From the NCBI GenBank assembly GCA_963717195.1, contig CAVQVR010000021.1, positions 204,934 to 268,933 of the forward strand: a DNA stretch of 64,000 bases. The letters run 5' to 3'. Of the stretch, positions 1 through 64,000 are shown piece after piece. The notes beneath the pieces were generated by a model. That model was not told the DNA's origin. It was given only the letters and a program-made list of their open reading frames with translations, and made no database searches. The stretch is from an uncultured Chloroflexia bacterium. Lineage in GTDB: Bacteria; Chloroflexota; Ktedonobacteria; Ktedonobacterales; Ktedonobacteraceae. The translations under genes were made by a program, and so were the position numbers. Numbering within the stretch: position 1 is the stretch's first letter; every line of letters begins with the position of its first letter.

Positions 1-72
1 TCTCCCTGGTTCTTTCATGCGGGTGGGGCTAGATTTATCGCGCCCGCCGTATTAGATAATGGGCAATACAGT

Positions 73-1416
73 ATGCGTATTATGATTGTGACGGATCAGT
101 ATCCACCAATGGTCGGGGGTGTGCCTACAGTTACCTATGGCCTGGCGATGGACTTCGCGAACCGGGGGCATCAGGTGTGGGTTGTCGCGCCCAGTTACGG
201 AGCGCATGACACACGTAGTGTGGAGGATAAAGTACGGGTCAATCGCTTTTCCTCCTTTGAGTGGCCTGCCTATGAAGGATTACGCATTCCCTTTTTACCA
301 TTTGTGCCAGTCCGCAACTTGATTAAAAAGACCGATCCCGACATCATTCACATCCATTCACCAATTGTACTGGGAAACATCGCACAAATTCTGGCTGGCG
401 GTCTGCGCAAACCAGTTATCGCCACTAATCATTATATGCCCACTAATATAAGCAGTTCATTGATGTCGGACCCCTTCATTGGCAAGTATCTCAATAGTAT
501 TACCTACTCGTACCTGGTCCATTTCTGCAATCGTTGCGAGTACGTCACGACGCCAACGCAAACAGCCTTGAATCTCCTCTATGAGCATGGACTACGCGCA
601 CCAGCACGGCCAATCTCCAACGGCATCGACCTGCAGAAGTTCTCGCCCGGTGCCAGAGAGCCTGAAGTGCTCCAGCGCTTCAAATTGCCAACCGAACAAC
701 CATTATTGCTACATGTCAACCGTCTCAGTGAGGAGAAGCGCATAGATGTACTGATCGATGCAATGGCAAAAATAAAGAGCAACACGCATCTCGCCCTGGT
801 TAGTACCGGTCCTGCGGAGGCGGAATTGCGTGCACAGGTAGAACGCTTGCATTTGCAGGAACGCGTCAGCTTCCTGGGCTTTGTGCAAGAAGAAGACCTG
901 CTCCTGCTGCGTCGTGCGGCAGACTTCTTCGCGATCCCTTCGGAGGCCGAGTTACAGAGCCTGGCAACCATGGAGGCAATGGCCTGTGGTCTTCCCGTAA
1001 TTGCCGCCAATGCGTGGGCACTCCCCGAACTGGTCCATAATGAAGAGAATGGATTTTTGTTCCAGCCCGGCAATAGCAACGAACTGGCACAGTATATCGA
1101 TATTCTCGCGAACGATGCACCCCTGCGGAAACGTATGGGAGTAGAGAGCCTGCATATTATCGCCAGGCACGACCGTAGCAAGGTATTAGAAGAGTGGGAA
1201 GAGTTGTACCGACGATTGGCAATAGAATTTCACGATGCGAAAGAACGCAGGAAACAACTGCGGCTAGCGCAAAAAAATCGCCTCAGGATTCCACAAGAGT
1301 TGCAGGATGTCCAGTTACCCCATATTCGGCGCACTGGCGACCTGGCATTTGACCAGTCACAGGGGAATAGAAGACAGCGCAGGAAAAGTAGAACGGACTA
1401 CGTGGAAGAGCCATAA
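73..1416 (+). CDS. Glycosyltransferase family 4 (GT-B, group 1 glycosyl transferase)
   Basis: 447 aa ORF. The N-terminus (IVTDQYPPMVGGVPTV) is typical of GT4 enzymes. The C-terminal EAELQSLATMEAMACGLPVIA matches the GT4 nucleotide-sugar binding motif region. Confidence 0.8.
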   Translation: MRIMIVTDQYPPMVGGVPTVTYGLAMDFANRGHQVWVVAPSYGAHDTRSVEDKVRVNRFSSFEWPAYEGLRIPFLPFVPVRNLIKKTDPDIIHIHSPIVLGNIAQILAGGLRKPVIATNHYMPTNISSSLMSDPFIGKYLNSITYSYLVHFCNRCEYVTTPTQTALNLLYEHGLRAPARPISNGIDLQKFSPGAREPEVLQRFKLPTEQPLLLHVNRLSEEKRIDVLIDAMAKIKSNTHLALVSTGPAEAELRAQVERLHLQERVSFLGFVQEEDLLLLRRAADFFAIPSEAELQSLATMEAMACGLPVIAANAWALPELVHNEENGFLFQPGNSNELAQYIDILANDAPLRKRMGVESLHIIARHDRSKVLEEWEELYRRLAIEFHDAKERRKQLRLAQKNRLRIPQELQDVQLPHIRRTGDLAFDQSQGNRRQRRKSRTDYVEEP

Positions 1417-1522
1417 TTTCAGTATCCTGAAGCGGGTCGCAAAAGAATGGTAGCTCCTACCGCTTCCGGTGGGGAAAGTATACCTCTCAAACACGAAGAG
1501 GTCAAATGAAAATGCACTAGAA

Positions 1523-1777
1523 CTAATCTCCCCAGCGACGGTGGAGTTTGCGGGCCAGCCGACGTTCGACATCCCAGCGCATCTGAATATAATAGTAGCG
1601 CAACCAGGCAGTGAAGCGTTCCCAGAATGAAGGTGGTGGGGGAGTAAAAGAGCGACGGGTATGTTCGTAAGAGTCATCTGTCGGTACAGGGACAGGTGAA
1701 CGCGGTAGCATCCACCTTCCAGGGTGCTTTTTTTGATGATCATTCGATGAAGGAAAGGCGTCACGCTTCTTTTTCAT
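1523..1777 (-). CDS. Hypothetical small protein (about 84 aa), no recognisable family
   Basis: The ATG at 1777 is preceded by a GGAGG Shine-Dalgarno (ccctggaggtttgATG). The product is basic and Pro/Trp/Tyr-containing (…SFWERFTAWLRYYYIQMRWDVERRL…). It is convergent with the GT4 gene. No homology recognised. Confidence 0.3.
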   Translation of the reverse strand: MKKKRDAFPSSNDHQKKHPGRWMLPRSPVPVPTDDSYEHTRRSFTPPPPSFWERFTAWLRYYYIQMRWDVERRLARKLHRRWGD

Positions 1778-1878
1778 CAAACCTCCAGGGTAAAGATCCC
1801 ACCAAAGTCATTGCAACATTACTCTTCTCTTGTAGTATAGACGCTCTTATTCTATTTGTCCAATGCCTTTCTAAGAGG

Positions 1879-1958
1879 GGTGCCGTTCATTTTGTGGCGC
1901 TGATGTAGGGGTGCGATTGCATAAGCCCGTGCATCAGCGCCACAAAATGAACGGCACC
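1879..1958. repeat. Perfect 27-bp-arm inverted repeat hairpin whose loop carries a GTAGGGGTGCGATTGCATAAGCCC copy of the dispersed repeat family
   Basis: Left arm ggtgccgttcattttgtggcgctgatg. Loop taggggtgcgattgcataagcccgtg. Right arm catcagcgccacaaaatgaacggcacc. This palindrome creates the spurious mirror ORFs 1696..1908(+) and 1887..2084(-). Confidence 0.8.
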
Positions 1959-2266
1959 TTGTAAGGAGAGCAAACACCTGTTTGGAAAAATTTGGGATGA
2001 CTCATACGGGGTTTTGGGATGTCCCCAACGCTTCTCTTTCTTCTTTCCATTAGTACTTTTTACATGTGATTTGGCTTCACACACATGTTTTGTTATACTG
2101 GACTCTGAAGCAAGGGATTTAGTTCACTTGTTGGGGCATCCTCAGATGCCCTATTTTCAATGCGCTGTGATAAAGAAGGATGAGAGATCAAACGATGCTC
2201 CCAGATTACTTTATATATAAGCGCCCACAATTTTTGCCTGGATTTAAACAGGGAAAGGGGTTAGAC

Positions 2267-2608
2267 ATGTTGTCTGAAGACGAAGACGAAGAGAGACTCA
2301 CCCCCATGACCACAGCGGAAGCGGGACGTAAGGGAGGAAGTACGGTACGTGACAAATATGGCGAGGATTACTATCGCCGCATTGGAAAAAAGGGAGGCAC
2401 GACACTTAAAGAGAAGAGAGGGAGTGAATATTACCGCGAAATTGCTCAGAAAGGCGGCCAGGCCAACGTAGACAAGTATGGCCCGGACCACTTTTCAGAA
2501 ATGGGCAAAAAAGGCGGCAATACGACCAAACAACGACAAGATCCGGACTTCTATAGTCGCATCGGTAAGCTGGGCGGTGCTGCCAAACGGCAAAAGAAAT
2601 CGACGTAG
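2267..2608 (+). CDS. KGG-repeat general stress protein (YciG/Con-10-like)
   Basis: There are four to five tandem repeats of a KGG motif followed by YY/FY (…RKGGSTVRDKYGEDYYRRIGKKGGTTLKEKRGSEYYREIAQKGGQANVDKYGPDHFSEMGKKGGNT…). The ATG at 2267 is preceded by gggaaagggg, an RBS-like sequence. The longer ORF from 2180 has no RBS. Confidence 0.7.
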   Translation: MLSEDEDEERLTPMTTAEAGRKGGSTVRDKYGEDYYRRIGKKGGTTLKEKRGSEYYREIAQKGGQANVDKYGPDHFSEMGKKGGNTTKQRQDPDFYSRIGKLGGAAKRQKKST

Positions 2609-2623
2609 CGTCCTGACAATAGT

Positions 2624-2722
2624 GCGGGCTTATAAATCGCGCCCGTACAAATCGCGCCCGTACACCACCAAGCCCATCAATCATCTGGTGTGCGGGCTTA
2701 TAAATCACGTCCGTACACCATC
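2624..2722. repeat. Two direct partial copies of the dispersed repeat terminal sequence (GCGGGCTTATAAATCGCGCCCGTACACC)
   Basis: First copy 2624-2668: gcgggcttataaatcgcgcccgtacaaatcgcgcccgtacaccacc. Second copy 2692-2722: gcgggcttataaatcacgtccgtacaccatc. They lie between convergent genes, and the second overlaps the true 3' end of plsX. Confidence 0.75.
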
Positions 2723-3777
2723 AATGCCCGTCAATCTGCTCAATGGACGGCTCTTTGCTTCTCGTGTGAGATTGAAAGATTGCGCTGGCAACGCCGGTCT
2801 CGGCGGTCTGGCGAGCGACGCGCAGGGCATTCTTGATTGCTTTTGCGTTAGAGCGGCCATGGGAGACGATAGCAGACCCATTAATACCCAATAACGGGAC
2901 GCCACCGTATTCGGCATAGTCCAGGCGTTTCCCGAATCTTGCGCAGACCAGGGCGCAAGACAGCGGCAGCGAGCTTATTCACTAAAGAACTGGTCATCTC
3001 GGTGCGGATCAGCCCGAGCAGCGTTTCGGCCAGCCCCTCGCTCAGTTTGAGCACCACATTCCCCGTGAAACCATCGCACACGATCACATCAGCTCCACCT
3101 GTAGGGATATCGCGCCCCTCGACGTTGCCAATAAAGTTGAGGCCTAGCGTCGGGGCCGTATTTTTGAGCAACTGATGCGTCTCAATGACGAGCTGGTTTC
3201 CTTTCAATTCTTCTTCACCGTTTGCCAGCAGGCCGACGCGAGGAGATTGCACGTGAAAGATGCGCTCCATATAAATAGATCCCATGAGTGCAAACTGCTG
3301 TAAATATTCGGGTTTGCAGTCTGTATTTGCGCCGATATCAACAACGAGGCAGATACCGTCTCTGGTGGGGAAGATACCGCCGAGAGCAGGACGATCAATG
3401 CCGGGGATGCGCTTCAGAGTGAAAAGCGCAGCAGCCATCATTGCGCCACTATTGCCAGCAGAAACGGCTCCCAAAGCGGCACCATCGCGTACCTGCTGGA
3501 GGGCAATGGTCATTGAGGCGTTCTTTTTGCGGCGCACAGCATTGGCAGGATGCTCATCCATCTCAATCATTTCGTCAGTGTGGATGATAGGCAGATCGAG
3601 TCCACTGGTATCGTGTTTCGCAAGCTCGGCACGAATAGCATCCTCGCGTCCGACGAGGTAGACGCCCATATGATACTCGCGGGCGGCCTGTATGGCCCCT
3701 AGCACAACTTCGCCAGGAGCATTATCACCACCCATGGCATCCAGAGCAACGCGAATAGGAGCATTCTCGGTGCTCAT
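2721..3777 (-). CDS. plsX: Phosphate acyltransferase PlsX, with an apparent single-base frameshift near 2927-2933
   Basis: The N-terminal 281 aa ([31 protein letters not shown]…) are canonical PlsX. The annotated frame ends as …[21 protein letters not shown]. The +1 frame read from there gives the expected PlsX C-terminus [40 protein letters not shown]…IEQIDGH*, ending at 2721. One extra T in the gtttccc run explains the break. Confidence 0.8.
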
Positions 3778-4160
3778 GCACGTTTTCCTTCTGGCTCTCC
3801 GATAGTCTTTCTCACAAGGTCAACCAGTTTGTCGAGATCAAATGGTTTATACACAATGTGAACGACGCCAGCTTCGCGGAACTCTTGCTCTTCGTTCCCC
3901 GCGTTTAAGAAGGCCGTAACGACAATGACTGGTATCTGGCGATCAACGGCCATCGCCATCAACTTTAACTCATCGCGACCATCCAGGTAAGGCATCATCA
4001 GGTCAAGCAGGACAAGGTCTGGTTGATGCTCGCGGATAGCATCGTAGAAGCGCAGGCTCTGCGTCGACATGTACGTTTCATAGCCCTCATCGGCAAGAGC
4101 TTCAGTGAGCAGGTCGGCAATAGTCGGATCATCGTCCATAATCAGTATTTTTTTCGCCAT
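3774..4160 (-). CDS. Single-domain response regulator (CheY-like receiver)
   Basis: 128 aa with ILIMDDDP…DLVLLDLMMPYLDG…K receiver motifs. Its stop overlaps the plsX start (ATGA), which indicates translational coupling. Confidence 0.8.
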   Translation of the reverse strand: MAKKILIMDDDPTIADLLTEALADEGYETYMSTQSLRFYDAIREHQPDLVLLDLMMPYLDGRDELKLMAMAVDRQIPVIVVTAFLNAGNEEQEFREAGVVHIVYKPFDLDKLVDLVRKTIGEPEGKRA

Positions 4161-4441
4161 AAAGCGGTATTCCCCTCATCTCAAAAACAACCAACGGTTT
4201 GTTCACCATTATAACATCCGTATTATAACACCTTGTTGTGAGAGAGTATATGCTATTTTGTTTGGGGCTATCATCCTTTAACGAGCACCCACAAGGGGAT
4301 GCCGCCCCTACTTAAATTGTTAAACGCGTAATAATTATTATGATACGCAACATGCACGCCTCGCAATTTTATTTACAGAGCGACGATACATAGGTTATAC
4401 TACTCACTATTAGATAGTCAACCAGAAGAAACGATAGGCGT

Positions 4442-6349
4442 ATGGTATCTTCATCTCTTTTTTGCCCCACCTGCGGTGCCGCTAATTCTGCGCAAGCGGA
4501 CGAATGCTTTACATGCGGGCAAACAATAGGAGCAACGCTTGCCAACCCTCTCCAAAGAATATTAAGACAACGCTACCTGATTCTGGAACAGATAGGGCAA
4601 GGCGGGTTTGGAGCGGTATACAAGGTGTCTGATTCTCAATTGGGAGATCGCCTGCTGGCAATTAAGGAGATGAGCCAGAACGGGCTGAGCGGGCAAAATA
4701 TACAGGAGGAATTAGAACAGTTTAAGCGTGAAGCAATGCTGCTAGCTGGATTGATGCATCCCAATCTTCCACGCATCTACGATTCTTTTACGGAAGATGG
4801 CCGCTGGTACCTCGTCATGGATTTTATTGATGGGCAGACGCTGGAGGACTATCTTGAACAGGCTGATGAAGGGAAGCTACCGATTGAAGAGGTACTCGAA
4901 ATTGGTATTCAGTTATGTTCGGTACTTGATTATTTGCACACGCGCCAGCCACCGATTATCTTCCGTGATCTCAAGCCAACGAATATTATGCGTACATCTT
5001 CGGGGCAGCTTTACCTGATTGATTTTGGTATCGCGCGCCACTTCAAGCCAGGACAGGCAAAAGATACTATTGCTCTCGGCTCGCCTGGTTACGCAGCTCC
5101 TGAACAATATGGCAAGGCGCAAACAACACCAGCCGCCGACATCTATAGCCTGGGAGCCTTGTTGCACTCGATGTTGACCGGCAGCGATCCTTCCATAACG
5201 CCTTTTTGTTTCGATCCTTTGCACCTGCATGGCATCCAGGCAGCGGAATTGGAAGCTCTGCTGGAACACATGGTTGAGATAAATGTAAGCAAACGTCCCG
5301 TCAGTGCAGCTATTGTGAGAGAACAGCTACAACAGTTGCAGAAGATAGCTACAAATTCAGCACATAGAGCAGCGTTGGATATCCCTGCTGGGGGAAAGTC
5401 CATACCTGCACTGAAGCCACAGCAAACGATCTACCGCAACCATACAGACAGTATTACCAGCCTGGTATGGTCGCCAGATGGAACGAAGATTGTCTCAGGT
5501 GATAAAGATACGAGAGTCCATATATGGAACGCACTGAGCGGAGAGCCTCTGGCACAGATTTATGGATTTAGCGGACAACTACGCTGGCGCAACGCTATAG
5601 CATGGTCACGCGGCGGCATACACATTGCCCTGTTTGGCGAAGGTGATGAGAAGACAGCGTTGCGCTGGGACGCAGCAAGTGGAGAGCGTATTTTTTGCTA
5701 CTATGAGCGACGAAAGAGAGTCGGTGCGGTCGCATGGTCGCCGGAGAGTCAGTACCTGGCATTAGGGAATAATGATAGAATGGTACAGGTTCGAGACATA
5801 AGACGAGGAGAGATTATTTTTACGTACTGTGGTCACCGCGAATCATTACGCCTGAACAGAGTCAATGCGGTTGCGTGGTCGCCCAATGGCCTTTATGTGG
5901 CATCAGGTACCAGGAGTGACGGCGTCCACGTCTGGCAAGTTTCCACAGGCGAAACCATTCAGATTTACATAAGCCATGCGGCTGAATTAACGACGCTGGC
6001 ATGGTCGCCCGATGGCAAATACATTGCATCAGGTGGTGGCGACGATACGGTACAGGTATGGGAAGCGGCAACAAAGAAACGTATTTTCACCTATCATGGT
6101 CATGCAGGCATCGATACTGGTGCCGGAATAAGCGCGATTGCATGGTCGCCCGATGGAACATATATTGCATCAGCCAGAGGTGGAGATGATACTACAGTGC
6201 AGGTATGGACGGCCTTCACCGGCACGAATGCCTTAACATATACAGCACATACGGAGCAGGTCAATGTGCTCACGTGGTCACCCGATGGAACGCGTATTGC
6301 TTCGGGTAGCAATGATAGAACTATCCGTGTGTGGCATATAAACTCTTAA
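4442..6349 (+). CDS. Ser/Thr protein kinase with N-terminal Cys4 zinc ribbon and C-terminal WD40 repeats (paralog 1)
   Basis: Zinc ribbon CPTCGAAN…CFTCGQ. Kinase motifs are present: GQGGFGAVYK, AIKEM, FRDLKPTN catalytic loop, DFGIARHF, GSPGYAAPEQ. About seven WD repeats carry an AWSPDG signature. Confidence 0.9.
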   Translation: MVSSSLFCPTCGAANSAQADECFTCGQTIGATLANPLQRILRQRYLILEQIGQGGFGAVYKVSDSQLGDRLLAIKEMSQNGLSGQNIQEELEQFKREAMLLAGLMHPNLPRIYDSFTEDGRWYLVMDFIDGQTLEDYLEQADEGKLPIEEVLEIGIQLCSVLDYLHTRQPPIIFRDLKPTNIMRTSSGQLYLIDFGIARHFKPGQAKDTIALGSPGYAAPEQYGKAQTTPAADIYSLGALLHSMLTGSDPSITPFCFDPLHLHGIQAAELEALLEHMVEINVSKRPVSAAIVREQLQQLQKIATNSAHRAALDIPAGGKSIPALKPQQTIYRNHTDSITSLVWSPDGTKIVSGDKDTRVHIWNALSGEPLAQIYGFSGQLRWRNAIAWSRGGIHIALFGEGDEKTALRWDAASGERIFCYYERRKRVGAVAWSPESQYLALGNNDRMVQVRDIRRGEIIFTYCGHRESLRLNRVNAVAWSPNGLYVASGTRSDGVHVWQVSTGETIQIYISHAAELTTLAWSPDGKYIASGGGDDTVQVWEAATKKRIFTYHGHAGIDTGAGISAIAWSPDGTYIASARGGDDTTVQVWTAFTGTNALTYTAHTEQVNVLTWSPDGTRIASGSNDRTIRVWHINS

Positions 6350-6466
6350 TACAATTTTAATTGACATTTGATCCTATTGTATATACATTTTCTCTGGTGA
6401 CAGCAAGAGCCAATGGCCTTTCACGGCTCGTTTGAGGATACTGAAACGAGAAGTTTTTAAAAATGC

Positions 6467-6500
6467 TTGACAAGGATGCAGCATCTGTATTAATGTACAT
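6467..6500 (+). promoter_or_regulatory. Putative sigma-70 promoter of kinase paralog 2 (TTGACAAG…N…TTAATGTACAT)
   Basis: It lies about 50 nt upstream of the start. The architecture is nearly identical upstream of paralogs 3 and 4. Confidence 0.45.
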
Positions 6501-6546
6501 CCGTTGCACCAACAAATACAAATAAATCAAACCAGGATGTATAAAT

Positions 6547-8454
6547 TTGCTTTCCTCCATACTTTATTGTCCCCATTGCGGGGCTAAGAATAAGGCACAG
6601 GCTGCAAATTGCTTCGTCTGTCGACGGGCGTTCTATGATATTGGTATTGGTACAGCAGGCCTGGCGGCCATACAACCCCTTCTGAAGCAACGTTACCGCA
6701 TAGTGAGTCTGGCCGGGCGGGGTGGTATGGGTGCCGTCTATAAAGCTACAGATATTGAATTGGGCAACCGACTCGTAGCGGTCAAGGAAATGAGCCAGCG
6801 CGGGTTGAATGGACGAGAAAAAGCAGAGGCGGTCAGAGGCTTCAAACACGAGGCGCTCTTGCTCGCAGGTCTTCAGCATGCCCATTTGCCACGTATTTAT
6901 GATCACTTTTTGGAGAATGGGCACTGGTACCTCGTCATGGATTTCATTGCCGGCGAGACGCTAGAAAACTACCTCGCGCGGATGCCCGGGCGCAGGCTCC
7001 CACTTGAGGAAGTACTCGACTATGGTATTCAGTTATGTACAGTCCTGGAGTATCTGCACACCCGGCAGCCACCCATCATCTTTCGTGATTTAAAGCCAAC
7101 CAACATTATGCGCTCCACCGAGGGACAACTCTACCTGATTGATTTTGGCATTGCGCGTCACTTCAAGCCAGGACAAGAAAAAGACACGGCGGCATTCGGG
7201 TCACCGGGCTATGCTGCGCCGGAACAATATGGTCAGACCCAGACGACCCCTCGCACCGATATCTACAATCTGGGCGCAATCTTACATCAGATGCTCACTG
7301 GAAAAAATCCTGCACAAACGCCATTTTTCTTTGCGTCACTACCACTAGAGTTGGAAGGAACCGGCATACAAGCATTGTTGGCAAATATGCTTGCGTTACA
7401 AATGCAGCAGCGGCTACCCAATGTGATAGTTGTGAAACAGGCATTACAGCAGATTGCCATGAAAGCTCCACGCGGCCACAGCCGGGCGCTCGTGCTCAGA
7501 ATTCAGGCACCCTCGCCGCAAAAAGTACGTACGATGCCTTCCTCTGTAGGAGCACTCATTTCCACCTTCGCAGAACATAGTGATTGGATCTCGAAGGTTG
7601 CATGGTCGCCGGATGGACAACAAGTTGCCTCAGCCAGTTACGATGGAAGCGTCCAGATCTGGAATGCCTTTACCATCAGGCCCGTCACAATATACAAGCA
7701 GCAACGCCTGAAGGTTTTTGGGCAACCGCGCGTCAATGCTGTCGCCTGGTCACCGAGTGGACAGGAGATCGCAATTGCCAGTGATAACAAAAGCGTAGAG
7801 ATCTGGAACGTTACGACTACAAAAAAACTCTTTGCGTTCCGCGAGCACTCTGATAGTGTGCGTTCCGTGGCATGGGCACCGGACGGTCGGAAAATCGCGT
7901 CAGTGAGCGGCTACAAAACGTATGTGTGGAACGCCAGGAACGGAAAAACGATTACCATGCATAGTGCATCCAGAGACGAGATTCAAGATGTAGCATGGTC
8001 GCCCAACAGCAAGTATCTTGCCACCGCCAACAAGCTACAGATTGTGCGTATTTTTGAGCTTTCGACGCAGATGGAATTTTTACAGGGGACATCCTATGGC
8101 AATCATAAAGGTGCCGTACAGGCTGTGGCATGGGCTCCCGATGGTATCCGCATAGCCTCGGCGGCTGATGACAAAACGGTCCAGATCTGGAATGGGTTGA
8201 CTGGCAATCTTCTTCTGACTTACACAGCCCACGAGACAACCATCAAAGCTATTACATGGTCGCCTACTGGGAAGTACATCGCATCAGCAGGTAATGATGG
8301 AACGATACAGATCTGGGATGCGCTCACCGGCAATCATCTCTTTACGTTCCAGAAACATAGTGCTCCCATCCATACCGTAGCCTGGTCGCCGGATGGCAGG
8401 TACATCGCCTCGGGAGGTGCAGACAAGGTCGTTCATATCTGGCAAGCTACCTGA
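6547..8454 (+). CDS. Zinc-ribbon Ser/Thr kinase-WD40 protein (paralog 2)
   Basis: Same architecture as paralog 1: CPHCGAKN…CFVCRR ribbon, FRDLKPTN, DFGIARHF, APE, AWSPDG repeats. TTG start as in the ORF track. Confidence 0.9.
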   Translation: MLSSILYCPHCGAKNKAQAANCFVCRRAFYDIGIGTAGLAAIQPLLKQRYRIVSLAGRGGMGAVYKATDIELGNRLVAVKEMSQRGLNGREKAEAVRGFKHEALLLAGLQHAHLPRIYDHFLENGHWYLVMDFIAGETLENYLARMPGRRLPLEEVLDYGIQLCTVLEYLHTRQPPIIFRDLKPTNIMRSTEGQLYLIDFGIARHFKPGQEKDTAAFGSPGYAAPEQYGQTQTTPRTDIYNLGAILHQMLTGKNPAQTPFFFASLPLELEGTGIQALLANMLALQMQQRLPNVIVVKQALQQIAMKAPRGHSRALVLRIQAPSPQKVRTMPSSVGALISTFAEHSDWISKVAWSPDGQQVASASYDGSVQIWNAFTIRPVTIYKQQRLKVFGQPRVNAVAWSPSGQEIAIASDNKSVEIWNVTTTKKLFAFREHSDSVRSVAWAPDGRKIASVSGYKTYVWNARNGKTITMHSASRDEIQDVAWSPNSKYLATANKLQIVRIFELSTQMEFLQGTSYGNHKGAVQAVAWAPDGIRIASAADDKTVQIWNGLTGNLLLTYTAHETTIKAITWSPTGKYIASAGNDGTIQIWDALTGNHLFTFQKHSAPIHTVAWSPDGRYIASGGADKVVHIWQAT

Positions 8455-9328
8455 TCAATAAGTTAAGAAAGGCCTGAGCAGCTCTAGATAAGTGTATTTT
8501 CTGTGAGTACACAATGTAAATAAAGGTATCATCGTGTCGCCAGACACGTTCAAAGAGAGTGGGTTGTGTCACTCTCTCTTCAAGAAAGAGCAGTTCGACC
8601 TCTTGCGCCTCCAGCTTTTCCACAGCCATCTGAGTATCGGCAATAGAGAGTGTCAATTCAATATTTGGATAGAGCATTTTGTAGCGATCGACGAGATGAG
8701 AGAGCAAGAGTGCGTTAATAAATGTGCTAGACGCGACTGCCAAGTGGCCACGACGCAGATTTCGCAATTCATCCAAAACTGTCTCTACGTCCTCATGAAC
8801 TGGTTGTTTCTGATGCGCTGAGAGCTTCTGCATTTTGCGAAACGCTTCCTGTTCCTCCAAACTCTGTCTTTCCATCAAAAGTCCTTTGGTCCGCTCAATC
8901 GTTTTGCGTGTCTCCAGTTGCTCGGACAGGAGACGTATGCGTTCCTCCATAGCAGACAGCCGCTGATAATGACTCAGCGCCATCTCAACAGCGGGAACGA
9001 CCTCGCTTTCTTGCAAAGGCTTAATAAGATAATTGATAACGCCAGCATCTTTAGCGCGTTGTATGAGCGCCTGATCGGTATAAGCAGTGAGTAATATAAC
9101 GGGGGCAATCTTCTCGTGCACCAGTATCTCAGCAGCGGTGAGGCCATCCATATCTGGCATATGAATGTCCATAATCACAAGGTCAGGGCGTTGTGAGCGG
9201 GCCATAGCAACCACACTCAGCCCATCCATAGCCTCGTCAATCACCACATACCCACGTCGCGTCAATACATCTTTCAGATCCATACGTTGAAGCGGCTCAT
9301 CGTCCGCAATAATAATACGTGCTGCCAT
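8447..9328 (-). CDS. Response regulator with REC + ANTAR RNA-binding domains and an unusual about 100 aa C-terminal LysR substrate-binding-like extension
   Basis: REC: IIIADDEPLQRMDL…DLVIMDIHMPDMDG. ANTAR: ERTKGLLMERQSLEEQEAFRKMQKLS…VETVLDEL, which aligns with the canonical 190 aa REC-ANTAR protein at 34016. The extra tail is HLAVASSTFINALLLSHLVDRYKMLYPNIELTLSIADTQMAVEKLEAQEVELLFLE…. It is convergent with kinase 2 and overlaps it by 8 nt. Confidence 0.75.
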   Translation of the reverse strand: MAARIIIADDEPLQRMDLKDVLTRRGYVVIDEAMDGLSVVAMARSQRPDLVIMDIHMPDMDGLTAAEILVHEKIAPVILLTAYTDQALIQRAKDAGVINYLIKPLQESEVVPAVEMALSHYQRLSAMEERIRLLSEQLETRKTIERTKGLLMERQSLEEQEAFRKMQKLSAHQKQPVHEDVETVLDELRNLRRGHLAVASSTFINALLLSHLVDRYKMLYPNIELTLSIADTQMAVEKLEAQEVELLFLEERVTQPTLFERVWRHDDTFIYIVYSQKIHLSRAAQAFLNLLIR

Positions 9329-9527
9329 CGCTCCCTTTCACAACCCGTTTGAGTGTACTGACACGGGCTCCATAAGCGCTTTTTTCGCTCTCGAAAAGTA
9401 TAGCATACATAGTAGCTAAAATTCGATACGATTAAACGTTTACTTATTCCTGATAAGATTAGATTTGCTATTTCCCCATCTACTGGAATTACGTTGGGCT
9501 GCGGGGAGACTTCTGCAAAAAAGGCAC

Positions 9528-9565
9528 TTGACAAGCGCATAGCAAGTGGACTATTGTACAACATA
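9528..9565 (+). promoter_or_regulatory. Putative promoter of kinase paralog 3 (TTGACAAG…CTATTGTACAAC)
   Basis: Conserved TTGACAA / TGTACA architecture shared with paralogs 2 and 4. Confidence 0.4.
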
Positions 9566-9605
9566 CATCATAAGCATATATATTTATAAGGATATAAGAT
9601 CTATT

Positions 9606-11606
9606 GTGACATCTCCACCTCTTTTCTTCTGCTCCCACTGCGGAGCTGCCAACGACGAGCTGGCAACAAACTGTTTCGCGTGTAATCAATCATTGCATGC
9701 GCCTCTGCCACAACAGCAGACGCAAACGCTCTTGAAGGAACGCTACCATACAATCAACCAGCTTGGTCAGGGAGGCATGGGCGCGGTCTACAAAGCTGAA
9801 GATATCGAACTGGGAAATCGGCTCGTCGCGGTCAAAGAGATGAGCCAGCGCGGGCTAACGGAACAGGAAGCGCTTGAGGCGACCGAAGCCTTCAAACACG
9901 AAGCCATGATGCTTGCGGCTCTGCTTCATCCACACCTGCCACGCATCTACGATCATTTTTCGGGGAACGGGCACTGGTATCTGGTCATGGATTTTATCGA
10001 TGGTCAAACGCTGGAGGACTATCTGGGAAAGCAACCCGGGTATCTCTTGCCCTTACAAGAGGCGCTTGAATATACTATGCAGCTCTGTAGTGTGCTGGAT
10101 TACCTGCACACGCGCCAGCCACCCATTGTCTTTCGCGACCTCAAGCCATCCAACGTCATGCGCACAAACGATGGGCAGCTCTACCTGGTTGATTTTGGCA
10201 TTGCGCGTCACTTCAAGCCGGGACAGGCAAAAGATACCATCGCCTTTGGTTCGCCGGGCTATGCTGCACCGGAGCAATATGGAAAAATGCAGACGACGCC
10301 AGCCGCCGACATCTATAGCCTGGGCGCTCTCTTGCACCAGATGTTAACGGGCAACGATCCATCGGTAACGCCATTCTTTTTTGCGCCTCTACCATCTGAC
10401 ATTGGATCAGTTGCCTTACAAAATCTGCTCAAGCATATGCTCGATATGGATGCACTCAACAGACCCATAAGCGCGGCGGCAGTGAAGCAGCAATTACAAC
10501 GCATCGCCACGCAGGATAATATGCGCCAATTCTCCTCTCCTGGCTCAACCGTGAGTAGCCCTGGTGCATCATCATTGCAGGGATCTCAAGCAAAACCCAT
10601 CTCGTCGTACCAGGTCACTGCGTCTGCATCAACTGGCTCATCCAATTCCAGTAGCAAGCCCACATCAATACAACCGTTGCCGCCTCCTGCACAGCCTCAA
10701 TCTCAGCAGGGGAGACGTGTGTGCACCTATAGAGGGCATATCGACCTGATTACTGCGGTGGCATGGTCACCTGATGGACAATACATTGCTTCTGCAAGCT
10801 ACGATAAGACGGTACAGATCTGGGATGCCAGAACAGGAGGGGCACAACAGATCTATGAAGGGCATGTCAGAAGTTGGCGTTCCAGTCAGTTGTACGCTCT
10901 TGCGTGGTCACCAAATCAGAATCGTATTGCATCGGCAGGAGAGGATAAAGTTATACAACTCTGGAATGCACATCTCCCCAGAAATCCCAGTTATTACAAT
11001 CAGCATAGCGAAAGTGTGCTTGGCGTGGTATGGTCGCCCGGCGGCACACGAATTGCTTCCATCGGTGGCAAAACGTTACATATATGGAATGCAGCCACAT
11101 GTGCGACTATTGCGACTTATAACCATGAGGATATCATCCAATCAGTAGCCTGGTCATCTGACTCAATACATGTGGCTAGTGGTGGCAAAGATGGCAAAAT
11201 CTGTATTTATAAGACAAATAAGGCAAGCTCTGACAATAGTCATGTCACGCACCTTATCCATAATGCAGCCATACAGGCAGTAGCGTGGTCGCCTGATGGA
11301 AAGTTTCTGGCATCTGCGAGCAATGATACGACCGTGCGTATTGTCGATCCAACAACTGGAACGATTAATCTGATCTATGCAGGTCACACACGTCCGGTTA
11401 ACACTGTGGCATGGTCGCCTGATGGGACGCAGCTTGCCTCTGCTGGCGAAGATGAGACGGTGCAGATCTGGGATCTCACTGGCAAAAAGCTGTTTACCTA
11501 TGCAGATCACTATGCTGCCATCTTTACGGTTGCATGGTCGTCCGATGGGAAATACATTGCTTCAGGGGACGCGCATAAGTTGGTACATGTGTGGATGGCC
11601 CGATAG
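9606..11606 (+). CDS. Zinc-ribbon Ser/Thr kinase-WD40 protein (paralog 3) with a Ser/Pro/Gln-rich linker
   Basis: CSHCGAAN…CFACNQ ribbon, kinase motifs, WD repeats. The likely start is GTG 9606 (aagga RBS upstream, matching the …SPPLFFC N-termini of the paralogs). The ORF-track start at 9546 is an AT-rich extension. Confidence 0.85.
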   Translation: MTSPPLFFCSHCGAANDELATNCFACNQSLHAPLPQQQTQTLLKERYHTINQLGQGGMGAVYKAEDIELGNRLVAVKEMSQRGLTEQEALEATEAFKHEAMMLAALLHPHLPRIYDHFSGNGHWYLVMDFIDGQTLEDYLGKQPGYLLPLQEALEYTMQLCSVLDYLHTRQPPIVFRDLKPSNVMRTNDGQLYLVDFGIARHFKPGQAKDTIAFGSPGYAAPEQYGKMQTTPAADIYSLGALLHQMLTGNDPSVTPFFFAPLPSDIGSVALQNLLKHMLDMDALNRPISAAAVKQQLQRIATQDNMRQFSSPGSTVSSPGASSLQGSQAKPISSYQVTASASTGSSNSSSKPTSIQPLPPPAQPQSQQGRRVCTYRGHIDLITAVAWSPDGQYIASASYDKTVQIWDARTGGAQQIYEGHVRSWRSSQLYALAWSPNQNRIASAGEDKVIQLWNAHLPRNPSYYNQHSESVLGVVWSPGGTRIASIGGKTLHIWNAATCATIATYNHEDIIQSVAWSSDSIHVASGGKDGKICIYKTNKASSDNSHVTHLIHNAAIQAVAWSPDGKFLASASNDTTVRIVDPTTGTINLIYAGHTRPVNTVAWSPDGTQLASAGEDETVQIWDLTGKKLFTYADHYAAIFTVAWSSDGKYIASGDAHKLVHVWMAR

Positions 11607-11732
11607 TTTCAACCGCTGTTGCCAGAGTATGATCTATCATTTGGACCATATCTACAGGATTTGCCTCCCGATAAATAACAAGAAGTATACTTTTCAAAAA
11701 GTACCATACTACTCCTTTAAAGGAACAAATAC

Positions 11733-11765
11733 TTGACAACCCGCTCCCATTTGTACTAATGTACA
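11733..11765 (+). promoter_or_regulatory. Putative promoter of kinase paralog 4 (TTGACAAC…CATTTGTACTAATGTACAA)
   Basis: It is nearly identical to the paralog 2 element (CATCTGTATTAATGTACAT). Confidence 0.45.
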
Positions 11766-11808
11766 AAGAATATCACTGGCAAGAACATATGTTTGTATAA
11801 GGGTTGTT

Positions 11809-13806
11809 ATGACGCTCTTTCCAACACAATTTTGTGATACGTGCGGTGCCGCGAACCGCGTACAGGCGCAGTTTTGCCGCGTCTGTGGGCGGTTACTGCA
11901 AGATGATGCCCGCACAATCAATATCAGCTCTACACTGACCGGAACGCTAACGCAGCATATATTGAAGCAACGTTACCTTATTCTCGGCCAGGCGGGCCGT
12001 GGTGGCTTCGGGGCAGTCTACAAAGCATCCGATACCGAACTCGGCAGACTGGTAGCAGTCAAGGAGATGAGCCAGAGCAACCTGGGAGCACAAGAGCTGG
12101 TAAATGCAAATGAGGCATTCCGACACGAGGCAATGCTACTGGCAGGATTGACACACCCCAATCTGCCACGCATCTATGAGCAATTTACCGATACGGGCCG
12201 CTCATATCTCGTTATGGACTTTATTGAGGGTGAGACGCTGGACGAATATCTGGACAGACTGGGGGGTCAGAAGCTGCCGTTTGAAAAAGTGTTTGATATC
12301 GCACTCCAGCTCTGTTCTGTGCTGGACTACTTGCATAATCGTCAGCCCCCCATTATTTTTCGTGATCTCAAGCCAGCCAACGTGATGATTACAGCCAGTG
12401 GACACGTCTACTTAATCGATTTCGGCATCGCGCGTCACTTCAAGCCAGGACAGAGCAAAGATACAACGGCACTCGGTTCATCGGGATATGCTGCGCCCGA
12501 GCAATATGGCAAGTCGCAGACCACACCGCGTGCCGATATCTATAGCCTGGGCGTGACACTACACCAGTTGCTCACAGGAAACGATCCTTCGGTCTCGCCG
12601 TTTCACTTTGCCCCGGTACAACTACCCAATGTGGCCGCGCTAAAGGGGTTGGACACTCTGATTATGAGCATGGTGAGCGTAGATATTGACAAGAGGCCAA
12701 CAAGTATAGCCATCGTCAAGCAAGAATTAGAGCGCATTTCGTTTGAATATAGAATAACGCATCCATTGCAAAATGGAGTGCCGAACTCCTATCAAATCCC
12801 TCGGACAGGAACGATACCAGGGATACCAAACATTCCCCGAACGCCTCGGCGCTCCGCACAATCGAGGGTTATTCCCCAGGCGAACATGTGGTATGTATGT
12901 GTAGGCCATAGTAGCCGTGTGACAGCGATTGCATGGTCACCAGACGGGAAATACCTGGCTTCGGCAAGCTACGACAAGACCGTCCAGCTCTGGGATGCCA
13001 GCAATGGGCAAAATATTCTCACGTACAAAGGACATCGCCAGCATGTTAATGCATTGGCATGGTCGCCTGATAGCAAATATATTGCTTCGGCGAGCGACGA
13101 CGGGACAGTACAGACGTGGGAAACGAAGACGGGGAAAACATGCGTTACCTTTCGTGGTCATCTCGAAGAGGTCAACGCCGTGGCATGGTCACCCGATGGC
13201 TTCTATATCGCCTCCGGAGGAAGTGACAAAACGGTCAAAGTGTGGAAAGCAAAGACCGAAAAGCTTATCTACATGTGCACAGAGCATAGCGACAAGATAC
13301 AGAGCATTGCCTGGTCACCCAATGGCAAATGGGTTGCATCGGCGGGTAAAGATCGGAAAGTACACATCTGGGATCCGACGAAAGAGCCAGCACGGCATTC
13401 ATTTTTCAGTAGCATCCTCTCCTTCACACGCAAAGTAGAAACCCTCAACGAGCACAACGGGCAGATCTTCTCCGTCTCGTGGTCGCCAGATAGTCGGCGT
13501 ATCGCCTCAGCAAGTGGTGATCGGCGTGTGCTGGTTGGAGACATCCAGACGAAAAAAATTCTATTCTCGATGGGTGAGAATAGTACCAGTATAAAAAATG
13601 CCGTAGCCTGGTCGCTCAGAGGTGAACATATCGCTATTGGCGGCAACGATAAGACCGTCCAGCTCTGGAATGTGAACAGCAAGAAATTGATCTTCACCTA
13701 TTCTGGGCATACAGGCTATGTAACAACCATCGCGTGGTCCCCTGATGGTACAAAGGTCGCCTCCGCGAGTAGTGATCGTACAATACAAATATGGCAGGCC
13801 ATGTAG
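11809..13806 (+). CDS. Zinc-ribbon Ser/Thr kinase-WD40 protein (paralog 4)
   Basis: CDTCGAAN…CRVCGR ribbon, FRDLKPAN, DFGIARHF, APE, multiple AWSPDG repeats. Confidence 0.9.
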   Translation: MTLFPTQFCDTCGAANRVQAQFCRVCGRLLQDDARTINISSTLTGTLTQHILKQRYLILGQAGRGGFGAVYKASDTELGRLVAVKEMSQSNLGAQELVNANEAFRHEAMLLAGLTHPNLPRIYEQFTDTGRSYLVMDFIEGETLDEYLDRLGGQKLPFEKVFDIALQLCSVLDYLHNRQPPIIFRDLKPANVMITASGHVYLIDFGIARHFKPGQSKDTTALGSSGYAAPEQYGKSQTTPRADIYSLGVTLHQLLTGNDPSVSPFHFAPVQLPNVAALKGLDTLIMSMVSVDIDKRPTSIAIVKQELERISFEYRITHPLQNGVPNSYQIPRTGTIPGIPNIPRTPRRSAQSRVIPQANMWYVCVGHSSRVTAIAWSPDGKYLASASYDKTVQLWDASNGQNILTYKGHRQHVNALAWSPDSKYIASASDDGTVQTWETKTGKTCVTFRGHLEEVNAVAWSPDGFYIASGGSDKTVKVWKAKTEKLIYMCTEHSDKIQSIAWSPNGKWVASAGKDRKVHIWDPTKEPARHSFFSSILSFTRKVETLNEHNGQIFSVSWSPDSRRIASASGDRRVLVGDIQTKKILFSMGENSTSIKNAVAWSLRGEHIAIGGNDKTVQLWNVNSKKLIFTYSGHTGYVTTIAWSPDGTKVASASSDRTIQIWQAM

Positions 13807-13992
13807 AATAAGGTGGAGCAAGAACAGAAAATTTACAAGGCTCTAGTAAAATTTTCCAATTTCCGTGTGATTAGCGCGTGGAAGGGGTCTCTGCATGTTA
13901 TAATATGATGGTAGGCTAGCACTCTATCATTGTCAGGCACATTATCAGAGATTGCTTGCAACTGAATATCGTCCCGGGGAGGGGCTACTGCT

Positions 13993-16257
13993 ATGGTATA
14001 TTGCGAATCATGTGGCGCAGCCAATGAAACAGTCACCGAAAAATGTTTTGTCTGCCAGCAACCAGTTGTAGATACCGAAGAGCTAGAGATTGTGACTACA
14101 CAATCATTGGCTAACGCGGAGAACGGAAACAGGAACGAAGAGAAGAATACTCCCACGCTTTTACAAGGACGCTATCAGCTAGTGAAAGAGGTGGGAACTG
14201 GCGGTTTCGGAGCAGTCTATAAAGCTATTGATACAAAGTTTGATAATCGAACCGTAGCGATCAAAGAGATTCAACTACAAGGATTAAAGCCAAACGAGAT
14301 CATTGATGCAACAGATACCTTCAATCGCGAAGTAAATATCCTATCGGATCTGCGCCACCCCAACCTGCCCCGCGTTTATGATCACTTCACCTCACCTGAG
14401 CACTGGTACCTGGTGATGGACTTTATCGATGGCCAAACACTGGAAACATACTTGGATTCCAGAAGTGGTCGCCTTCCCCTGGACGAAGTCTTCACGCTCG
14501 GAATACAGATATGCACAGTATTGGACTATCTGCACACACGTCAACCAGCCATTATCTTCCGCGACCTCAAACCAACGAATGTTATGATCACCAGCAACAA
14601 ACAGGTCTACCTGATCGACTTCGGGGCCGCACGCTATTTCAAAGCCGGACGCACAAAAGATACGATAGCCTTTGGCTCGCCGGGCTACGCAGCACCAGAA
14701 CAATATGGGAAAGCACAGACAACAGCACGCTCCGACATCTATAGCCTGGGCGCAACTCTTCACGAAGCACTCACAGGAAAAGATCCTGCCGAAGATCCAT
14801 TTCATTTCTCTTTTGTACGAGCCGCAGGACTGACGATTCCTACTGACTTAGAAGCACTGATCTTGCGCATGGTCGAAATGGATATGAGTAAGCGACCAAC
14901 CAGTGCAGCCGTTGTGAAGGCTGAATTATGGCGTATCTCGACGCAGCACACGCAACGCCTCTATGCACTACCCACCACTCCATATGGAATACCACCGTAT
15001 CGAGCAACATTTGGTGTAGGGCAACCACCGCCAGCAGCATGGTCGAAATCCGCTCCCAGCGTACAGCAGGCACAGATACAACTGGGCTTTACGCCAACGC
15101 CCTTACCACGCAAACGCGGCTTCTCACGCCGCGCCGTTACATCAATGATCATCCTGGGTATAGCAAGCGTGGCGTTTTTAGAAAATGCCAGATCGTTGTT
15201 GGTCAGTCCTCCTTATATGCAAAATGGTATGCAAGGACCAGCGCCAGAGCAAATAATGCCGAGTTATACGTTCAAGCAACAGGTTATATTCCCCTATCAT
15301 CAAAATACCGTCACCTCGCTAGACTGGTCGCCAGACGGATACACTATTGCATCTGGCTCCCTGGACAAGACATTACGCATATGGAATGCGGACTTCAACG
15401 GATTAGAGACCATTCACAGCATGCCAGATGGTGTGCGTACAGTTGGTTGGTCACCTGATGGATACAATATTGCAGCTGCGAGTGGTGGTAAAACGGGAGA
15501 GTTACTGATATGGAAAACTTCGGCAATAGCAGGGGATAAGCCGATACTCACGTTCAGCAAACCAGCATCGGGTGCTATTAATGCCCTTGCCTGGTCTCCA
15601 TCAACTCAACCGAACACATATGTTGCTATAGGAAGCGATGATGGCAATGTGCGCGTGATAGACATTTCAACGTCTGCCACGAACAACGTAGCTGCTACCT
15701 ACAAAGCTCACAAAAAGCCTGTAGTAAGTCTGGCGTGGTCGCCCAATGGAGATTACCTGGCAACTGGAAGTGCAGATACAACTGTTTATATACAACCCAT
15801 AAGTTTCAATAATTCCCCGCCATCTGATTCCACCATCGTTTTCTCTCAGCATACAGGGAGCGTCACGGCTCTCACCTGGACACCTGATCAGAACTACGTC
15901 ATCTCTGGCGGTACCGATATGCAGGTACTGATATGGGACTTAAATGGACAGGTTGCACAATCCTATCCGACAACAGCGCCCGTAACTGCGCTGGCTTTGT
16001 CTTCACAAAACCTGCTCGCTGTCGGAACTGAAGATGGGACCGTGTCGATGTATAATTTGAACAATACGAACGATACGAATGCATCTCCTAACATTTTACC
16101 AGGAAATGGCAAGGCCATACGCTCAATTGCCTGGTCGCCGGATGGCACATTTTTTGTAGCGGGTGGCGATGACAAACAGGCAATCATATGGAGTCCAGTA
16201 GAGGAGAATCCCGCTCCCTGGCAGGGTGGTGATCAACGACGACATTGGGGCGGCTAA
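13993..16257 (+). CDS. Zinc-ribbon Ser/Thr kinase-WD40 protein (paralog 5) with a predicted transmembrane segment between kinase and propeller
   Basis: CESCGAAN…CFVCQQ ribbon, kinase motifs, WD repeats. A unique hydrophobic stretch RKRGFSRRAVTSMIILGIASVAFLEN is preceded by basic residues, which suggests a cytoplasmic kinase with an extracytoplasmic beta-propeller. Confidence 0.85.
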   Translation: MVYCESCGAANETVTEKCFVCQQPVVDTEELEIVTTQSLANAENGNRNEEKNTPTLLQGRYQLVKEVGTGGFGAVYKAIDTKFDNRTVAIKEIQLQGLKPNEIIDATDTFNREVNILSDLRHPNLPRVYDHFTSPEHWYLVMDFIDGQTLETYLDSRSGRLPLDEVFTLGIQICTVLDYLHTRQPAIIFRDLKPTNVMITSNKQVYLIDFGAARYFKAGRTKDTIAFGSPGYAAPEQYGKAQTTARSDIYSLGATLHEALTGKDPAEDPFHFSFVRAAGLTIPTDLEALILRMVEMDMSKRPTSAAVVKAELWRISTQHTQRLYALPTTPYGIPPYRATFGVGQPPPAAWSKSAPSVQQAQIQLGFTPTPLPRKRGFSRRAVTSMIILGIASVAFLENARSLLVSPPYMQNGMQGPAPEQIMPSYTFKQQVIFPYHQNTVTSLDWSPDGYTIASGSLDKTLRIWNADFNGLETIHSMPDGVRTVGWSPDGYNIAAASGGKTGELLIWKTSAIAGDKPILTFSKPASGAINALAWSPSTQPNTYVAIGSDDGNVRVIDISTSATNNVAATYKAHKKPVVSLAWSPNGDYLATGSADTTVYIQPISFNNSPPSDSTIVFSQHTGSVTALTWTPDQNYVISGGTDMQVLIWDLNGQVAQSYPTTAPVTALALSSQNLLAVGTEDGTVSMYNLNNTNDTNASPNILPGNGKAIRSIAWSPDGTFFVAGGDDKQAIIWSPVEENPAPWQGGDQRRHWGG

Positions 16258-16261
16258 CATT

Positions 16262-17407
16262 ATGAAATTTGATCTCGACGAGGAGCAGACAGAAATACGC
16301 GACATTGTCCGTCGCTTTACTGCTCAGGAGATCGCACCACACGCGGAATCCTGGGATGAGCATAGCTATTTTCCACGCGAGATATACACGCAAATGGCCA
16401 CGCTGGGTCTGATGGGTATGACCACACCGGAAGCCTACGGAGGGAGTATGCTCAGTCGCCTCTCAGGTGTGCTGGCCTACGAAGAGTTAGCAAAGGGCGA
16501 GATGGCTACGGCGGTTGGCCTCTCTGTCCATAATATGGTGACTGGCTCTATTGCACGCTTCGGCAATGAGGAGCAACGGCAGCGTTGGGTGCCCCAACTT
16601 GCGGCTGGTGAGTTACTGGGTGCATTCTCCTTAAGTGAAGCCAGTGCAGGTTCAGATGCCGCCAATCTCCAATGCCACGCCAAAAGATGCGCTGAGCACT
16701 ATATCCTCAACGGTTCCAAACTGTGGGTCACAAACGGAGGCGAGGCCGATATCTACCTGCTGATGGCACGCACCAGCGACGGGCCCGGCTCATCTGGCAT
16801 CAGTTGCTTTGTGGTAGAGAAGGGAACGCCCGGTTTTTCCTTTGGCAAGCAAGAGCGCAAGATGGGGTTACACTCATCACCCACGCGTGAACTGCTCTTT
16901 GAACAGTGTGAGCTTCCTGTTACCAATCGCATCGGCACAGAGGGTCAGGGCTTCAAGATCGCGCTATCATCGCTTGATGGTGGGCGCATCAATATCGGCG
17001 CAGTTGCCGTCGGAGTAGCCCAGGCCGCTTTTGAAGTCGCCAGCAACTATGCAAAAGAGCGCCAGCAATTCGGTCATCCGATAGGTGTCTTCCAGGGCAT
17101 CCAGTTTCTGCTCGCCGACATGGCCATGAAGATCGAGGCTGCTCGGCTGCTCGTCTACCAGGCCGCCTACAAGCTCGATGAGGGCCAGAGTGCCAGCATG
17201 TATGCCTCAATGGCCAAATGTTTCGCCACCGATGCTGCTATGGAGGTCACGACGAACGCAGTGCAGGTATTGGGCGGTGCAGGATATGTGCGCGACTACC
17301 CGGTTGAGCGTTATATGCGAGATGTGAAGGTGGCACAGATATTTGAGGGGACGAATCAGATACAGAGGATTGTGATTGCACGGGCAGTGTTGGGGAATTT
17401 GAGGTAA
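16262..17407 (+). CDS. Acyl-CoA dehydrogenase
   Basis: MKFDLDEEQTEIRD…AYGGSM…GSKLWVTNGGEADIYLLMART…YPVERYMRDVKV…FEGTNQIQRIVIAR is a classic ACAD signature. Start chosen at MKFDL (16262). Confidence 0.85.
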   Translation: MKFDLDEEQTEIRDIVRRFTAQEIAPHAESWDEHSYFPREIYTQMATLGLMGMTTPEAYGGSMLSRLSGVLAYEELAKGEMATAVGLSVHNMVTGSIARFGNEEQRQRWVPQLAAGELLGAFSLSEASAGSDAANLQCHAKRCAEHYILNGSKLWVTNGGEADIYLLMARTSDGPGSSGISCFVVEKGTPGFSFGKQERKMGLHSSPTRELLFEQCELPVTNRIGTEGQGFKIALSSLDGGRINIGAVAVGVAQAAFEVASNYAKERQQFGHPIGVFQGIQFLLADMAMKIEAARLLVYQAAYKLDEGQSASMYASMAKCFATDAAMEVTTNAVQVLGGAGYVRDYPVERYMRDVKVAQIFEGTNQIQRIVIARAVLGNLR

Positions 17408-17519
17408 GCAGTTACAATCAGTAAGATTTGGGGAACGTGGGAAAGAGGTATGGGTAATATAGATCCAATCAAGTTTAAAGTTCAATTAGAGATACAAAAA
17501 GAAAAACTTAAAGGGGAAG

Positions 17520-17565
17520 ACGTGTTTTTGTGGCTCGGCTGGCCAGCCGAGCCACAAAAACACGT
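17520..17565. terminator. Perfect 23-bp-arm palindrome between convergent genes (bidirectional terminator candidate)
   Basis: acgtgtttttgtggctcggctgg / ccagccgagccacaaaaacacgt. Confidence 0.6.
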
Positions 17566-17568
17566 TAC

Positions 17569-18537
17569 TTACTTCACGCCAGCAGTAGCAAACTCTCTCA
17601 CGAGATTATTGAAGCTTGCGGGCTGCTCCTCTTGCAGATGGGAGCGGCTCCTATCAAGAATGCGTACTTCCATGCGCGGGTTGACACGCTTGAAGGCACC
17701 ACTTGCCTCAGAAGGCGCAAGTTCACCCTCGCGGCCCCAGACGGCGATGACAGGCACCTGCAGGCGAGCCAACGGCTCATGTACGTCCAGCACCAGATAG
17801 TCGCCGAGAAGAGCAGAAGCTGGATAGCGACCATTCGACTGATGAGCGCTGGTATAAATATACTCAACCAGGTCATCGGTAATCAGGCCGGGATTGTGGA
17901 AGCCCAGTTCGTCATAGTAGCCTCGAATGGCGCTACGCGAAGTGAGCAGGTTATAGAGAAACTGGCCAACGATAGGCAAGCGCAGAACAGACTTCACGGC
18001 TGCATTGCGCATGCCGGGGAAGGTCTCCTGCAGTATAGTAGAGGGAGGCGAGACCAGAACCAGGCGCTCAAAGTACTGCGGACGACGATAGGCTCCCGCG
18101 ATAGCATAAGCGCCAGAAAGTCCATGCGCCACCACAACAGTCGGTTTGCCGATCACTTCCTTAATGAAATCGTTCAGCAGGTCCGCGTATGTTTCAGCGG
18201 TATAGTCGATAGCAGGGCGATCAGAGAGACCAAATCCCAGCAGATCGATAGCGTAGACGCGGAAATGCTCAGAAAGCGCTTCAATATTCTTGCGCCATTC
18301 GTACGAGGAAGCACCCGGCCCAAAGCCATGCACCAGCAGAAGTGGCTTCGCATCGCGCACGCCCTTCACCTCGTAAAACATGTCGCCATATTTCCACGGG
18401 TAGCGGCGCTCCTCACCCGTCAATACGGTATCGAGTTCACCAGCTAGAGATTCTGTCAACTTGTTGTAAATAGCCATTGCTCCTACAGCACCTGCAACAA
18501 CAGCGCCTGCAACAAGCAATTTTTTTGTAAATGCCAT
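17569..18537 (-). CDS. Alpha/beta hydrolase fold protein with N-terminal signal/anchor
   Basis: MAFTKKLLVAGAVVAGAVGAMA N-terminus. HGFGPGASSYEW motif. Nucleophile elbow VVVAHGLSGAYA. RBS ggagtg precedes ATG 18537. The antisense ORF 17530..18447 is rejected. Confidence 0.75.
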   Translation of the reverse strand: MAFTKKLLVAGAVVAGAVGAMAIYNKLTESLAGELDTVLTGEERRYPWKYGDMFYEVKGVRDAKPLLLVHGFGPGASSYEWRKNIEALSEHFRVYAIDLLGFGLSDRPAIDYTAETYADLLNDFIKEVIGKPTVVVAHGLSGAYAIAGAYRRPQYFERLVLVSPPSTILQETFPGMRNAAVKSVLRLPIVGQFLYNLLTSRSAIRGYYDELGFHNPGLITDDLVEYIYTSAHQSNGRYPASALLGDYLVLDVHEPLARLQVPVIAVWGREGELAPSEASGAFKRVNPRMEVRILDRSRSHLQEEQPASFNNLVREFATAGVK

Positions 18538-19138
18538 GGAATTCACACTCCTACATTTTTGTTTTTCACAATCAGCAACGTCATTTATACAAAGGACAAC
18601 ACATGGCCACATTGTGCACATCCATTACCACGTGGCACATACGCTCCAAAAGGTTTCATCCTCGGAGTCCAGAGATACTATAGCATGCACCGACAACAAG
18701 GTGCAAACAGGTTACCAGGTATTGGAGCATTACCTCTGCTATATTGAAATACTTTGATATTGCGATAAATATGTAGAATAGTCAGCGTGCAAAAGAGAAA
18801 ACATTCAGCGTCCAGTGTTAAAAAGAAGATTATTTAAACCAGGACTTTCTAGTACTTCCTGTTTATCTGTGTGGCGAATGTTGAAGATCGAAAAATGATT
18901 GGATAAAGTCACCAGAGGAAGCAGAACAGGGCAACGAACATTGAGGACAGGGAAAAGCAAAAGAGCGCTCCATTGCACCTCTGTCTGGAAGAGTTTCCAG
19001 TCTCCTGATAGCGCCGGCAGCAGGGGATCCCTGTTTTACCTATGTTCTATTGAGATTTCCGCTTTCAAGGCTGGAACGAAGAGAGCGGGAGTGCAGCGTA
19101 GAGAGATTGCGCCAGTACAAGGAAAAAGGAAGAAAACA

Positions 19139-19309
19139 ATGAACGTTGAGCTCATTAAGTACCACACCTGCCCAATCGATGACGAAGATGGAGTTCTGCT
19201 GGTCGATGCCGAGACCGAAATGGAACCCTCCACAGACGGTGATGGGAATCTGCAGTACTACTGTATGGCCGGCCATCACACGTTCAGCGCCGATGAGGAC
19301 GACGATTAG
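19139..19309 (+). CDS. Hypothetical small acidic protein (56 aa)
   Basis: MNVELIKYHTCPIDDEDG…YYCMAGHHTFSADEDDD. Strong RBS ggaaaaaggaag before the ATG. Possible Cys2/His metal site. No homology recognised. Confidence 0.3.
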   Translation: MNVELIKYHTCPIDDEDGVLLVDAETEMEPSTDGDGNLQYYCMAGHHTFSADEDDD

Positions 19310-19456
19310 TAGGAAGTTCAATACAGGCTCGAAGAGTGCACGCATATTTGTCTTTTGAGCATATCAAGTGTATACTCCTGGCAATAGCACCAACCAGTCA
19401 CATTGCGTGGTGCTACCTGGAATATCTCTCAATTCTTGCTTGAGAATGGGTTGAGG

Positions 19457-19730
19457 TAGGGGCCAGATTTAGCGCGCCCCGACGCTCACCAACCATGGCA
19501 TAAAAAATTGAGAGACACCTATCCCGAGGAGTTACGATATGCAGATGGCAACAGCGCTTGCTATACTCAAGAGAAGTAGTATGCTTTTTGAGCCTGGGGC
19601 AGTAAGATGAAAGAGCGCTCGATTTGATGATACGTCAAATCGAGCGCTCTTTCGCTCGTTTAGAGAACAGGGGTGAAAGGTGATCATATAGGCCAATAAA
19701 TCGGGGGACGCGATAAATCTGGTCCCTACG
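19457..19730. mobile_element. MITE-like element about 270 bp with terminal inverted repeats GGTAGGGGCCAGATTTAGCGCGCCCC / GGGGGACGCGATAAATCTGGTCCCTAC
   Basis: The two ends are reverse complements. The same terminal sequence occurs at positions 25-46 of the window. There is an internal perfect hairpin gaaagagcgctcgatttga…tcaaatcgagcgctctttc (19612-19652). No ORF. Confidence 0.55.
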
Positions 19731-19774
19731 GTTTTATGGTATATTCGGGCTGGTTGCGCCAGTGAGGTTTAGCA

Positions 19775-20692
19775 ATGCAACAACAATTAACAAAGCATAT
19801 TCTTCTCTCCGACGAGGTGCGGACAGCGCTTCATGAGCAACGTCCGGTCGTAGCGCTCGAATCGACAGTTATCGCACATGGCTTGCCGTATCCTTCCAAC
19901 ATTGAAGTTGCGAAGGCCATGGAAAACACCATTCGTGCAGAAGGTGCTACGCCTGCTACAATTGGTATTTTCGATGGCAAGATCAAAATTGGGTTAAGTG
20001 GAGACGAGGTTGCGCGACTGGGAACGGCAACACATGTACAGAAAGTCAGTCGGCGCGATCTGGCAATTACGCTGGCGACGAAGCAACTGGGAGCGACTAC
20101 GGTTGCCGGAACGATGTTGTGTGCCAGCCTGGCTGGTATTCACTTCTTTGCCACTGGCGGTATCGGTGGCGTACATCGTGGAGCGGCGGCCAGTATGGAT
20201 ATCTCAGCTGATCTCACAGAATTTAGCCGTACCCCGGTACTGGTTACATGTGCCGGAGCAAAATCTATCCTCGACCTCGATCTGACATTGGAATACCTGG
20301 AGACGCAAGGTGTGCCCGTGATTGGTTGGCAGACCGATGAGCTGCCCGCTTTTTATGTACGCTGTAGCGGCAGGCAGCTACCTCATCGTGCTGATCATGT
20401 TGACAACATTGCCGCAACCGCGCACCTGCAGTGGGAGATTGGCCTTCATGGACTGATCGTCGCCTGTCCCATTCCGGAACAATATGCCATGAATGCAGCA
20501 CCATTAGAAGCTGCAACCGATGAAGCGCTACGGCTGGCGCGAGCACAGGGCATACGAGGAGCCGCTACCACCCCATTTGTGCTCTCGCATGTCGCCAGAA
20601 TCACCAATGGCGAGAGTGTTGAAGCCAATAAAGCGTTACTGGTCAATAATGCGCTGTGGGCGGCAAGATTCGCGCAGGCGTATTACCGATAA
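19775..20692 (+). CDS. psuG: Pseudouridine-5'-phosphate glycosidase (PsuG / IndA family)
   Basis: VVALESTVIAHGLPYP…IGIFDGKIKIGL…GATTVAGTMLCASLAGIHFFATGGIGGVHRG… gives full-length PsuG-like conservation. Confidence 0.85.
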   Translation: MQQQLTKHILLSDEVRTALHEQRPVVALESTVIAHGLPYPSNIEVAKAMENTIRAEGATPATIGIFDGKIKIGLSGDEVARLGTATHVQKVSRRDLAITLATKQLGATTVAGTMLCASLAGIHFFATGGIGGVHRGAAASMDISADLTEFSRTPVLVTCAGAKSILDLDLTLEYLETQGVPVIGWQTDELPAFYVRCSGRQLPHRADHVDNIAATAHLQWEIGLHGLIVACPIPEQYAMNAAPLEAATDEALRLARAQGIRGAATTPFVLSHVARITNGESVEANKALLVNNALWAARFAQAYYR

Positions 20693-20808
20693 CTCAGATA
20701 TTGATTTATTCTGGCATAACGACTACAATACAAATACGTACGAGAGTACTTTGTATGCGTACGGGCTGGTCTTTATAGAACATATCCTCCTTGAAAGGAG
20801 CCTTATCA

Positions 20809-21195
20809 GTGAATAATCCTTTTGAAATACGCAAGGTCGTCGGGGGGGTCATTCTTGCTATATTGTGGGTATGCACCTTTTTATTTATCCCAACGGATCT
20901 TGTTATCGATTGGCTAGGAGACGGTAGCGTCACCACAAATTTTAAGATGGTCGTGGTGCTCATTGGCCTCATCGTCATCTTTTTCTATCACCTCCTCGTT
21001 CGCGCAAGTCCAGAGACGACCAAATTAAGCTGGACTTCCGTGCTCACCATCAGCTGGCTTGCACTGATTATCTTTTACCCATTCAAAGATCCGACCAATA
21101 CTGCCGCCGGCGCAATTGGCTTCTTTACCCTGATCGGCGGACTCGCGGTCTGCGTATTATGGGTGCGCTTCTTCTCTGATGAGATAGTCGCGTAG
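20809..21195 (+). CDS. Hypothetical 4-TM membrane protein
   Basis: Four hydrophobic helices. GTG 20809 is preceded by a perfect AAAGGAG RBS. Confidence 0.45.
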   Translation: MNNPFEIRKVVGGVILAILWVCTFLFIPTDLVIDWLGDGSVTTNFKMVVVLIGLIVIFFYHLLVRASPETTKLSWTSVLTISWLALIIFYPFKDPTNTAAGAIGFFTLIGGLAVCVLWVRFFSDEIVA

Positions 21196-21221
21196 TTCAT
21201 TTAAACCCTAGAGCGTCCACG

Positions 21222-21340
21222 CGGTGAGCGCGGGATTATAAATGGCACCCCTACACCAGTTGGTTCAGGGATGGTCTTACCCCTGTTCACCTTCAATGCG
21301 ACTGGTGTAGGGGTGCCATTTATAATCCTGCGCTCACCAC
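21222..21340. repeat. Minimal MITE-like palindrome (37-bp arms: GCGGGATTATAAATGGCACCCCTACACCAGT…)
   Basis: The arms gtgagcgcgggattataaatggcacccctacaccagt and its reverse complement flank a 40 bp core. Same family as 2624, 31014 and 34745. Confidence 0.8.
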
Positions 21341-21415
21341 ATGGGTGCCAAAGGTCCGAATGATGCTTGACAGGGCAATAGGAACCCCTTTTCTACCCTG
21401 GCGCATAAAAAATTA

Positions 21416-22984
21416 TTAGTGTCTGAAATGCCGTTGGCCCGTAAAAATCATAGCGACGGCGTAACGATTTGCCATCCGAATTGTTTCCTCATCACGTACC
21501 GAGCCACCGGGTTGAATAATGGCAGTTACGCCCGCTTTAGCTGCCGCCTCGACTCCATCGGCAAAGGGAAAGAACGCGTCCGAAGCCAGCACCGCACCGC
21601 GTGCACGATCATCGGCTTTCTCGACAGCCAGGTGCACGCTGGTAACGCGGTTCATCTGTCCCGCGCCAACGCCCACCAGCATCAACTTGTGCGCCAGTAC
21701 AATTGCATTCGATTTTACATGGCGTACCGCTTTCCACGCAAACATCAGATTTGTGACCTCGTCCAGCGTCGGCTCACGGTCAGTCACTACGCTATACTCG
21801 GTCTCGCGCTCGCCGACCGCATCGGGCGTCTGAATAAGCAATCCTCCGCTCACAGAACGTACATCGGGGTGCCCCGTATGGAGCATTTGCGTGCTGATGC
21901 TTCTCGGCTCAATCGGTACATGAGTAGCCAGCAGACGAATATTCTTTTTCTTGCGCAGAATAGCCAGGGCATCAGGAGTAAAACCGGGCGCAATGATTGC
22001 TTCATAGAAAAGCTGCGAAATCTCCTGGGCCGTCGCCTCATCCAATAGACGATTGGAGCCAATAATACCGCCGTATGCTGAGATGGGATCGCCAGCATGT
22101 GCCCGCTTGTATGCTTCAACCAGCGAATCATCGCAAGCCAGTCCGCAGGGATTGGTATGCTTGATAATAGAAATCGTGGGAGCGGTGAAGCTCTGCGCTG
22201 CTGCCAGAGCGGCATCTAGATCCAGCAAGTTGTTGAAGGAAAGCTCCTTTCCATGCAGCACCTCGGCCCCGGCTACGGTTGGCAACGCAGGAGAGAAGGA
22301 AGTATCAGCCCAGCGGTAGAAGGCAGCCTGCTGATGCGGATTTTCGCCATAACGCAGCGTCTGGACACGTTCCAACGGAAGCGTCAGTTGTTCCGGAAAA
22401 TAATCGCCAGAACCCAGGCGTAGATACTCGGCAATGGTAGTATCGTAGCTGGCGGTATGTTGGAAGGCAATTGCGGCCAGATAACGACGAGTCTCGTTGC
22501 TCACTTCACCCTGTTCACGCCACTCCTGCAAAACGGCGGCATAGTCCTGAGGGCGTACCAACACAATCACATCCTGAAAATTCTTGGCGGCGGCACGTAC
22601 CAAGGTAACACCACCAATATCAATCTGCTCCAGTGCCTCGGTCAGCGTAGCATTCTGACGCGCCACCGTCTCCGCAAAGGGATAGAGATTGACAGCGACG
22701 ATATCGATTGCGGTAATATTGTGCGCACGGAGCTCTTCCTCGTGCGAAGGGAGATCGCGGCGTGCCAGGACACCTCCCAGAATAGCCGGGTGCAATGTTT
22801 TGACACGACCATCGAGAATCTCAGGAAAATTCGTCAGTTCGCTTACCGGGCGGGCTTCAATACCCTCGACACCAAGCGCAGCCAGAGTGCCACTGGTTGA
22901 AAACAGATCGACATCATGGCTCTGTAGCTCGCGTGCTAATTCCGTGAGGCTATCACGATTAGCAACACTTATAATTGCTCGCAT
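21416..22984 (-). CDS. purH: Bifunctional AICAR transformylase / IMP cyclohydrolase PurH
   Basis: MRAIISVANRDSL…STSGTLAAL…DGRVKTLHPAILGGVLARRD… and full-length 522 aa. Confidence 0.92.
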   Translation of the reverse strand: MRAIISVANRDSLTELARELQSHDVDLFSTSGTLAALGVEGIEARPVSELTNFPEILDGRVKTLHPAILGGVLARRDLPSHEEELRAHNITAIDIVAVNLYPFAETVARQNATLTEALEQIDIGGVTLVRAAAKNFQDVIVLVRPQDYAAVLQEWREQGEVSNETRRYLAAIAFQHTASYDTTIAEYLRLGSGDYFPEQLTLPLERVQTLRYGENPHQQAAFYRWADTSFSPALPTVAGAEVLHGKELSFNNLLDLDAALAAAQSFTAPTISIIKHTNPCGLACDDSLVEAYKRAHAGDPISAYGGIIGSNRLLDEATAQEISQLFYEAIIAPGFTPDALAILRKKKNIRLLATHVPIEPRSISTQMLHTGHPDVRSVSGGLLIQTPDAVGERETEYSVVTDREPTLDEVTNLMFAWKAVRHVKSNAIVLAHKLMLVGVGAGQMNRVTSVHLAVEKADDRARGAVLASDAFFPFADGVEAAAKAGVTAIIQPGGSVRDEETIRMANRYAVAMIFTGQRHFRH

Positions 22985-23115
22985 GGAGTTATCCTTTCAG
23001 AATGAAATGCAGAGACTGATTGGCGAAACCTCTCATTACAAGTATATATCAAAGTACTACCTTGTATGATGCAAAGCATCTCCGTCATTCAGGATCAACC
23101 AATCGAGAGGTCAAA

Positions 23116-23152
23116 CGAAAAACACGACATCCAGTTGGACATCGTGTTTTTC
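23116..23152 (-). terminator. Rho-independent terminator after rplU-rpmA
   Basis: On the minus strand: cgaaaaacacgatgtccaactggatgtcgtgtttttcgtttg, a stem followed by a U-run. It produces mirror ORFs in the six-frame track. Confidence 0.6.
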
Positions 23153-23174
23153 GCTTGTGTATTGAGTTTCAGCC

Positions 23175-23498
23175 TTATGCTTCAACAACAACCGGAGTTT
23201 CTTCGGCTGCCGCCAACAGCTCAGCAATCGAGGGGCGGTCAGGAAACTCTGTAAGAATACTGACGCTGCGGTTGGTGCGTGAGGCATGTCCAAACTTGAC
23301 GTAGCCATCGATCAAAGCGTAGAGCGTGTGATCGCGACCAACGCCAACCTGCACGCCGGGCTTAATCTTCGTGCCGCGCTGGCGCACAATAATGCTCCCG
23401 GCAGTTACCAACTGACCGTCGTAGCGCTTGACGCCAAGCATCTTTGGTTTGCTATCGCGACCATTGCGCGAGCTCCCCATTCCTTTTTTATGTGCCAT
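23175..23498 (-). CDS. rpmA: 50S ribosomal protein L27 with C-terminal extension
   Basis: [48 protein letters not shown]…. Confidence 0.92.
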
Positions 23499-23501
23499 GA
23501 T

Positions 23502-23990
23502 TTACTCCTCTGTGCTACTTTCGGTCTCTTCCGCGCTGGAGCGACGGCGGCGACTTCTCTTACCGGTATCAGGTGCTACCTCTGTTTCAGACTCTACAGG
23601 CGCGACCGGTGTTACCTCGGTCTCCTCTTCTGTGGGAGCCTGTTTCGCTACAGGTGCCTCACCGGTCACCAGGCTTTTACCATCGGCTACAATATCATCG
23701 ATGATCAAGGCGGTTAGTTCCTGGCGATGCCCGCGACGATGACGATAGCGCTTTTTGGATTTGTACTTGAAGACGATCAACTTCTCACCGCGAGTCTGCC
23801 CATCGACGGTTGCCAGTACCTGGGCGTTGTCGATGAAGGGCGAACCAAGCTGTGTGTTATCGGCATCGGAGATAAGCAGTACGTCGAGCGCGACCTGTGC
23901 ACCTACCTCTACTGGGAGCCGATTCACTTCGAACTTCTGGCCCACGGAAACCTTATATTGTCGTCCACCACTTTTAACTACTGCAAACAT
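23502..23990 (-). CDS. rplU: 50S ribosomal protein L21 with acidic C-terminal tail
   Basis: MFAVVKSGGRQYKVSVGQKFEVNRL…EKLIVFKYKSKKRYRHRRGHRQ…. Confidence 0.92.
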   Translation of the reverse strand: MFAVVKSGGRQYKVSVGQKFEVNRLPVEVGAQVALDVLLISDADNTQLGSPFIDNAQVLATVDGQTRGEKLIVFKYKSKKRYRHRRGHRQELTALIIDDIVADGKSLVTGEAPVAKQAPTEEETEVTPVAPVESETEVAPDTGKRSRRRRSSAEETESSTEE

Positions 23991-24441
23991 GTCTTTTTAC
24001 CTTCTCCTTTTTGATCCCTGCGCCATTTCTGGAGGATACGTGGGAGGCATAGGTGGAGAGCCATCCATCACAGTTCCTGGTTCCAGAAAATATGCATGTT
24101 CAACTTCAAAATACTGTCAATCTGAAACTGAATATGCGGTACCATATATTGGCACGCTTCGCTTCGTCGTGAGGCGCAGGAGGTTGACCACACACGCATC
24201 GCCGTGGTCCATGCAGCGTATTGTTGCATAACTTATACGCATACTGTTACTACTGTAACATGAAGCGTGGATATGATAGCAGTTGCGCTGGAAGTTGTCA
24301 AGCGCTAGCTCGTGGCGGCGTGCAGCAGACAGGGTAGCTACACTACAACCATTGGAGGTACAATAAGGAAGGCTTGTCGCCTACCAAAACACCCTCATCT
24401 TTCACTATACACGACTATAAGATAGAGATGAAAGGACAGTC

Positions 24442-25347
24442 ATGACACAGATTATCCACCAATCCTTTGTCACAACTGGCGCAAGAGGCTTACGCCACGA
24501 TATCCTTCCGATGCGCCTCTATCACAAAGCTAAAAAACTGGGCATCTGGGATCCGCGCAACATCGATTTTGAGCAGGATCGCCTTGACTGGCTACGTTGC
24601 GACGAAAGAGAAAAGAAGGCCATCCTGGTACAGACCGCTCTCTTTCAGGCTGGCGAGGAGAGTGTCACGCTTGACCTGTTACCATTGATGATGGCCGTTG
24701 CGCTGGACGGGCACCTGGAAGAAGAGATGTTCCTCACCACGTTCTTGTGGGAAGAGGCCAAGCATACCGAGTTTTTCCGCCGCTTCCTGGACGAGGTGGT
24801 ACAGACACCACAGGATCTGCACTCCTTTCATACGCCAAGCTATCGTAAACTTTTTTATGAAGAATTGCCGCAGACGATGTATGCGCTACTCAATGATCGC
24901 TCTCCAGCCGCGCTCGCCCGTGCTTCAGTGACCTATAACATGATCGTGGAGGGCGTCTTAGCAGAAACAGGCTATCAAGGCTATGGCGATATGTTGGAGA
25001 AAAATAACCTCATGCCAGGCCTTCAGCAGGGCATAGCCTATCTCAAACGGGATGAGTCGCGCCATATCGCCTATGGCGTCTACCTGATCTCGCGCCTGGT
25101 CGCCCAGGACAATGCTATCTGGTCGGTCGTCGAAGAGCGCATGAACGAACTACTCCCACTTGCGCTGGGTACCATCCAGGAATTGACCTCACATACGGCT
25201 GACGAAGGTGGCGCACTTCCTTTTGGACTACAACTGATGGATTATGTCATCTATGCGACAACACAGTTCCAAAAGCGGGTTGCACGCATCGAACGAGCAC
25301 GCGCACAAACGCTAGAGGAGCTTTACCAACTCGATGAGGTTGAATAG
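24442..25347 (+). CDS. Ferritin-like diiron protein of the ribonucleotide reductase R2 / R2-like ligand-binding oxidase family
   Basis: Paired EExxH/ExxH-type motifs (WEEAKHTEFF, VEGVLAETGY, KRDESRHIAYG) in about 300 aa. Confidence 0.55.
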   Translation: MTQIIHQSFVTTGARGLRHDILPMRLYHKAKKLGIWDPRNIDFEQDRLDWLRCDEREKKAILVQTALFQAGEESVTLDLLPLMMAVALDGHLEEEMFLTTFLWEEAKHTEFFRRFLDEVVQTPQDLHSFHTPSYRKLFYEELPQTMYALLNDRSPAALARASVTYNMIVEGVLAETGYQGYGDMLEKNNLMPGLQQGIAYLKRDESRHIAYGVYLISRLVAQDNAIWSVVEERMNELLPLALGTIQELTSHTADEGGALPFGLQLMDYVIYATTQFQKRVARIERARAQTLEELYQLDEVE

Positions 25348-25370
25348 TAGCCATCGGCTTGGTACGAGCA

Positions 25371-25404
25371 TTCGACCCACACGGGTATTCGACCCACACG
25401 GGCT
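25371..25404 (+). promoter_or_regulatory. Tandem 17-bp direct repeat (TTCGACCCACACGGG-TA/CT) immediately upstream of 25422
   Basis: ttcgacccacacgggta followed directly by ttcgacccacacgggct. This is a candidate operator. Confidence 0.4.
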
Positions 25405-25421
25405 AGAAAGCAGGATTATCC

Positions 25422-26171
25422 ATGAACAATACATCCATCGCGTTACAATTGTACACAGTACGAGATGAAACCGCACGCGACTTTAAGGCTACCATACGCC
25501 GTGTAGCGAAACTGGGCTACAACGGAGTGGAATTTGCAGGCTACGGGGATATTCCCTCAGATGAGATGGCCGCGCTGCTGGCTGAAACAGGACTTCATGT
25601 AGCAGGTTCACACACTAGATGGGACGCATTAGAGAATGACCTTGAACGTGAAATCAACTATTGCCTTAAGATTGGCAGCCATCATATGACGCTTCCGTAT
25701 CTTGGAAACGAATGGTATACAGGAGAAAAGCTTAAAACGCTACCATCCCGATTGAACGAATTTGGCCGCCTTGCCCAGGAAAGGGGCGTGACATTCTCCT
25801 ATCATAACCATGCTCACGAGTTCGCCCAGAATGAGGATGGTCGCTATTTACTTGATCTGCTCCTGGATAGTACTGATCCGAATTATGTCAAACTTGAATT
25901 GGACACCTATTGGGCGGCTTATGCAGGTGTTGATCCTATTGCGTACCTTCATAAGCGTGCAGGGCGCGTGCCGCTAATCCATCTTAAAGACATGACGCCT
26001 GAACGTACTTTCACTGAGGTCGGCGACGGTACACTCAATATACAGGGCATATGTAAAGCGGCTGCAGAAAGTGGGGTAGAGTGGTACATCGTTGAGAATG
26101 ATGCGCCTACGCTTCCTTCGCTGGAGAGTGCAGAGCGTTCGTTGGAGAATTTGCGGAAGTTATCAGGGTAG
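25422..26171 (+). CDS. Sugar phosphate isomerase/epimerase (xylose isomerase-like TIM barrel)
   Basis: LQLYTVRDE…GYNGVEFAG… sequence typical of the family. Confidence 0.75.
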   Translation: MNNTSIALQLYTVRDETARDFKATIRRVAKLGYNGVEFAGYGDIPSDEMAALLAETGLHVAGSHTRWDALENDLEREINYCLKIGSHHMTLPYLGNEWYTGEKLKTLPSRLNEFGRLAQERGVTFSYHNHAHEFAQNEDGRYLLDLLLDSTDPNYVKLELDTYWAAYAGVDPIAYLHKRAGRVPLIHLKDMTPERTFTEVGDGTLNIQGICKAAAESGVEWYIVENDAPTLPSLESAERSLENLRKLSG

Positions 26172-26305
26172 TGTTCTGTCAAGGTTTACAAGTCCATGTG
26201 GATGCCATGAGAAGAGTACCAGGAGATGAGACTATACTACCTGAAGACTTCCTACAGCGTATAAAGCATAGTAAGTATGTCTTTATCATCCATGAGGAGT
26301 AGGAT

Positions 26306-27487
26306 ATGGAGATCGATGTGGAGCGCCAGCAAAAGGCGCGTGAGTATGCAAAAATACGCCGACGCCTCTCATTTGTAGACCTGGGGATCGCGGCGGTTGG
26401 CTTGCTCATTATATTTGTAGCGGGCCTGGATAAGTGGTTACGCAATGCAATACAAGGGATATCATTTCTCGGTTGGCAACCTGTGCATGGCTGGTATCCT
26501 TTGCAGATACTCCTGTACTTTTTGAGCGTAATCCTGGTCTATCAGTTGATCACTTCGCCAATCGCTTATTATAGCGGCTTTGTGCTCCCTCATCGTTATG
26601 GTATCTCAACGATGTCATTTCAGGCATGGCTGAAGGATCTTTTCAAGGGACTGGGGCTTGGTCTGGTATTAGAGGTTGCCGCTATTACATTGATCTATGC
26701 CCTGCTCGCATTGCAACCGCTGACGTGGTGGTTGTGGGTCGCCGTCATTATGCTTTTCTTCTCCGTGATCATGGCAAATCTCGCGCCAGTACTCCTTTTT
26801 CCACTGTTCTACAAATTTGCGCCCTTGCCCGAAGGTGAACTGACGCAACGTTTGTTGGCCCTGACACAACGCGCCAATACGAGAGTACGTGGAATATATT
26901 CCATGCAAATGAGTAACAAAACCACAGCCGCCAATGCTGCTTTGATGGGCCTGGGAAATACACGTCGCGTCGTAGTGGGCGATACGATGATCGACCGCTA
27001 CACGGTGGACGAGATTGAGGTCGTACTAGCACATGAGTTAGGACATCACGTGCATGCCGACATCTGGAAGTTGATTATCAGCCAATCGCTTCTGATGCTG
27101 GGTGGCCTCTATGTCGCGAACGTAATTCTACACGCCGTGGTTGCAGCAGGTTTTTATCAATCGCTCACCGATCCTGCCACGCTACCTTTCTTTTTCCTGC
27201 TCACCGGCATCTTCAGTCTGATCGTGATGCCCATTGGAAATACTTACAGCCGACTCATCGAGTACCAGGCCGACGAATATGCACTGCAAACGACACGTAA
27301 AATTGAGGCGTTTAAAAGTGCGATGACGCGCCTCGCCAATCAGAATCTGGCCGAGGTCGAGCCATCGCCCATCGTGGAGTTTCTCTTCGCCTCGCATCCT
27401 TCAATCGGCAAGCGGCTCAAGCACGCCGACGAATTCGCGACGCGTTCCGGCTACACTTTCAATGCATCCGCAAGCGCACCCAGTTGA
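26306..27487 (+). CDS. M48 family zinc metallopeptidase (Ste24/HtpX-like), polytopic membrane
   Basis: Multiple TM helices plus HELGHHVH (HExxH) and a downstream Glu. Confidence 0.75.
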   Translation: MEIDVERQQKAREYAKIRRRLSFVDLGIAAVGLLIIFVAGLDKWLRNAIQGISFLGWQPVHGWYPLQILLYFLSVILVYQLITSPIAYYSGFVLPHRYGISTMSFQAWLKDLFKGLGLGLVLEVAAITLIYALLALQPLTWWLWVAVIMLFFSVIMANLAPVLLFPLFYKFAPLPEGELTQRLLALTQRANTRVRGIYSMQMSNKTTAANAALMGLGNTRRVVVGDTMIDRYTVDEIEVVLAHELGHHVHADIWKLIISQSLLMLGGLYVANVILHAVVAAGFYQSLTDPATLPFFFLLTGIFSLIVMPIGNTYSRLIEYQADEYALQTTRKIEAFKSAMTRLANQNLAEVEPSPIVEFLFASHPSIGKRLKHADEFATRSGYTFNASASAPS

Positions 27488-28542
27488 GAGGCAGCTTCCT
27501 CGACCGTGCCAGCAGGCATAGCGAGGAGCGGCTCATCGACACCCAATGCGCCCCATTGATCGAGTTTCGCAACCACCTCGCGCGGGGTACCAATAATGGT
27601 GACGGCATCGAGCATACGCGGACTTACCGCCTCGATAGCCGTCTTCATACCCTGCTTCCAGCCCTCGATGACCGCCTGTACATCTTCACCGAAGCCGTTG
27701 CGCGTCAGCATCTGCGCGTAGTAGACTCCCATCTTGCCAATATAATAGGCCAGTGGTGAAGCAACCTGGACGTATGCAGCCTTGCGCTCTTCTGCAGAAG
27801 CGTTTTCCTTCAGAATTGCACTGGTAATATATGGAGCTATAGCGGCACTGTGAGCGGCGCGACCAGCAAGCGCAGAGCCTTCGTCAAGCTGTTCGCGCAA
27901 TTCGCTCCATCGATTGCCCGGCCAGTACACCGGGAGCACGCCATCGGCGACCTCGCCCGTCTGCACAACATTTTTGGGCCCCATTGCCGCAATATAAATG
28001 GGCAGGTCGGCACGTAGAGGAGTAAAGCGTAACTTAAAACCACGCTCCAGGTGAAAGAACTCGCCGGAATAGACCAGTTTTTCGCCGCGCAGAATCATTC
28101 TGATGATCTCAACATACTCGCGTGTACGCTTCACCGGCTTCTGAAAAGGCACTCCATGCCAGTGCTCAACGACGTTTGCGCCCGATGGACCCAGGCCGAG
28201 CAGAATACGCCCACCAGAGCGTTCGTCCAATGTTGCGGCAGAACTGGCGATCAGAGCAGGCGTACGCGAATAAATATTCGCGATACCCGCGCCAATCTTG
28301 ATACGCTTCGTAGACCGCACGAGATCAGCCATTGAAGTAAAAAGTTCATAGCCCCAGGATTTGCCTAGCCAGACGGAATCAAATCCCAGCTCATCGGCGA
28401 TCTTGACCTTCTCCACCACCGCATTCCACTCGCCAGGAAAATTCGGGGAATCGGCCACGAAGCCAATCCGTGAACGATACGCTCTTTCAGGAGTCGCGGC
28501 AACTACACCAGACCCGGAATCAGTCGTCATACGAAGACCCAT
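27451..28542 (-). CDS. LLM-class (luciferase-like) F420-dependent oxidoreductase
   Basis: …GFDSVWLGKSWGYELFT…IGAGIANIYSRTPA…LLGLGPSG… luciferase-like monooxygenase fold. Confidence 0.8.
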   Translation of the reverse strand: MGLRMTTDSGSGVVAATPERAYRSRIGFVADSPNFPGEWNAVVEKVKIADELGFDSVWLGKSWGYELFTSMADLVRSTKRIKIGAGIANIYSRTPALIASSAATLDERSGGRILLGLGPSGANVVEHWHGVPFQKPVKRTREYVEIIRMILRGEKLVYSGEFFHLERGFKLRFTPLRADLPIYIAAMGPKNVVQTGEVADGVLPVYWPGNRWSELREQLDEGSALAGRAAHSAAIAPYITSAILKENASAEERKAAYVQVASPLAYYIGKMGVYYAQMLTRNGFGEDVQAVIEGWKQGMKTAIEAVSPRMLDAVTIIGTPREVVAKLDQWGALGVDEPLLAMPAGTVEEAASQLGALADALKV

Positions 28543-29582
28543 CCTTCCATCGCGAATAGCACATTTTTAGCCCCACCGCTGACGCAAACGGGGTAGAATT
28601 TCTTTGAGTACAACTCAATGAAATGAGACTGGTCCTCACCCGGCGCATGGAAGATCAGGTGAGTAAAGCCCAGTTCGATGTAGGGACGCAACTGTTCAAT
28701 GTGCTCTTCAGGATCGCTGGAGACCAGCCAGCGACGATATGCCTGATCGGCAACCGTTTCAGCTCTTTTCTCCATCTCACGAGCATCATGAATGGCAACT
28801 TTATCTTCAGCCGGTAGGGCCAATGCAGCCCATATGCGTGTATCGGCCAGAGCACGGTTGCGGTCCGTATCGAAAGAGACTTTCACTTCAATGGTGCGTT
28901 CAATAGAGCCTGGATCTTTGTGCGCGGCCTTTGCGCCTTCTTCCACTGCCGGAAGGAGTTTCTCTTGATACAGCTCCATTCCTTTCCCAGAGGTGCAGAT
29001 AAAGCCGTCGCCAGCGCGCCCTGCAAATTTTGCTGCGACTGGCCCACCCGCACTGATATAAATGGGAATGAGCTGATCTGGTTTATCATAGATGGTTGCA
29101 TTCTTCGTATTGTAGTATTCACCTTCGAACGTGACCAGGTCTTCCGTCCAGAGTTTTTTAATCAGCGCAACGGCCTCACGCAACCGCGCCAGGCGTTCTT
29201 TTGCTTCGGGCCACTCTCTACCAGTCACGGCTACTTCGTTAAGGGATTTGCCCGAGCCGACGCCCAGGATAAAGCGACCGGGATTAAGGGAGCCCAATGT
29301 ACCGAATGCCTGGGCTACAATCGCTGGTTCATAGCGAAACGTTGGCGTAAGGACGCTGGTACCAAGCGTCACGTGCCGGGTACGTTCACCAACTGCGCCG
29401 AGCCATGCAAAGACTTGTGGAGCATGTCCATTGGTATGACGCCAGGGTTGAAAATGATCACTGACCCAGACACTATCAAAGCCAGCATTTTCCGCTTCAA
29501 CGGCATAATCGAGCAAACGTCGCGGTCCAAACTGTTCTGCTGAAGCTTTATATCCTAATTTCAAAGCATGTTTTGCGCTCAT
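28527..29582 (-). CDS. fgd: F420-dependent glucose-6-phosphate dehydrogenase-like LLM oxidoreductase (Fgd-like)
   Basis: LKLGYKASAEQFGPRRLLDYAVEAENAGFDSVWVSDHFQPWRHTNGHAPQVFAWLGAVGERT…LGTSVLTPTFRYEPAIVAQAFGTLGSLNPGRFILGVGSGKSLNE closely follows mycobacterial Fgd1. Start chosen at ATG 29582 (aggag RBS). Confidence 0.75.
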   Translation of the reverse strand: MSAKHALKLGYKASAEQFGPRRLLDYAVEAENAGFDSVWVSDHFQPWRHTNGHAPQVFAWLGAVGERTRHVTLGTSVLTPTFRYEPAIVAQAFGTLGSLNPGRFILGVGSGKSLNEVAVTGREWPEAKERLARLREAVALIKKLWTEDLVTFEGEYYNTKNATIYDKPDQLIPIYISAGGPVAAKFAGRAGDGFICTSGKGMELYQEKLLPAVEEGAKAAHKDPGSIERTIEVKVSFDTDRNRALADTRIWAALALPAEDKVAIHDAREMEKRAETVADQAYRRWLVSSDPEEHIEQLRPYIELGFTHLIFHAPGEDQSHFIELYSKKFYPVCVSGGAKNVLFAMEGWVFV

Positions 29583-30039
29583 AAAATCTCCTAACATAGA
29601 CTGTCTTATTGCCACCTTCCGGACCCGGAAGGATGGAGATCCTCCCTAATCAGCACTCTATCATAGTATCACGTCTGAAAGGGAAGTCGCAGGAGAGACG
29701 CAAAGCGGGTTGCAATTCTGTCCTCCAGAAAAAGACTTTTACGCCTGCGATATCTGTACAAATGCACCATCCGTTGCCTTCAGACTGCTCCTCTGTGTTA
29801 AAACCTCAATTGAGGTGACGAAGCGCGTATTGTCAGGGGACCATGCGGCAAAGATTGAAATAAAGGGCCACTTGAGCGTGCTATAATGCAGATACATGCC
29901 TATCGCACAACGAAAAGAGAGCATATCCCATCAATAAGAAGCTTAATGGAACTTGCTTTCTTTTTGATCCCACAGACAGTGCATGAAGTTTACTATCCAA
30001 CACATAGAGCTGTTTTTTGAAGAAAGAAGGTATTTGTTC

Positions 30040-30988
30040 ATGCCAATGAAATATGGTGTGAGCCTTCCTCAGGGCTGGATGATGGATCTGGTGGGTATTA
30101 AGGACCCTGTAGAAGCGTATGAGACGATGACACGTGTCGCTCAAACTGCTGATGAAACTGGCTATAATTCTGCCTGGCTTGTTGATCACTTCCATACCGT
30201 TCCGCTGCCGACGCAGGAGGTAACGTTCGAGTGCTGGACGACTACAGCCGCCCTGGCACGCGATACGAAACGGATTCTGTATTGGTCAGATGGTTAGCTG
30301 CAATAGCTATCGCAATCCGGCGTTACTGGCAAAGATGGCGAGTACCGTCGATGTGCTGAGTCACGGACGGCTCAATTTCGGCATTGGAGCTGGTTGGTAC
30401 GAGCACGAGTACCGCGCCTATGGTTACGAGTATCCCGATGCCCCGGAACGTCTGCGTCAGCTGCGCGAGGCCGTACAGGTCATTCTGGCCATGTGGACGC
30501 AAGAGGAAGCCGTCTTTGAGGGCAAGTATTACCAGGTGCACGGCGCAATCAATCAGCCAAAAGGTGTGCAGAAGCCACATATTCCGCTGCTGATTGGTGG
30601 CGGTGGCGAGAAAGTTACGCTCAAGCTAGTCGCGCAATACGGTGATGCCTGTAACATTAGCGGCGACATAGCCACCATCAAGCACAAATTCGATGTTATC
30701 AAACAGCATTGTGAGACCGTGGGACGCGATTACGACAGCATTCATCGCACATCAATATCTATCTGCTCCATTGGTGAGACCGATGAAGAGGCTCTTGCGA
30801 AGATTCCTGCACCTGTCAGAAGTCGCTTCGGGGATCGTATAAATGAGGGTCTAATTGGCAGTCCTGCTACCATTCGTCAGCGCCTGGCTGCTTATGAAGC
30901 CGCTGGCGTACAGGAACTGATATTAGGCTTCCCCGATATTACCACCCTGAATTCTCTTCGCCTTTTCGCGAAAGAGTTCATCGTGTAA
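30040..30988 (+). pseudogene. LLM-class F420-dependent oxidoreductase interrupted by a single-base frameshift near 30277-30283
   Basis: ORFs 29983..30297 and 30290..30988 are the N- and C-halves of one LLM protein. The first half reads …TTAALARDTKRIL|YWSDG*. Skipping one base gives …[42 protein letters not shown]…, the canonical LLM core. Confidence 0.75.
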
Positions 30989-31013
30989 TCTGATACGGAT
31001 TGGTATAAAGGAT

Positions 31014-31170
31014 GTGCTTATAAATCCATCCGTTGATACGAATTCCTTTTGCGCGGGGGATGTAGGGGCCGCACTGATGCCGCCCAGGTGCGTCCGGTGC
31101 ATTGAACAGACCACACACTCCTGGGCGGCATCAGTGCGGCCCCTACATCCCCCGCGGTCCCAACGCGATT
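31014..31170. mobile_element. MITE-like imperfect inverted-repeat element (GCTTATAAATC…GGGGGATGTAGGGGCCGCACTGATGCCGCCCAGG / reverse complement …GCGATTTATAAGCCCG)
   Basis: 36-bp inner arms are perfect. The outer ends match the GGGCTTATAAATCGCG terminal sequence of the family. Located between convergent genes. Confidence 0.75.
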
Positions 31171-31181
31171 TATAAGCCCGT

Positions 31182-32831
31182 CTATCCTCCAGCCATTAAA
31201 TTTCCATCATCAGGCTGATGCAAAGCCCGATCAGGCTTTGTTTCATCGTCGTAATCTACAGCGAAGAGGGAATCGTTCTTTTGAGCCCATTCATACAAAA
31301 TTTGTGCTGCACGATCCGCATCAAAGCTTACAGCGTCCCTGGCGTTGGGATCCTGCGCGATCAGCTCAAATTTTGCCGCAATCCCCCGAATAGTACTGGG
31401 ATCCGTAATTTTGCCTTGCTGTACAGCCTTGTAAGCTTCAATGAGTACTTTTTCGTTTGGAAGCTCAGGGGTGGCAGGTGCAGGCGGATCATCATAAATG
31501 GGTTGAGGTGGTGGAGCTGGAACTGCCTGAGTCGTTTCCTCAGCCAGTCTCGCATTTCCAGCGGTTACACTGGCCTTTTGCACTTTTGGTTGGCTACCTT
31601 GTGCCTTTGGTACAGGCGCTTTAACCACTGCAGGTTGCGGAGCAGAGCCAGTAGGTGGGGCTGGATTCTCTATAATAGTCGTTGGCATATCAAAAACGGC
31701 ATCGGTTTCTACAATGGTAGCACCATGAGGCGCGAGCGAGACATCACGAATACGGACCCAGTTCACCATCACGCCCCAGAGCGCAACATGCTCGCCTACC
31801 AACTCTTGCAGATATTTGTTGACACGCTCCCAACGCAGTTCTCCATCTCCTGCATCATCATATGTGAGCGGACGCGAGTGCAACCCCTGAGGCCAGGCAA
31901 TGAAATCGTCAGGCGCAAATGTAGTAGCGATACTTTGAATGGTAGATATAACCAGTTCCTTAAGCATCTCTTCCCATTGATTAACCTGCGTAACGGCGAT
32001 ATGGGCATCCTTCGGCATCAACTGGTATGAGATAGTGGAGCGTAAAACAACATCCTCGTCACGTGACAACTGCACCTTTTGCAACGGGCAGACCCACTGC
32101 TTCTCACCCACATTCAAGGAGGGGCCAGGCTTTTCCCAGGGCAAGAGAATGTTAGGGCCTGCATAGAGGGTACGACGGTATTTCCCAAACGCGAAAACAA
32201 TATCGACATATCCCTCCGCAACCGGGTGAAAAGAGAGCCGGATGATAACTATAAAAAGCAGCACAAAAAGGCACAACACAATCAGCGCAGAAGTAGGACC
32301 AAAAAGAGCAAACGTCCCTATGACCAAGAAAAGAGCAAATCCCCCAACCGTAGCCAGAGCCCACATACCATTATCAGCATCTGAATCTAAATAGGAGAAG
32401 GAGACAGCCGCCCCTTGCGCGACTGCAACAGCGATGATCACAATGATCGTGGGCAAAAAACCGGCAGGTGAAATATATGGTCTGTGTAAATTAAGCGCTA
32501 AAAACACGAGAAGACTGGTAAAGACAGCAAAAAGCAAAGGAACAACGAAAATTGGAATATAGCGCCCCGGCTCTTTTAGAAAGTCGAGCGGAGAAGAGTC
32601 TGACTCGAACGGACCCGCCTGATCTCCTCCATCGCCCCAGCCACTCATATCCTCAGATGATGCAGGCGTGCTCAAATCGAAAACCTCCTCTTCCCCTGAA
32701 GCAGGGAGAGGAGGCAACGCATCATGATCTACCTGGCGAGCATATTCAAATGACTGGCCCCAATTGGTATTGTCAGATCTCTGCCGCGGAGGATCTGGTT
32801 CATTCCCATCTGGCGACATATGTACAAACAC
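31182..32831 (-). CDS. SPFH/Band-7 (stomatin/prohibitin-like) domain membrane protein with Pro-rich C-terminal region
   Basis: N-terminal multi-TM region. The central region VDIVFAFGKYRRTLYAGPNILLPWEK…VVLRSTISYQL… is SPFH-like. Confidence 0.5.
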   Translation of the reverse strand: MFVHMSPDGNEPDPPRQRSDNTNWGQSFEYARQVDHDALPPLPASGEEEVFDLSTPASSEDMSGWGDGGDQAGPFESDSSPLDFLKEPGRYIPIFVVPLLFAVFTSLLVFLALNLHRPYISPAGFLPTIIVIIAVAVAQGAAVSFSYLDSDADNGMWALATVGGFALFLVIGTFALFGPTSALIVLCLFVLLFIVIIRLSFHPVAEGYVDIVFAFGKYRRTLYAGPNILLPWEKPGPSLNVGEKQWVCPLQKVQLSRDEDVVLRSTISYQLMPKDAHIAVTQVNQWEEMLKELVISTIQSIATTFAPDDFIAWPQGLHSRPLTYDDAGDGELRWERVNKYLQELVGEHVALWGVMVNWVRIRDVSLAPHGATIVETDAVFDMPTTIIENPAPPTGSAPQPAVVKAPVPKAQGSQPKVQKASVTAGNARLAEETTQAVPAPPPQPIYDDPPAPATPELPNEKVLIEAYKAVQQGKITDPSTIRGIAAKFELIAQDPNARDAVSFDADRAAQILYEWAQKNDSLFAVDYDDETKPDRALHQPDDGNLMAGG

Positions 32832-32870
32832 CTTCCTCTCATCTCATCACCAAAACTAAATTTGTACGTC

Positions 32871-33848
32871 TCACTTCTTATTTATACCACAAGAGCCACA
32901 GCCATTGCTTTTACCACTGGTACTACAGGCGCCGCCTGAACCGCAACTACCACATCCTCCGCCTCCTCCACTGCCGCACCCACCTCCCTTGCTGCTACAA
33001 CAGGCACCACCGGAACCACAGCTTTTTTGTTCCTTTTCTTCATCTACCGGAACTTGAATTGTCACACCGCTTTCCAGCATTACCTCAACCGAATTTTGGG
33101 GCACATTGACCGAGACAACCTTCCCAGCACCACTGGGCGTCGTAAGCATTGTTCCAACCTGGGGCATCTGTCGCTTGGCCTGAACATAATTATCGTTCTC
33201 ATAAGAAAGACAACAGAGCAGGCGTCCACAGACACCTGAGATCTTCGAAGGATTGAGAGGAAGTCCCTGTTCTTTTGCCATTTTAATCGAGACGATGCCG
33301 AATTCTTTGATCCAGGAGCTACAACACAACGTTTTGCCACAAATGCCAACGCCCCCTTGCAGCTTCGCCTGGCCGCGTGCACCGATCTGACGTAGCTCAA
33401 TGCGTGTACGGAAAGTTGCGGCAAGATCGCGCACGAGGGCGCGAAAATCAACGCGTTCGTCGGCAGTAAAGTAAAAAGTCAGGCGACTGCCATCGAATGT
33501 GTACTCTGATTCTACAAGCTTCATCGGCAAGCTGTGCTGCTGAATGCGTTCAGCACAACGCACAAGCGCCTCTTTCTCCTTGCTTTTGAAAGAGAGCATC
33601 ATACGCAATTCATCTTCAGTTGCCAGGCGCAGAACAGGTTTTAGCGGATCGCTGAGGTCACTTTCCGCAATTTTTTTCGGAGCAATGACAACACGTCCGG
33701 CCTCTACACCACGTACCGTCTCTACAATAACATACTGACCTGTGTTAAAGGCCTGCTCTTGCGGATCGAAGTAATAGATGCGCCCGGCTGGTCGAAAACG
33801 AATGCCGACAATAAGAACAGTCTTTTCTGTACTCGTCGCCAGTGACAT
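32871..33848 (-). CDS. PSP1 C-terminal domain protein (YaaT/RicT-like) with a Cys/Gly-rich C-terminal tail
   Basis: VGIRFRPAGRIYYFDP…CGKTLCCSSW…ISGVCGRLLCCLSYE… is the YaaT family core. The tail is …SCGSGGACCSSKGGGCGSGGGGGCGSCGSGGACSTSGKSNGCGSCG. Confidence 0.7.
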   Translation of the reverse strand: MSLATSTEKTVLIVGIRFRPAGRIYYFDPQEQAFNTGQYVIVETVRGVEAGRVVIAPKKIAESDLSDPLKPVLRLATEDELRMMLSFKSKEKEALVRCAERIQQHSLPMKLVESEYTFDGSRLTFYFTADERVDFRALVRDLAATFRTRIELRQIGARGQAKLQGGVGICGKTLCCSSWIKEFGIVSIKMAKEQGLPLNPSKISGVCGRLLCCLSYENDNYVQAKRQMPQVGTMLTTPSGAGKVVSVNVPQNSVEVMLESGVTIQVPVDEEKEQKSCGSGGACCSSKGGGCGSGGGGGCGSCGSGGACSTSGKSNGCGSCGINKK

Positions 33849-34015
33849 TTTTCCAGTATCCTTATTTTCAGTATCCTTATTTCAGTAGCCTTATGCGGGT
33901 CGTGAAAGGATACAAGTGAAGATGCGCCACAAAACGGAGGATGAAGGGCGCAGCTTCATTGCTATCATTCATTCAGCACCCCTTGCATCCTCTGCATCCC
34001 CTGCATCCACCAGCC

Positions 34016-34588
34016 TTACATTGCGTCCGTTAAGAGAATGGCCTCTGCAACCTCACGCATAGATTTGCGATTATTCATGCTGGCCTTCTGAATCTTGCGG
34101 AACGCTTCTTGCTCGCTAAGCCCCTGCTTTTCCATCAAGAGTCCTTTGGCACGCTCGACAATCTTACGTGCTTCCAGTTGTTCGTTTAATGTACGAGCCT
34201 TCTCTTCCATAGCACGAAACTCGTTATAACGCGCCAGTGCTACTTCTATCGCCGGAGTAACCTCGCTCTCACGCAACGGCTTCACGATGTAGTTCACCAC
34301 ACCGGCTTCCTTAGCACGTTCAACGAGTGGCTGGTCACCGAAGGCGGTGAGAAGCAGTACAGGAGCGATCTTTTCCTGTGTCAGCGTCTCAGCGGCTGCG
34401 ATTCCATCCATATCCGGCATACGGATATCCATAATCACCAGTTCTGGCCGCAACTTGCGGGCCAGGTTGACAGCGCTTACTCCATCACCTGCTTCACCGA
34501 CCACAAGATAGCCTTGTTTTGTCAGCACATCTTTCAGATCCATGCGCTGAATTGCTTCGTCATCTGCAATAATAATACGTGTTGGCAT
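34016..34588 (-). CDS. REC + ANTAR response regulator (AmiR/NasT-type antiterminator)
   Basis: IIIADDEAIQRMDL…LVIMDIRMPDMDG… receiver. ANTAR: ERAKGLLMEKQGLSEQEAFRKIQKASMNNRKSMREVAEAIL. Confidence 0.88.
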   Translation of the reverse strand: MPTRIIIADDEAIQRMDLKDVLTKQGYLVVGEAGDGVSAVNLARKLRPELVIMDIRMPDMDGIAAAETLTQEKIAPVLLLTAFGDQPLVERAKEAGVVNYIVKPLRESEVTPAIEVALARYNEFRAMEEKARTLNEQLEARKIVERAKGLLMEKQGLSEQEAFRKIQKASMNNRKSMREVAEAILLTDAM

Positions 34589-34744
34589 AGTCTCACCTCA
34601 AAACCTTTGGTCTCGTCCACCCTTTAGCCTCAATTCACTTCCCACGTTAGAGAGTATATCATACTAGACCGGATGAGTCGATAGGACTTCCATCCTTCGT
34701 GTAAAATTGACACCTTTGACAAAGGACAGTGTCGTCAATCGCAC

Positions 34745-34825
34745 GGACGCGATCAATCGCGCGGGCTTATAAATCGCGCCCCTACACCATTGGCGGCATG
34801 GGCTTGTCAATCGCGCTACATAACT
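34745..34825. repeat. Cluster of three short copies of the family terminal sequence (…GCGGGCTTATAAATCGCGCCCCTACACC…GGGCTTGTCAATCGCGCTACA)
   Basis: Immediately 3' of the DAHP synthase stop. Confidence 0.6.
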
Positions 34826-35891
34826 ATGCTACGCGTATTATTTCATCATCCTCTTGCATGATTTCTGCCATTATGCGGGCTTCGCGTACGACTTTCCGCA
34901 GTTGTTCAGGTGTAATAGATTGGCGGCCATCACACATCGCGCTATTAGGATCGGGATGCACCTCGATGATTAAACCTTCAGCCCCGGCTGCAATGCTGGC
35001 CCGTGACATGGTTGGCACTAATTCGCGTCGACCAGTAGCGTGACTGGGATCAACAATAACGGGAAGGTGAGTAAGCTCGTGGAGCAAGGGAACACAGGAG
35101 AGGTCAAGTACGTTGCGCGTCTGAGAGTCATAACTACGGATGCCACGTTCACAGAGGATGACGTTGGGATTACCTGCCGCTACAATATACTCCGCTGCCA
35201 ATAACCATTCGTCAATCGTAGCCGACAGGCCCCGTTTTAACATCACGGGTCGCTTATGACTATCTCGTCCGGCGGCGCGTAAGAGCGGGAAGTTCTGCAT
35301 ATTGCGGCTCCCAATCTGCAATATGTCGGCATGTTCTGCGACAACATCGACCAGTTCTGGCTCCATCACTTCGGTAATCACGGGAAGCCCTGTGAGCTGG
35401 CGTGCTTCTGCCAACAGATGCAGCCCTTCAACGCCCAGACCCTGGAACTGATAAGGAGAAGTACGCGGCTTGAATGCTCCTCCACGCAAAATATGAGCAC
35501 CAGCTTCCACAACGGCCTGCGCCGTCGAGAGCAACTGTTCGCGATTTTCTACTGCGCATGGCCCTGCTATGATGACTGGTAATGCGGATGCTCCCCCAAC
35601 CGTAATTGGCGTGCAGTCATGTCCATTACCCACAATGATGCTTGTGTTCTCTGCCTGGAAGACTCTGCTTACAAGCTTATAAGGAGTCTTTATTTGCATA
35701 ACCCGCTCGACAGCTGGCTGCTGCTCAAGTACAGTCTGTGCCTCTGATGAATGATGTTCGAGCACAATTACCTCTCGCCCTCCCATGTTCGTTGTCGTGA
35801 TAGGATGCTGGCTGTCAGTGATACGACCCAGAAGTGCGATGAGTTGAGAACGTTCAGTACTGTTTGCCTGACTACGAATGGTGATGATCAT
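34824..35891 (-). CDS. aroG: 3-deoxy-D-arabino-heptulosonate-7-phosphate (DAHP) synthase, class I-beta type with N-terminal regulatory domain
   Basis: …[46 protein letters not shown]…ITEVM…[11 protein letters not shown]…KRG…DPSHATGRR… is the DAHPS/KDO8PS core. Confidence 0.8.
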
Positions 35892-35934
35892 GATCTAAAT
35901 CCTCTCTCTGCAATCTACAATAAAAAATTTCGGG

Positions 35935-35966
35935 AAACAAAAAAGCAGAGGTTTTTTCCTCTGCTT
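35935..35966 (-). terminator. Intrinsic terminator about 40 nt upstream of the DAHP synthase start codon (attenuator terminator)
   Basis: On the minus strand: gaagcagagg-aaaaaa-cctctgctt followed by ttttgttt. Confidence 0.7.
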
Positions 35967-36014
35967 CTCCAGCACGCTGGTGGTCATTTTTTGCTCAGCC
36001 CAAAGGGCCCACCA

Positions 36015-36077
36015 TCATGCTGGAGGGCTAAACCAATAATAAAAGCTAAATTGTTTGTTTATCTGGTCGCTGAGCAT
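36015..36077 (-). CDS. Leader peptide MLSDQINKQFSFYYWFSPPA (20 aa) for aromatic amino-acid attenuation
   Basis: Read directly from the minus strand: atg ctc agc gac cag ata aac aaa caa ttt agc ttt tat tat tgg ttt agc cct cca gca tga. Six Phe/Tyr/Trp residues fall in seven codons. The stop lies inside the 5' arm of a 17-bp stem (36009-36025 pairing with 35967-35983) that abuts the terminator. Confidence 0.65.
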   Translation of the reverse strand: MLSDQINKQFSFYYWFSPPA

Positions 36078-36140
36078 TTGTATATCCGGTTTCTTGTTTT
36101 TATTTTTGCGGTGACTCTAAGTCACACAACTCATGTACTG

Positions 36141-36170
36141 ATTATAAAGGCTTTCTATGTCTGATGTCAA
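36141..36170 (-). promoter_or_regulatory. Sigma-70-like promoter (TTGACA-N18-TATAAT) driving the aroG leader
   Basis: On the minus strand: ttgacatcagacatagaaagcctttataat. The predicted TSS is about 55 nt upstream of the leader-peptide ATG. Confidence 0.6.
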
Positions 36171-36538
36171 GGGGGGTGACTGGATAGTTTTGCCATAAAG
36201 TAGCCGTGAATATATTACATTGTGACAATAAGGGCTTAAGCCCGCCGCAAGCCGCAGGGTTTGAACCCCTGGGGGTAGGGCATCTGTCGGCTTGAGCCAG
36301 AAGTCCTCGTATTTTGCATCGCCCCTCACGCTATTCCCTACCCACTACGGACTCAAATATACTTGCTATCAGATGACCAACCCTGTGTATTTCTGCTTGA
36401 TAATGTCAGATATTGATAAATTACAGATGGCCTTACCCTTTATGCTTGACATTCAGTGTATCGGTGCTTTCTAATAAAACCAGTTCCACTCGCATTGGGG
36501 TGGAGATGGTTCTGATGAAAGGAAGCTGATATCTACCC

Positions 36539-39004
36539 ATGAAACATCTGCATCTTTCGCATAATTGGTTATTTAAACAACGTTCCTCTACCCACTCTCT
36601 ATCTGACGACTTCTCTTCCCCACATGAATGGTTACCAGCGACGGTCCCCGGAACTGTTCATCAGGATCTGCTCACGGCTGGCCGCATCCCCGATCCTTTT
36701 CTGGCATTAAATGAGAACGAGGTACAGTGGGTCGGCGCATCAGACTGGCTCTATAAGTGCACATTCGATCGCCCACCGGATTTTGAAAATGCAGATGAAA
36801 TTGTGCTCTGTTTCGATGGACTCGATACTTTTGCTACTGCCTGGCTCAATGGCACGCAGCTTCTTACCAGCGAGAATATGTTTGTACCACAGCGGATTCA
36901 CATCACTTCTTTACTTCGTCCAGGTCTCAATGAGCTACGAATTTTGTTTGCATCAGCCTTGCAGCGTGGTAAAGAACTTGAAATGCAGTATGGCGAACGC
37001 TTTGTCTGGAACGGTGATGCCAGCCGCGTCTATGTGCGCAAAGCTCAGTATCACTACGGCTGGGATTGGGGTCCGACGCTGCTCACGGCTGGCATCTGGA
37101 AACCAATACACCTTGAGTCCTACAGCGCTCGGATCGCGGATATTCATTGTCCAGCTACCGTTGCTGACGATCTTCAAAGCGCAACATTCCCTCTGCATGT
37201 GGCTCTCGAAACAGGCAACTTATTTTCTGACCTGACAGCACGCATAGTGATCTACGCACCCGATGGCGAAACTGTTGCCGAGACACAACTCCCGGTCACC
37301 GATACACGCATGCAGCATACCTTCAACCTCGCTTTACCTCAGCTCTGGTGGCCAAATGGTTATGGAGAACAGCCATTATATCGGTTGGAAGTAACATTGC
37401 TGCGGCAGTCAGAGGAGCTTGATTGGCAGGAGATACGTCTCGGCCTGCGTCGCCTGCGCCTGATACAACACCCCTTTGAAGATGAGCCTGGAACCAGTTT
37501 CTTTTTTGAGATCAATAATACGCCTGTTTTCTGTGGTGGTGCAAACTGGATCCCCGCCGATTCGTTTACTCCCCGCGTGACGCCTGAAGGATACCGCGCA
37601 TGGGTGCAGCTCGCTGCTGCAGCCAATATGACGATGCTGCGCGTCTGGGGCGGTGGTATCTATGAAGACGAGGCATTCTATACAGCCTGCGACGAACTTG
37701 GCTTGCTCGTATGGCAAGATTTTATGTTTGCCTGTGGACTCTATCCTGCTCACCCAGAATTTCAGGAAAGCGTACGTGCCGAGGCCGAAGCTGCTGTGAG
37801 GCGGTTGCGTCACCATCCCTCCCTTGTTATCTGGGCTGGCAACAACGAAGATTATGGAGTTGCGAAATCCAGGCATGTGTATGATCCAGAGTTCGAGGGT
37901 GATTTTACGCAAACGGGATTTCCCGCCCGTGCTATTTATGAGCAACTTCTACCAGACATCTGCGCAAAGCTTGATCCCACACGTCCCTACTGGCGTGGTA
38001 GTCCCTATGGCGGCGCAGATGGCGGAGATGACCGCACTATTGGCGACCAGCATATCTGGAGCATCTGGCATGGCGCGGTCCCTTACCAGGATTATCCAAA
38101 TTTTGCAGGACGTTTCGTCAGTGAATTCGGTATGGAAGCCTTTCCGGTGATGGAAACCATCGCGCACTTTGCCGCCCCACCAGAGCTCTATCCACAGAGT
38201 CGTACACTGGATTTCCATAATAAAGATGCTGGCGGCCCCAGGCGGATCGCACCCTATCTCATTGAAAATGTGCGTATTGTTGCCGACCTCGAAGGGTATA
38301 GCTATCTGACCCAGCTTGTGCAGTCGGAGGCCTTAACTGCTGCATACCGTGGTTGGCGGCGGCGTTGGAATGGACCTGGATGCGAATATACGGCGGGCGC
38401 TCTGGTCTGGCAACTCAACGACTGCTGGCCCGTAACAAGCTGGGCCATTATAGACTATTACCTGCGCCCCAAGCCCTCTTACTACAGCATACGCCGCGAA
38501 CTTGCACCCTTTGTCGTCGGATTGGCACGCACTTCACAGAAAACCATTTCTGCCTGGACCGCCAACGGTTTGCATAGCGTCGGAAATGCGGAACTGGAGG
38601 TACGTGCCTGGGCGCTTAACGGAAAGCTGATTAGTGAGGAACGTCGCCCGGTAGTACTGGCCTCCAATCAGAGTGTAGAACAGGGAGAATTTGCCAGCGA
38701 GCGCAACGATACATGGGTCGTTGCAGCGCGACTCTTCAAAGATGGTAACATCGTCGCGCGTACAACCCTCTGGCCGGAGCCGTTTAAGTATCTGACTTTG
38801 CCCGATCCAGAAATAACTATTGAGCGCCTTGGGATGGACACCTTGCGTCTGCATGCAAAGCGACCGGCGAAAGGTGTATGGCTCTCAACTGGTGATGGCG
38901 TCATATGGAGCGATAATATGCTCGATCTGATGCCAGATGATCCTCAAATAATCGTCGCGCAGGGTCTCAATGAAACCCAGATACACGTGAAATGGCTCTC
39001 ATAG
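36539..39004 (+). CDS. Beta-mannosidase (glycoside hydrolase family 2)
   Basis: 821 aa with the GH2 beta-mannosidase N-terminus (…WLPATVPGTVHQDLL…) and the catalytic region …WAGNNEDYG… / …VSEFGMEAFP…. Confidence 0.8.
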   Translation: MKHLHLSHNWLFKQRSSTHSLSDDFSSPHEWLPATVPGTVHQDLLTAGRIPDPFLALNENEVQWVGASDWLYKCTFDRPPDFENADEIVLCFDGLDTFATAWLNGTQLLTSENMFVPQRIHITSLLRPGLNELRILFASALQRGKELEMQYGERFVWNGDASRVYVRKAQYHYGWDWGPTLLTAGIWKPIHLESYSARIADIHCPATVADDLQSATFPLHVALETGNLFSDLTARIVIYAPDGETVAETQLPVTDTRMQHTFNLALPQLWWPNGYGEQPLYRLEVTLLRQSEELDWQEIRLGLRRLRLIQHPFEDEPGTSFFFEINNTPVFCGGANWIPADSFTPRVTPEGYRAWVQLAAAANMTMLRVWGGGIYEDEAFYTACDELGLLVWQDFMFACGLYPAHPEFQESVRAEAEAAVRRLRHHPSLVIWAGNNEDYGVAKSRHVYDPEFEGDFTQTGFPARAIYEQLLPDICAKLDPTRPYWRGSPYGGADGGDDRTIGDQHIWSIWHGAVPYQDYPNFAGRFVSEFGMEAFPVMETIAHFAAPPELYPQSRTLDFHNKDAGGPRRIAPYLIENVRIVADLEGYSYLTQLVQSEALTAAYRGWRRRWNGPGCEYTAGALVWQLNDCWPVTSWAIIDYYLRPKPSYYSIRRELAPFVVGLARTSQKTISAWTANGLHSVGNAELEVRAWALNGKLISEERRPVVLASNQSVEQGEFASERNDTWVVAARLFKDGNIVARTTLWPEPFKYLTLPDPEITIERLGMDTLRLHAKRPAKGVWLSTGDGVIWSDNMLDLMPDDPQIIVAQGLNETQIHVKWLS

Positions 39005-39049
39005 ACGTAAGGGCGCGAGCGCTTGCCTCCGCCCTGTCTATTCTGGCTA

Positions 39050-39856
39050 TTAGCGTTTCTTTTCGCGACGCTGGTTGGTGCGGTATGCCAGATAAAGATC
39101 ATCATCGGCACCCTGCACGCCTTGTTTGATGGTCGGTGGCTGGGGTCTAGGGCCATCTCCACCATCGCGGACCATTGTATTTTTTGCTGTTGTACCTCTT
39201 CTCGCAGGCTGTGTACCCGCCATTGCATTCAAGTTGGTGGGCAGGAAGTCCATGCGTACCAGGAGGATCAGGATGATGATGAGCGTGGCAATGAATGTAA
39301 GCCCAGAAGGTGTAACAGCAACCGGGAAACCGAAAAGGTTGAACTTTGTGAGGACTCTCTCCACACCCCAGCTGGTCAGAATATTTTTCTCGAAGCCACC
39401 AAGAAAATCGGCGGCAACCAGATAGACGAGCATACCAAAGATGTAACGTGGCTTGAATAGACTGGGCTTTTTCAGTGGTTGGCCGGAGCGTGCCACTGCT
39501 GCTGCTTTGCTGGCTGCTGGCTTTTTCTCTTCCTCAGGAACCTCTTTACTGACGGCCTTTCCTGTCGTTGTTTTACCATGAGTGGCACGTGCGATACGCG
39601 CCTTTGCAATATCCGTTTCTTTTGTTTGTGTTGCGGAATCATCTTTACCGACCGTAGAGAAAAAGCCCGCAATCCGTCGTTTAGGAGCCGGAGGAGTATC
39701 GACGAGCATAATCGGTTCTATATCTGGCACTGGAGTCTCCTCAACTGGCAGTTCTTCCTGTTCGCCTGCACCTGGAGTAACAAGCACGGGTTGATTGCGT
39801 TGAGCACGCGTTACCCGTTTAGACTTTTTACTGGTCGTGTTAAATTCCTGGCTCAT
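39050..39856 (-). CDS. Hypothetical Lys/Ala/Pro-rich protein with one C-proximal TM helix
   Basis: Low-complexity N-terminal part, TM segment LTFIATLIIILILLV. Its start overlaps the stop of the upstream GlcG gene by 4 nt. Confidence 0.4.
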   Translation of the reverse strand: MSQEFNTTSKKSKRVTRAQRNQPVLVTPGAGEQEELPVEETPVPDIEPIMLVDTPPAPKRRIAGFFSTVGKDDSATQTKETDIAKARIARATHGKTTTGKAVSKEVPEEEKKPAASKAAAVARSGQPLKKPSLFKPRYIFGMLVYLVAADFLGGFEKNILTSWGVERVLTKFNLFGFPVAVTPSGLTFIATLIIILILLVRMDFLPTNLNAMAGTQPARRGTTAKNTMVRDGGDGPRPQPPTIKQGVQGADDDLYLAYRTNQRREKKR

Positions 39857-40452
39857 TCCTGGCCCTCCGGACGATTTGAATTAGATTGATCAGAACTCTC
39901 TCCATTATACCCGCTATTCTGATCAGAAGGAAGATGCTGGGTCGTAGGCGCATCATAGTGTGGTAGCGGTCGATCAGCCAGTGAGGCCGATGCAACTGAG
40001 TTCGTAAGTGACGATTCAGGTACAGGAGTTACTCCTACCGGTGACCCTACTACGACAAGTCCTGCGCGTGCGATCTCTTCATCACGTCCAGGTGCATTGC
40101 CACCACTTACACCTATACCACCGACAGTCGTCCCCTCGATGCGAATAGGCCACCCGCCAGATGCCATAATAAACTTCCCTTCAGTCATCGTTGCCATACT
40201 GGAAGCAAAGCCTGGAATGCCCGATCCCCACTGGGCAACTGCATCCGTTGGTTGATTGAACATCACCGCTGTATTTGCCTTGGCTATACTGATATTGCCG
40301 GTCGCCCAACCATAAGGAGACATCATTCGTTCAAAGAGAACCAGGTGCCCCCCCGCATCAACTATGGCAATGCTGACGGGGCTCCGTAACTCTTTCGCAC
40401 GCTGCTTACTAGCCTCTAATATCCGACGTGCCACATCTATCGATATGCTCAC
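39853..40452 (-). CDS. GlcG/HbpS-like (DUF336) heme-binding/degrading family protein
   Basis: …VSIAIVDAGGHLVLFERM…IAKANTAVMF…GGIGVSGG… with a disordered C-terminal tail. Confidence 0.7.
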   Translation of the reverse strand: MSISIDVARRILEASKQRAKELRSPVSIAIVDAGGHLVLFERMMSPYGWATGNISIAKANTAVMFNQPTDAVAQWGSGIPGFASSMATMTEGKFIMASGGWPIRIEGTTVGGIGVSGGNAPGRDEEIARAGLVVVGSPVGVTPVPESSLTNSVASASLADRPLPHYDAPTTQHLPSDQNSGYNGESSDQSNSNRPEGQE

Positions 40453-40612
40453 ACTCGCCTACTCCTTCTGACTCTATTCTATCCTTCTGCATTTTCTCGT
40501 GTTCAACTTCAAATAGTAATATATCTATTTCTAGAATACTGGTTCGATCAGCCGTGCCCATTGTACCGCACTCATCATGAACATACAAGCATACTCGGAT
40601 GTTGCGACTCCT

Positions 40613-41452
40613 CTACACCTGGGCGTCGTGAATGCGGCTTAGTGTGATGCGTTCTTTGCGCCAGACCAGTTTACTGTATTTTTCCTCAGCCAGTTGTTGT
40701 GCCAGTTCCCACTCCGAGGCACTGATTTCTCCCGGCACAAATGTCTCGTGCAGGGCAAGACTAAAGCCGTTTTTAAATGCCAATGCCACATCATCCCAGC
40801 TTGCACCAGGAGCAAACGTATGTAACGGCGTCGTTTTCTCACAATAGAGAGCCAGCGCCTCCGCTCGTGCACCTGCATTGGGATAACGTAGCAGCTCAAA
40901 AAACTCGCTGGCCCGGTCATCCAATGGCAACGAACCCTGCTGAAGCAGTGACTCATCTTTCCACACCTGCGCACTACCCACAAGCTTGAAACCGCCACTG
41001 GTTAGATCGGCCTGCGTCGAGGATGCAAAACAGGCGGCAGAGGGATGCTTACTCACACGTTCGTCACTGAGCTCGGCCTGCACTCCCAGATCTTTCAATG
41101 CCGCGAGAAGCCCCTGTGCAAGATAGGCATATGCAGCAACAACACCAGTAGGCACACCTTCTCGTTTGCCAATGACGATGCTATAGGTAAATTCATCCCG
41201 GTGATAGACTGCTCGCCCTCCCGTAGGACGCCGCACCAGGGCTACCCTTTGCTGCTGACAACGTTCGCTCTCAATTTCACGCTCGATACTCTGGAAACGC
41301 CCCAGCGAAATTGATGGCTGCGACCAGCGAAAGACACGCAACGTAGGTGGCACTTCGCCTCGAATATGATGCAGGAGAATCGCCTCGTCGAGTGCCATAT
41401 TGAGTGCTGCATCTTGAATATCTGTGTTTACAAAACGATAGTTCGTTTGCAT
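40613..41452 (-). CDS. Lipoate-protein ligase / octanoyltransferase family (BPL/LPL catalytic domain)
   Basis: …VRRPTGGRAVYHRDEFTYSIV… and FKLVGSAQ (conserved Lys). Confidence 0.7.
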   Translation of the reverse strand: MQTNYRFVNTDIQDAALNMALDEAILLHHIRGEVPPTLRVFRWSQPSISLGRFQSIEREIESERCQQQRVALVRRPTGGRAVYHRDEFTYSIVIGKREGVPTGVVAAYAYLAQGLLAALKDLGVQAELSDERVSKHPSAACFASSTQADLTSGGFKLVGSAQVWKDESLLQQGSLPLDDRASEFFELLRYPNAGARAEALALYCEKTTPLHTFAPGASWDDVALAFKNGFSLALHETFVPGEISASEWELAQQLAEEKYSKLVWRKERITLSRIHDAQV

Positions 41453-41503
41453 GCGTTGATCCTCTCAGGAAATCGTTGGAACCGACGTGACGTGAAACCA
41501 ACG

Positions 41504-42685
41504 TTACGAAGATTGCATCCTTGCCGCCTTCCATTTTGCGCGTTGATCCTCACGTACCTGTTCCGAGGCCGGGACATATTGGGCGAGAAACTCGGCGCGG
41601 AAGGCTGGATATGTTCCCGCAATAATTGCAGTTCGCAATTGAGCTGCCAGGCGTAACATAAAATGGATATTATGGATAGTACCCAGGCGATAGTATAACT
41701 GCTCCTCGGTGCGCAGAAGATGATGAACATAGGCGGCACTATAGTTCTGGCAGGTATAGCAAGCGCAGCCTTCTTCCACCGGCCCATGCACAGTGCGAAA
41801 GCGTGCGGATTTGATATTGACGCGCCCTTTATAGGTAAAGAGCCCTCCATGACGAGCCACACGCGTTGGCAGAACACAATCAAACATATCCATACCCAGT
41901 CCGACCCCTATAACAAGGTCTTCAGGTGAGCCAACACCCAGCAGATGGCGCGGTTTCTCGCGTGGCAGCTCCGGGGTAACATAGTTTAAGATGCGCCACA
42001 TCTCCTCTTTAGGCTCACCAACTGAAAGCCCACCGATGGAGAGACCTGGAAAAGGCATATTGCCGATGATGCGTGCACTCTCCTGCCGCAGTTCCGGTTC
42101 AAAGGCTCCCTGCACAATGCCGAAGAGCGTCTGCTGCGGATTGTAGCGCTCTTTAGCAAGCAAGGCACGTTCCTCCCAGCGATGAGTGCTCTCCATAGCT
42201 TTTCTGGCTTCAAGTGGAGGACAGGGATAGGGTGCGCAAATATCGAGCGGCAGAATAATATCCGCGCCCAGTTCTGCCTCAATCTGCATCACACTCTCGG
42301 GTGTCAGTACATGCATCGAACCATCAAGATGCGACTTAAAGGTCACGCCCTCCTCGCTCAATTTGCGGAGATGGCCCAGACTCCAGACCTGGAATCCACC
42401 GCTATCCGTCAAAATGGGACTATTCCAATGCATAAAATTATGCAGTCCATCAAAAGAAGCGATCAATTCGGAACCAGGGCGCAACATCAAATGATACGTA
42501 TTCGCCAGAATAATCTGCGCACCAGCAGCATGCAGTTCTTCAGGGGAGAGACTCTTCACTGTAGCCTGCGTGCCAACCGGCATAAAGATCGGCGTCTGAA
42601 TCACCCCATGAGGTGTATGAATGGTTCCCGCACGCGCCCACGTCTGGGAGCATTCGGCATCAAGAGCAAAGGTAAAAGATGACAT
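41504..42685 (-). CDS. tgt: Queuine tRNA-ribosyltransferase (tRNA-guanine transglycosylase)
   Basis: …TPHGVIQTPIFMPVGTQATVK…ILANTYHLMLRPG…DSGGFQV… with the Zn site CACYTCQNYSAAYVHHL. ATG at 42685. Confidence 0.92.
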   Translation of the reverse strand: MSSFTFALDAECSQTWARAGTIHTPHGVIQTPIFMPVGTQATVKSLSPEELHAAGAQIILANTYHLMLRPGSELIASFDGLHNFMHWNSPILTDSGGFQVWSLGHLRKLSEEGVTFKSHLDGSMHVLTPESVMQIEAELGADIILPLDICAPYPCPPLEARKAMESTHRWEERALLAKERYNPQQTLFGIVQGAFEPELRQESARIIGNMPFPGLSIGGLSVGEPKEEMWRILNYVTPELPREKPRHLLGVGSPEDLVIGVGLGMDMFDCVLPTRVARHGGLFTYKGRVNIKSARFRTVHGPVEEGCACYTCQNYSAAYVHHLLRTEEQLYYRLGTIHNIHFMLRLAAQLRTAIIAGTYPAFRAEFLAQYVPASEQVREDQRAKWKAARMQSS

Positions 42686-43068
42686 CAACTTCTCAACTTA
42701 GCGTGGGCCCATATTCTGAGGATTTCTCTGAACCTCGTGCCAGGAACCCATAATTTCTCTTTTCTATTTTCGCATAGGAGGTCAAGGTTGTTCCTACCTG
42801 TAAGATCATTTATAAATTCATGAATACGTTTCCCTATAGTAGACATAAAATATGCATAAAAATGTGAAGAATATTCATAAAAATACGGAAGATTAGCTTG
42901 CAATGTGGTAAAAGATAGTGTATGCTTTTCTGCGGTATCCCATCTCGGTCTCGCATACAGTGCTCGTCCAGAGTATCCAATCCCACGCTGGTAGGGGGAA
43001 AGAATGACTGGTGACTCTGCTAGGAAATGGACCTGGAGGCTTACCGATTATCACAAGGAGGTCCCTAG

Positions 43069-43377
43069 TTGAGCTTCGTTGACAAAACCCTAAAGTGCCG
43101 TGAATGCGGAAATGATTTTGTGTTCACTGCCGGTGAACAAGAGTTCTACCAGCAAAAAGGCTTGATGAATCAGCCTGGTCGCTGTTCTTCCTGCCGTGCT
43201 GCCCGCCGGGCCACATCTGGTGGTAGTGGCACTCGTTCTGAACGTGCCCCGCGAGAAATGCACACAGTCATTTGTGCTGAGTGCGGTTCTGAGACGCAGG
43301 TACCATTCTTGCCTAAGAATGATCGCCCCGTCTATTGTAGCCCATGTTATGATAAGGTGCGTGTTGCACGCGATTAA
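43069..43377 (+). CDS. Zinc-ribbon protein with CxxC-x17-CxxC motif
   Basis: CRECGNDFVFTAGEQEFYQQKGL…CSSC and CAECGSETQVPFLPKNDRPVYCSPC. Confidence 0.5.
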   Translation: MSFVDKTLKCRECGNDFVFTAGEQEFYQQKGLMNQPGRCSSCRAARRATSGGSGTRSERAPREMHTVICAECGSETQVPFLPKNDRPVYCSPCYDKVRVARD

Positions 43378-43443
43378 GCGTGGAGAGGTGCTCCTGCGTG
43401 TGTAATAAGCAGTAGGGGTCTGCAATCCTCAATTTTTCAGAAC

Positions 43444-43493
43444 GAAAGGCAAAGCCGAGGTGTGTTCTTGGCTTGGCCTTTCTTTTTTATTTC
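43444..43493 (+). terminator. Rho-independent terminator after the zinc-ribbon gene
   Basis: gaaaggcaaagccgagg-gtgtgtt-cttggcttggcctttc followed by ttttttatttc. Confidence 0.65.
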
Positions 43494-43901
43494 TCGGACT
43501 TCTGCCTTCGGAATAAATGGTTACTCGCTTCTTGTTACAGTCAGTGGCAATGAAGGCGCCTTCTCCCAACTATAACCTATTTTCGCCCCTCCATGTACCA
43601 TTTTATGGGCTATGAGGCTATGAACATTGGCAATTTTGGGAAAAACGCTGACGAAACTGTATATTTGCTTGACAGTCGTTCGTTGCACTTTATAATAGAG
43701 AATAATATTTGTTTTGCGTATGTATGCACCCGGCTTCTATGTGCTTTCTTATAAAAGTGGTATGCTATATTTATACGCTCTACTTTTGAGAAAGCGGAGC
43801 AGGCTAGAGCGAACACCTCATTATAGGCGAGAATGTCATCCCGATGGATGAAGTGCAGTTCGTTCGTACGCGGTGTAATGAGGAGTAACCAGGTATATGT
43901 A

Positions 43902-46328
43902 ATGGCTACTGATTTTGATAAATTTGCTGATGGGTCTTTTGCTTCGTATTCGTCCTCGGTGCTTAAGACAAGTGTTTCGGAGAGAGATTTGACGCCTTCT
44001 CATCTGACTCTTGAGGATTTACTGGCTGAGACCCAGTTGTATCTGACTCCCCAGGATCAGGAGAAGATTCGACATGCCTATGACCTGGCTAATCAGGCAC
44101 ATCAGGGAGCTGTACGGCGCTCGGGGGAACCTTATATCCAGCACCCCCTTGAAGTGGCTTTGCTCCTTGCTGGTATGCGCATCGATGCGGACGGAATAGT
44201 CTCTGCGTTACTACACGATGTCGTTGAAGATACTCACTACTCCCTTGATGAGCTGCGCGTGCACTTTGGTCCTGCCGTCGCGAATATTGTAGACGGAGTG
44301 ACGAAATTTGATGCCCTGGCCGAAAGGTCAAAAAGTGATGCCGCGACTGCTGAAAATGGGCTGGGAGATGCTCCTCCCCCACCACCTTCGATTGTCGATA
44401 AGCGGCTGGAACGTACTGAGACAGTGCGTAAGATGCTGCTGGCGATGGCCGAAGATCCACGCGTTGTGGTGCTCAAACTGGCCGACCGCTTGCATAATAT
44501 GCGTACGTTGAGTGCCATGTCCCCTGCTCAACAGCAAAACAAGGCCCGCGAAACCAGCGAGATCTATATCCCCCTTGCACGCCGTCTCGGTATGTACATT
44601 GTGCAGGCCGAAATCGAGGATCTGACCTTCAGTTACCTGGAACCGGAGAAGTTCACGCGGCTCAAACGTGCCGTTGAGCAGGAGATCAAAAGACGACAAC
44701 CCTACATTGATGAGGTGTGCCGTATCCTGCGCGAAGAGATGGAGCGAGCAGGACTCAAGGCCGAGGTTCTTGCCTGGCAAAAGCATCTGGCGAGCATCAA
44801 TCGTAAATTGAATGATGTGCCGCAAGAGATCAGCGACAACGAGCTGAGCCATATTCACGACCTGGTCTCCTTTCGTATCCTGGTCGACTCAGACTATGAG
44901 TGCTACCTTGCTCTGGGACACATTCATGCCCTCTGGCGTCCCAAAGATGGGCGCATCAAAGATTTTATTGCCACACCTAAATTGAATGGCTACCAGTCGT
45001 TGCACACGACCGTCTTTAGCCTGGAAAACCGGCTCGCCGAGATCCAGATCCGCACTCAAGAGATGGAGCGCACCGCTGACTATGGCATTGCCAGTTACTG
45101 GTACTTGAAGGAACGTCTGGGCAAAGATGACACCTCGACGAGTAGCTGGCGCATCTCGTATCGTGAAATGGTCGCCTGGATCGAACAGTTGCGCGAATGG
45201 CAGCGTGGCCTTCCCCAGGGAGCCGACGAATTCGTTGAGGCCGTCAAGGATGATATCTTTCAGGAACAGATCTTTGTGTTTACGCCCAAAGGGGAGGTCA
45301 AAGATCTACCGCGCGGCTCCACTCCACTCGATATGGCGTATCGTATTCATACTGACATTGGAGATCATTGCGCGGGTGCACGCATTATTACTGATATGGA
45401 TGATACCGGCCATCTTGTCACGCGCCTGGTTCCACTAGACTACGAACTGAAGGGTGGCGAGATTGTCGATATTATGGTCAATCGGACCGTTCATCCGACA
45501 CGCGACTGGCTTTCTTTTGCGCGTACAGCTGCGGCCCGCAACAAAATCCGTCGCTACTTAAAGACATACGAGCGAGAGATCAATCTACAATTGGGACGTG
45601 AACGCCTGGACCTTGCATTGAAGACTGCCGGGGCGGCAGGCGTGAATGAGCACATTGATGAATTGGTGCAACAGCTACACAGCGATGAGGATATTGCAGA
45701 AACGATATTCAAAAAATACGCAACCCTTGATGATATCTATGTCGCGTTAGGGCGTGAAGATCTGCAAGTAGAGCTCCTGATGGAGCACCTGTTGCCTCTC
45801 TTACGGAGTCAAGGAGAACTTCTACGTAAAGGCGTTGGGGCCAATGAGCATACAGGCGATGGAGAAAATCAAAAGGATAGTGAAAACGCAAGCCTGCTAA
45901 AACTGGCACAGTGCTGCTGCCCCATTCCCGGTGATGCCATTATGGGCATTCTCAATCCAAATAAGGGGATGTATGTCCATCGTGCCGATTGCCGTATCCT
46001 GCGTCGCTACCGGGATAACAACCCTTCCGCGCTTGTGGAAATCAACTGGTTGCAGATCGAGCCTGAGACATACCTTACTCCCATTAGCATTGTCGCTCAT
46101 GACCGCTCTGGCCTGTTACGCGATGTTGCGGCTGTCGTCGCTGATGCTGGCATCAATATGATCTCTGTTGCGTCAACGACCAACGCTGCATCACAGAAAG
46201 CCGTCATCACTGTCACTCTGGAAATAGCAGCCGAAGGAGGCGTCATCGACCAGATCGAGCGGATTCTCCGTCGCTTGCGCCAGGTCAGAAATGTAGTAAG
46301 TGTAGAACGCGCAATGAGTACGCGTTAG
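43902..46328 (+). CDS. rel: Bifunctional (p)ppGpp synthetase/hydrolase (Rel; HD + synthetase + TGS + ACT)
   Basis: HD intact (…QHPLEVALLL…LLHDVVEDT). Synthetase motifs RIKDFIATPKLNGYQSLHTTV / EIQIRT. CCPIPGD zinc finger and ACT. The start at ATG 43902 is uncertain; the ORF is open from 43833. Confidence 0.85.
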   Translation: MATDFDKFADGSFASYSSSVLKTSVSERDLTPSHLTLEDLLAETQLYLTPQDQEKIRHAYDLANQAHQGAVRRSGEPYIQHPLEVALLLAGMRIDADGIVSALLHDVVEDTHYSLDELRVHFGPAVANIVDGVTKFDALAERSKSDAATAENGLGDAPPPPPSIVDKRLERTETVRKMLLAMAEDPRVVVLKLADRLHNMRTLSAMSPAQQQNKARETSEIYIPLARRLGMYIVQAEIEDLTFSYLEPEKFTRLKRAVEQEIKRRQPYIDEVCRILREEMERAGLKAEVLAWQKHLASINRKLNDVPQEISDNELSHIHDLVSFRILVDSDYECYLALGHIHALWRPKDGRIKDFIATPKLNGYQSLHTTVFSLENRLAEIQIRTQEMERTADYGIASYWYLKERLGKDDTSTSSWRISYREMVAWIEQLREWQRGLPQGADEFVEAVKDDIFQEQIFVFTPKGEVKDLPRGSTPLDMAYRIHTDIGDHCAGARIITDMDDTGHLVTRLVPLDYELKGGEIVDIMVNRTVHPTRDWLSFARTAAARNKIRRYLKTYEREINLQLGRERLDLALKTAGAAGVNEHIDELVQQLHSDEDIAETIFKKYATLDDIYVALGREDLQVELLMEHLLPLLRSQGELLRKGVGANEHTGDGENQKDSENASLLKLAQCCCPIPGDAIMGILNPNKGMYVHRADCRILRRYRDNNPSALVEINWLQIEPETYLTPISIVAHDRSGLLRDVAAVVADAGINMISVASTTNAASQKAVITVTLEIAAEGGVIDQIERILRRLRQVRNVVSVERAMSTR

Positions 46329-46588
46329 ATTTCGGTTTCTCAAACCCATAGGAACCAACCACCAATACAGGGGCACGATCAGGGGTGCCATCAATATGGG
46401 GCACTGTTTACAAACGTATGGGAAAGATGGGGACACTAGATATCCTATCAAAACTGCCGATTTTTAACAATAGGTCACTTCGCGCGTATACTATACTGAT
46501 TATGAGAAAATTTGTAGGTGAACGTACACGTTGTTTCACTGCGCAAGTCCCCTTTGAGGACAAGCTAGCGGCCCATGTATAGACGATC

Positions 46589-49036
46589 ATGATGACAATA
46601 AATGGTTTTGTAGAAGAACATTCCGTACCACAAGAATTCTCTGAAGCTGTCGCGCTCCTCCTCGCGTGCCTGCGTCAATATATGACCTCTTCGGAGATCG
46701 AACGTGTAAGATCTGCCTTGCAGCTTGCACTGGATACCTGTATCGGTATTTCCGGTGAGCATCCTATACCCCCTCTTGAACACGCACTAGCCGTGACAAC
46801 TATTCTTGCCCAGATGCACATTGATGCCATCGGTGTCTCCGCAGGCCTGGTCTTTGAGGGCGTTGACGCGGATCTGCTCCCATTGGAGCGTGTGGAGCAG
46901 GAGTTGGGCTCAGTAACCGCTCGCGTTGTTGGCAGCATGGCACGCCTCAATATCCTGGAGCGCCAGAAGCAAAACGTTGCAGAGGGAGTTGCCAACGGAC
47001 AGATCGCTCAATTGAGTGGCGTGCGAAAAAACCATGATGATCATGAAGAGTCCAACACCAGGCCGCGTATCCGTGAAGCCATGCGCAAACAACAGGCAGA
47101 AACTGTACGTAAGATGTTCATAGCAATGGCGGAAGACCCGAGAGTCGTTCTCCTCAAACTGGCTTATCGCCTGCATGCCATGCGCAACATGTGCCAACCT
47201 TCCTATCAGGGAGACCTGCAAGAAATGCTCACGATGGCCCTGGAAACACGTGAAATCTACGCCCCCTTAGCCGGACGCCTGGGGATGTCACGCGTCGAGA
47301 GCGAACTGGAGGACCGCGCCTTTCAGATTATTGAGCCGGACAAATATGCCTGGGTGCAAGATATTGTCGAATTAGAAAGCAAACAGTGGCGTTCCTATGT
47401 TGAACGTGTTTGCGGCATTTTACGCACCGAGATGGATGCTCTCGGCGTGAAGGCTGAGATATCAGGACGCGTTAAACATCTCTACAGCTTCTACAAGAAA
47501 ATTCAGCGTAATGTTGACAATATCCAGGATCTAGAAAAGCTAAAAGAGAACGTCGATATTAGCCAGATTCACGACCTGATAGCGTTCCGCATTCTGGTCA
47601 ATTCGACGCCTGATTGTTACATCGTGCTAGGACATGTCCATAGCCTGTGGAAGCCAAAAGAGGGACGCATCAAGGACTTTATCGCCAATCCTAAACCCAA
47701 CGGCTATAGTGCCCTGCATACCACCGTTTTCTGCCTCGATGATCAACTGGTAGAGATCCAGATACGTACATTCACCATGCACGAGATGGCCGAGTATGGG
47801 GTTGCTATGCACTGGCATTATAAAGATGTTGGCGATCATGCCTCCTCCTCTGCCAAAGAACTATTAACCTGGCTGCGTCAACTCGCTGAATGGCAACGCG
47901 ACTTACATTCTGTAAACACTAGCGATAGCGATTTCGTTGAAGCGGTCAAGGATGATATTTTCCAGGAGCAGGTCTTCGTCTTTACGCCAAAGGGCGAGGT
48001 GAAGGATCTGCCAGTTGGCTCAACTCCGCTCGATTTCGCGTATCGAGTTCATACAAAGATTGGCGATAAGTGTGCCGGGGCACGCATTATTACCCAGGTT
48101 GGCAGTGACGATGGTGAACGCCTGGTGACACGTATGGTCCCGCTAGACTACGAACTCAAAAGTGGTGAGATCGTCGATATCGTCACCAACCGTACCGCAC
48201 ATCCCACGCGCGACTGGCTGAATTTTGCGCATACCGCTGCCGCGAAAAGCAAGATACGCCGCTATATCAAGACACACGAGCGCCACATCAATATACAGAT
48301 TGGTCAGGAACGGCTGGATCGCGAGCTCAAAACGGCTGGGATCGCGCGTGGCCTGGAAGCTATGACCGAGGACGCGGAGAACTGGCTCTGCTCAGAATAT
48401 CACCTGGAAGAATTTGAAGATATCCTCTCCGCCATCGGTGCTGACGATATACGTCCTCGCGCTATCATTGTGAAACTGAACGAGTTATGGCGCGAAGGCA
48501 AGGAGATCAAAGAGAGCAAAGAGACCGCAGAGCTTCCTGTCGTGTCGCCAAATGCCAGCACGAAGTCGACAACGGCTGCCCGTTTACAGGTGGCTGGCAT
48601 GAGTGGACTATTAACAAAGCTTGCCAATTGCTGTTGTCCTCTGCCAGGCGACGAGGTTGTAGGCTTTGTCAGCCGTGGCAAAGGTGTAATCGTTCACCGC
48701 ATCGACTGTCAGAATCTCGCACGCTTCCGCGAACAGGATCGTGAGCGTATCGTCGCAGTCAGTTGGGTCAGCATGAGCCAACCGCGCTACCTGGCTCCCA
48801 TTCTTATTACTGCTCGCAATCGTGTGGGCCTGATTCGTGACGTGGCCGCCGTTATCACTGATGTCGGCGTCAATCTGATGTCGATCAACTCTCATGCCCA
48901 TAAGAACCGTGAGCAAGTGCTTGTTACTGCTACGCTTGAGGTTGACAATCTGGATCAACTACACCGCCTCTTCACACGCCTGGAAAAGGTCAAGGACGTG
49001 CTTCGTGTCGAGCGCGACCTGGGGAAACCAAAGTAA
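46589..49036 (+). CDS. RelA/SpoT-family paralog with degenerate hydrolase motif (RelA-like, probably synthetase-only)
   Basis: Same domain order, but the HD motif reads …GLVFEGVDAD. Synthetase motifs are retained (RIKDFIANPKPNGYSALHTTV, EIQIRT). Confidence 0.8.
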   Translation: MMTINGFVEEHSVPQEFSEAVALLLACLRQYMTSSEIERVRSALQLALDTCIGISGEHPIPPLEHALAVTTILAQMHIDAIGVSAGLVFEGVDADLLPLERVEQELGSVTARVVGSMARLNILERQKQNVAEGVANGQIAQLSGVRKNHDDHEESNTRPRIREAMRKQQAETVRKMFIAMAEDPRVVLLKLAYRLHAMRNMCQPSYQGDLQEMLTMALETREIYAPLAGRLGMSRVESELEDRAFQIIEPDKYAWVQDIVELESKQWRSYVERVCGILRTEMDALGVKAEISGRVKHLYSFYKKIQRNVDNIQDLEKLKENVDISQIHDLIAFRILVNSTPDCYIVLGHVHSLWKPKEGRIKDFIANPKPNGYSALHTTVFCLDDQLVEIQIRTFTMHEMAEYGVAMHWHYKDVGDHASSSAKELLTWLRQLAEWQRDLHSVNTSDSDFVEAVKDDIFQEQVFVFTPKGEVKDLPVGSTPLDFAYRVHTKIGDKCAGARIITQVGSDDGERLVTRMVPLDYELKSGEIVDIVTNRTAHPTRDWLNFAHTAAAKSKIRRYIKTHERHINIQIGQERLDRELKTAGIARGLEAMTEDAENWLCSEYHLEEFEDILSAIGADDIRPRAIIVKLNELWREGKEIKESKETAELPVVSPNASTKSTTAARLQVAGMSGLLTKLANCCCPLPGDEVVGFVSRGKGVIVHRIDCQNLARFREQDRERIVAVSWVSMSQPRYLAPILITARNRVGLIRDVAAVITDVGVNLMSINSHAHKNREQVLVTATLEVDNLDQLHRLFTRLEKVKDVLRVERDLGKPK

Positions 49037-49111
49037 CGTTCAATGATGAGCAGGTGTGTGCTATAACGATTCTATTCAATAGAGAGTCAAAAAGCGTGAG
49101 AGGTTGAATGC

Positions 49112-50713
49112 ATGGATACCAGTACAGCTCCAAACGATATCACATGGCCCGAAGAGCGCGTCTTCCCACTATTTCAGCCATCGAAACATTTAGACATATA
49201 TAATGTGCATTCCGCCTCACGTGATGTGCAACTCTCTATTGCAACACTGGTTGGCTTGATTAATCGTCCACAGCCACGCGTCTACCTGCTCGATAGAGCA
49301 CACGATGCGTTCTGGTTGAAAGAGGCTCTCTCCTCTATTCCCCAGACGCTTTCTGCATTGACTCAAGACGCTATCTTGCACGATCTGTTGACAAAATATC
49401 GCTCTCTGGTTCATGGACTGGTTATTTATGATCCTGCACTTATCGATACAGCAAACATTGCTACGATGATAGCCGCTCAGCGCAATGGCATCGCGGTGGC
49501 ACCCGACCAGGCGCATGAGTTGCAACAAGTTCCGTACAATCTTTCAATTCTGACCGATCTACGTATTTATAAGTGGTCCAACCGCCTGCAAGCCTATCGT
49601 TGGGCAAAAGCTAACCTGCGCAATGGAGCAACTCATCGCCTGGTTGCTGGTCTGGACCCTAATATCTCTCTGGGTATACGTCCCTTTCTGGTTGCCACGC
49701 GCTCATTCATCTACTGGCTTGATCCGCTCGGCATCCTGCCTGATCTAAGAACTGGCCTGCTCTGTGAACGGGGTCTGATGCAGCAGATTATACAGAGTTA
49801 TGCACCAGATACAGCGGGACATTTCGGCTGGTTTATCCAGGAAGGTGCAGGAGTGAGCATCACTTCACGTGCAGCTATGCCAGTCTTCGCTACCGATTTC
49901 TATTCCAACCTTGAAGTATGGGGAAGTGTAAATACTATACAACCCGCTTTACCCAGCATTCAACAGGCCACACCGACGCCTGATCCTGGCAAAATCTATG
50001 TTTCGTTTACCATGAGCGAAGGCGACAATTTACAATATATTCAGGAGCGCCTCTTGCAATTGTGGCAGGATCCCAGACGTGGAACTCTTCCCATCGGGTG
50101 GCCTATCTCTGCCGTATTGCTTGAAGCCGCCCCCACTCTGCTAGATTACTATGCACGTACCGCAACTCCTGTTGACGAATTTCTCGCCGGACCCAGCGGT
50201 GTTGGGTATATGTATCCTGCCGTCTGGCCGGACAATCAACTTTCCTCATTTCTTGCCCACACTGGTCGCTTGATGCAAAGTATGAACCTGGTAGCGCTGG
50301 AGGTGTTAGACTCAAACTTTCGCCAGAATATCGGCCTCGCGTTGCGTGCTCTCCTCAAAGGTTCAGGGATGGCATTGATAGATAAAAAGATACAACAGCG
50401 CTACGCCGAGGAATTGAAACCCGCTGGCATACAGGGCATATTCAGCGGTGCGGGCCAGAAGAACGTCAGATGGAACATGTTCTCGAGTGTCCCCGTTTAT
50501 CAAAATCTGGGTGTTGCCAGCAGCATTGACGAGGCGCTCACTATGATCAAAAAGGGTATTGACGATTATAAGGGGCGTCCTGCATTTCTAAATTTGTATG
50601 TTCTGGCCTGGAAGGTGACGCCCTCTGATCTGGAGCAAGTAGCGACAAAACTGGGTGAAGGTTATGAAATTGTAACGCCAGGTGCATTGTTGACGCTGCT
50701 GTCGCACACGTAG
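49112..50713 (+). CDS. GxGYxYP-family putative glycoside hydrolase
   Basis: Contains GPSGVGYMYP (G-x-G-Y-x-Y-P) in a 533 aa protein. Confidence 0.55.
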   Translation: MDTSTAPNDITWPEERVFPLFQPSKHLDIYNVHSASRDVQLSIATLVGLINRPQPRVYLLDRAHDAFWLKEALSSIPQTLSALTQDAILHDLLTKYRSLVHGLVIYDPALIDTANIATMIAAQRNGIAVAPDQAHELQQVPYNLSILTDLRIYKWSNRLQAYRWAKANLRNGATHRLVAGLDPNISLGIRPFLVATRSFIYWLDPLGILPDLRTGLLCERGLMQQIIQSYAPDTAGHFGWFIQEGAGVSITSRAAMPVFATDFYSNLEVWGSVNTIQPALPSIQQATPTPDPGKIYVSFTMSEGDNLQYIQERLLQLWQDPRRGTLPIGWPISAVLLEAAPTLLDYYARTATPVDEFLAGPSGVGYMYPAVWPDNQLSSFLAHTGRLMQSMNLVALEVLDSNFRQNIGLALRALLKGSGMALIDKKIQQRYAEELKPAGIQGIFSGAGQKNVRWNMFSSVPVYQNLGVASSIDEALTMIKKGIDDYKGRPAFLNLYVLAWKVTPSDLEQVATKLGEGYEIVTPGALLTLLSHT

Positions 50714-50782
50714 GGGCCGTGTTTACAACACCCAGAAGAGTCCAATGATGAGACTTCTGGGTGTTGTAAACACGGCCCCTAC
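50710..50782. repeat. Long hairpin (29-bp arms, GTAGGGGCCGTGTTTACAACACCCAGAAG…) between convergent genes
   Basis: Perfect inverted repeat sharing the GTAGGGGCC core of the repeat family. Likely bidirectional terminator. Confidence 0.7.
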
Positions 50783-50791
50783 GTTTATGTT

Positions 50792-52036
50792 TTATCCACG
50801 CAAGCGGTCCAGCACAGGTGGCTGGCGTAACTTTGCTAGAGCGCCGGCCTCAATCTGGCGAACACGTTCGCGGGTGATCCCCAGTTCGCGTCCGACCTGT
50901 TCAAGAGGGTGAGCCTGGCTGTTACCCAGACCAAAGCGCAATTGCAAAACTAATTGTTCGCGTGGTGTCAAGACTGATTCTAGAACACGCTGCACTTCGT
51001 CTTTCAGCGTCTGAGTAGTTGCAAGATCTTCGGGAGAGGCAAATTCGGTATCAGCCAGTACATCGCCCAGTTCCTGCTCCTCATCTTCGCCGACAGGTAA
51101 TTCCAGGGAGACGGGAGCTCCGGGAGCTGCCTGAAGTTCGATCATGCGAATAGGATCAAGGCCAGTGGCTTCGGCCAATTCCTGTTCTGTGGGTTCGCGT
51201 CCTAATTCTTGCAAGAGACGTTGGCGTTCGCGGCGGATCCGGTTGAGGGCGGTATTGACGTACACGGGCAAGCGGATAGTACGGCCTTTATCAGCGACGG
51301 CTCGACTGATTGCCTGACGAATCCACCATGTTGCGTGCGTAGAAAAACGGTGTCCGCGCCGCCAGTCATAGCGTTGAACCGCGCGGATCAAGCCGATGTT
51401 GCCTTCCTGAATCAGGTCAAGCAAAGTCAGGCCACGACCCACATAGCGTTTCGCAATGCTAACAACCAGGCGGAGATTAGCCAGAATGAACTGTTTCATT
51501 GCATCCCGGTCGCCACCTTCGATGCGCTTGGCAAGCTCGATCTCGCGCTCATGAGTAATCATTGGCACGCGTCCGATCTCGCGCAGGTAGGTCATCACAG
51601 CATCAGACTCGCCTGCATCAGCGGAGTTTACTGGATTCTCTTCCTGGTCGTCCGAGCGACGGCGTCGTGCAGCGGAGCGACGCGCGGGATGCTCTTCTTC
51701 AGACCCAATCTGAGGAATTGCAAGGACAGTGTCGGCCTCTAGCTCAGATGCACCGGGCAAAGGAGTTAGATCTTCATGCGGATCTGGCATCTCTTCCAGT
51801 TCCAGAGGCCCGGTCTCCAGATCAAGAGGTCCCGTCTCCAGACCACTGAGGTCTTCTTCCATCTCTTGATCATCTTTTGGGGATGACCCCTCCACGTCAT
51901 CCTCAGGTGTATAGCCAAGATCCTTCCTAAGGAACGTATTCACGATATCGAGCGGTTCCTTCTCAGGACCTTTACGTTCTTGTGACTTGTGTATGGTAAG
52001 CGTTGTTCCCGTCATGGCACGCTCTAAGTCGATCAT
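50792..52036 (-). CDS. sigA: RNA polymerase sigma-70 factor, group 1/2 (RpoD/SigA-like) with acidic N-terminal region
   Basis: Regions 1.2-4: DAVMTYLREIGRVPMIT…LRLVVSIAKRYVGRGLTLLDLIQEGNIGLIRAV…FSTHATWWIRQAI…LTPREQLVLQLRFGL…. Confidence 0.85.
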   Translation of the reverse strand: MIDLERAMTGTTLTIHKSQERKGPEKEPLDIVNTFLRKDLGYTPEDDVEGSSPKDDQEMEEDLSGLETGPLDLETGPLELEEMPDPHEDLTPLPGASELEADTVLAIPQIGSEEEHPARRSAARRRRSDDQEENPVNSADAGESDAVMTYLREIGRVPMITHEREIELAKRIEGGDRDAMKQFILANLRLVVSIAKRYVGRGLTLLDLIQEGNIGLIRAVQRYDWRRGHRFSTHATWWIRQAISRAVADKGRTIRLPVYVNTALNRIRRERQRLLQELGREPTEQELAEATGLDPIRMIELQAAPGAPVSLELPVGEDEEQELGDVLADTEFASPEDLATTQTLKDEVQRVLESVLTPREQLVLQLRFGLGNSQAHPLEQVGRELGITRERVRQIEAGALAKLRQPPVLDRLRG

Positions 52037-52345
52037 TGTGCGCCTCCATGAAAAGTAATATCCTAAGCAGCAAGATATGTCTATCGTTCGTCGGTCTGGT
52101 CCTACACTCAGGGAAAGCTAGCTTTCTCCGTTCGGACCATGTTGTCCGAGTGCCGAGTGGGAGGAAATCAATGACGTGCATCCTGTCTCTACTAGTAGAA
52201 ACATGGCCAGGTCGGAAATTATTCCTACACCAATTATAACGCAACTCTCTCTTTCATTCTAGTGTTTCCGACGCTTTTTTGACATATCATTAGAAATATG
52301 CCTGTAGACAGACTCCCCTTTCAATCTTATACGTTTGACACCCCC

Positions 52346-53047
52346 TTAAGGTGGCAACGAGTCCGGCCTTTCCCGAATAATAGACACAGGCACCCGTAAA
52401 TTCCTTCTTTGCTTCTTATGCACTGTAGATGTGCCTCTCATTCTTTGCATCATACGTATGAGTCGGTAAGCAAGATAGAGTGCGATCAGGAGAACCAGGA
52501 TAAACAATGACGTGGTACCGATGACATCTCCTATCCCCTCCCAGCTTGCTCCAAATATGTAACCAAGGGCGAGGAAAATAACTACGCCCGCCGCCTCACC
52601 ACTGATATCGAGCAGTAAAAAACGCCGGTAAGGATACATTTCAGCTCCCGCCAGCAGATTTATTGTTCCGCCCAATGCCGATACAATAAAACGACTGAGA
52701 AAGATTGCCCATCCTCCTCGTTTGCTAAAATAAAGGCGCGAGTTCTGCAACGTTTGTGGCGAGATAAGATTGAAGCGGCGCGAGTGCTCAAGCCAGGCGA
52801 AGATACGTGTACCTACCAGATACCCGATCAAATAACCTGCACTATCGCCACAGACCGCCGCCGTCAGCGCAACTCCTCCCAATAGAAAAACATTGAAATC
52901 CCCCAGCGCCGCAAATGCACCTATCGCCAATAGCACAAAGCTGATCGGAAGTGGAATACCCACGGCAGCCACAAAAATGCTAAGCCAGAGCGCCGGATAA
53001 CCAGCCTGTTCGACCCACGAAATCAAGACGGGAAGGAATGCAGTCAT
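52346..53047 (-). CDS. DedA/SNARE-associated family membrane protein
   Basis: Characteristic DedA helices …GYPALWLSIFVAAVGIPLPISFVLLAIGAFA…. Confidence 0.8.
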   Translation of the reverse strand: MTAFLPVLISWVEQAGYPALWLSIFVAAVGIPLPISFVLLAIGAFAALGDFNVFLLGGVALTAAVCGDSAGYLIGYLVGTRIFAWLEHSRRFNLISPQTLQNSRLYFSKRGGWAIFLSRFIVSALGGTINLLAGAEMYPYRRFLLLDISGEAAGVVIFLALGYIFGASWEGIGDVIGTTSLFILVLLIALYLAYRLIRMMQRMRGTSTVHKKQRRNLRVPVSIIRERPDSLPP

Positions 53048-53484
53048 TGTTTATTCCCCCTCACCTGATCTTTCTTATTCATCATAAGAGCAAACGCAGG
53101 CATAGCTGTCAGAGAATGAAGCTTTCGGTACGCGAGAATTGCCTGTTGAACTTCGCTAATAAGATGACTGGTCGGCTGTTTATACCGTGTGGCAAGCACT
53201 TCTAACGTCGTATGACGCAACGTACGTGAATTGGAAAGGTGCAACTGACTATAAAGATATGTTTCGGGAACGCGATAGGTGTGAGCAATATAAGGAATTG
53301 TCATCCATTGATCCACCGTGCGTACATCACCAGAATTTGCCATAGCATTTTGTTGGCGAAATTTTTGCACTGTTTGCATAGTAGACTTCGCAGAGAAAGC
53401 TACACAAAAAAGTGCCAGTAACAACAAAATGAAAGTAAGGATAAATTTTGTACGCAAGCTCAAAGGACAAACTCCACAGTTCAC
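53044..53484 (-). CDS. Hypothetical protein with N-terminal signal/anchor
   Basis: Hydrophobic N-terminus (FILTFILLLLALFCVAFSA). Its stop overlaps the DedA start (ATGA). Confidence 0.35.
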   Translation of the reverse strand: MNCGVCPLSLRTKFILTFILLLLALFCVAFSAKSTMQTVQKFRQQNAMANSGDVRTVDQWMTIPYIAHTYRVPETYLYSQLHLSNSRTLRHTTLEVLATRYKQPTSHLISEVQQAILAYRKLHSLTAMPAFALMMNKKDQVRGNKQ

Positions 53485-53776
53485 TCACCCTTGCACATCT
53501 CTTTTATAGACTGAAAGAGATATGAATATAGTAAAAGAATAACAGATCATCTCGATTATATCAATGTTCATCTCTCACATATCATCTACAAACTAAAACG
53601 TTCCCGCACCCGGTTACGGTTCATTGGGTCTCAATGATGGTAGAGGCCTCACCCTGGCGGGATGCAAACCTCAACTCATTCCATATATTGACGAGTAAAG
53701 CAAGAAGCTGTACACTAGATGAAATATCACTGCCCTTCTTGATATTACTCTTTGCTATCAAATATGGTACATAATA

Positions 53777-54232
53777 ATGGAAATGAGCACACCCATAGAG
53801 CCTTTAAAGGTGGCGATCAAACGTATTGATCCAGCACTGCCTTTGCCAATGCACGCAACTACTGGATCAGTTGGCTTTGATCTGTATTGCCGCGCGGAGA
53901 TGGAGGTCATGCCACGCCAACTGGCACGTATTCCCGCCAACCTGGTCGTCTGTACTCCACCTGGTTACATGCTCTTGATTACAATGCGTAGCAGTACGGC
54001 ACATCGCAAAGGGTTACTGATCCCTAATGGTGTAGGGGTCGTCGATCAGGATTACTGTGGAGAGGGTGACGAACTGCTAATATCGGTGTATAATTTTAAA
54101 GATGAAGCCGTGTTCGTCCATTATGGAGAACGTATTGCACAGGGAATCTTTGTCCCGATTATGCGCGTTGCCTGGCAAGAAGTCGATGCTATGGGTCAGG
54201 CGCGTGGAGGCTTTGGAAGTACAGGTGCATAA
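53777..54232 (+). CDS. dut: dUTP diphosphatase
   Basis: …TTGSVGFDLY… and …GVVDQDYCGE… motifs. The start could instead be the ATG at 53783. Confidence 0.85.
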   Translation: MEMSTPIEPLKVAIKRIDPALPLPMHATTGSVGFDLYCRAEMEVMPRQLARIPANLVVCTPPGYMLLITMRSSTAHRKGLLIPNGVGVVDQDYCGEGDELLISVYNFKDEAVFVHYGERIAQGIFVPIMRVAWQEVDAMGQARGGFGSTGA

Positions 54233-54582
54233 TGCCGCTAGCTGATTATTATGCCATTCTGGAAGTTCCCAGAAACGCGTCGCTTGAGCAGATCAAGCGC
54301 TCTTATCGTCGCCTGGCTCGCCTGTATCATCCAGATGTAAATCAACAGGCCCAGGACGATCGTATCAAACAACTTAACGAGGCGTATAATGTGCTCGGCG
54401 ACCTGGCCCGGCGTGCTGCTTACGATGCCATGTTCCTGCAAGAACTACGCTATGCAGCTCTGCAGGAATTAGTGCGCCGCCAACGTGAAGAGGCGCATCG
54501 CAGGCAACAGGAGAAGATAACCTGGACGCAGGGCGTCGTCGGTTTCGTAAAAGAATTTAAAAAAGCCCTGCGCGAAGATTAA
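54232..54582 (+). CDS. J-domain protein (DnaJ-like, J domain only)
   Basis: DYYAILEVPRNASLEQIKRSYRRLARLYHPDVN (HPD motif). Overlaps the dut stop by 1 nt. Confidence 0.8.
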   Translation: MPLADYYAILEVPRNASLEQIKRSYRRLARLYHPDVNQQAQDDRIKQLNEAYNVLGDLARRAAYDAMFLQELRYAALQELVRRQREEAHRRQQEKITWTQGVVGFVKEFKKALRED

Positions 54583-54587
54583 TCTCT

Positions 54588-55127
54588 CTATTGCTCTTCA
54601 AGCAAACTAATCAAAGTCTGCTCATAGACCCCATAGTCATCGTTACTGAAAAGCACGAACATTACTTGCTGCACACTGGTCGGGCTCTTAATATGATCGA
54701 TCACCGTCTGTAAGGCAATAGGTGCTGCCTCTTTAAGAGGATAACCGTAGACACCTGTACTGATCGATGGAAAAGCAATGCTGGCAACGTGATGCTGTTC
54801 CGCCAGATCAAGACATGATTGGTATGCGCCGGCAAGCAACTGCGCCGCGTCGCGATGATGTCCGTAAATAGGGCCGACGGCATGAAAAACATATTTTGCC
54901 TTAAGCCGACCAGCCGATGTCGCAACAGCTCTCCCGGTGAGGCACCCGCCAATCTTGTGGCATTCCTCCATAAGAGTAGGACCAGCGGCACGATGAATTG
55001 CGCCATCGACACCACCACCCCCCGCGAGGGCAGAGTTCGCCGCGTTCACAATAGCATCAACCTGCACATCGACAATGTTTCCACGCAGCAGGACGAGTGT
55101 CGTCCCACGAAATTTGTATGTTGACAT
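54588..55127 (-). CDS. Macro domain protein (O-acetyl-ADP-ribose deacetylase-like)
   Basis: …VDAIVNAANSALAGGGGVDGAIHRAAGP… and …IAFPSISTGVYGYP…. ATG 55127 has a ggaag RBS. Confidence 0.85.
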   Translation of the reverse strand: MSTYKFRGTTLVLLRGNIVDVQVDAIVNAANSALAGGGGVDGAIHRAAGPTLMEECHKIGGCLTGRAVATSAGRLKAKYVFHAVGPIYGHHRDAAQLLAGAYQSCLDLAEQHHVASIAFPSISTGVYGYPLKEAAPIALQTVIDHIKSPTSVQQVMFVLFSNDDYGVYEQTLISLLEEQ

Positions 55128-55210
55128 AATAACTTCCATTTGTTTATCTCATGTTGTGTGTATCTTGAACTATTGTACCCTGTAGAAGAAGAAGATACCA
55201 GGGGGTGAGG

Positions 55211-55270
55211 AAACAGGGGTAGGGGCGTCATCTTGCATGCGCACGCAAGGTGACGCCCCTACCCCTGTTT
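55211..55270. repeat. Nested palindrome hairpin (AAACAGGGGTAGGGGCGTCA…TGACGCCCCTACCCCTGTTT)
   Basis: Perfect 20-bp arms with an internal palindrome. Sits between hup and the macro gene. Same GTAGGGG core. Confidence 0.7.
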
Positions 55271-55304
55271 AAAATTGTGGCAGTGAGGAATACATCACAA
55301 CAAA

Positions 55305-55616
55305 CTACTTTTTGACAACGGCCTCCGAAAGTTCTTTGCCTGGGAAGAAGCGTACACGTTCTTTCGCGGGCACCTCGATTGGTTTTCGGTCGCGTGGATT
55401 GACCCCCTTACGTGCGGCACTCTGGCGTACTTTGAAAGAGCCAAAGCCCACTAGACGTACCTCTTCACCATCCTGAAGTGCTTCACGGATGACATCAAGA
55501 GTTGCCTCCAGCACTTCAGAAGCCTGCTTTTGGGATAGTTTTGCTTGTTTGGCAATGCGCTTGGAAAGCTCTTGCCTACCGATAGTTGTTACATTTGCTT
55601 TTTGAGTCTCGGCCAT
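55305..55616 (-). CDS. hup: HU family DNA-binding protein
   Basis: …RIAKQAKLSQKQASEVLEATLDVI…VRLVGFGSFKVRQSAARKGVNPRDRKPIEVPA… and about 100 aa length. Confidence 0.9.
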   Translation of the reverse strand: MAETQKANVTTIGRQELSKRIAKQAKLSQKQASEVLEATLDVIREALQDGEEVRLVGFGSFKVRQSAARKGVNPRDRKPIEVPAKERVRFFPGKELSEAVVKK

Positions 55617-55867
55617 AGGTTCGAAATCCTCCTTGCAACAATCAACACACGTCGCTTTTCATCCCAATTTTTCATTTGTTGGGCCTGTAGAGCGGCATTA
55701 CAACCTCACTGCCGATAGGAGTATAGCATGTGAATTTAAGAAATACAAGCATACCACTATCTCTAAATAACTACTAGAGAGAGTAAAACCGCCCCAGAAG
55801 CCAATCTAAACCTATCAAGCAATTTAAAAATGGCTTCACAGGCCAATCGAGCGAACGCTATTTTTTA

Positions 55868-56908
55868 TCATATAATTGAGTAGAGAATCGTTTCGTCTTT
55901 TGTGTGACGCTGTTCAATCTTTCTTTGAAAACGGAGATATTCAAGGTGCGCCAATACCTCAGCAACTGCCATACGCCTTGCTTCATCGTTCTGCAATGTA
56001 CGTTGCTGGAATAGTTGATTCGTCAGTTGATTGGCATGTTGGGGCTCTAGTGCGAGCAGGTCTAGTATCTGCTGCAAACGCACTGCATGATGCGCTATAA
56101 TTTCTCCCACACGACCTTCCAGATCAGTAAATGGCTCTCCATGGCCGGGCAACACTTTACTAACGGGCCATTTTGCCACCTTGTTGAGCGAGTTTAGATA
56201 ATCATCCAGAGGATTCTTTCGTTCCCGATCCGAGTAAAGACCAATATTCGGTGTGATACGTGGCAGGACATGATCAGCGGCGAGAAAGATTCCATCTCGC
56301 TCGCGGAAGAGGCAGATCTGTCCATCAGCATGCCCTGGCGTCCAGATAACACGGTAGCTTTCACCCATGAGCTCAAAATCCTGTCCATCCTCAAGTGGAA
56401 GAAATGCCTCATGAGGTGGAACATTAATAAGATGGCGTATGGTTTCTTGATCGGTCTGGTTATACCACAACCTGGTAGGCGGAAGTCCGTGTTGCTGAAA
56501 GAAATGCGAAACATATTCAAAGCGCTTCGGCATAGTGCCTGACCAGATAATTTGCAAGGTAGCTTCGTCAATGGGGTGCATATAGACAGGAGCGCCACTT
56601 TGTGCCTGCAGCTCGCCCGACAATCCAACATGATCAGGATGGTGATGCGTCAATATAATAGCCCGTAGCGTGTCAATTCGTAAACCACTCAGATGTTGCC
56701 ATTCTTCAAATGCTGCACGCGCATCTGGCGTTCCCATCCCTGTATCAATTAATGCCCAACCATCCTTTCCTACCAGTGCATAAGCGTTAACAGTTTTTAG
56801 CGGAAACGGAATGGGCAAGGTGATTTTCCAGAGGTTCGGCACTACTTCACGCGCTACAGGTAACGTTATGTCATTGGAACGGGGTGGCTCCGGAAATGGC
56901 TGGTGCAT
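55868..56908 (-). CDS. MBL-fold metallo-hydrolase
   Basis: ILTHHHPDHVGLSG (HxHxDH). The ORF-track start at 57031 (GTG) reads through the upstream palindrome. ATG 56908 is preferred. Confidence 0.7.
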   Translation of the reverse strand: MHQPFPEPPRSNDITLPVAREVVPNLWKITLPIPFPLKTVNAYALVGKDGWALIDTGMGTPDARAAFEEWQHLSGLRIDTLRAIILTHHHPDHVGLSGELQAQSGAPVYMHPIDEATLQIIWSGTMPKRFEYVSHFFQQHGLPPTRLWYNQTDQETIRHLINVPPHEAFLPLEDGQDFELMGESYRVIWTPGHADGQICLFRERDGIFLAADHVLPRITPNIGLYSDRERKNPLDDYLNSLNKVAKWPVSKVLPGHGEPFTDLEGRVGEIIAHHAVRLQQILDLLALEPQHANQLTNQLFQQRTLQNDEARRMAVAEVLAHLEYLRFQRKIEQRHTKDETILYSII

Positions 56909-57000
56909 GGTAGGGGTATGTCCTTTTTTGTACGCTCGATGAGGGTCATTAAGATCCCCAGATGATTCTAGTTGATTGTAAAATTTTATGTAATGCTCTG

Positions 57001-57049
57001 TCAAATGGTCAGAACGGGGTAGGGGTGTCACCCCGTTCTGACCATTTGA
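57001..57049. repeat. Palindromic hairpin TCAAATGGTCAGAACGGGG-taggggtgtca-CCCCGTTCTGACCATTTGA
   Basis: 19-bp perfect arms. The loop carries the TAGGGGTG motif. Confidence 0.7.
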
Positions 57050-57205
57050 ATTGTGTCTAGCTATTGTAGAGTATTCTTTATAAACTCATTCGTAGTACTT
57101 TGCCGCTGGCCAAAATGAAGTTTTATAGTCACAACAGTCTTCCACAAAAAAAGATATGCGCCCGTAAAGTTTGTTATACCCTGGTACAGAGTTATATATG
57201 AAAAG

Positions 57206-57249
57206 TTATCCACAAGTTATCCACCATTCTTAAGGAAATTGGTGGATAA
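57206..57249. promoter_or_regulatory. Cluster of three DnaA-box-like 9-mers (TTATCCACA, TTATCCACC, inverted GGTGGATAA) upstream of mraZ
   Basis: agTTATCCACAagTTATCCACCattcttaaggaaattGGTGGATAAc. A perfect E. coli-type DnaA box plus two one-mismatch copies lie within 44 bp. Confidence 0.4.
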
Positions 57250-57274
57250 CACTCTTTTCCCAAAGCGACAGAAA

Positions 57275-57332
57275 TGGTACAATGAAGTGGGGGGAAGTGG
57301 GGCGTTTTGGTGAACCTGGCGAGTTGGTGGGG
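57275..57332 (+). promoter_or_regulatory. Putative dcw promoter (extended -10 TGgTACAAT) followed by GTGGGG direct repeats with 10-bp phasing (MraZ-operator-like)
   Basis: tggtacaat at 57275-57283. GTGGGGGG at 57287, GTGGGG at 57297, degenerate GGTGAA at 57309, GTGGGG at 57327. Confidence 0.5.
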
Positions 57333-57412
57333 AATATCGGTGAAGATTACAGGAAAAGGGTGCGGCTTCTGCGGGAGTCATCTCCATGGCTCAAGGAAAA
57401 AGGCACATAATT

Positions 57413-57820
57413 ATGTTTCTTGGCGAGTATGAACATACGATCGATGCGAAAGGGCGCATGGCGGTCCCAGCAAAATTCCGGACTCAGATGGACCGTGGTG
57501 CGGTTATTAGCAAAGGCATGGGAACCTGCCTTTCGATCTACACCATGGAACGCTGGGAGCAGAAGTCCGATGAGCTGGTGGCAGGCAAGGCCAGCGACGA
57601 GTTACGCGACTTCGAACGACGCATCTATCCAAGTGCAAGCGAGGTGGAACTGGATGGACAGGGACGCATTGTTATTCCCGCCAAGTTACGGACCTATGCA
57701 AATCTAGAGACCGATATAACGATAGCTGGCGTGCGTGATCATTTTGAAATATGGGATCGCACCGCCTGGCAAACTTATCAAGAACGACTGGATGCCGAAG
57801 GGAGTAGAATCCCCTTCTAA
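57413..57820 (+). CDS. mraZ: Transcriptional regulator MraZ
   Basis: MFLGEYEHTIDAKGRMAVPAKFR… and a second DxxGR half-domain (ELDGQGRIVIPAKLR). Start at ATG 57413 with an aaaaagg RBS. Confidence 0.9.
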   Translation: MFLGEYEHTIDAKGRMAVPAKFRTQMDRGAVISKGMGTCLSIYTMERWEQKSDELVAGKASDELRDFERRIYPSASEVELDGQGRIVIPAKLRTYANLETDITIAGVRDHFEIWDRTAWQTYQERLDAEGSRIPF

Positions 57821-57838
57821 AAATAGAGAAATTTCTTT

Positions 57839-58825
57839 TTGATGATGAGAGAGTATACACAGCATGTGCCGGTGATGCTGGACGAGGTAGTGCGTTTCCT
57901 GCAACCTCGTTCGGGTGGCCACTATATCGATGGCACAGTTGGCGGAGGAGGACATACCGCAGCCATTCTTGAGCACTCAGAACCTGCTGGTACGGTTCTG
58001 GGCATCGATGCAGATGAACAGGCTCTGACACGTGTGCGTACACAACTCTCTCATTTTGTGGATAGTGGACGACTGGTGCTGGTACACAGCAATTTTGCTC
58101 ACCTGGCTCGTATCGTCGACGAGACTGAGCCCGGTTCTATACAGGGTATTTTGCTTGATCTAGGATTCTCGTCAGATCAGATGGAAAATGCACAACGTGG
58201 CTTCTCCTTCAGCTCTGACGGCCCCCTGGATATGCGGCTCGACCAGTCCCTGGCTGTTTCAGCCGCGGATCTGGTGAATACAGCGAGCGAACAGGAACTG
58301 GCAGATATCTTCTGGCGCTACGGCGAAGAGATCCGTTCCCGCCAGATAGCAAGGCGCATTGTACGCGAACGCGCAAAGGGTGCCATTACTCGTACAGCGC
58401 AGTTGGCAACAGTAGCCGCCGCTGGAGTTTCATATAAATCAAGCGCGATCCATCCGGCAACGCGTGTATTCCAGGCATTGCGCATCGCCGTCAATGCTGA
58501 ACTGGAGCAACTGACAGCAGTGCTCCCACAGATGGTTGAGATACTACAGGCAAAAAAAGGAGAAGCAGCAGGGATAGAGGACGCAGGAAGAATGGTGATT
58601 ATCGCTTTTCATTCGCTGGAGGACAGGATTGTGAAAACATTTATGCGCCGCGAGGCAAACGATTGTATCTGCCCCCCCCATACTCCTGTCTGCGTCTGTG
58701 GTCATAAGGCGACTCTACGTATTCTCACACGCAAGCCGCTGACCCCAACCAGTCAGGAAGTTGAGCGAAATCCTCGCGCTCGTAGTGCCAAACTGCGAGC
58801 CGCTGAAGTCATTGTTAGCTCGTAG
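57839..58825 (+). CDS. rsmH: 16S rRNA (cytosine1402-N4)-methyltransferase RsmH
   Basis: …HVPVMLDEVV…YIDGTVGGGGHT…GILLDLGFSSDQ…. Confidence 0.92.
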   Translation: MMMREYTQHVPVMLDEVVRFLQPRSGGHYIDGTVGGGGHTAAILEHSEPAGTVLGIDADEQALTRVRTQLSHFVDSGRLVLVHSNFAHLARIVDETEPGSIQGILLDLGFSSDQMENAQRGFSFSSDGPLDMRLDQSLAVSAADLVNTASEQELADIFWRYGEEIRSRQIARRIVRERAKGAITRTAQLATVAAAGVSYKSSAIHPATRVFQALRIAVNAELEQLTAVLPQMVEILQAKKGEAAGIEDAGRMVIIAFHSLEDRIVKTFMRREANDCICPPHTPVCVCGHKATLRILTRKPLTPTSQEVERNPRARSAKLRAAEVIVSS

Positions 58826-58905
58826 CGCGTCAGATGGGGTTGAGATGAATACGTTTGCTAAATCAGAGAGCATGTAATTAGTCAGTATCTCGAGGAACGC
58901 AAGAA

Positions 58906-59295
58906 ATGATTGGCCTGAAAGAGCAGAACAACACTTCACAAATATCGCCCGTCAGACGACGGCGGCAACTCTACCCATTCATCTTTTCTATGGGGCCGGT
59001 CGCTTTATGTATCACCAGCGTGCTCTTGATCGGCCTCATGGCAGTGTTCTACCTGAGCCAGGTAAACCAGGCTATCGCTGCTAACCAGCAACTCCAGGAC
59101 ATCACAGCCCAACAGGCCACTCTCAACCGGCAGAATCAAGACCTGGTGGAAACTATTGCTACCGAACAGTCACCAGAGTTTATCGCTGAGAATGCTCACA
59201 AACTTGGGCTTGTGCTGGCTGATCCGCAAAAAGTACAGATACTGATTGTAAAACACCTTTTACCTTTTATTGATAACAAACAGAATTATTCGTGA
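58906..59295 (+). CDS. ftsL: Cell division protein FtsL-like (single TM + coiled coil)
   Basis: Position between rsmH and ftsI. TM ALCITSVLLIGLMAVFYL followed by a heptad-like region. Confidence 0.55.
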   Translation: MIGLKEQNNTSQISPVRRRRQLYPFIFSMGPVALCITSVLLIGLMAVFYLSQVNQAIAANQQLQDITAQQATLNRQNQDLVETIATEQSPEFIAENAHKLGLVLADPQKVQILIVKHLLPFIDNKQNYS

Positions 59296-59311
59296 AACAA
59301 GGAGTATTTGA

Positions 59312-61060
59312 ATGAGTACAGACTTGCAAAGAGCACGTAACCGGCAAATGGTTATCTTCTTGCTGGTCTGTACTTCTATGCTCATTCTCCTGGGTCGCCT
59401 TTACTACTGGCAAGTAACACGTTCTGATTTCCTTACTCAACTGGCAAATGATGAGCATATTCAGAACCAGCTCGTCGCCGCCCCTCGTGGCTACATCTAT
59501 GATGTTCAGGGAGATATTCTTGCCACAAATGTGGTGCGTGACGACGTCTATATAGAACCGATCCAGTTTGCAACAGATAATTCCGGCCAGGACACCCAGG
59601 ACACCCAGGCCAATCTGACGCTCTTGTGCAGTAAGTTGCACCAGGTCTTACCACAACTCTCTGTGGAAAACCTTGTGTCTCTCTTCTCTTTGCACGTTGC
59701 CGCCGTGCGTATCGCCGGACCAATCGAGCCAGCACAGAGCCAACAATTGCACCAGTTACAGCTTGCCGATACGTTCCTGGAGCCTCGCACCTTGCGCATC
59801 TATCCAGGCGGCGACCTGGCTGCACAGGTTCTGGGTTATGTACAGGAAGGACAGGGAGGCGTTTATGGGATTGAACAAAAATATAATCTGTTGCTCGCTG
59901 GCAAACCTGGCACTTTAACTGCCGAGACCGATCTCGAAGGCAATCCATTGACAGTGGGTATCAACTCAGGACAGCAGGCCGTTCCTGGCGCGAATATAAC
60001 CTTGACGATTAATAGCACGGTTCAATATATGGTGCAGCGTGAACTGGCCAATGCCATTACAAAGATGGAAGCACAAAGCGGAGCCGTCATCATACTGAAT
60101 GCACGGACAGGGGCAGTAGTGGCAATGGCTGGTGAGCCGACCTTTGATCCTAATAATTATGGTGCCGCCGCTACTCAAAAAGGATGTATCGGACAGGAAG
60201 AGGTGTATTTTAACCCGGCACTCTATTGTGCCTACGAACCGGGCTCGACGATGAAATCTGTGACCATGGCTGCGGCTCTTGATCAGGGTCTGATTACTCC
60301 TGATACCACGTTATACGATCCTGGCTATATCAACTTTAGCGATGGGACGCAGGAGGTCACAAACTGGAACAACCAGGCCCATGGCACAGAGACGATGACG
60401 CAGGTACTTGAATATTCTGCCAATGTCGGTGCAGCCCATGTTGCGCATGACATCTTACATGCGCAGCGTTTTTATCCTTATCTACAGCGCTTTGGCTTTG
60501 GACAACTGACGGGGCTGGCTGATCCAGAGACTCCTGGTACGTATCGAGATCCGACCTCTCCCGGTTGGTCACCCAGCGACCTGGCCCGGCAAGGCTTCGG
60601 TCAGAGTATTCTGGTGACACCGCTTCAGATGGCACTGGCCTATCAAGCCATTGCAAATAGTGGAGTGATGATGCGGCCTTATCTGGTGGCTTCTATTAAT
60701 AATAATGGACATATTACGATGACACAGCCGCAAATTGAACGACGTGTAATCAGTGCAAATACGGCAAAACTATTGACAGGTATGCTGGTCAGTGCAGCGA
60801 ATTACAACCAGGAGGCAACCTTTCCTGGATACAGCGTTGCGGTAAAAACAGGAACCGCTACAACGCAAGGCATCTCGGCATATCAGACGGTGGCTTCCAT
60901 GATTGGCTTTCTGCCAGCATCGAATCCCCAATTCGTCATTTTAGCGAAACTGGATCGACCGCAAGCAACCATTTATGGTGGTACAGCGGCAGGTCCGCTC
61001 TGGAAAACTATTGCTGAACAGTTGATGTGGTACTACCATGTCGCACCGGATCAGCAATAA
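59312..61060 (+). CDS. ftsI: Peptidoglycan D,D-transpeptidase FtsI (class B PBP)
   Basis: N-terminal TM, SxxK (GSTMKSV), SxN (YSANVG), KTG (VKTGTA). Confidence 0.85.
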   Translation: MSTDLQRARNRQMVIFLLVCTSMLILLGRLYYWQVTRSDFLTQLANDEHIQNQLVAAPRGYIYDVQGDILATNVVRDDVYIEPIQFATDNSGQDTQDTQANLTLLCSKLHQVLPQLSVENLVSLFSLHVAAVRIAGPIEPAQSQQLHQLQLADTFLEPRTLRIYPGGDLAAQVLGYVQEGQGGVYGIEQKYNLLLAGKPGTLTAETDLEGNPLTVGINSGQQAVPGANITLTINSTVQYMVQRELANAITKMEAQSGAVIILNARTGAVVAMAGEPTFDPNNYGAAATQKGCIGQEEVYFNPALYCAYEPGSTMKSVTMAAALDQGLITPDTTLYDPGYINFSDGTQEVTNWNNQAHGTETMTQVLEYSANVGAAHVAHDILHAQRFYPYLQRFGFGQLTGLADPETPGTYRDPTSPGWSPSDLARQGFGQSILVTPLQMALAYQAIANSGVMMRPYLVASINNNGHITMTQPQIERRVISANTAKLLTGMLVSAANYNQEATFPGYSVAVKTGTATTQGISAYQTVASMIGFLPASNPQFVILAKLDRPQATIYGGTAAGPLWKTIAEQLMWYYHVAPDQQ

Positions 61061-61103
61061 TGGAGTAGTTGTATGGTACAATAGTGCGTCAAAAAGGTAT
61101 AGC

Positions 61104-61403
61104 ATGCGACAAGAAGATAAAGATATACGGCGTCTTATTTCAGCTCCAATGAGCGACATATGGTACGAGTTGTTGGGAGACTCTCGCATCCAGATAGAAA
61201 CTACATTACCTGAAAGTGAGGCAACTTTACCCACGTTAAAGAGTGACCCATGGGGCGAACTCTTGCAGACAAGAGACGTTGAAATAATTGATCTGCAACA
61301 GTTGCACTTACACATGAGCGACCAGGATGTAGAGATGGCCTTGCAAATTATGCAGGAACAACCTCCGCAGGATGTAAGGCACGACCAAAATTCAGGTCTA
61401 TAA
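61104..61403 (+). CDS. Hypothetical acidic protein in the dcw cluster
   Basis: ATG 61104 with an aaaagg RBS. No TM and no recognised domain. Occupies the slot normally held by murE/murF/mraY/murD. Confidence 0.3.
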   Translation: MRQEDKDIRRLISAPMSDIWYELLGDSRIQIETTLPESEATLPTLKSDPWGELLQTRDVEIIDLQQLHLHMSDQDVEMALQIMQEQPPQDVRHDQNSGL

Positions 61404-61454
61404 AACAGTATATTCGAAAATATGTTCTATGTCAAGTAGAGAAGACAGGTATAC

Positions 61455-63029
61455 ATGCTACGAGATCGGTCGAAACAAGGAGCCAATGGTGGCGAGCGAA
61501 TAGCGAGAGAGAGAAAAAGAGGCGAATTTTCTCCTCCTGTTATGCGTTCCCCTGCATTGGAAGCGGCAGAGCGCCAGAACCGGCAGGCTCAACAGGCAGA
61601 GAAACGCGCACCGCAGAAAAAGGTGGCAACGCGTAATGTCAGGGTGAGCTATGCGGTGGAGGATACCTTGCTGCGCCCTGCAACGCCGCGTAAAAGCTTG
61701 CCTCCTGGAAATCGTCCTGGAAATCGTCTCGGAACTGAAAAATCGCGCACCGGGTTGACTGCCAACTGGCGACGGCATTCAACTCCTATGCCTGTCATGC
61801 CCAGCACGCCCGTTCAGGTGATTAGCAAGGAAGAGCAAGAGAAACTCTCAGAGCTGGAGATGCGTCTCCCTCGCGTCGCTGGCAAAATCGATGCATGGCT
61901 ACTGGTAATTGTTCTGATGCTGTTGTGCATTGGCCTGGTGATGGTATACAGCGCCAGTTCATTTCTGGCTGAGCGGGATTATGGAGATGCTTCTTATTTC
62001 TTTCAGAAGCAGCTGATATGGGCCTTGCTTGGTATGGTAGTGATGTTTGTAACTATGCGCATAGACTATCGCTACTGGCGACGTATCTCTCTGCCTGGTA
62101 TGGTTATTGTGCTACCGTTGCTCGTTATCGTGCTGGTTGCTGGAACCAGCGTTAATGGTGCATCGCGCTGGTTGGGCTTTGGTTCATTTTTCTCGTTTCA
62201 ACCAAGTGAGCTTACCAAACTGGTGCTGGCACTCTATATCGCCGATTGGTTAGCTCGTAAGGGAAAACAGGTGGGGACGTTTCTCTATGGTCTGGCTCCC
62301 TTTGTTATTCTGGTTGGACTGATCCTGGGACTGGTATTGCTGGAAAACGATATGGGAACTGCGGTCATTATTGCAGGGCTCGCGACAACGATGTTTTTTA
62401 CCGCAGGAGCCAATCTGATTCAGTTCTTCCTGGCCATGGTCTGCGGGGGAGGAATTTTTCTGACGCAGGCGTTGCGTGGCTATCGCTACTATCGGCTGAT
62501 GGGCTTTCTGGACCCATTTAAAAATGTGACAACCATTAATCTGCAACTCTATCAGTCATTGCTGGCTCTGGGATCAGGTGGCTGGTTCGGCCTGGGATTG
62601 GGGGCAAGCCGTCAAAAGACGGGATACCTGCCATTTCCATATATCGATTCAATCTTCGCCATTATTGGCGAGGAACTGGGGTTTATTGGCTGTGCCATTA
62701 TCGTCATATTGTTTCTGTTTCTTGCCTTTCGTGGCTTCCGGCTGGCGCGGCGTACACAGGATATCTATGGCGCTCTATTGGCAACCGGTATCACTACCTG
62801 GTTGATCTTACAGGCGATGATCAATATTGGGTCAAGCACTGGCTCGATCCCTTATACAGGAGTGCCGCTGCCGTTTATTACCTACGGCGGCTCTTCGCTG
62901 GTCATCACAATGGCAGCTATAGGAGTATTGCTCAATATCTCGCGCTATATCCAGAAACCGGAGCATCCGGCTCTCTCGACGCGCACAATAACCAAAACAA
63001 TTCAATTCAAAGGAAAACGTAAGGTCTGA
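61455..63029 (+). CDS. ftsW: SEDS-family peptidoglycan polymerase FtsW with about 150 aa basic N-terminal extension
   Basis: About 10 TM helices with FtsW/RodA motifs (…LGSGGWFGLGLGASRQK…PFITYGGSS…). The N-terminal region is Arg/Pro-rich and low-complexity. Confidence 0.85.
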   Translation: MLRDRSKQGANGGERIARERKRGEFSPPVMRSPALEAAERQNRQAQQAEKRAPQKKVATRNVRVSYAVEDTLLRPATPRKSLPPGNRPGNRLGTEKSRTGLTANWRRHSTPMPVMPSTPVQVISKEEQEKLSELEMRLPRVAGKIDAWLLVIVLMLLCIGLVMVYSASSFLAERDYGDASYFFQKQLIWALLGMVVMFVTMRIDYRYWRRISLPGMVIVLPLLVIVLVAGTSVNGASRWLGFGSFFSFQPSELTKLVLALYIADWLARKGKQVGTFLYGLAPFVILVGLILGLVLLENDMGTAVIIAGLATTMFFTAGANLIQFFLAMVCGGGIFLTQALRGYRYYRLMGFLDPFKNVTTINLQLYQSLLALGSGGWFGLGLGASRQKTGYLPFPYIDSIFAIIGEELGFIGCAIIVILFLFLAFRGFRLARRTQDIYGALLATGITTWLILQAMINIGSSTGSIPYTGVPLPFITYGGSSLVITMAAIGVLLNISRYIQKPEHPALSTRTITKTIQFKGKRKV

Positions 63030-63073
63030 GTGTTCGCTTTTGTACAGGAACCTTACACGGTGCAAGGAAATAT

Positions 63074-64000
63074 ATGCGGGTTTTAATATCAGGTGGGGGC
63101 ACCGGAGGCCACATCTATCCGGCTCTCTCGGTGGCAACTCTATTAAGAGATACATATAACGCAGACATTCTCTATCTCGGCAGCGATGATGGTCTAGAGA
63201 CAGAGCTGATCCCTGCTGCTGGTTTTCGCTTCGCGCGTATTAAAGCTGGTAAACTGCAACGTTTTGTCTCCTGGCGTACGATGAAGGGCGTTGCTCGCGT
63301 CCCCGTCGGTATGACGCAGGCCGTAGGCATCGTACGAAATTTTCATGCCGACGTGGCTTTTACCAGCGGCGGCTATGTCGCGGTTCCAGCCGGGCTGGCC
63401 GCCAGAATCAATAGCGTGCCGCTGCTGATGCATCAACAGGACGTGCCACCGAATCTATCAAATAAATTACTTGCGCCGTTGGCAACGCGCATATCGGTAG
63501 CCTTTGCAGACTCTTTGCACTACTTTCCGGCACATAAAACAGTGCAACTGGGCAATCCTGTGCGGCAGACTATTCTGGATGTACGCCAGACTTCACCCCA
63601 GGACGCGCGTGCCGCGCTCGGCCTTGCGCCAGATGTGCCGCTCTTATTGGTAACGGGAGGCAGCCAGGGAGCTCGCTATCTCAATCAAACGGTATGTCGT
63701 GCCCTGCCAGAACTGCTTCTCCACTGTCAGGTTTTGCAGATCAGCGGGAAAAATCTGTTTGAGGAGACACAGGCGCTTTCTACCAATATGCTGGCAAATG
63801 TGCCTGCTGAGACAAGGCAACGCTATCGCCTGGTTCCCTATATGGACGCGCAGATGCCTTTAGCCTTGCAGGCTGCTGAAATAGTCGTATGCCGCGCAGG
63901 AGCCGCCACGCTGAGCGAACTGGCAGTCCTGGGAAAACCCAGCATCCTGATACCGCTGCCGCCAGCGCTTGGCGCATCTCCTCAGGAAGCTAACGCTTCT
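63074..64000 (+). CDS. murG: UDP-GlcNAc--MurNAc-pentapeptide-undecaprenol GlcNAc transferase MurG (3' partial at window end)
   Basis: MRVLISGGGTGGHIYPALSVA…LLVTGGSQGA…. RBS aaggaa before ATG 63074. The ORF runs off the window. Confidence 0.88.
   Translation, partial: MRVLISGGGTGGHIYPALSVATLLRDTYNADILYLGSDDGLETELIPAAGFRFARIKAGKLQRFVSWRTMKGVARVPVGMTQAVGIVRNFHADVAFTSGGYVAVPAGLAARINSVPLLMHQQDVPPNLSNKLLAPLATRISVAFADSLHYFPAHKTVQLGNPVRQTILDVRQTSPQDARAALGLAPDVPLLLVTGGSQGARYLNQTVCRALPELLLHCQVLQISGKNLFEETQALSTNMLANVPAETRQRYRLVPYMDAQMPLALQAAEIVVCRAGAATLSELAVLGKPSILIPLPPALGASPQEANAS

Follow-up and report, generated by a model that had tools for sequence, protein, structure and literature searches.

The short repeats dispersed through the window (the whole 64,000-nucleotide stretch of DNA analysed here, part of a Ktedonobacteraceae genome in the phylum Chloroflexota) are most likely REP-type repeats of the GTAG-tagged superfamily, mobilised, as proposed below, via a RAYT transposase. 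Their sequence families are new, and a literature search gave no match to the family core sequences; the kind of element is well known and ordinary. Of the two labels used in the preliminary description of this DNA, MITE and REP, the latter is the right one.

Enrichment and structure of the repeats

The window contains 17 occurrences of GTAGGGG, compared with 3.9 ± 2.0 expected from shuffles, none of which reached 17. Thirteen of the occurrences lie inside repeat elements, and the remaining four (42991, 43412, 54032 and 56910) correspond to the number expected by chance. The earlier view that a dispersed repeat family is present is borne out, and the copies are mostly extragenic. The two consensus sequences proposed earlier matched 4 and 2 sites in the window, with 0 expected. 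Nor are the repeats unique to the window, as a genome scan found the core 25-mer GTAGGGGCGCGATTTATAAGCCCG in at least 93 further stretches, nearly all of which, among the matches listed, belong to five other Ktedonobacteraceae or Chloroflexia MAGs. A covariance model gave 189 matches in 708 kb. Viral contigs contained no matches to the repeats.

The mobile unit measures about 30 nt and is a single asymmetric piece, aTGRT-GTAGGGGCGCGATTTATAAGCCCGy, with a semi-conserved 5′ flank (aTGRT) and no terminal inverted repeats. The borders of the family-A unit are sharp, the information content being about 0 beyond positions −5 to +25, and its head is GTAG in 86% and GTAC in 14% of the copies. All families follow a common plan, in which a GTAG tag leads into a short G/C stem (GGGC/GCCC) enclosing a loop of 11–13 nt. 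The stem covaries with GGAC/GTCC: a GCCC partner was found for GTAG plus GGGC in 118 of 187 cases, and a GTCC partner for GTAG plus GGAC in 26 of 62 cases versus 1 of 62 in a control window. A lone family-A unit forms a weak hairpin (4–5 bp, −5.9 kcal/mol, z = −0.6), and one stem pair is broken in the common variant GGGT…TCCC.

The copies had been described as one family with a common terminal sequence. What they have in common is only GTAGGGGC and the stem-loop plan, and the superfamily that they make up comprises at least four families: family A (GTAGGGGCGCGATTTATAAGCCCG), family B (GTAGGGGCCAGATTTATCGCGCCCC), family C (GTAGGGGCGTCACCTTGCGTGCGCCC) and family D/E (GTAGGGGCCGCAyTkATGmCGCCCAGG). 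The ATTTAT(A/C) core is carried by only about six loci in the window (Table 1).

Table 1. Repeat units, dimers and associated hairpins in the window (CM, covariance model).
Positions	Strand	Element	Evidence	Context
23–48	+	Family-B-like unit, single, GTGG head, GTGGGGCTAGATTTATCGCGCCCGCC	sequence	upstream of GT4 glycosyltransferase gene; 80% complementary to 19697–19726
1879–1958		Hairpin, locus-specific 33-nt arms, 94% complementary	fold −42.9 kcal/mol, z = −12.7
1899–1933	+	Family-A-like unit GTAGGGGTGCGATTGCATAAGCCCG	CM 31.1 bits, E = 1e-5	in loop of 1879–1958 hairpin
2621–2654	−	Family-A unit GTACGGGCGCGATTTATAAGCCCGC	CM 40.7 bits	then 15-nt tandem duplicate of its own 5′ part, to about 2664
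2689–2722	−	Family-A unit	CM 40.8 bits	direct copy of 2621–2654 unit
4280–4311	−	Unit of another GTAG family, GTAGGGGCGGCATCCCCTTGTGGGTGC		related to GTAGGGGCAC(T/C)CCCTTGTGGGTGCC copies in L046 and L098
19455–19480	+	Family-B unit GTAGGGGCCAGATTTAGCGCGCCCC	relatives in L019, L006, L076, L089, L030
19705–19730	−	Family-B unit GTAGGGACCAGATTTATCGCGTCCC, stem variant GGGAC/GTCCC
21217–21344		Inverted dimer, family-A variant GTAGGGGTGCCATTTATAATCC(C/T)GC, GTAG heads inward; 44-nt arms 21217–21260 (−) and 21301–21344 (+), 93% complementary	CM 49.6 + 45.2 bits; fold −51.1 kcal/mol, z = −12.4	between convergent genes (membrane protein, purH)
about 31014–31035	−	Degenerate family-A remnant …GCTTATAAATCCATCC…	partial CM match 31018–31026	flanks 31052–31156 hairpin
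31052–31156		Hairpin dimer GTAGGGGCCGCACTGATGCCGCCCAGG…, heads outward, 47-nt arms	fold −58.5 kcal/mol, z = −12.0	between convergent genes
about 31155–31180	+	Degenerate family-A remnant …AACGCGATTTATAAGCCCGTC	CM 31164–31176, 16 bits	flanks 31052–31156 hairpin
34740–34820	−	Small cluster; family-A unit 34758–34791 intact	CM 55.7 bits	partial copies on either side of the unit, …GCGATCAATCGCGC… and GGGCTTGTCAATCGCGCTAC
46376–46430	+	Degenerate headless family-A-like copies GGGGTGCCATCAATAT, GGGGCACTGTTTACAAAC	alignment with L099
50708–50784		Perfect 31-bp-arm hairpin dimer GTAGGGGCCGTGTTTACAACACCCAGAAG, heads outward	fold −41 kcal/mol, z = −16.9	at end of GxGYxYP gene
55211–55270		Family-C hairpin dimer GTAGGGGCGTCA(C/T)CTTGC(G/A)TGCGC, heads outward	fold z = −10.6	downstream of HU gene; family copies in L049, L058, L060, L072, L092
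57001–57049		20-bp hairpin, GTAGGGG in loop; family membership uncertain	fold z = −10.0; weak CM match, 13.7 bits	divergent MBL/mraZ region, near end of synteny with L099; no further copies in sampled loci

Arrangement and genomic placement

Units may stand alone or be paired as inverted dimers of either orientation, which fold into long hairpins; others form short tandem clusters in which part of the unit is repeated along with its flank, or lie inside locus-specific palindromes. Among the 151 family-A-like units there are 76 singletons; the pairs comprise 17 dimers with heads in, 11 with heads out and 12 in tandem. Short arrays with periods of 41–70 nt are present in L015, L034 and L050 and at 2624/2692 in the window. 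Inverted arms run on into locus-specific sequence over a variable length. The features previously read as terminal inverted repeats are pairs of units in inverted orientation, plus these locus-specific arm extensions. The supposed element of about 270 bp with 26-bp terminal repeats at 19455–19730 is not one element, as its two units flank single-copy DNA that is orthologous to L098 9292–9382, where the arms are missing.

Coding sequence makes up 82% of the DNA, and 79 of the 99 classifiable family-A units are intergenic. The copies had been placed almost exclusively between convergent gene ends or just downstream of stop codons. They are indeed mostly extragenic, but the claim was overstated: 22 of the 99 units lie between convergent genes, 43 between tandem and 14 between divergent genes, and 20 inside crude ORF calls. 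The density per kb is greatest between convergent genes, and single units in tandem gene contexts have a mild orientation bias (29 versus 14). The second copy of the direct pair near plsX does overlap the 3′ end of this gene as described, its 5′ flank GATGGT overlapping the TGA stop (2721–2723) in the plsX C-terminal frame. At 50708–50784, the GxGYxYP gene ends at 50713, and its stop codon is the TAG of the left head (50711–50713). Intragenic copies are a small minority; some of them (in L056 and L060) are in frame and add the peptides VGARFISP or GLINRAPT.

Comparison with a close relative

Orthologous sites were compared with a close relative of 83–89% nucleotide identity. Relative to its L099 ortholog, the 50708–50784 hairpin has four arm changes, and all four are compensated. 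At 55211–55270 the heads are conserved, and the interior belongs to family C in the window and to family B in L099. A family-C-like hairpin stands in the relative at the site of 31052–31156, and the site of the 21217–21344 dimer likewise holds different families. Such differences between two genomes at shared 3′ intergenic sites show that the repeats turn over rapidly. Where the window has the 34740–34820 cluster, the relative has a single unit only; the cluster has grown through partial duplications. The copies at 46376–46430 form a 56-nt insertion compared with L099, in which only GTAGGGG|CACTAGAT stands. When L098 is aligned with an empty site in the window, the aTGT flank comes together with the unit and so behaves like part of the element and not like a target.

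Relation to known repeat systems

The GTAG-tagged REP superfamily was described by Di Nocera, De Gregorio and Rocco in 2013; reiterated flanks, units within palindromes, in-frame intragenic copies and donation of a TAG stop are all known from it, its large-loop families include GTAG-15, and its Chloroflexi family (in Thermomicrobium roseum) is GTAG-23 (PMC3733652). Ktedonobacteria are a host class outside that survey. The elements described here share with these REPs the terminal GTAG beside a G/C stem, the unit of 20–40 nt, the coexistence of several families per genome, the range of arrangements (singletons, heads-out, heads-in and tandem dimers, flank-reiterating clusters and palindrome-embedded units), the in-frame copies, the use of the tag as a stop codon and the preference for 3′ intergenic sites. 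They differ in having a stem of 4–5 bp rather than 6–13 bp and a loop of 11–13 nt with a conserved ATTTAT core, in their new sequences, and in that no REPtron was found in the sampled DNA.

Inverted doublets and long hairpins are also found in the REPIN/RAYT systems of Pseudomonas and Enterobacteria (Bertels and Rainey 2011, PMC3116915; E. coli RayT structure, PMC3479197), as are vertical persistence at orthologous sites and several populations together. However, singletons account for half of the family-A units, which is at odds with the REPIN model and makes it doubtful that the doublet is what replicates; the RAYT partner is putative here. A precedent within the phylum is the REPtron of the Chloroflexota plasmid CP069395 (strain ZRK35), whose RAYT carries a WQRRFWEH motif, is 41% identical to E. 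coli RayT and has heads-out dimers beginning GTAGGGTGCGC… on both flanks. The head of its REP is similar to those of families A–E, but the body has an 8-bp stem and no sequence match to them, and the lineage is Anaerolineae-like. Rickettsia palindromic elements resemble the present repeats in that some copies lie in frame in protein-coding genes and add short peptides; they are, however, 100–150 bp long and lack the GTAG tag.

If E. coli RayT and the Chloroflexota REPtron are taken as models, a single-copy Y1/HUH tyrosine transposase, RAYT, would recognise the GTAG tag and the hairpin in single-stranded DNA, and would cut and rejoin without target duplication. Its activity could spread units into intergenic DNA and let one family replace another at sites already occupied. 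The resulting hairpins lie mostly at the 3′ ends of genes, in a genome with few canonical intrinsic terminators, and because their pairing has been kept over time they probably also serve as RNA 3′-end or terminator-like structures. As about 792 kb (0.79 Mb) of Ktedonobacteraceae DNA yielded neither RAYT nor another Y1 transposase, the mobilisation is something we infer; this sample amounts to about 1% of the genomes concerned, and the absence therefore says little. A composite metagenome search, combining a RAYT motif with a following GTAGGGGC, returned one unrelated REPtron only. To our knowledge, group 2/3 RAYTs are known only from Gammaproteobacteria.

Alternative explanations

It is unlikely, though conceivable, that these are PATE-like non-autonomous units moved by the TnpA of a resident IS200/IS605 or ISC element rather than by a dedicated RAYT. 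Ktedonobacter racemifer has many IS605/ISC (IscB, TnpB) elements with Y1 transposases, and such elements use 4-nt targets and insert without target duplication (PMC4810608); the lack of target-site duplications here agrees with this, and the semi-conserved 5′ aTGRT is reminiscent of a target or flank in the style of IS200/IS605. However, a GTAG tag abutting the stem is a signature of RAYT/REP and not of an IS605 end (PMC6006769), the aTGT flank in L098 behaves as part of the element, and no IS605-like gene was linked to units in the sample. We consider it very unlikely that the copies are MITEs, that is, deletion derivatives of DDE-transposase insertion sequences mobilised in trans via terminal inverted repeats. 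This reading draws on the appearance of 21217–21344, of the 19455/19730 arms and of family-B dimers of 87–100 nt in L001, L019, L027, L058 and L065 that seem to be bounded by inverted repeats. It is at odds with the single, asymmetric unit, the variable locus-specific extensions of the arms and the orthologous single-copy interior of 19455–19730; no transposase recurs beside the copies, and the absence of systematic target-site duplications among 83 singletons had already weakened it. Bacterial MITEs such as Nezha, RUP and Correia/NEMIS are likewise small, non-coding, intergenic and dispersed, and some of the present copies are bounded by inverted repeats, but MITEs measure 70–300 nt instead of 30 nt and have the fixed termini and target-site duplications missing here. 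We know of no parent insertion sequence for these repeats.

Hairpins selected by the host (as terminators, mRNA stabilisers or protein-binding sites) and spread and homogenised by gene conversion or template switching, not transposition, are an improbable origin. Points in favour are that orthologous 3′ intergenic sites have kept their hairpins, the arm changes being compensated, that canonical terminator-like sites number 9, fewer than the 17.6 in shuffles, that the orientation bias exists and that the tandem partial duplications resemble slippage. Yet copies also lie in coding and divergent regions, U-tracts were absent from the hairpins examined, none of which was called a terminator, and near-identical, sharp-bordered 25-mers at more than 100 unrelated sites in several species require a copying mechanism. 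A host-selected function is compatible with the REP explanation as a secondary role. A repeat of about 28 nt and the short arrays might recall degenerate CRISPR-like mini-arrays, a reading that is effectively refuted, as identical “spacers” within an array point to tandem duplications; moreover, no array exceeds 4 units, cas genes are absent from the vicinity and most copies are solitary.

Revised and additional copies

A supposed GTAGGGG occurrence at 36280–36295 reads GTAGGGC and has no family features; it lies within a stretch of about 160 nt (about 36226–36436) that is missing from the close relative. The coordinates of the remaining loci listed earlier hold, with slightly adjusted ends. 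Two places had been overlooked, namely the minus-strand unit at 4280–4311 and the degenerate headless copies at 46376–46430.

The repeat family and its distribution

The preliminary description, made by a model from the sequence alone, had proposed a family of palindromic, MITE-like repeats with a GTAGGGG terminal sequence. The family proved to be real: the 64-kb window has 17 copies of GTAGGGG, as compared with 3.9 ± 2.0 in dinucleotide-preserving shuffles, none of which reached 17, and the two consensus sequences put forward match 4 and 2 sites where none is expected. Thirteen of the 17 matches are inside elements, and the remaining four equal the chance expectation. Nearly all of the loci listed were placed correctly, as judged by sequence reading, a repeat finder and a covariance model. 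Two entries had to be corrected: the sequence at 36280-36295 is GTAGGGC, not GTAGGGG, and shows no family features; and 19455-19730 is not one element, as the DNA between its two arms is orthologous to DNA without arms in a close relative. Two loci had been overlooked, at 4280-4311 (minus strand) and 46376-46430 (degenerate copies), and the window holds about 12 element loci.

The family is not confined to the window: in a scan of species-representative genomes GTASGGRYGYSATTTATAAKCC matched at least 93 stretches, nearly all of which fall in five Ktedonobacteraceae / Chloroflexia MAGs. A covariance model built from 116 copies and run on 708 kb gave 189 matches. No unit copies were found in IMG/VR viral contigs, and Rfam and tRNA scans of the window gave no match. 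Literature searches returned no paper containing the core sequences and none joining Ktedonobacter with REPs. In the syntenic region of Tengunoibacter tsumagoiensis, the unit of family A (the family with an ATTTAT core) is absent and another GTAG family is present. This cultured relative, which could possibly serve as a tractable experimental organism, has dimers of another GTAG family (GTAGGGAAAGTCGCTTGTCTCTTTCC…) clustered over 0.7 kb of intergenic DNA upstream of its response-regulator/plsX operon (BIFR01000001.1, sampled locus L103, 9037-9750).

Anatomy of the unit

When 118 unique copies were aligned (aTGRT-GTAGGGGCGCGATTTATAAGCCCGy), both borders were sharp and information was confined to positions -5 to +25. 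This makes the unit about 30 nt long, asymmetric and free of terminal inverted repeats, so that the MITE label, which implies such repeats on every copy, had to be abandoned. The target-site duplications expected under that label were not seen either, as no combination of boundary and length was enriched among 83 singletons. The head is GTAG in 86% and GTAC in 14% of copies, with GGGC immediately after it, and families B to E, which differ in sequence, carry the same GTAG head. All GTAGGG-headed families in the loci follow one plan: GTAG, GGGC (or GGAC), a loop of 11-13 nt, and GCCC (or GTCC). The two sides of the stem covary, GTAG+GGGC being matched by GCCC at loop distance in 118 of 187 instances and GTAG+GGAC by GTCC in 26 of 62, versus 1 of 62 in a control window; GGAA/TTCC and GGGT/ACCC are further stem variants. 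A lone family-A unit folds weakly (-5.9 kcal/mol, z = -0.6), and dimers fold very strongly (z from -10 to -17). Whereas published GTAG-REP families have stems of 6-13 bp, the stem here is 4-5 bp, closing the same 11-13 nt loop.

The units are open in four of six frames, giving the peptides VGARFISP, RGAIYKP, RAYKSRPY or GLINRAP, and some five copies genuinely lie inside genes, in frame. They include copies in an EamA-like transporter (L056; …GARFISP… and …LINRAPT…) and in a kinase (L060; …VGVPFISP…). A GxGYxYP gene ends on the TAG of the left head at 50710-50713, which serves as its stop codon.

Arrangement and genomic context

Among 151 family-A-like units, 76 are singletons and 75 are in pairs. 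There are 17 dimers with the GTAG ends facing inward (gaps of 35-74 nt), 11 with these ends facing outward (usually about 20 nt apart, with the conserved centre …GCGCTCCCCAGGCCGA…) and 12 tandem pairs. The arms of family-A dimers extend into locus-specific sequence. With singletons this common and arms of this kind, family A does not behave as a REPIN, in which an inverted doublet is the replicative unit; families B, C and D occur mostly as doublets, and for them this feature of REPINs may hold. Single units are often enclosed by a locus-specific palindrome, whose loop they occupy (window 1879-1958, L004, L028, L049, and L098 13416-13456). In many loci (L053, L046, L086, L071, L052, and window 2632-2664), part of a unit is duplicated in tandem together with its flank. 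A CRISPR array was considered and rejected: spacers within arrays are identical (L015, L034, L050; window 2624/2692), which marks the tandem arrays as duplications, there are at most four units, and no cas domains were found in the scanned neighbours.

Most units are intergenic (79 of 99 classifiable) in DNA that is 82% coding. Their density per kb of intergenic DNA is 1.6 between convergent genes, 0.8 between tandem genes and 0.5 between divergent genes. The landing pattern described earlier, between convergent gene ends or after stop codons, thus stands as a tendency, but not as the almost exclusive rule that it was taken for. Clustering of 1,715 ORFs from 93 loci revealed no recurrent transposase beside the copies, and the recurrent neighbour families are ordinary: kinases, ABC transporters, hydrolases, F420H2 quinone reductases and TPR/TIR proteins. 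The relative has an F420H2-dependent quinone reductase gene (L098 9153-9986) where the window (19412-19760) has the right-hand family-B unit, and members of this gene family adjoin family-A units in L025, L027, L059, L062 and L091; the recurrence may simply reflect a large paralogous family.

A role as Rho-independent terminators was not supported in the region 44000-63900, where no GTAG hairpin was called as one, the loops being longer than 8 nt or the T-run missing. Canonical terminator-like sites are rarer in this region than in shuffled sequence (9 versus 17.6 ± 3.7), a shortage that leaves room for a host role of REP hairpins but does not prove it. Promoter-like sites in the same region are commoner than in shuffled sequence (37 versus 21.7).

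Turnover at orthologous sites

The close relative (ERZ25039475) is 83-89% identical to the window at the nucleotide level, and three 20-kb loci from it (L098, L100 and L099) cover window positions 11.6-29.5, 29.9-40.6 and 44.4-56.8 kb. Other pairs (window/L032 and L019/L030; 80-88% identity) are too diverged for clean footprints of filled and empty sites.

Element sites compared between the window and the close relative
Site (window)	Window	Relative
50708-50784	heads-out hairpin (GTAG ends outward)	hairpin of the same family, centre 23 nt shorter
55211-55270	interior of family C	interior of family B; conserved flanks and heads GGGGTAGGGGC…GCCCCTACCC
31052-31156	hairpin of family D	hairpin resembling family C
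21217-21344	dimer of a family-A variant	family-B-like dimer and a unit of yet another family
34740-34820	unit with partial copies on both sides	single unit only
purH/L27 spacer	empty	family-A-like unit embedded in a hairpin
46376-46430	degenerate units adding 56 nt	GTAGGGG|CACTAGAT alone

The first of these hairpins differs from its counterpart in the relative at four positions within the first 20 nt of one arm, and each of these changes is matched in the opposite arm. The site comparisons indicate that the elements persist at their sites and turn over fast, and that hairpin arms co-evolve. Judging from the aligned sequences, arms change in a compensatory manner, one family substitutes for another at a fixed site, and clusters grow by partial duplication, which makes these orthologous comparisons a clean natural example of REP turnover.

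A segment of about 130 nt is conserved between the window (19547-19660) and the relative (L098 9292-9385). It contains a promoter-like TTGCTATACT followed by a strong hairpin, AAAGAGCGCTCGATTTGA…TCAAATCGAGCGCTCTTT, the arms of which differ between the two genomes by compensated changes. This segment, for which no Rfam match was found, may represent a small RNA, or else a leader and its terminator.

At 36226-36436, about 160 nt are missing from the relative; this DNA contains the GTAGGGC noted above and GGGCTTAAGCCCGCC, a palindromised fragment resembling the family-A tail, and may be a decayed element cluster. Synteny with the relative stops at about 40593 and 56815 in the window, and the hairpin at 57001-57049 is near the second breakpoint. 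Past the MBL gene, the ORFs of L099 are unrelated, one of them having a weak relaxase match, and are followed by a giant NACHT/HEAT gene. A perfect 46-nt palindrome without a GTAG tag (17520-17565) lies between convergent acyl-CoA dehydrogenase and hydrolase genes; the relative has 1.2 kb with two extra ORFs at the corresponding place (L098 5920-7142).

Nature of the elements

The elements are new sequence families of the GTAG-REP kind, in a class from which such elements had not been described. The REP reading agrees with every line of evidence save stem strength, which is borderline, and the link to a RAYT, the Y1/HUH tyrosine transposase (TnpA_REP, PF01797), which is putative. Large-loop families, head-to-head, tail-to-tail and head-to-tail (HH/TT/HT) dimers, clusters that reiterate their flanks and insertion within palindromes have been reported for GTAG REPs, as have intragenic copies, donated TAG stops and an occurrence in Chloroflexi (Thermomicrobium roseum) (PMC3733652). 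The short stem aside, every structural or arrangement feature found for the Ktedonobacteraceae units is contained in that account.

As RAYTs recognise GTAG beside the hairpin foot (PMC3733652, PMC6006769, PMC3479197), such an enzyme would mobilise the GTAG units. It is also possible that resident IS605/ISC TnpA enzymes, which are known in Ktedonobacter racemifer (PMC4810608), do so in its place. No RAYT turned up when about 792 kb of Ktedonobacteraceae DNA was searched by tblastn (four RAYT queries) and with a motif regex, a weak match in L060 (E = 0.13) being noise. Genomes of such size normally carry a single RAYT copy, so this sample is too small to exclude a RAYT gene. The best 120 of 5,066 protein-database matches to the Chloroflexota ZRK35 RAYT are Anaerolineae-like, and none is from a known Ktedonobacteraceae contig. 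A further search, with the Chlorohelix RAYT as query, pointed to an organism of 74% GC whose REPs are of the GTGG type and reached no Ktedonobacteria RAYT, and a composite pattern (WQxRFWEH, 190-220 nt, GTAGGGGC) found only one unrelated REPtron (a RAYT gene flanked by its own REPs) in metagenomes. The phylum does have a classic REPtron: the RAYT of Chloroflexota plasmid CP069395, 41% identical to E. coli RayT, has GTAGGGTGCGC… dimers on both sides. A second RAYT(-like) gene, on Chlorohelix plasmid NZ_CP128402, is flanked by GTGG-type REPs, and directly downstream of it stand nine tandem copies of a 16-nt part of this REP, GAGCAGCCTCTCACTG (L096 1951-2095), resembling the partial-unit duplications around the Ktedonobacteraceae units.

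Heads are kept while interiors differ at 55211-55270 and 31052-31156. This raises the idea, which we consider improbable, that the heads GTAGGGGC…GCCCCTAC are fixed sites of recombination or cleavage, where a Y1/HUH enzyme exchanges whole hairpin interiors between loci as cassettes, a hairpin always being kept at gene 3' ends; the elements would then amount to a REP system that has been domesticated and provides terminator-like structures in a lineage with few canonical intrinsic terminators.

The assignment to GTAG REPs extends that superfamily to the Ktedonobacteria, with at least four families defined by sequence. Ktedonobacteria are spore-forming and natural-product-rich and have large genomes. 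The family definitions should help to mask spurious ORFs, to flag likely MAG assembly breakpoints and to type strains. They leave the understanding of how REPs work unchanged; the cognate RAYT is the mechanistic link that would matter.

Genes of the window

Two genes of the window appear to be split. The plsX gene (2721-3777, minus strand) seems frameshifted near 2950: its ORF at 2881-3777 spans positions 1-274 of the 324 in Pfam FA_synthesis, and the conserved C-terminus follows in a different frame, which closes with the TGA at 2721-2723. T. tsumagoiensis has an intact plsX (358 aa; L103). A luciferase-like monooxygenase gene (29983-30988, plus strand) falls into two ORFs, 29983-30297 and 30290-30988, which overlap and are in different frames; the gene is intact, with 315 aa, in the relative (L100 19095-20042). 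The two split genes together suggest indel errors in a long-read MAG assembly, and single-base details of the repeats should therefore be read with caution.

The gene content fits Ktedonobacteraceae, with tandem Ser/Thr-kinase-WD40 paralogues, plsX, purH, mraZ-rsmH and relA paralogues. Five tandem paralogues encoding zinc-ribbon/Ser-Thr-kinase/WD40 proteins of 635-754 aa occupy 4442-16257, with a single response-regulator gene of opposite orientation (8447-9328) among them. Two adjacent RelA/SpoT-family paralogues of 831 and 815 aa (43833-49036) are 66-72% identical at the DNA level over parts of their length, and their arrangement is kept in the relative (L099).

Follow-up and report, generated by a model that had tools for sequence, protein, structure and literature searches.

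The five tandem genes described here are best read as an old, vertically inherited family of PkwA-type Hanks serine/threonine kinases, a reading that is given a probability of about 0.75 jointly with the workings proposed below. They lie in a 64,000-nucleotide stretch of DNA (the window) belonging to a Ktedonobacteraceae (Chloroflexota) chromosome. An earlier note on this DNA had described five consecutive same-strand genes sharing one tripartite architecture, and the ORF list, Pfam domains, and motifs agree on this in all five, with each gene encoding a zinc ribbon, a Ser/Thr kinase, and a WD40 propeller in the following layout:

4442-6349, + strand: paralog 1, 635 aa (ORF call, Pfam); zinc ribbon 4463-4516, kinase 4568-5338, linker 5339-5437, WD40 propeller 5438-6346
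6547-8454, + strand: paralog 2, 635 aa, TTG start (ORF call, Pfam); zinc ribbon 6568-6621, kinase 6688-7461, linker 7462-7578, propeller 7579-8451
9606-11606, + strand: paralog 3, 666 aa, GTG start (ORF call, Pfam); zinc ribbon 9630-9683, kinase 9738-10514, Ser/Pro/Gln-rich linker 10515-10742, propeller 10743-11603
11809-13806, + strand: paralog 4, 665 aa (ORF call, Pfam); zinc ribbon 11833-11886, kinase 11968-12747, linker 12748-12912, propeller 12913-13803
13993-16257, + strand: paralog 5, 754 aa (ORF call, Pfam, AlphaFold); zinc ribbon 14002-14055, kinase 14167-14943, long linker 14944-15261, seven-blade acidic propeller 15262-16254

An alternative, longer ORF of paralog 3 begins at 9546, and the start was placed at 9606 because the ortholog N-terminus agrees with it and a promoter-like block at 9526-9560 is conserved.

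Domain architecture and relation to PkwA

In every paralog, Pfam detects the Pkinase domain (E 3e-39 to 6e-47) and the WD40 domain (E 1e-51 to 6e-75), and the GxGGxG motif, VAIK lysine, alphaC glutamate, FRDLKPxN, DFG, and APE are retained in each. The kinases are of the RD-type Hanks class with intact catalytic motifs and are predicted to be active, in which case they would be switched on through autophosphorylation of the activation loop. The best NCBIfam match for these kinases, PknB_PASTA_kin, falls under its cut-off, and none of the NCBIfam equivalog models reaches its own. The Cys4 ribbon pattern CxxC-x12-CxxC is also found in all five proteins; its Pfam matches (DZR, Zn_ribbon) are sub-threshold, never reaching the gathering score, and its AlphaFold model has a pLDDT of about 81. 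The nearest solved structures by sequence are the Nostoc WD40 protein 2ymu, PkwA (5yzv), and the kinases PknB, PknA, and StkP, and the modelled seven-blade propeller reaches TM 0.84-0.92 against WDR5 and designed WD40 propellers. The propeller may serve each kinase as a platform for docking or ligand binding and so decide its input or substrate choice.

PkwA of Thermomonospora curvata is a bacterial Ser/Thr kinase-WD40 fusion (Janda et al., 1996, cited in PMC5587647), with a structure available for its WD40 domain (5YZV; PMC6113231), and a survey of bacterial kinase-WD40 fusions also lists Chloroflexus (PMC1262709). The array resembles PkwA in having a Hanks kinase ahead of seven WD40 repeats, in a direct sequence match to the PkwA propeller, and in a filamentous, developmentally complex host with several copies per genome. 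It differs in the N-terminal Cys4 ribbon of all five proteins (PkwA being compared over kinase and WD40 only), in the five tandem copies at one conserved site, and in the probable hydrophobic anchor between kinase and propeller of one copy. Judged by sequence matches, the architecture is already known and very common, with more than 5,800 homologs at E<1e-20, named [quoted passage not shown] in the database (Ktedonobacteraceae), and with the four cysteines, kinase, and WD40 domain retained in nearly all relatives across 80 genome loci.

Orthology and chromosomal site

The paralogs are old and stably inherited, and do not form a fast-evolving cassette. Their positional orthologs in related metagenomic Ktedonobacteraceae (loci L001, L002, L003, L029, and L081) are 71-86% identical, with values of 80% for paralog 1, 74-75% for paralog 2, 78.5% for paralog 3 (in L001), 85-86% for paralog 4, and 71-84% for paralog 5, and the order of the one-to-one orthologs is unchanged in L001 and L002. 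The five are not recent identical duplicates, being 35-48% identical to one another with diverged linkers, and they represent at least three old subfamilies (paralog 1; paralogs 2 and 3; paralog 4; paralog 5) standing side by side. The array fills a conserved site between REC-plsX and an acyl-CoA dehydrogenase gene (the ACAD-hydrolase flank), at which one, two, four, or five kinases occur across the Ktedonobacterales; for example, the cultured Ktedonosporobacter rubrisoli carries a pair of kinases there, one cytoplasmic and one anchored. Genes have apparently been gained or lost at the site on occasion, as with paralog 3, which is absent from L002.

Spacers and putative promoters

The spacers ahead of paralogs 1-5 measure 281, 197, 277, 202, and 186 bp with a GC content of 0.35-0.44 (vs. 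0.49-0.52 in coding sequence), in keeping with the earlier description of AT-rich spacers of about 200 bp, each with its own promoter. The comparison with L001 and L002 brings out promoter-like blocks that are kept while the rest of the spacers has diverged:

4368-4402, + strand: block of paralog 1, TTTACA-18-TATACT, 10/12 in the consensus scan; conserved in L001 and L002, flanks not
6465-6499, + strand: block of paralog 2, CTTGACAA-N12-TGTATTAATGTACA; conserved with L001 and L002
9526-9560, + strand: block of paralog 3, TTGACA-18-TATTGT, with motif copy TGGACTATTGTACA (consensus scan, conservation)
11731-11765, + strand: block of paralog 4, palindrome TTGTAC-TAAT-GTACAA (conservation, motif search)
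13892-13905, + strand: block of paralog 5, TGnTATAAT-type; conserved in L001 and L002

The motif TGTACTAATGTACA, with two mismatches at most, has three matches in the window vs. 0.28 expected, one of them being the block of paralog 2. Each kinase gene would be transcribed from a separate promoter of its own. The promoter calls are based on similarity to a consensus and on conservation, in a phylum with few well-characterised promoters.

Neighbouring receiver genes

Receiver domains are encoded ahead of the array, within it, and further along the window:

3774-4160, - strand: REC1, stand-alone receiver (Pfam Response_reg, E 2.8e-21), divergent from paralog 1
8447-9328, - strand: REC-ANTAR-LysR_substrate-like regulator (Pfam), between paralogs 2 and 3
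34016-34588: second REC-ANTAR gene in the window, 190 aa, of the common Ktedonobacteraceae type

The stand-alone receiver previously placed before paralog 1 is present there, but it is divergent on the minus strand and shares 4 bp with the start of plsX, and therefore belongs to a REC-plsX operon. The embedded regulator, previously described as inserted convergently, is indeed convergent with paralog 2 (8 bp stop overlap) but divergent from paralog 3, and a LysR-like piece of it had been missed. Its REC (E 2e-26) and ANTAR (E 7e-14) domains lie above the Pfam gathering cut-offs, a likeness to AmiR/NasT/PdtaR-type regulators, and over residues 1-185 it shares 63% identity with the REC-ANTAR proteins of 190 aa that are common in Ktedonobacteraceae. 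It differs from AmiR/NasT/PdtaR in about 105 additional C-terminal residues resembling part of a LysR effector-binding domain (LysR_substrate E 5e-10, profile positions 3-78 of 209), which are shared by a family of 288-298 aa proteins with 49-85% identity to it, as well as in having no target RNA hairpins nearby and in its truncation to a REC-only gene of 156-158 aa in the closest relatives (L001 and L002).

The kinases and receivers could conceivably form one module, in which REC1 and/or the REC-ANTAR protein would be phosphorylated or docked and would tie the kinases to plsX lipid synthesis or RNA-level control, although this is considered unlikely. In the window and in L001-L004, L006, L012-L014, L020, and L027, as well as in L030, L035, L040, L063, L071, and L077, a ZnR-kinase-WD40 gene has REC1 immediately upstream in divergent orientation. 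REC1 is extremely constrained (98% identity in L001 and L002, dN/dS about 0.005), and in seven other loci kinase pairs have a REC-ANTAR gene about 4 kb away. In other bacteria, response regulators are phosphorylated by Hanks kinases, as in the pairs Stk1-CovR, PknB-WalR, and PknH-DosR. However, since REC1 overlaps plsX on the strand opposite to the kinases, their neighbourhood may simply reflect a conserved gene order, and the loss of ANTAR from the embedded gene in the closest relatives, together with the failure of Pfam to detect the ANTAR part in several members of the 288-298 aa family, also argues against such a module. Similarly, ANTAR-type RNA hairpins and terminators were not found in the array's spacers, and dual-hexaloop ANTAR targets occur at chance level (three vs. 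3.1 expected), none of them in the spacers. The connection of the REC and ANTAR genes to the kinases is one of gene position only.

The hydrophobic segment of paralog 5

15124-15180, + strand: SRR-AVTSMIILGIASVAFL, aa 378-396 of paralog 5 (to 397 with the following E), probable membrane anchor

Paralog 5 very probably differs from the other paralogs in cellular location. Paralogs 1-4 would be cytoplasmic, with no hydrophobic segment found in paralog 1, and paralog 5 would be of the receptor type, a single membrane anchor separating the kinase inside the cell from the acidic propeller outside. It is probably held in the membrane by a segment resembling an internal twin-arginine (Tat) export signal. 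This segment has an n-region of the twin-arginine type, with the residues RKRGF ahead of it and E-N-A-R behind it. Of 127 representatives from the kinase clade of paralog 5, 95 have a hydrophobic segment at the same position, much stronger in many of them, and its presence goes strongly with a WD40 domain downstream; the clade segments are Gly/Ala-rich and weakly hydrophobic with S-R-R-x-F/V-L ahead, and their top HMM matches are Tat signals (Rieske Tat-signal, TAT_signal).

A reading in which all five proteins stay in the cytoplasm, with this stretch serving as a buried or amphipathic part of the linker, is improbable, although the stretch has just 16 hydrophobic residues, its Kyte-Doolittle value of 1.67 over 19 residues (1.96 over 17) barely exceeds the classical KD19 cut-off of 1.6, and the Tat/signal HMMs do not match the segment of paralog 5 itself. 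Such a reading is countered by the clade-wide occurrence, by the conservation of the segment in L002, L001, L081, and P0121 while the surrounding linker diverges, and by the basic cluster on its kinase side with an acidic, Cys-free propeller beyond. The transmembrane helix proposed earlier is upheld as a conserved segment, which in the AlphaFold model lies outside the propeller fold and is not a buried propeller strand, but not as a confident helix (pLDDT below 50, 26-38).

As a predicted receptor-type Hanks kinase, paralog 5 would share the layout of PknB, Stk1, and StkP (kinase-TM-PASTA) and of M. tuberculosis PknD (kinase-TM-NHL beta-propeller), in which a single hydrophobic segment joins the kinase to a sensor outside the cytoplasm that is made of repeats or a propeller. 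Among solved structures, kinase domains of this group give the best matches. Paralog 5 differs from the PknB and PknD types in its sensor, a WD40 propeller without PASTA or NHL repeats, and in its weakly hydrophobic anchor with S-R-R ahead. Internal Tat-dependent transmembrane segments have been described in the actinobacterial Rieske protein Sco2149 and further families, with no mention of kinases or propellers (Tooke et al., 2017, PMC5449189). The likeness lies in a twin-arginine motif right before a weakly hydrophobic segment, positive charge after it, and a downstream globular domain that has to cross the membrane. Those proteins begin with Sec-inserted helices and export a domain that carries a cofactor, whereas paralog 5 begins with a soluble ribbon and kinase of 380 aa and its cargo would be a cofactor-less propeller. 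Tat-dependent export of the folded propeller is an interesting lead at the level of prediction.

Divergence and selection

The linkers, 33, 39, 76, 55, and 119 aa long in paralogs 1-5, are essentially unalignable among the paralogs and are the most divergent part, as the earlier note had stated, and the Ser/Pro/Gln-rich linker that it mentioned is that of paralog 3. Nei-Gojobori dN/dS against the orthologs is 0.05-0.09 for the kinases, 0.04-0.16 for the propellers, and 0.1-0.5 for the linkers, values that point to purifying selection and are rough because dS is saturated (about 1-2). In neighbour-joining trees of kinases and propellers, built without bootstrap, each paralog groups with the identical orthologs in both, and this agreement gives no sign of shuffling. 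The blades within one protein are 31-39% identical to one another, and the propellers are therefore not of the hyper-repetitive or hypervariable type. The earlier proposal of a rapidly diversifying sensor cassette, with shuffled kinase and propeller halves and fast-evolving linkers and propellers that follow changing inputs in the manner of conflict or hypervariable repeat systems, could draw on the unalignable linkers, on the greater divergence of the propellers (29-44% pairwise identity among paralogs vs. 56-68% for the kinases), on the varying copy number at the site, and on the highest dN, 0.27, in the paralog 5 propeller, but it is largely refuted and very improbable in view of the ortholog identities, unchanged gene order, domain dN/dS, congruent trees, blade identities, and PADLOC matches to the array that are of the generic kinase-domain kind only. 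Within the stably inherited family, paralog 4 falls in the neighbour-joining tree in one clade with the kinase that lies next to REC1 in most Ktedonobacteraceae.

Architecture and family of the five kinases

Five consecutive genes on the forward strand (P1 at 4442-6349, P2 at 6547-8454, P3 at 9606-11606, P4 at 11809-13806, and P5 at 13993-16257) each encode in one polypeptide a putative zinc ribbon, a kinase domain on the N-terminal side and about seven WD repeats on the C-terminal side, which is the fusion type of PkwA, the kinase-WD40 protein of Thermomonospora curvata. The tripartite design, proposed earlier from the sequence, is borne out in all five by Pfam scores and motifs, with the kinase domain scoring 135-161 bits (E 3e-39 to 6e-47; Pfam gathering cut-off 31.7) and the WD40 repeats 172-245 bits (E 1e-51 to 6e-75; gathering cut-off 27). 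The Gly loop, the VAIK Lys, the alphaC Glu, the FRDLKPxN catalytic loop, DFG, and APE are kept in 5/5 paralogs, which are read as RD-type Hanks kinases with predicted activity. A CxxC-x12-CxxC motif stands at the start of all five proteins and of nearly all relatives; the best curated models for this putative ribbon (DZR, Zn_Ribbon_1, and DUF7577) reach 17-25 bits, below their cut-offs of 25-28, and in the AlphaFold model of P5 the N-terminal part is a small beta ribbon. This model (mean pLDDT 80.4) comprises a kinase at 56-325, a disordered stretch at 327-415 (pLDDT below 50), and a propeller at 424-738 with 28 strands forming seven blades, mostly above pLDDT 85, which Foldseek aligns to WDR5 and designed WD40 propellers with TM scores of 0.84-0.92. 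The propellers of P1-P4 carry, from sequence alone, 6-7 WSPDG motifs each and have a pI of 6.5-9.4, against a pI of 4.8 in the Cys-free propeller of P5. The solved structures closest in sequence are those of a Nostoc WD40 protein, the PkwA propeller, and the kinases PknB, PknA, and StkP.

The kinase-WD40 architecture is documented (PMC1262709; PMC6113231), and publications on the fusion go back to PkwA in 1996, with Chloroflexus listed in 2005 (PMC1262709; PMC5587647; PMC6113231). In the literature collection searched, no relevant paper on Ktedonobacteria kinases was found. A search with P1 returned >5,800 proteins at E<1e-20, with relatives named as Ktedonobacteraceae and Chloroflexota and several annotated as [quoted passage not shown]. 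In a scan of one genome per species, 80 loci were found in Ktedonobacteraceae, Thermogemmatispora, Dictyobacter, and Ktedonosporobacter, often several per genome and frequently as tandem pairs and triples, and nearly all of their proteins contain the kinase, the propeller, and the four cysteines. The array itself is ordinary, and kinase-WD40 fusions are hugely expanded in Ktedonobacteria. No NCBIfam equivalog model matched the paralogs at its cut-off. An anti-phage defence system was considered and dropped because the PADLOC matches (PD-T4-6 and mad6) are generic and confined to the kinase domain, with no partner genes nearby.

Age and retention of the array

The earlier note saw a rapidly diversifying cassette in the array, and the comparison with other genomes speaks against this. 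Two metagenomic contigs contain the same locus: in L001, REC1 (the stand-alone receiver gene) and plsX precede five kinases in unchanged order, the second and third of which are separated by a REC gene, and L002 has four kinases and lacks the P3 ortholog, with a spacer at the gap (14496-14832) that combines the upstream part of the P3 spacer with the downstream part of the P4 spacer and so resembles a fusion of the two spacers flanking the missing gene. Copy number inside the array has thus changed among relatives, and L001 also has an extra 213-aa ORF without a Pfam match between the P3 and P4 orthologs (13193-13834). The window paralogs are 71-86% identical to their positional orthologs and only 35-48% identical to anything else, and among themselves they share 56-68% identity in the kinase and 29-44% in the propeller. 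Nei-Gojobori dN/dS against the L001 and L002 orthologs is 0.05-0.09 for the kinase, 0.04-0.16 for the propeller, and 0.1-0.5 for the linker, figures that are rough because dS is saturated.

Shuffling of kinase and propeller halves was rejected on the basis of separate neighbour-joining trees, which are congruent and place each paralog with the same orthologs. In these trees, P2 and P3 are sisters, P4 belongs with the kinase that adjoins REC1 in most other Ktedonobacteraceae, and P5 belongs with anchored kinases, among them the second one of Ktedonosporobacter rubrisoli. A hypervariable propeller was likewise rejected, since the blades within one protein are only 31-39% identical to each other, unlike those of propellers that evolve fast and are hyper-repetitive. 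Throughout the order the site keeps its flanking genes: a glycosyltransferase gene, plsX, and REC1 lie to one side, genes for an acyl-CoA dehydrogenase and an alpha/beta hydrolase lie to the other, and the number of kinases between them is 1, 2, 4, or 5. From the positional orthology, the low dN/dS, the congruent trees, the non-repetitive blades, and the conserved flanks, it is therefore concluded that the array is an old paralog family that has stayed at one site while copies were occasionally gained or lost; its main value is that of a clean and datable case of paralogs retained at a single, fixed place on the chromosome. In a different group of Ktedonobacteraceae (loci L041, L047, L052, L054, L055, and L058), the kinase beside the acyl-CoA dehydrogenase gene is a protein of 318-319 aa with zinc ribbon and kinase only, without anchor or propeller (e.g., 12185-13144 in L052).

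Linkers, spacers, and putative promoters

The linkers between kinase and propeller, 33, 39, 76, 55, and 119 aa long in P1 to P5, cannot be aligned between paralogs and are indeed the divergent part of the proteins, the Ser/Pro/Gln-rich one belonging to P3. The spacers, described earlier as AT-rich and about 200 bp long, measure 186-281 bp with a GC content of 0.35-0.44, compared with 0.49-0.52 in the genes. When each spacer is aligned with its orthologous spacers, one sharply conserved block per gene stands out, and a motif search of the 64-kb window locates a core within three of these blocks.

Conserved blocks (spacer alignment) and copies of the core TGTACTAATGTACA (motif search)
4368-4402, + strand, conserved block ahead of P1
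6465-6499, + strand, conserved block ahead of P2
6486-6499, + strand, copy of TGTACTAATGTACA
9526-9560, + strand, conserved block ahead of P3
9547-9560, + strand, copy of TGTACTAATGTACA
11731-11765, + strand, conserved block ahead of P4
11752-11765, + strand, copy of TGTACTAATGTACA
13892-13905, + strand, conserved block ahead of P5

The blocks ahead of P2, P3, and P4 have CTTGACAA-N12-TGTAnTAATGTACA in common, and the core, allowing at most two mismatches, occurs three times in 64 kb (0.28 expected), only at these blocks. It may be an operator common to the three genes, and the copy before P4, a perfect palindrome (TTGTAC-TAAT-GTACAA), might act as an operator overlapping the -10 region. No terminator-like hairpins were found in the spacers, nor any Rfam match at a permissive threshold. 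The claim that each gene has its own promoter therefore holds for the conserved block in front of each; given these blocks and the terminator-free spacers, separate promoters for the five genes are plausible as a prediction. As the domains, linkers, and spacers measure out in this way, the earlier description of the array is correct with three additions, namely the strand of REC1, a C-terminal piece of the embedded regulator, and the start of P3 at 9606, which is backed by an ortholog and by the conserved promoter-like block.

A conserved hydrophobic segment in P5

The transmembrane helix proposed for P5 corresponds to the segment RKRGF-SRR-AVTSMIILGIASVAFL-ENAR, in which SRR and the hydrophobic run occupy residues 378-396. 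Its Kyte-Doolittle score (1.67 over 19 residues, 1.96 over 17) lies above the classical cut-off, and in four orthologs it is nearly identical, in contrast to the diverging remainder of the linker; on the other side, AlphaFold gives no confident helix there. In the model the segment lies outside the propeller, about 27 residues before its first strand. P5 is accordingly predicted to be located differently from P1-P4, as a membrane-anchored receptor-type kinase, with a probability of roughly 0.75-0.8. Four cytoplasmic copies and one anchored copy, as predicted, under separate putative promoters could be compared experimentally, and for bacterial kinase-WD40 proteins, none of which is known to have an assigned function, such a testable contrast in topology at a single locus offers a practical place to start.

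The large kinase group containing P5 (hereafter the clade) includes dozens of 50%-identity clusters, mostly Ktedonobacterales-like, and was sampled by searching P5 residues 1-430 against 1.8 billion cluster representatives and taking the best 150 matches. Among these, 127 have a recognisable kinase motif, and a hydrophobic segment follows the kinase in 95/127. Arg-Arg lies just upstream of the segment in 69/95, and the pattern [S/T/G]-R-R-x-hydrophobic-hydrophobic is found in 57/95. The arginine pair is present in 49/54 representatives with at least three WD motifs after the segment versus 20/41 without WD repeats (odds ratio 10.3, p 7e-6), a comparison among 95 phylogenetically related representatives in which the class without WD repeats is blurred by gene fragments. 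Segments with Arg-Arg are also less hydrophobic (median 1.94 versus 2.64, p 4e-6). In the clade logo, basic-basic-x-x-S-R-R-x-(F/V/I/L)-(L/V/I)-x-G precedes a stretch of about 17 residues rich in Gly, Ala, and Leu, with S or T at -1 in 77%, F/V/I/L at +3 in 80%, and L/V/I at +4 in 86%. Among the clade representatives P0358-P0505, segments without upstream Arg-Arg are mostly strongly hydrophobic, Sec-type anchors, and anchors followed by WD40 repeats are nearly always S-R-R with a Gly/Ala-rich run.

A possible Tat-like reading of the putative anchor

P5 reads F-S-R-R-A-V-T followed by a G/A/S/T-rich h-region, which fits an S/T-R-R-x-F-L-K-like Tat motif. When the 49 clade segments with both Arg-Arg and WD repeats were scanned alone, TIGR01409 matched 17/49 (best E 1.5e-5) and PF10518 (TAT_signal) 9/49; these were the top models in both libraries, followed by the Tat signals of Rieske proteins and formate dehydrogenase. 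The Tat and signal HMMs gave no match to P5's own segment, nor the Tat models to that of its nearest representative. The arginine pair before the anchor also fits the plain positive-inside rule, which the P5 segment obeys; the Tat reading is supported by the model matches of the clade segments and by the joint occurrence of Arg-Arg with lower hydrophobicity and downstream WD repeats.

The twin-arginine motif of P5 comes only after the ribbon and the kinase, at residue 378, and not at the N-terminus as in ordinary Tat signals, of which none was found among the ORFs of the window. Actinobacterial Rieske proteins and further families are known to have Tat-dependent transmembrane segments in internal positions, and those of the Rieske type, which like the clade segments are weakly hydrophobic, preceded by a twin arginine, and followed by a positive charge, are the only precedent for such a position (PMC5449189). 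Kinases and propellers are unmentioned in that work (PMC5449189), and the literature collection searched held no relevant paper that links Tat with Hanks kinases. Tat-dependent export of the P5 propeller is an attractive hypothesis, judged less likely than not. Under it, the WD40 propeller of P5 and its clade relatives would fold in the cytoplasm and then leave it by the Tat pathway, with the twin-arginine segment acting as an uncleaved signal-anchor inside the protein, behind some 380 residues of soluble ribbon and kinase. If this is true, P5 would be a receptor kinase that Tat assembles, and Tat would have a substrate whose large N-terminal domain stays in the cytoplasm and whose cargo is a propeller without a cofactor; Tat dependence would explain how a fast-folding propeller can serve as the outside sensor of a bacterial kinase and would widen the set of known internal Tat signals. 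The Tat-like anchor before WD40 propellers is the one lead here that could be new.

Receiver genes beside the kinases

Both receiver genes reported earlier are present. REC1 (3774-4160, - strand) is encoded on the strand opposite to the kinases and overlaps the start of plsX; it has, as read from its sequence, all canonical receiver residues, is 98% identical in close relatives with a dN/dS of about 0.005, and in many genomes lies next to, and divergent from, a ribbon-kinase-WD40 gene. Since REC1 is co-operonic with plsX, this link to the kinases may be conserved gene order. The embedded regulator between P2 and P3 (8447-9328, - strand) has a REC domain of 92.6 bits (cut-off 30.2), an ANTAR domain of 51.8 bits (cut-off 27.3), and an additional C-terminus of about 105 residues that matches positions 3-78 of the 209 of the LysR substrate-binding profile and is read as the first part of that domain. 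This C-terminus is common to a small family of 288-298 aa with 49-85% identity, in several members of which the ANTAR domain is undetectable, and truncated REC-only versions of 156-165 aa also occur, including those in L001 and L002. The database proteins P0239-P0246 are Ktedonobacteraceae response regulators with REC, a degenerating ANTAR, and a LysR effector-binding-like piece. A canonical 190-aa REC-ANTAR protein (PdtaR/NasT-like) is encoded at 34016-34588 (- strand), and the embedded regulator is apparently a paralog that has diverged from it.

ANTAR antitermination inside the array was dropped because a custom scan of the 64 kb for dual hexaloop hairpins found 3 against 3.1 expected, with 0 in the spacers, which also have neither terminators nor Rfam matches. 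Stk1-CovR and similar pairs are a precedent for kinase-receiver modules, and by this analogy the adjacent kinases and receivers of this locus may form a functional module, a reading based on their position.

Other features of the window

The plsX gene (2760-3777, - strand) is split by a frameshift, with the junction near 2935-2939 and residues 1-281 and 280-339 in different frames, relative to an intact 351-aa ortholog in L002; it is also split in L001. The split reflects either an assembly indel or a real pseudogene, and it is a warning of possible indel errors in the assembly. Between the glycosyltransferase gene and plsX, an intergenic, near-perfect 33-nt inverted repeat (1877-1960, + strand) forms a long hairpin (dG -76 kcal/mol, z -11) that has no second copy in the window and in Rfam matches only miRNA-precursor models. 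Just downstream of the plsX remnant, at 2622-2717, lie three direct copies of a 28-nt unit, GTGCGGGCTTATAAATCGCGCCCGTACA, one arm of which is complementary to part of the hairpin at 1921-1937. Two tandem full-length RelA/SpoT homologs (43833-46328 and 46589-49036, + strand) contain HD, synthetase, TGS, and ACT domains, and the HD_4 match begins at profile position 1 in the first homolog and at position 11 in the second.

Follow-up and report, generated by a model that had tools for sequence, protein, structure and literature searches.

Expression of the DAHP synthase gene aroG in a member of the Ktedonobacteraceae (Chloroflexota) appears to be controlled by a leader-peptide attenuator, a reading well supported by the conserved frame of a short leader ORF, by exchanges among its Phe, Tyr and Trp codons, by a promoter and a terminator, and by the aromatic-pathway genes that follow the leader in its relatives. 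The elements lie in the 64,000-nucleotide stretch of DNA that we analysed (the window) and are listed in Table 1. We further consider it probable, if well short of assured, that the attenuator is ribosome-mediated and would tie aroG to charged Phe-, Tyr- and Trp-tRNA, with a long helix (B:B') acting as an antiterminator that abuts the terminator. The initial annotation of the locus had proposed a classical attenuator of the trp/phe type; its aromatic leader ORF and its terminator are retained here and its classical wiring is not, the long stem and the terminator not being mutually exclusive. It had also named the downstream gene correctly as a DAHP synthase. Such an architecture is very unlikely to have arisen by chance: the predicted folding energy of the 244-nt leader is -71.3 kcal/mol, compared with -52.5 +/- 4.0 kcal/mol for shuffled sequences (z = -4.8), and 0 of 200 shuffles fold as low.

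Table 1. Features of the aroG leader region, with positions in the window.
Feature	Position	Strand	Basis or detail
Promoter TTGACA-N18-TATAAT	36141..36170 (TTGACA 36170-36165; TATAAT 36146-36141)	minus	12/12 consensus positions
5'-proximal hairpin, GUGAC-UUAGA-GUCAC core	36106..36129	minus	in MFE and centroid folds
GGA, Shine-Dalgarno-like element of the leader ORF, 8-10 nt 5' of ATG	36085..36087	minus	
Leader ORF MLSDQINKQFSFYYWFSPPA and UGA stop, 20 codons	36015..36077 (ATG 36077, TGA 36015)	minus	read in sequence
S1, UGCUCAGC, 5' pseudoknot strand, includes UG of the start codon	36069..36076	minus	
Regulatory aromatic codons UUU(F10), AGC, UUU UAU UAU UGG UUU (F12-F16)	36030..36050	minus	
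X1, CCCUCCA (last Ser-codon base and Pro-Pro codons)	36021..36027	minus	growing-transcript folds
B, 5' arm of long helix, ctccagcatgatggtgg; UGA stop inside at 36017-36015	36009..36025	minus	
X2, UGGUGGG	36008..36014	minus	growing-transcript folds; -11.3 kcal/mol
Small hairpin h, GCCC-UUU-GGGC, in B:B' apical loop	35998..36008	minus	leader fold
S1', GCUGAGCA, 3' pseudoknot strand; A-rich loop 35991-35984 next	35992..35999	minus	
B', 3' arm of long helix, ccaccagcgtgctggag; last pair 0-1 nt from terminator	35967..35983	minus	
Intrinsic terminator: T AAGCAGAGG (35966-35958), loop A6, T' CCUCUGCUU (35951-35943), then UUUUGUUU	35935..35966	minus	
aroG Shine-Dalgarno element AGAGAGAGGA	~35907-35900	minus	read in sequence
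DAHP synthase gene aroG, type I, 355 aa	34824..35891	minus	PF00793, E = 6e-78

Promoter and leader ORF

The promoter, initially described as near-consensus, matches at every consensus position and is the sole perfect promoter match between 34500 and 37000; it predicts a transcription start at about 36134-36136. The leader ORF had been placed about 55 nt beyond it, but the distance from the end of the -10 box to the ATG is 63 nt. A promoter of the form TTGAC(A/T)-N17-19-TAnnnT is kept 5' of the ORF by 40 of the 44 family members, and in eight members the -10 box is only 6-9 nt 5' of the ATG, so that leaderless mRNAs are predicted; most of the leadered members have a GGA at a spacing before the ATG similar to that in the window. 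The 5'-proximal hairpin is probably a 5' stabiliser lying outside the switch, and orthologues have hairpins of unrelated sequence at its site. A further promoter, 3' of the terminator and in front of aroG, was considered and rejected because only 33-34 nt are available there in the most closely spaced relatives (L007, L014, L149 and L170).

The leader ORF reads on the minus strand as first annotated, with six aromatic residues among the seven of FSFYYWF and all three aromatic amino acids present. Its frame and aromatic-codon signatures indicate that it is translated. The distance from the ATG to TTTAGCCC is a multiple of three in 33 of 33 aligned leaders, at seven different lengths, and stops are present in frame 0 in none of the 33 and in the other two frames in 15 and 28, respectively. 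Substitutions within the regulatory codons of the aligned leaders are nearly all synonymous or exchange one aromatic residue for another, as seen in the variants FYYWF, FWYWF, YYYWF, YWYYF and WYYYYF. Phe, Tyr and Trp all occur within the nine residues before PP in 39 of 42 distinct peptides, with a mean of 5.6 aromatic residues in that interval. The C-terminal FSPP(A/T/V) is nearly invariant and the stop is UGA in 38 of 42 distinct leaders; in five long-ORF members the reading frame runs on beyond PP(A/T). In the window the frame stays open beyond the UGA and across the terminator, but read-through into this stretch was rejected because relatives carry early stops, and an overlapping mini-ORF, AUGAUGGUG, 3' of the leader stop is not conserved.

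A leader family in Chloroflexota

The mini-ORF (encoding ...FYYWFSPPA*), the helix and the terminator are present at 15 of 15 orthologous DAHP synthase loci for which upstream sequence exists, which bears out the expectation that orthologues would share an aromatic mini-ORF; this set is unbiased, since its loci were found by protein similarity. They form a subset of the 45 distinct leaders gathered in total. The same terminator and P-A-stop core occur in Thermomicrobium and the Limnocylindrales, always before aromatic-pathway genes, which are either aroG itself or tyrA-like or chorismate-mutase-like genes followed by aroG. GC-rich matches to the terminator pattern, at first taken for SRP-like RNAs, proved to be the Limnocylindrales branch of the family. 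No Rfam match reached the gathering score in the window, and at E values up to 10 only chance-level matches were found (35700-36600); Limnocylindrales-type loci gave tRNA hits only. By sequence comparison, the leader is widespread and conserved in Chloroflexota genomes. The initial annotation had judged such an attenuator unusual for the lineage; this is true of the literature searched, in which we found no earlier description of this Chloroflexota leader, but not of the genomes themselves.

Helices, local hairpin and pseudoknot

The long stem had been described as 17 bp with two mismatches, carrying the leader stop in its 5' arm and enclosing a small hairpin. Both arms, the stop and the hairpin are as described; we read the stem as 16 pairs (one of them G.U) and one A.G mismatch. 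The Pro-Pro-Ala-stop codons all sit in B. Both B:B' and the pseudoknot helix S1:S1' described below covary. For B:B', 95% of cells are paired and three pairs show two-sided changes within the close subgroup, and the helix is kept in L014, L015, L016, L090, L120, L197 and L033 even though its sequence there is wholly different. In L122 the CCUCC/GGAG pairing is replaced by a compensated CCGCC/GGCG, and compensated changes in hairpin h give GCCU/AGGC and GCUC/GAGC. In all 45 distinct leaders, B' and T are separated by no more than 0-3 nt.

Two further features are conserved that the initial annotation did not include. One is a local hairpin, X1:X2, that competes with the long stem: X1 can pair either locally with X2 or with the 3' end of B', and X2 either with X1, which places the leader stop codon in the loop, or with CCACC of B'. 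Folds of the growing transcript form X1:X2 first, and B:B' only once B' has been made, in 14 of 14 representatives drawn from all subfamilies. The other is an H-type pseudoknot (S1:S1'), in which the first codons of the ORF pair with the B:B' loop in a duplex predicted at -18.6 kcal/mol. In the alignment, 98.5% of S1:S1' cells are paired and two pairs show two-sided changes; L011 has a compensatory GCACAGC/GCUGUGC pair, and a measurement with a fixed middle segment showed that divergent subfamilies have non-homologous helices at the same place.

Terminator and ribosome-position folds

The GC-rich terminator and U-run reported shortly upstream of aroG are indeed present, with a 9-bp stem of -13.6 kcal/mol and a U-run that ends at 35935, 43 nt 5' of the aroG ATG (35891). 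It is one of only three canonical hairpin and U-run terminators that our own scan found in the window; a separate automated terminator scan of the window missed it. The terminator is conserved in all relatives. Its stem does not vary among any of the Ktedonobacteria orthologues that protein similarity identified, and Thermomicrobium also has the core of this stem; the loop varies in sequence and is 5-9 nt long across the leaders. An extension of the stem through G.U and A-U pairs between the 3' end of B' and the U-run was considered as a universal overlap between the two helices and rejected, as at least three contiguous pairs form in only 25 of 45 leaders. A true overlap does occur in Thermomicrobium (L033), where GGCG, the 3'-terminal 4 nt of B', also belongs to an extended terminator stem.

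Folds in which the nucleotides covered by a ribosome are masked keep all of B:B' while F12-Y14 occupy the A site; three pairs are lost at W15, and the helix is absent from the nested MFE from F16 to the stop codon. At equilibrium the terminator has P = 0.96 with the mask at every codon, but a classical Acidobacteria aroG leader used as a control behaves alike, and we therefore replaced the equilibrium fold by a fold of the transcript before T' exists. In this second test T pairing in the control goes from 0.31 to 0.88 to 0.25 with ribosome position, as expected of a classical switch, and in 12 leaders of the Chloroflexota family there is no consistent dependence on ribosome position. Neither at equilibrium nor before T' is made does any fold sequester the terminator arm with the ribosome on the aromatic codons, and RNAduplex found no conserved upstream partner for T or T', only lineage-specific chance matches. 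A check for mutually exclusive 1:2, 2:3 and 3:4 structures, suggested with the initial annotation, accordingly gave no 2:3 antiterminator overlapping the terminator arm in the window or its 45 relatives, other than the 4-nt overlap of L033, and the Acidobacteria control passes the same test. In 7 of 8 Limnocylindrales-type leaders the ribosome-free terminator arm pairs with the aromatic codons (P = 0.71-0.86), and with a ribosome on those codons this pairing falls mostly to 0.1-0.35; its probability is 0.02 in the window, with a median of 0.06 over the 45 leaders. The Limnocylindrales branch counts against the mechanism that we favor, as a stalled ribosome would undo this pairing.

Proposed mechanism and alternatives

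When aromatic aminoacyl-tRNAs are plentiful, the ribosome would enter B and dwell at Pro-Pro/UGA, leaving B' single-stranded while the polymerase makes T and T', such that the terminator would close and transcription would stop at about 35935. Under scarcity the ribosome would stall on F12-F16, 4-8 nt before B; B:B' would then form, its base placed where the mRNA enters the ribosome, and the polymerase would read into aroG. B:B' would thus act as antiterminator by abutting T (overlapping it in one lineage) and not through a long shared strand: with only 0-1 nt between B' and T, the lowest T:T' pairs would be unable to close in the polymerase exit channel. Since none of the folds sequesters the terminator arm, this step from a formed B:B' to a blocked terminator is argued from spacing and sterics. 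In ribosome-free RNA, X1:X2 would form first, delay B:B' and favor termination, and after passage of the first ribosome the S1:S1' pseudoknot would cover the start codon. The Pro-Pro dwell we infer from the conserved codons, with the qualification that RNA pairing puts its own constraint on CCUCC.

The layout invites two readings in which the terminator arm has an alternative partner, and both seem unlikely to us. The marginally better of them inverts the logic: the aromatic codons and B together would pair with B' and T, in ribosome-free RNA only, so that a ribosome on the aromatic codons would cause termination and aroG would be transcribed when leader translation is fast or absent. The arm pairing of the Limnocylindrales-type leaders described above fits this, and the likeness of T' to a Phe-Tyr-Phe codon string would account for the invariance of T; however, the pairing is essentially absent in leaders of the window type, the sign of regulation is wrong for a feedback-controlled biosynthetic gene, and the conserved Pro-Pro/UGA in B suggests selection for ribosome dwell rather than fast clearance. 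In the textbook four-segment attenuator, the long stem would be 1:2 and the terminator 3:4, with a hidden 2:3 antiterminator forming on a stall. The ORF, stem and terminator do stand in the classical order, X1:X2 competes with B:B' as a 1:2 helix would, and the Thermomicrobium overlap is of the kind expected, but B' and T have no nucleotides in common in the window, and both the RNAduplex search and the contrast with the Acidobacteria control speak against this possibility, to which we give about one chance in ten.

Three other readings we rate lower still. A TnaC-like arrest peptide, in which ...WFSPPA would stall at UGA with a bound aromatic amino acid or intermediate and hold B open in favor of termination, would explain the near-invariant C terminus, the prevalence of UGA and the location of the stop within B; we think it improbable, as the aromatic positions interchange freely, the frame continues beyond PP(A/T) in the five long-ORF members, and CCUCC is accounted for by its pairing with GGAG, including the compensated pair in L122. 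It is very improbable that the leader is a protein-, tRNA- or metabolite-binding RNA (a target of the neighbouring ANTAR regulator, a T-box or a riboswitch) in which the ORF is incidental. The conserved pseudoknot and invariant terminator stem could be so explained, and 12 of 14 Ktedonobacteraceae loci have a gene for an ANTAR response regulator in synteny on the downstream side of aroG, but in lineages L015, L016, L023 and L033 the leader occurs with no ANTAR neighbour in the 3 kb fetched, Rfam gave no match at gathering score, and the frame and aromatic-codon signatures point to translation. In terminators regulated by ANTAR proteins, conserved hexaloops cap a tandem pair of hairpins, of which the second overlaps the terminator; here the terminator loop is not conserved, and on reading the sequences we found no second hexaloop hairpin and hence no dual hexaloop motif. 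Least plausible of all is translational attenuation of the ermC kind, in which the Shine-Dalgarno element of aroG would be hidden by T', through its anti-SD-like CCUCU, whenever T:T' has not formed. The window does show complementarity of T' to GCAGAGAGAGG in the ribosome-binding site of aroG, but such masking is not conserved: T':RBS duplex energies at 29 loci lie between -2.6 and -10.9 kcal/mol, no better than for any anti-SD-like string, the spacing from T' to the RBS is 33-164 nt in 28 loci and 959 nt in L191, and T:T' followed by U6GU3 is a canonical terminator.

Relation to known attenuators

The leader resembles E. coli trpL and pheL (pheA) in having a promoter-proximal mini-ORF with end-product codons, a terminator before the biosynthetic gene and the position of the ribosome as the proposed sensor, with a ribosome at the leader stop preventing the helix that opposes termination. 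It differs from them in that B:B' abuts the terminator and has no strand in common with it, in that the 1:2-type competitor is a local hairpin 3' of the regulatory codons, in the added start-region pseudoknot, in the reading of all three aromatic amino acids and in its Chloroflexota host; it also has no match in Rfam, including Trp_leader RF00513 (PMC4046766). In the cited accounts, the C. glutamicum aroR leader (Phe-Tyr-Phe) precedes the DAHP synthase gene aroF and acts by attenuation (PMC11802643, PMC4046766), and the Corynebacterium leader is reported to respond to Phe and not to Tyr (Neshat et al. 2014, cited in PMC11802643 and PMC4046766). As here, an aromatic leader peptide would control a DAHP synthase gene by attenuation, but aroR belongs to the Actinobacteria and, as far as those descriptions go, to an unrelated sequence family.

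Two other actinobacterial elements share parts of the architecture. The Corynebacterium ilvB-II motif (PMC10272879) likewise has a uORF running across a hairpin (P1) with a terminator hairpin (P2) directly after it, and an antiterminator beyond a simple 2:3 pairing, proposed to join the P1 loop to the 3' shoulder of the terminator; its codons are branched-chain ones, and in the present leader the partner of the B:B' loop is instead the opening codons of the ORF. The LEU element (PMC1262725) also combines a leader ORF with a conserved pseudoknot, but acts on the leuA Shine-Dalgarno box and has no terminator, unlike the canonical terminator found here; its authors noted that many non-proteobacterial attenuators lack the classical components (PMC1262725). 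The Acidobacteria aroG leaders (L036, L061, L073 and L080) similarly place an aromatic-rich ORF and a terminator before a type I DAHP synthase gene and are classical in silico, with a mimic of the terminator arm within the ORF that switches partner between the aromatic codons and the terminator arm according to ribosome position; they are unrelated in sequence to the window leader.

A 2010 survey found leader-peptide attenuation demonstrated essentially only in Proteobacteria and Actinobacteria, and itself added the Firmicutes (PMC2965389). The present leaders would add a fourth, little-studied phylum, with a family that is large, conserved in sequence and unannotated and that would control the entry step of aromatic amino-acid synthesis. 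We offer more tentatively, and as possible rather than probable, the view that they define a class spanning the phylum (Ktedonobacteria, Thermomicrobia and Limnocylindria), in which a helix anchored by a stalled ribosome and tethered by 0-3 nt would block the terminator without a shared strand, the start-codon pseudoknot would limit leader translation, and T would be shaped by complementarity to Phe and Tyr codons. The natural variants (leadered and leaderless, with short and long ORFs, with and without the pseudoknot, with abutting and overlapping helices) make it a testable question whether an upstream helix can block an intrinsic terminator by position alone. In practice the family provides an annotation rule for dozens of 'hypothetical' mini-ORFs and, for the engineering of aromatic production in these metabolite-rich bacteria that resemble actinomycetes, a regulatory element to delete. 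In keeping with the proposed mechanism, an unrelated Limnocylindria family (MTYQWFYG*) has the same layout, with the stop at the base of a helix and the 3' arm of that helix abutting the terminator.

Parts of the leader

The elements that the initial annotation had reported for the aroG leader were all found on the minus strand, at the positions it gave. The promoter matches at 12/12 positions, and no other site in the 2.5 kb that was scanned does so; the leader ORF has the product MLSDQINKQFSFYYWFSPPA, and its stop lies, as claimed, inside the 5′ arm of a long helix, B:B′, which comprises 17 positions (16 pairs and one A·G mismatch) and encloses the small hairpin h (GCCC-UUU-GGGC). The terminator (arms T and T′; AAGCAGAGG-A6-CCUCUGCUU-UUUUGUUU) ends at 35935, 43 nt upstream of the aroG ATG. 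The gene downstream is a PF00793 DAHP synthase, and the fold of the leader is more stable than those of dinucleotide shuffles by 4.8 standard deviations.

Features of the aroG leader and its surroundings in the window
Feature	Position	Strand	Remark
Promoter	36170-36141	-	TTGACA-N18-TATAAT
5′-proximal hairpin	36106-36129	-	near predicted 5′ end of leader transcript
Leader ORF	36077-36015	-	ATG to TGA, 20 codons
B	36025-36009	-	pairs with B′
B′	35983-35967	-	pairs with B
Open frame past leader UGA	36015-35895	-	begins UGG UGG; 37 codons
aroG	34824-35891	-	DAHP synthase
Terminator 1	1707-1728	+	our hairpin and U-run scan
Terminator 2	23121-23148	-	our scan; 3′ of rpmA (L27)-like ORF
Terminator 3 (aroG leader)	35940-35969	-	our scan; in a 5′ leader
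REC-ANTAR response regulator	34016-34588	-	downstream of aroG
PSP1-domain protein	32871-33848	-	after ANTAR regulator; Cys/Gly-rich C-terminal tail

Our own scan yielded only three canonical hairpin and U-run terminators in the 64 kb; an automatic scan missed that of the leader, apparently because its stem can extend into the U-run. No tRNAs were found in the window. The 5′-proximal hairpin is possibly a 5′ stabiliser, and orthologues have hairpins of unrelated sequence in its place. The open frame beyond the leader UGA runs through the terminator and stops 4 nt upstream of the aroG ATG; it is not conserved in relatives and is thus probably due to chance.

Distribution of the leader

By its protein hits the window belongs to Ktedonobacteraceae (phylum Chloroflexota). 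Scanning one genome from each species with the protein as guide gave 16 Ktedonobacteria orthologues, 15 with upstream sequence, and all 15 (including Ktedonobacter racemifer, two Dictyobacter species and Thermosporothrix hazakensis) have the mini-ORF (...F-Y-Y-W-F-S-P-P-A/T), the helix and an identical terminator stem. With the terminator as a pattern, a metagenome scan raised the number of distinct leaders of the type to 45, and also returned a second, GC-rich group with ORFs of 11–12 codons (for example MERIFFFYRYPA, MTRTFYFRCPA and MGAFFFYRNPA, each followed by a stop). Protein names place this group in Candidatus Limnocylindrales, and each of its 28 loci with enough sequence has a DAHP synthase downstream. 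Although first taken for an unrelated RNA, the group resembles the window type in three parts: a 5′ arm with CCN-GCA-UGA (Pro-Ala-stop), a 3′ arm with (G)UCGUGCYGG, and the terminator. A Thermomicrobium MAG (L033, in our numbering of collected loci) has the leader ORF MGSGVLRHQVWFAYYFTPPALLAGRRVLKR and the same terminator core. With Ktedonobacteria, Limnocylindrales and Thermomicrobium all represented, the window leader is therefore one branch of a superfamily that reaches across three or more Chloroflexota classes.

Between leader and aroG, some members have a gene that reads as prephenate-dehydrogenase-like or AroH-type chorismate-mutase-like. Such a gene lies 35–37 nt past the terminator in L191 and L175, and 49 nt past it in L122; in L115 an ORF that reads as EPSP-synthase-like (4228–5631) lies downstream of aroG. 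Operon content thus differs behind the same leader, which, judged from these gene readings, fits control of aromatic biosynthesis.

Three Limnocylindria-like MAGs (L039, L041 and L052) carry a second, unrelated family about 150 nt upstream of aroG, with eight-codon ORFs (MTYQWFYG, MSYMWFYV and MTFQWFYG, each then a stop; pattern M-T/S-Y/F-Q/M-W-F-Y/V-G). These have an aromatic run, a stop at the helix base, and a 3′ arm abutting a different terminator, and the family has converged on the plan of the window leader.

Codons and RNA structure

In an alignment of 33 close relatives the ATG stands at seven different distances from TTTAGCCC, each divisible by three, and no leader ORF has an in-frame stop (the other two frames are interrupted in 15/33 and 28/33). 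The N-terminal part of the peptide varies freely, and changes in the codons before Ser-Pro-Pro are nearly all silent or replace one aromatic codon by another (TAT/TAC/TGG/TTT). Divergent members have runs such as YWYYF, WYYYYF, FAFYFTW, YWYYWY and FWFW, and F, Y and W all occur within nine residues in 39 of the 42 distinct peptides. This pattern is that of regulatory codons read by a ribosome, rather than of a functional peptide or a purely structural RNA. A TTGAC(A/T)-N17-19-TAnnnT promoter precedes the ORF in 40/44 members; the −10 box ends 41–90 nt upstream of the ATG in 32 of these 40, most with GGA 8–10 nt before the start, and 6–9 nt upstream in eight (L015, L016, L090, L092, L132, L168, L175 and L197), for which leaderless leader mRNAs are therefore predicted.

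Covariation supports three helices. B:B′ is paired in 95% of cells, with three pairs changed on both sides even in the close subgroup, and is remade from other sequences in L014, L015, L016, L090, L120, L197 and L033; hairpin h has compensated variants. The third, S1:S1′, acts over a long range: it joins the first codons (UGCUCAGC, with the UG of the start codon) to GCUGAGCA, which lies in the apical loop of B:B′. Of its cells 98.5% are paired, L011 has the variant GCACAGC/GCUGUGC, and divergent subfamilies have non-homologous helices in its place, such as GCAAACCCAAC/GUUGGGUUGUGC in L090 and UACCAAGCCC/GGGCUUGGUA in L016. The order S1-B-S1′-B′ and the A-rich third loop correspond to an H-type pseudoknot. 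A fourth, alternative conserved pairing joins the Pro-Pro codons, X1 (CCCUCCA), to X2 (UGGUGGG) just 3′ of the stop (−11.3 kcal/mol). Folds of growing transcripts (14 representatives, all subfamilies) form X1:X2 first, and B:B′ takes over only after B′ is made. The stem of the terminator shows no variation at all.

Test of a classical switch

The initial annotation had proposed a classical trp/phe-type attenuator, and it is this wiring that did not hold up: B′ and T have no nucleotide in common, and B:B′ and the terminator coexist in the MFE structure. When a 28-nt ribosome footprint was masked at each codon in turn, the terminator stayed at P = 0.96 in the equilibrium fold; this test is uninformative because a classical attenuator gives the same answer, and we therefore examined the pairing of T just before T′ is transcribed, by ribosome position. 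In a control, the Acidobacteria aroG leader L061 from the same scan, P(T paired) is 0.31 without a ribosome, 0.86–0.88 with one on the aromatic codons and 0.25 at the stop, so that this leader is modelled as a clean 1:2/2:3/3:4 switch. No such dependence of T pairing on the ribosome was seen in the window family (12 leaders), and no conserved partner of T was found in the family.

In the Limnocylindrales branch T pairs only while the RNA is free of ribosomes, and its partner is then the run of aromatic codons itself (P = 0.71–0.86 in 7/8; mostly 0.1–0.35 under a ribosome). The window type, which has UUU/UAU codons and an insertion of UGG-UUU, has all but lost this pairing (P = 0.02 for the window; the median of the 45 leaders is 0.06). 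T′ resembles a perfected CC-UUC-UAC-UU string, our best lead to a possible reason for the invariance of T.

Proposed mechanism and alternatives

B:B′ alone is predicted to distinguish a stalled from a finished ribosome. With F12–Y14 in the A site it remains whole, at W15 three pairs are lost, and with the ribosome anywhere from F16 to the stop, Pro-Pro included, the nested MFE lacks it. The mask at F16 covers just the first six nucleotides of B. The last pair of B:B′ lies 0–3 nt from T in 45/45 leaders; apart from this position, no relation of the helix to the terminator is conserved. In L033 the last four nucleotides of B′ (GGCG) also belong to an extended terminator stem, GGCG-AGCAGAGG...CCUCUGCU-CGCU, and this sharing is a real overlap. 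From the ribosome response, the spacing, the L033 overlap and the convergent Limnocylindria plan we infer that B:B′ may be the functional antiterminator.

The leader is very probably a peptide attenuator responding to aromatic aminoacyl-tRNA. How it works we propose more tentatively, at somewhat under even chances, as a mechanism of abutting helices; the spacing, covariation and ribosome geometry are shown, and all its steps are inferred. With a stalled ribosome the base of B:B′ would be jammed at the ribosome entry, holding T on a 0–3 nt tether, and the lowest terminator pairs would be unable to close inside the polymerase; with the ribosome at Pro-Pro/UGA, B would be melted, B′ would become a long free tether and the terminator would form. 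In RNA that is not translated, X1:X2 would keep the leader 'off' by default, and S1:S1′ would shut the leader start codon once the pioneer ribosome is past.

Taken at face value, the pairing of T with aromatic codons in Limnocylindrales would instead give an inverse logic, which is unlikely, since its sign is wrong for a biosynthetic gene and it is inapplicable to the window type. Arrest by the nascent peptide, as in TnaC, could account for the invariant FSPP(A/T/V) and for UGA as the stop in 38/42, but the aromatic positions vary, five members translate beyond PP and the FSPP nucleotides are themselves under pairing constraint, and we consider it improbable. As in ermC, T′ might instead mask the ribosome-binding site of aroG; such masking is not conserved and is very improbable.

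The order aroG, ANTAR regulator, PSP1 is conserved in 12/14 Ktedonobacteraceae loci, the regulator being 86–94% identical across them and more conserved than aroG. Action of this syntenic regulator on the leader is an improbable rival to the attenuator reading: no recognisable target motif is present in the leader, and in four lineages that have the leader the 3 kb fetched did not contain the regulator.

Relation to known systems

The trp/phe attenuators are the same known kind of system, and the window leader, in its predicted working, is like them in every respect except that its wiring fails one defining feature of the class, an overlapping antiterminator. The aromatic leader aroR (Phe-Tyr-Phe) upstream of the DAHP synthase gene aroF in Corynebacterium glutamicum is also of this kind (PMC11802643, PMC4046766). 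Attenuators without the classical parts have been noted in Actinobacteria, as have leader ORFs together with pseudoknots (PMC1262725), and a non-classical antiterminator has been proposed for the ilvB-II motif, which has a P1-plus-terminator layout (PMC10272879). For Chloroflexota, the literature searched contained no account of attenuation by leader peptides, and an Rfam search of the leader gave no family match. Given this and the precedents, the kind of system is known, and the family, the phylum and the variants of the regulated operon are new.

The Acidobacteria leaders have ...YRYWFF(T/D)SGSGE in common and show classical attenuator behaviour in silico. Aromatic-rich mini-ORFs were seen upstream of type I DAHP synthase in other phyla, at L036, L061, L073 and L080 (Acidobacteria), L029 (Planctomycetota), and L063, L066 and L072.
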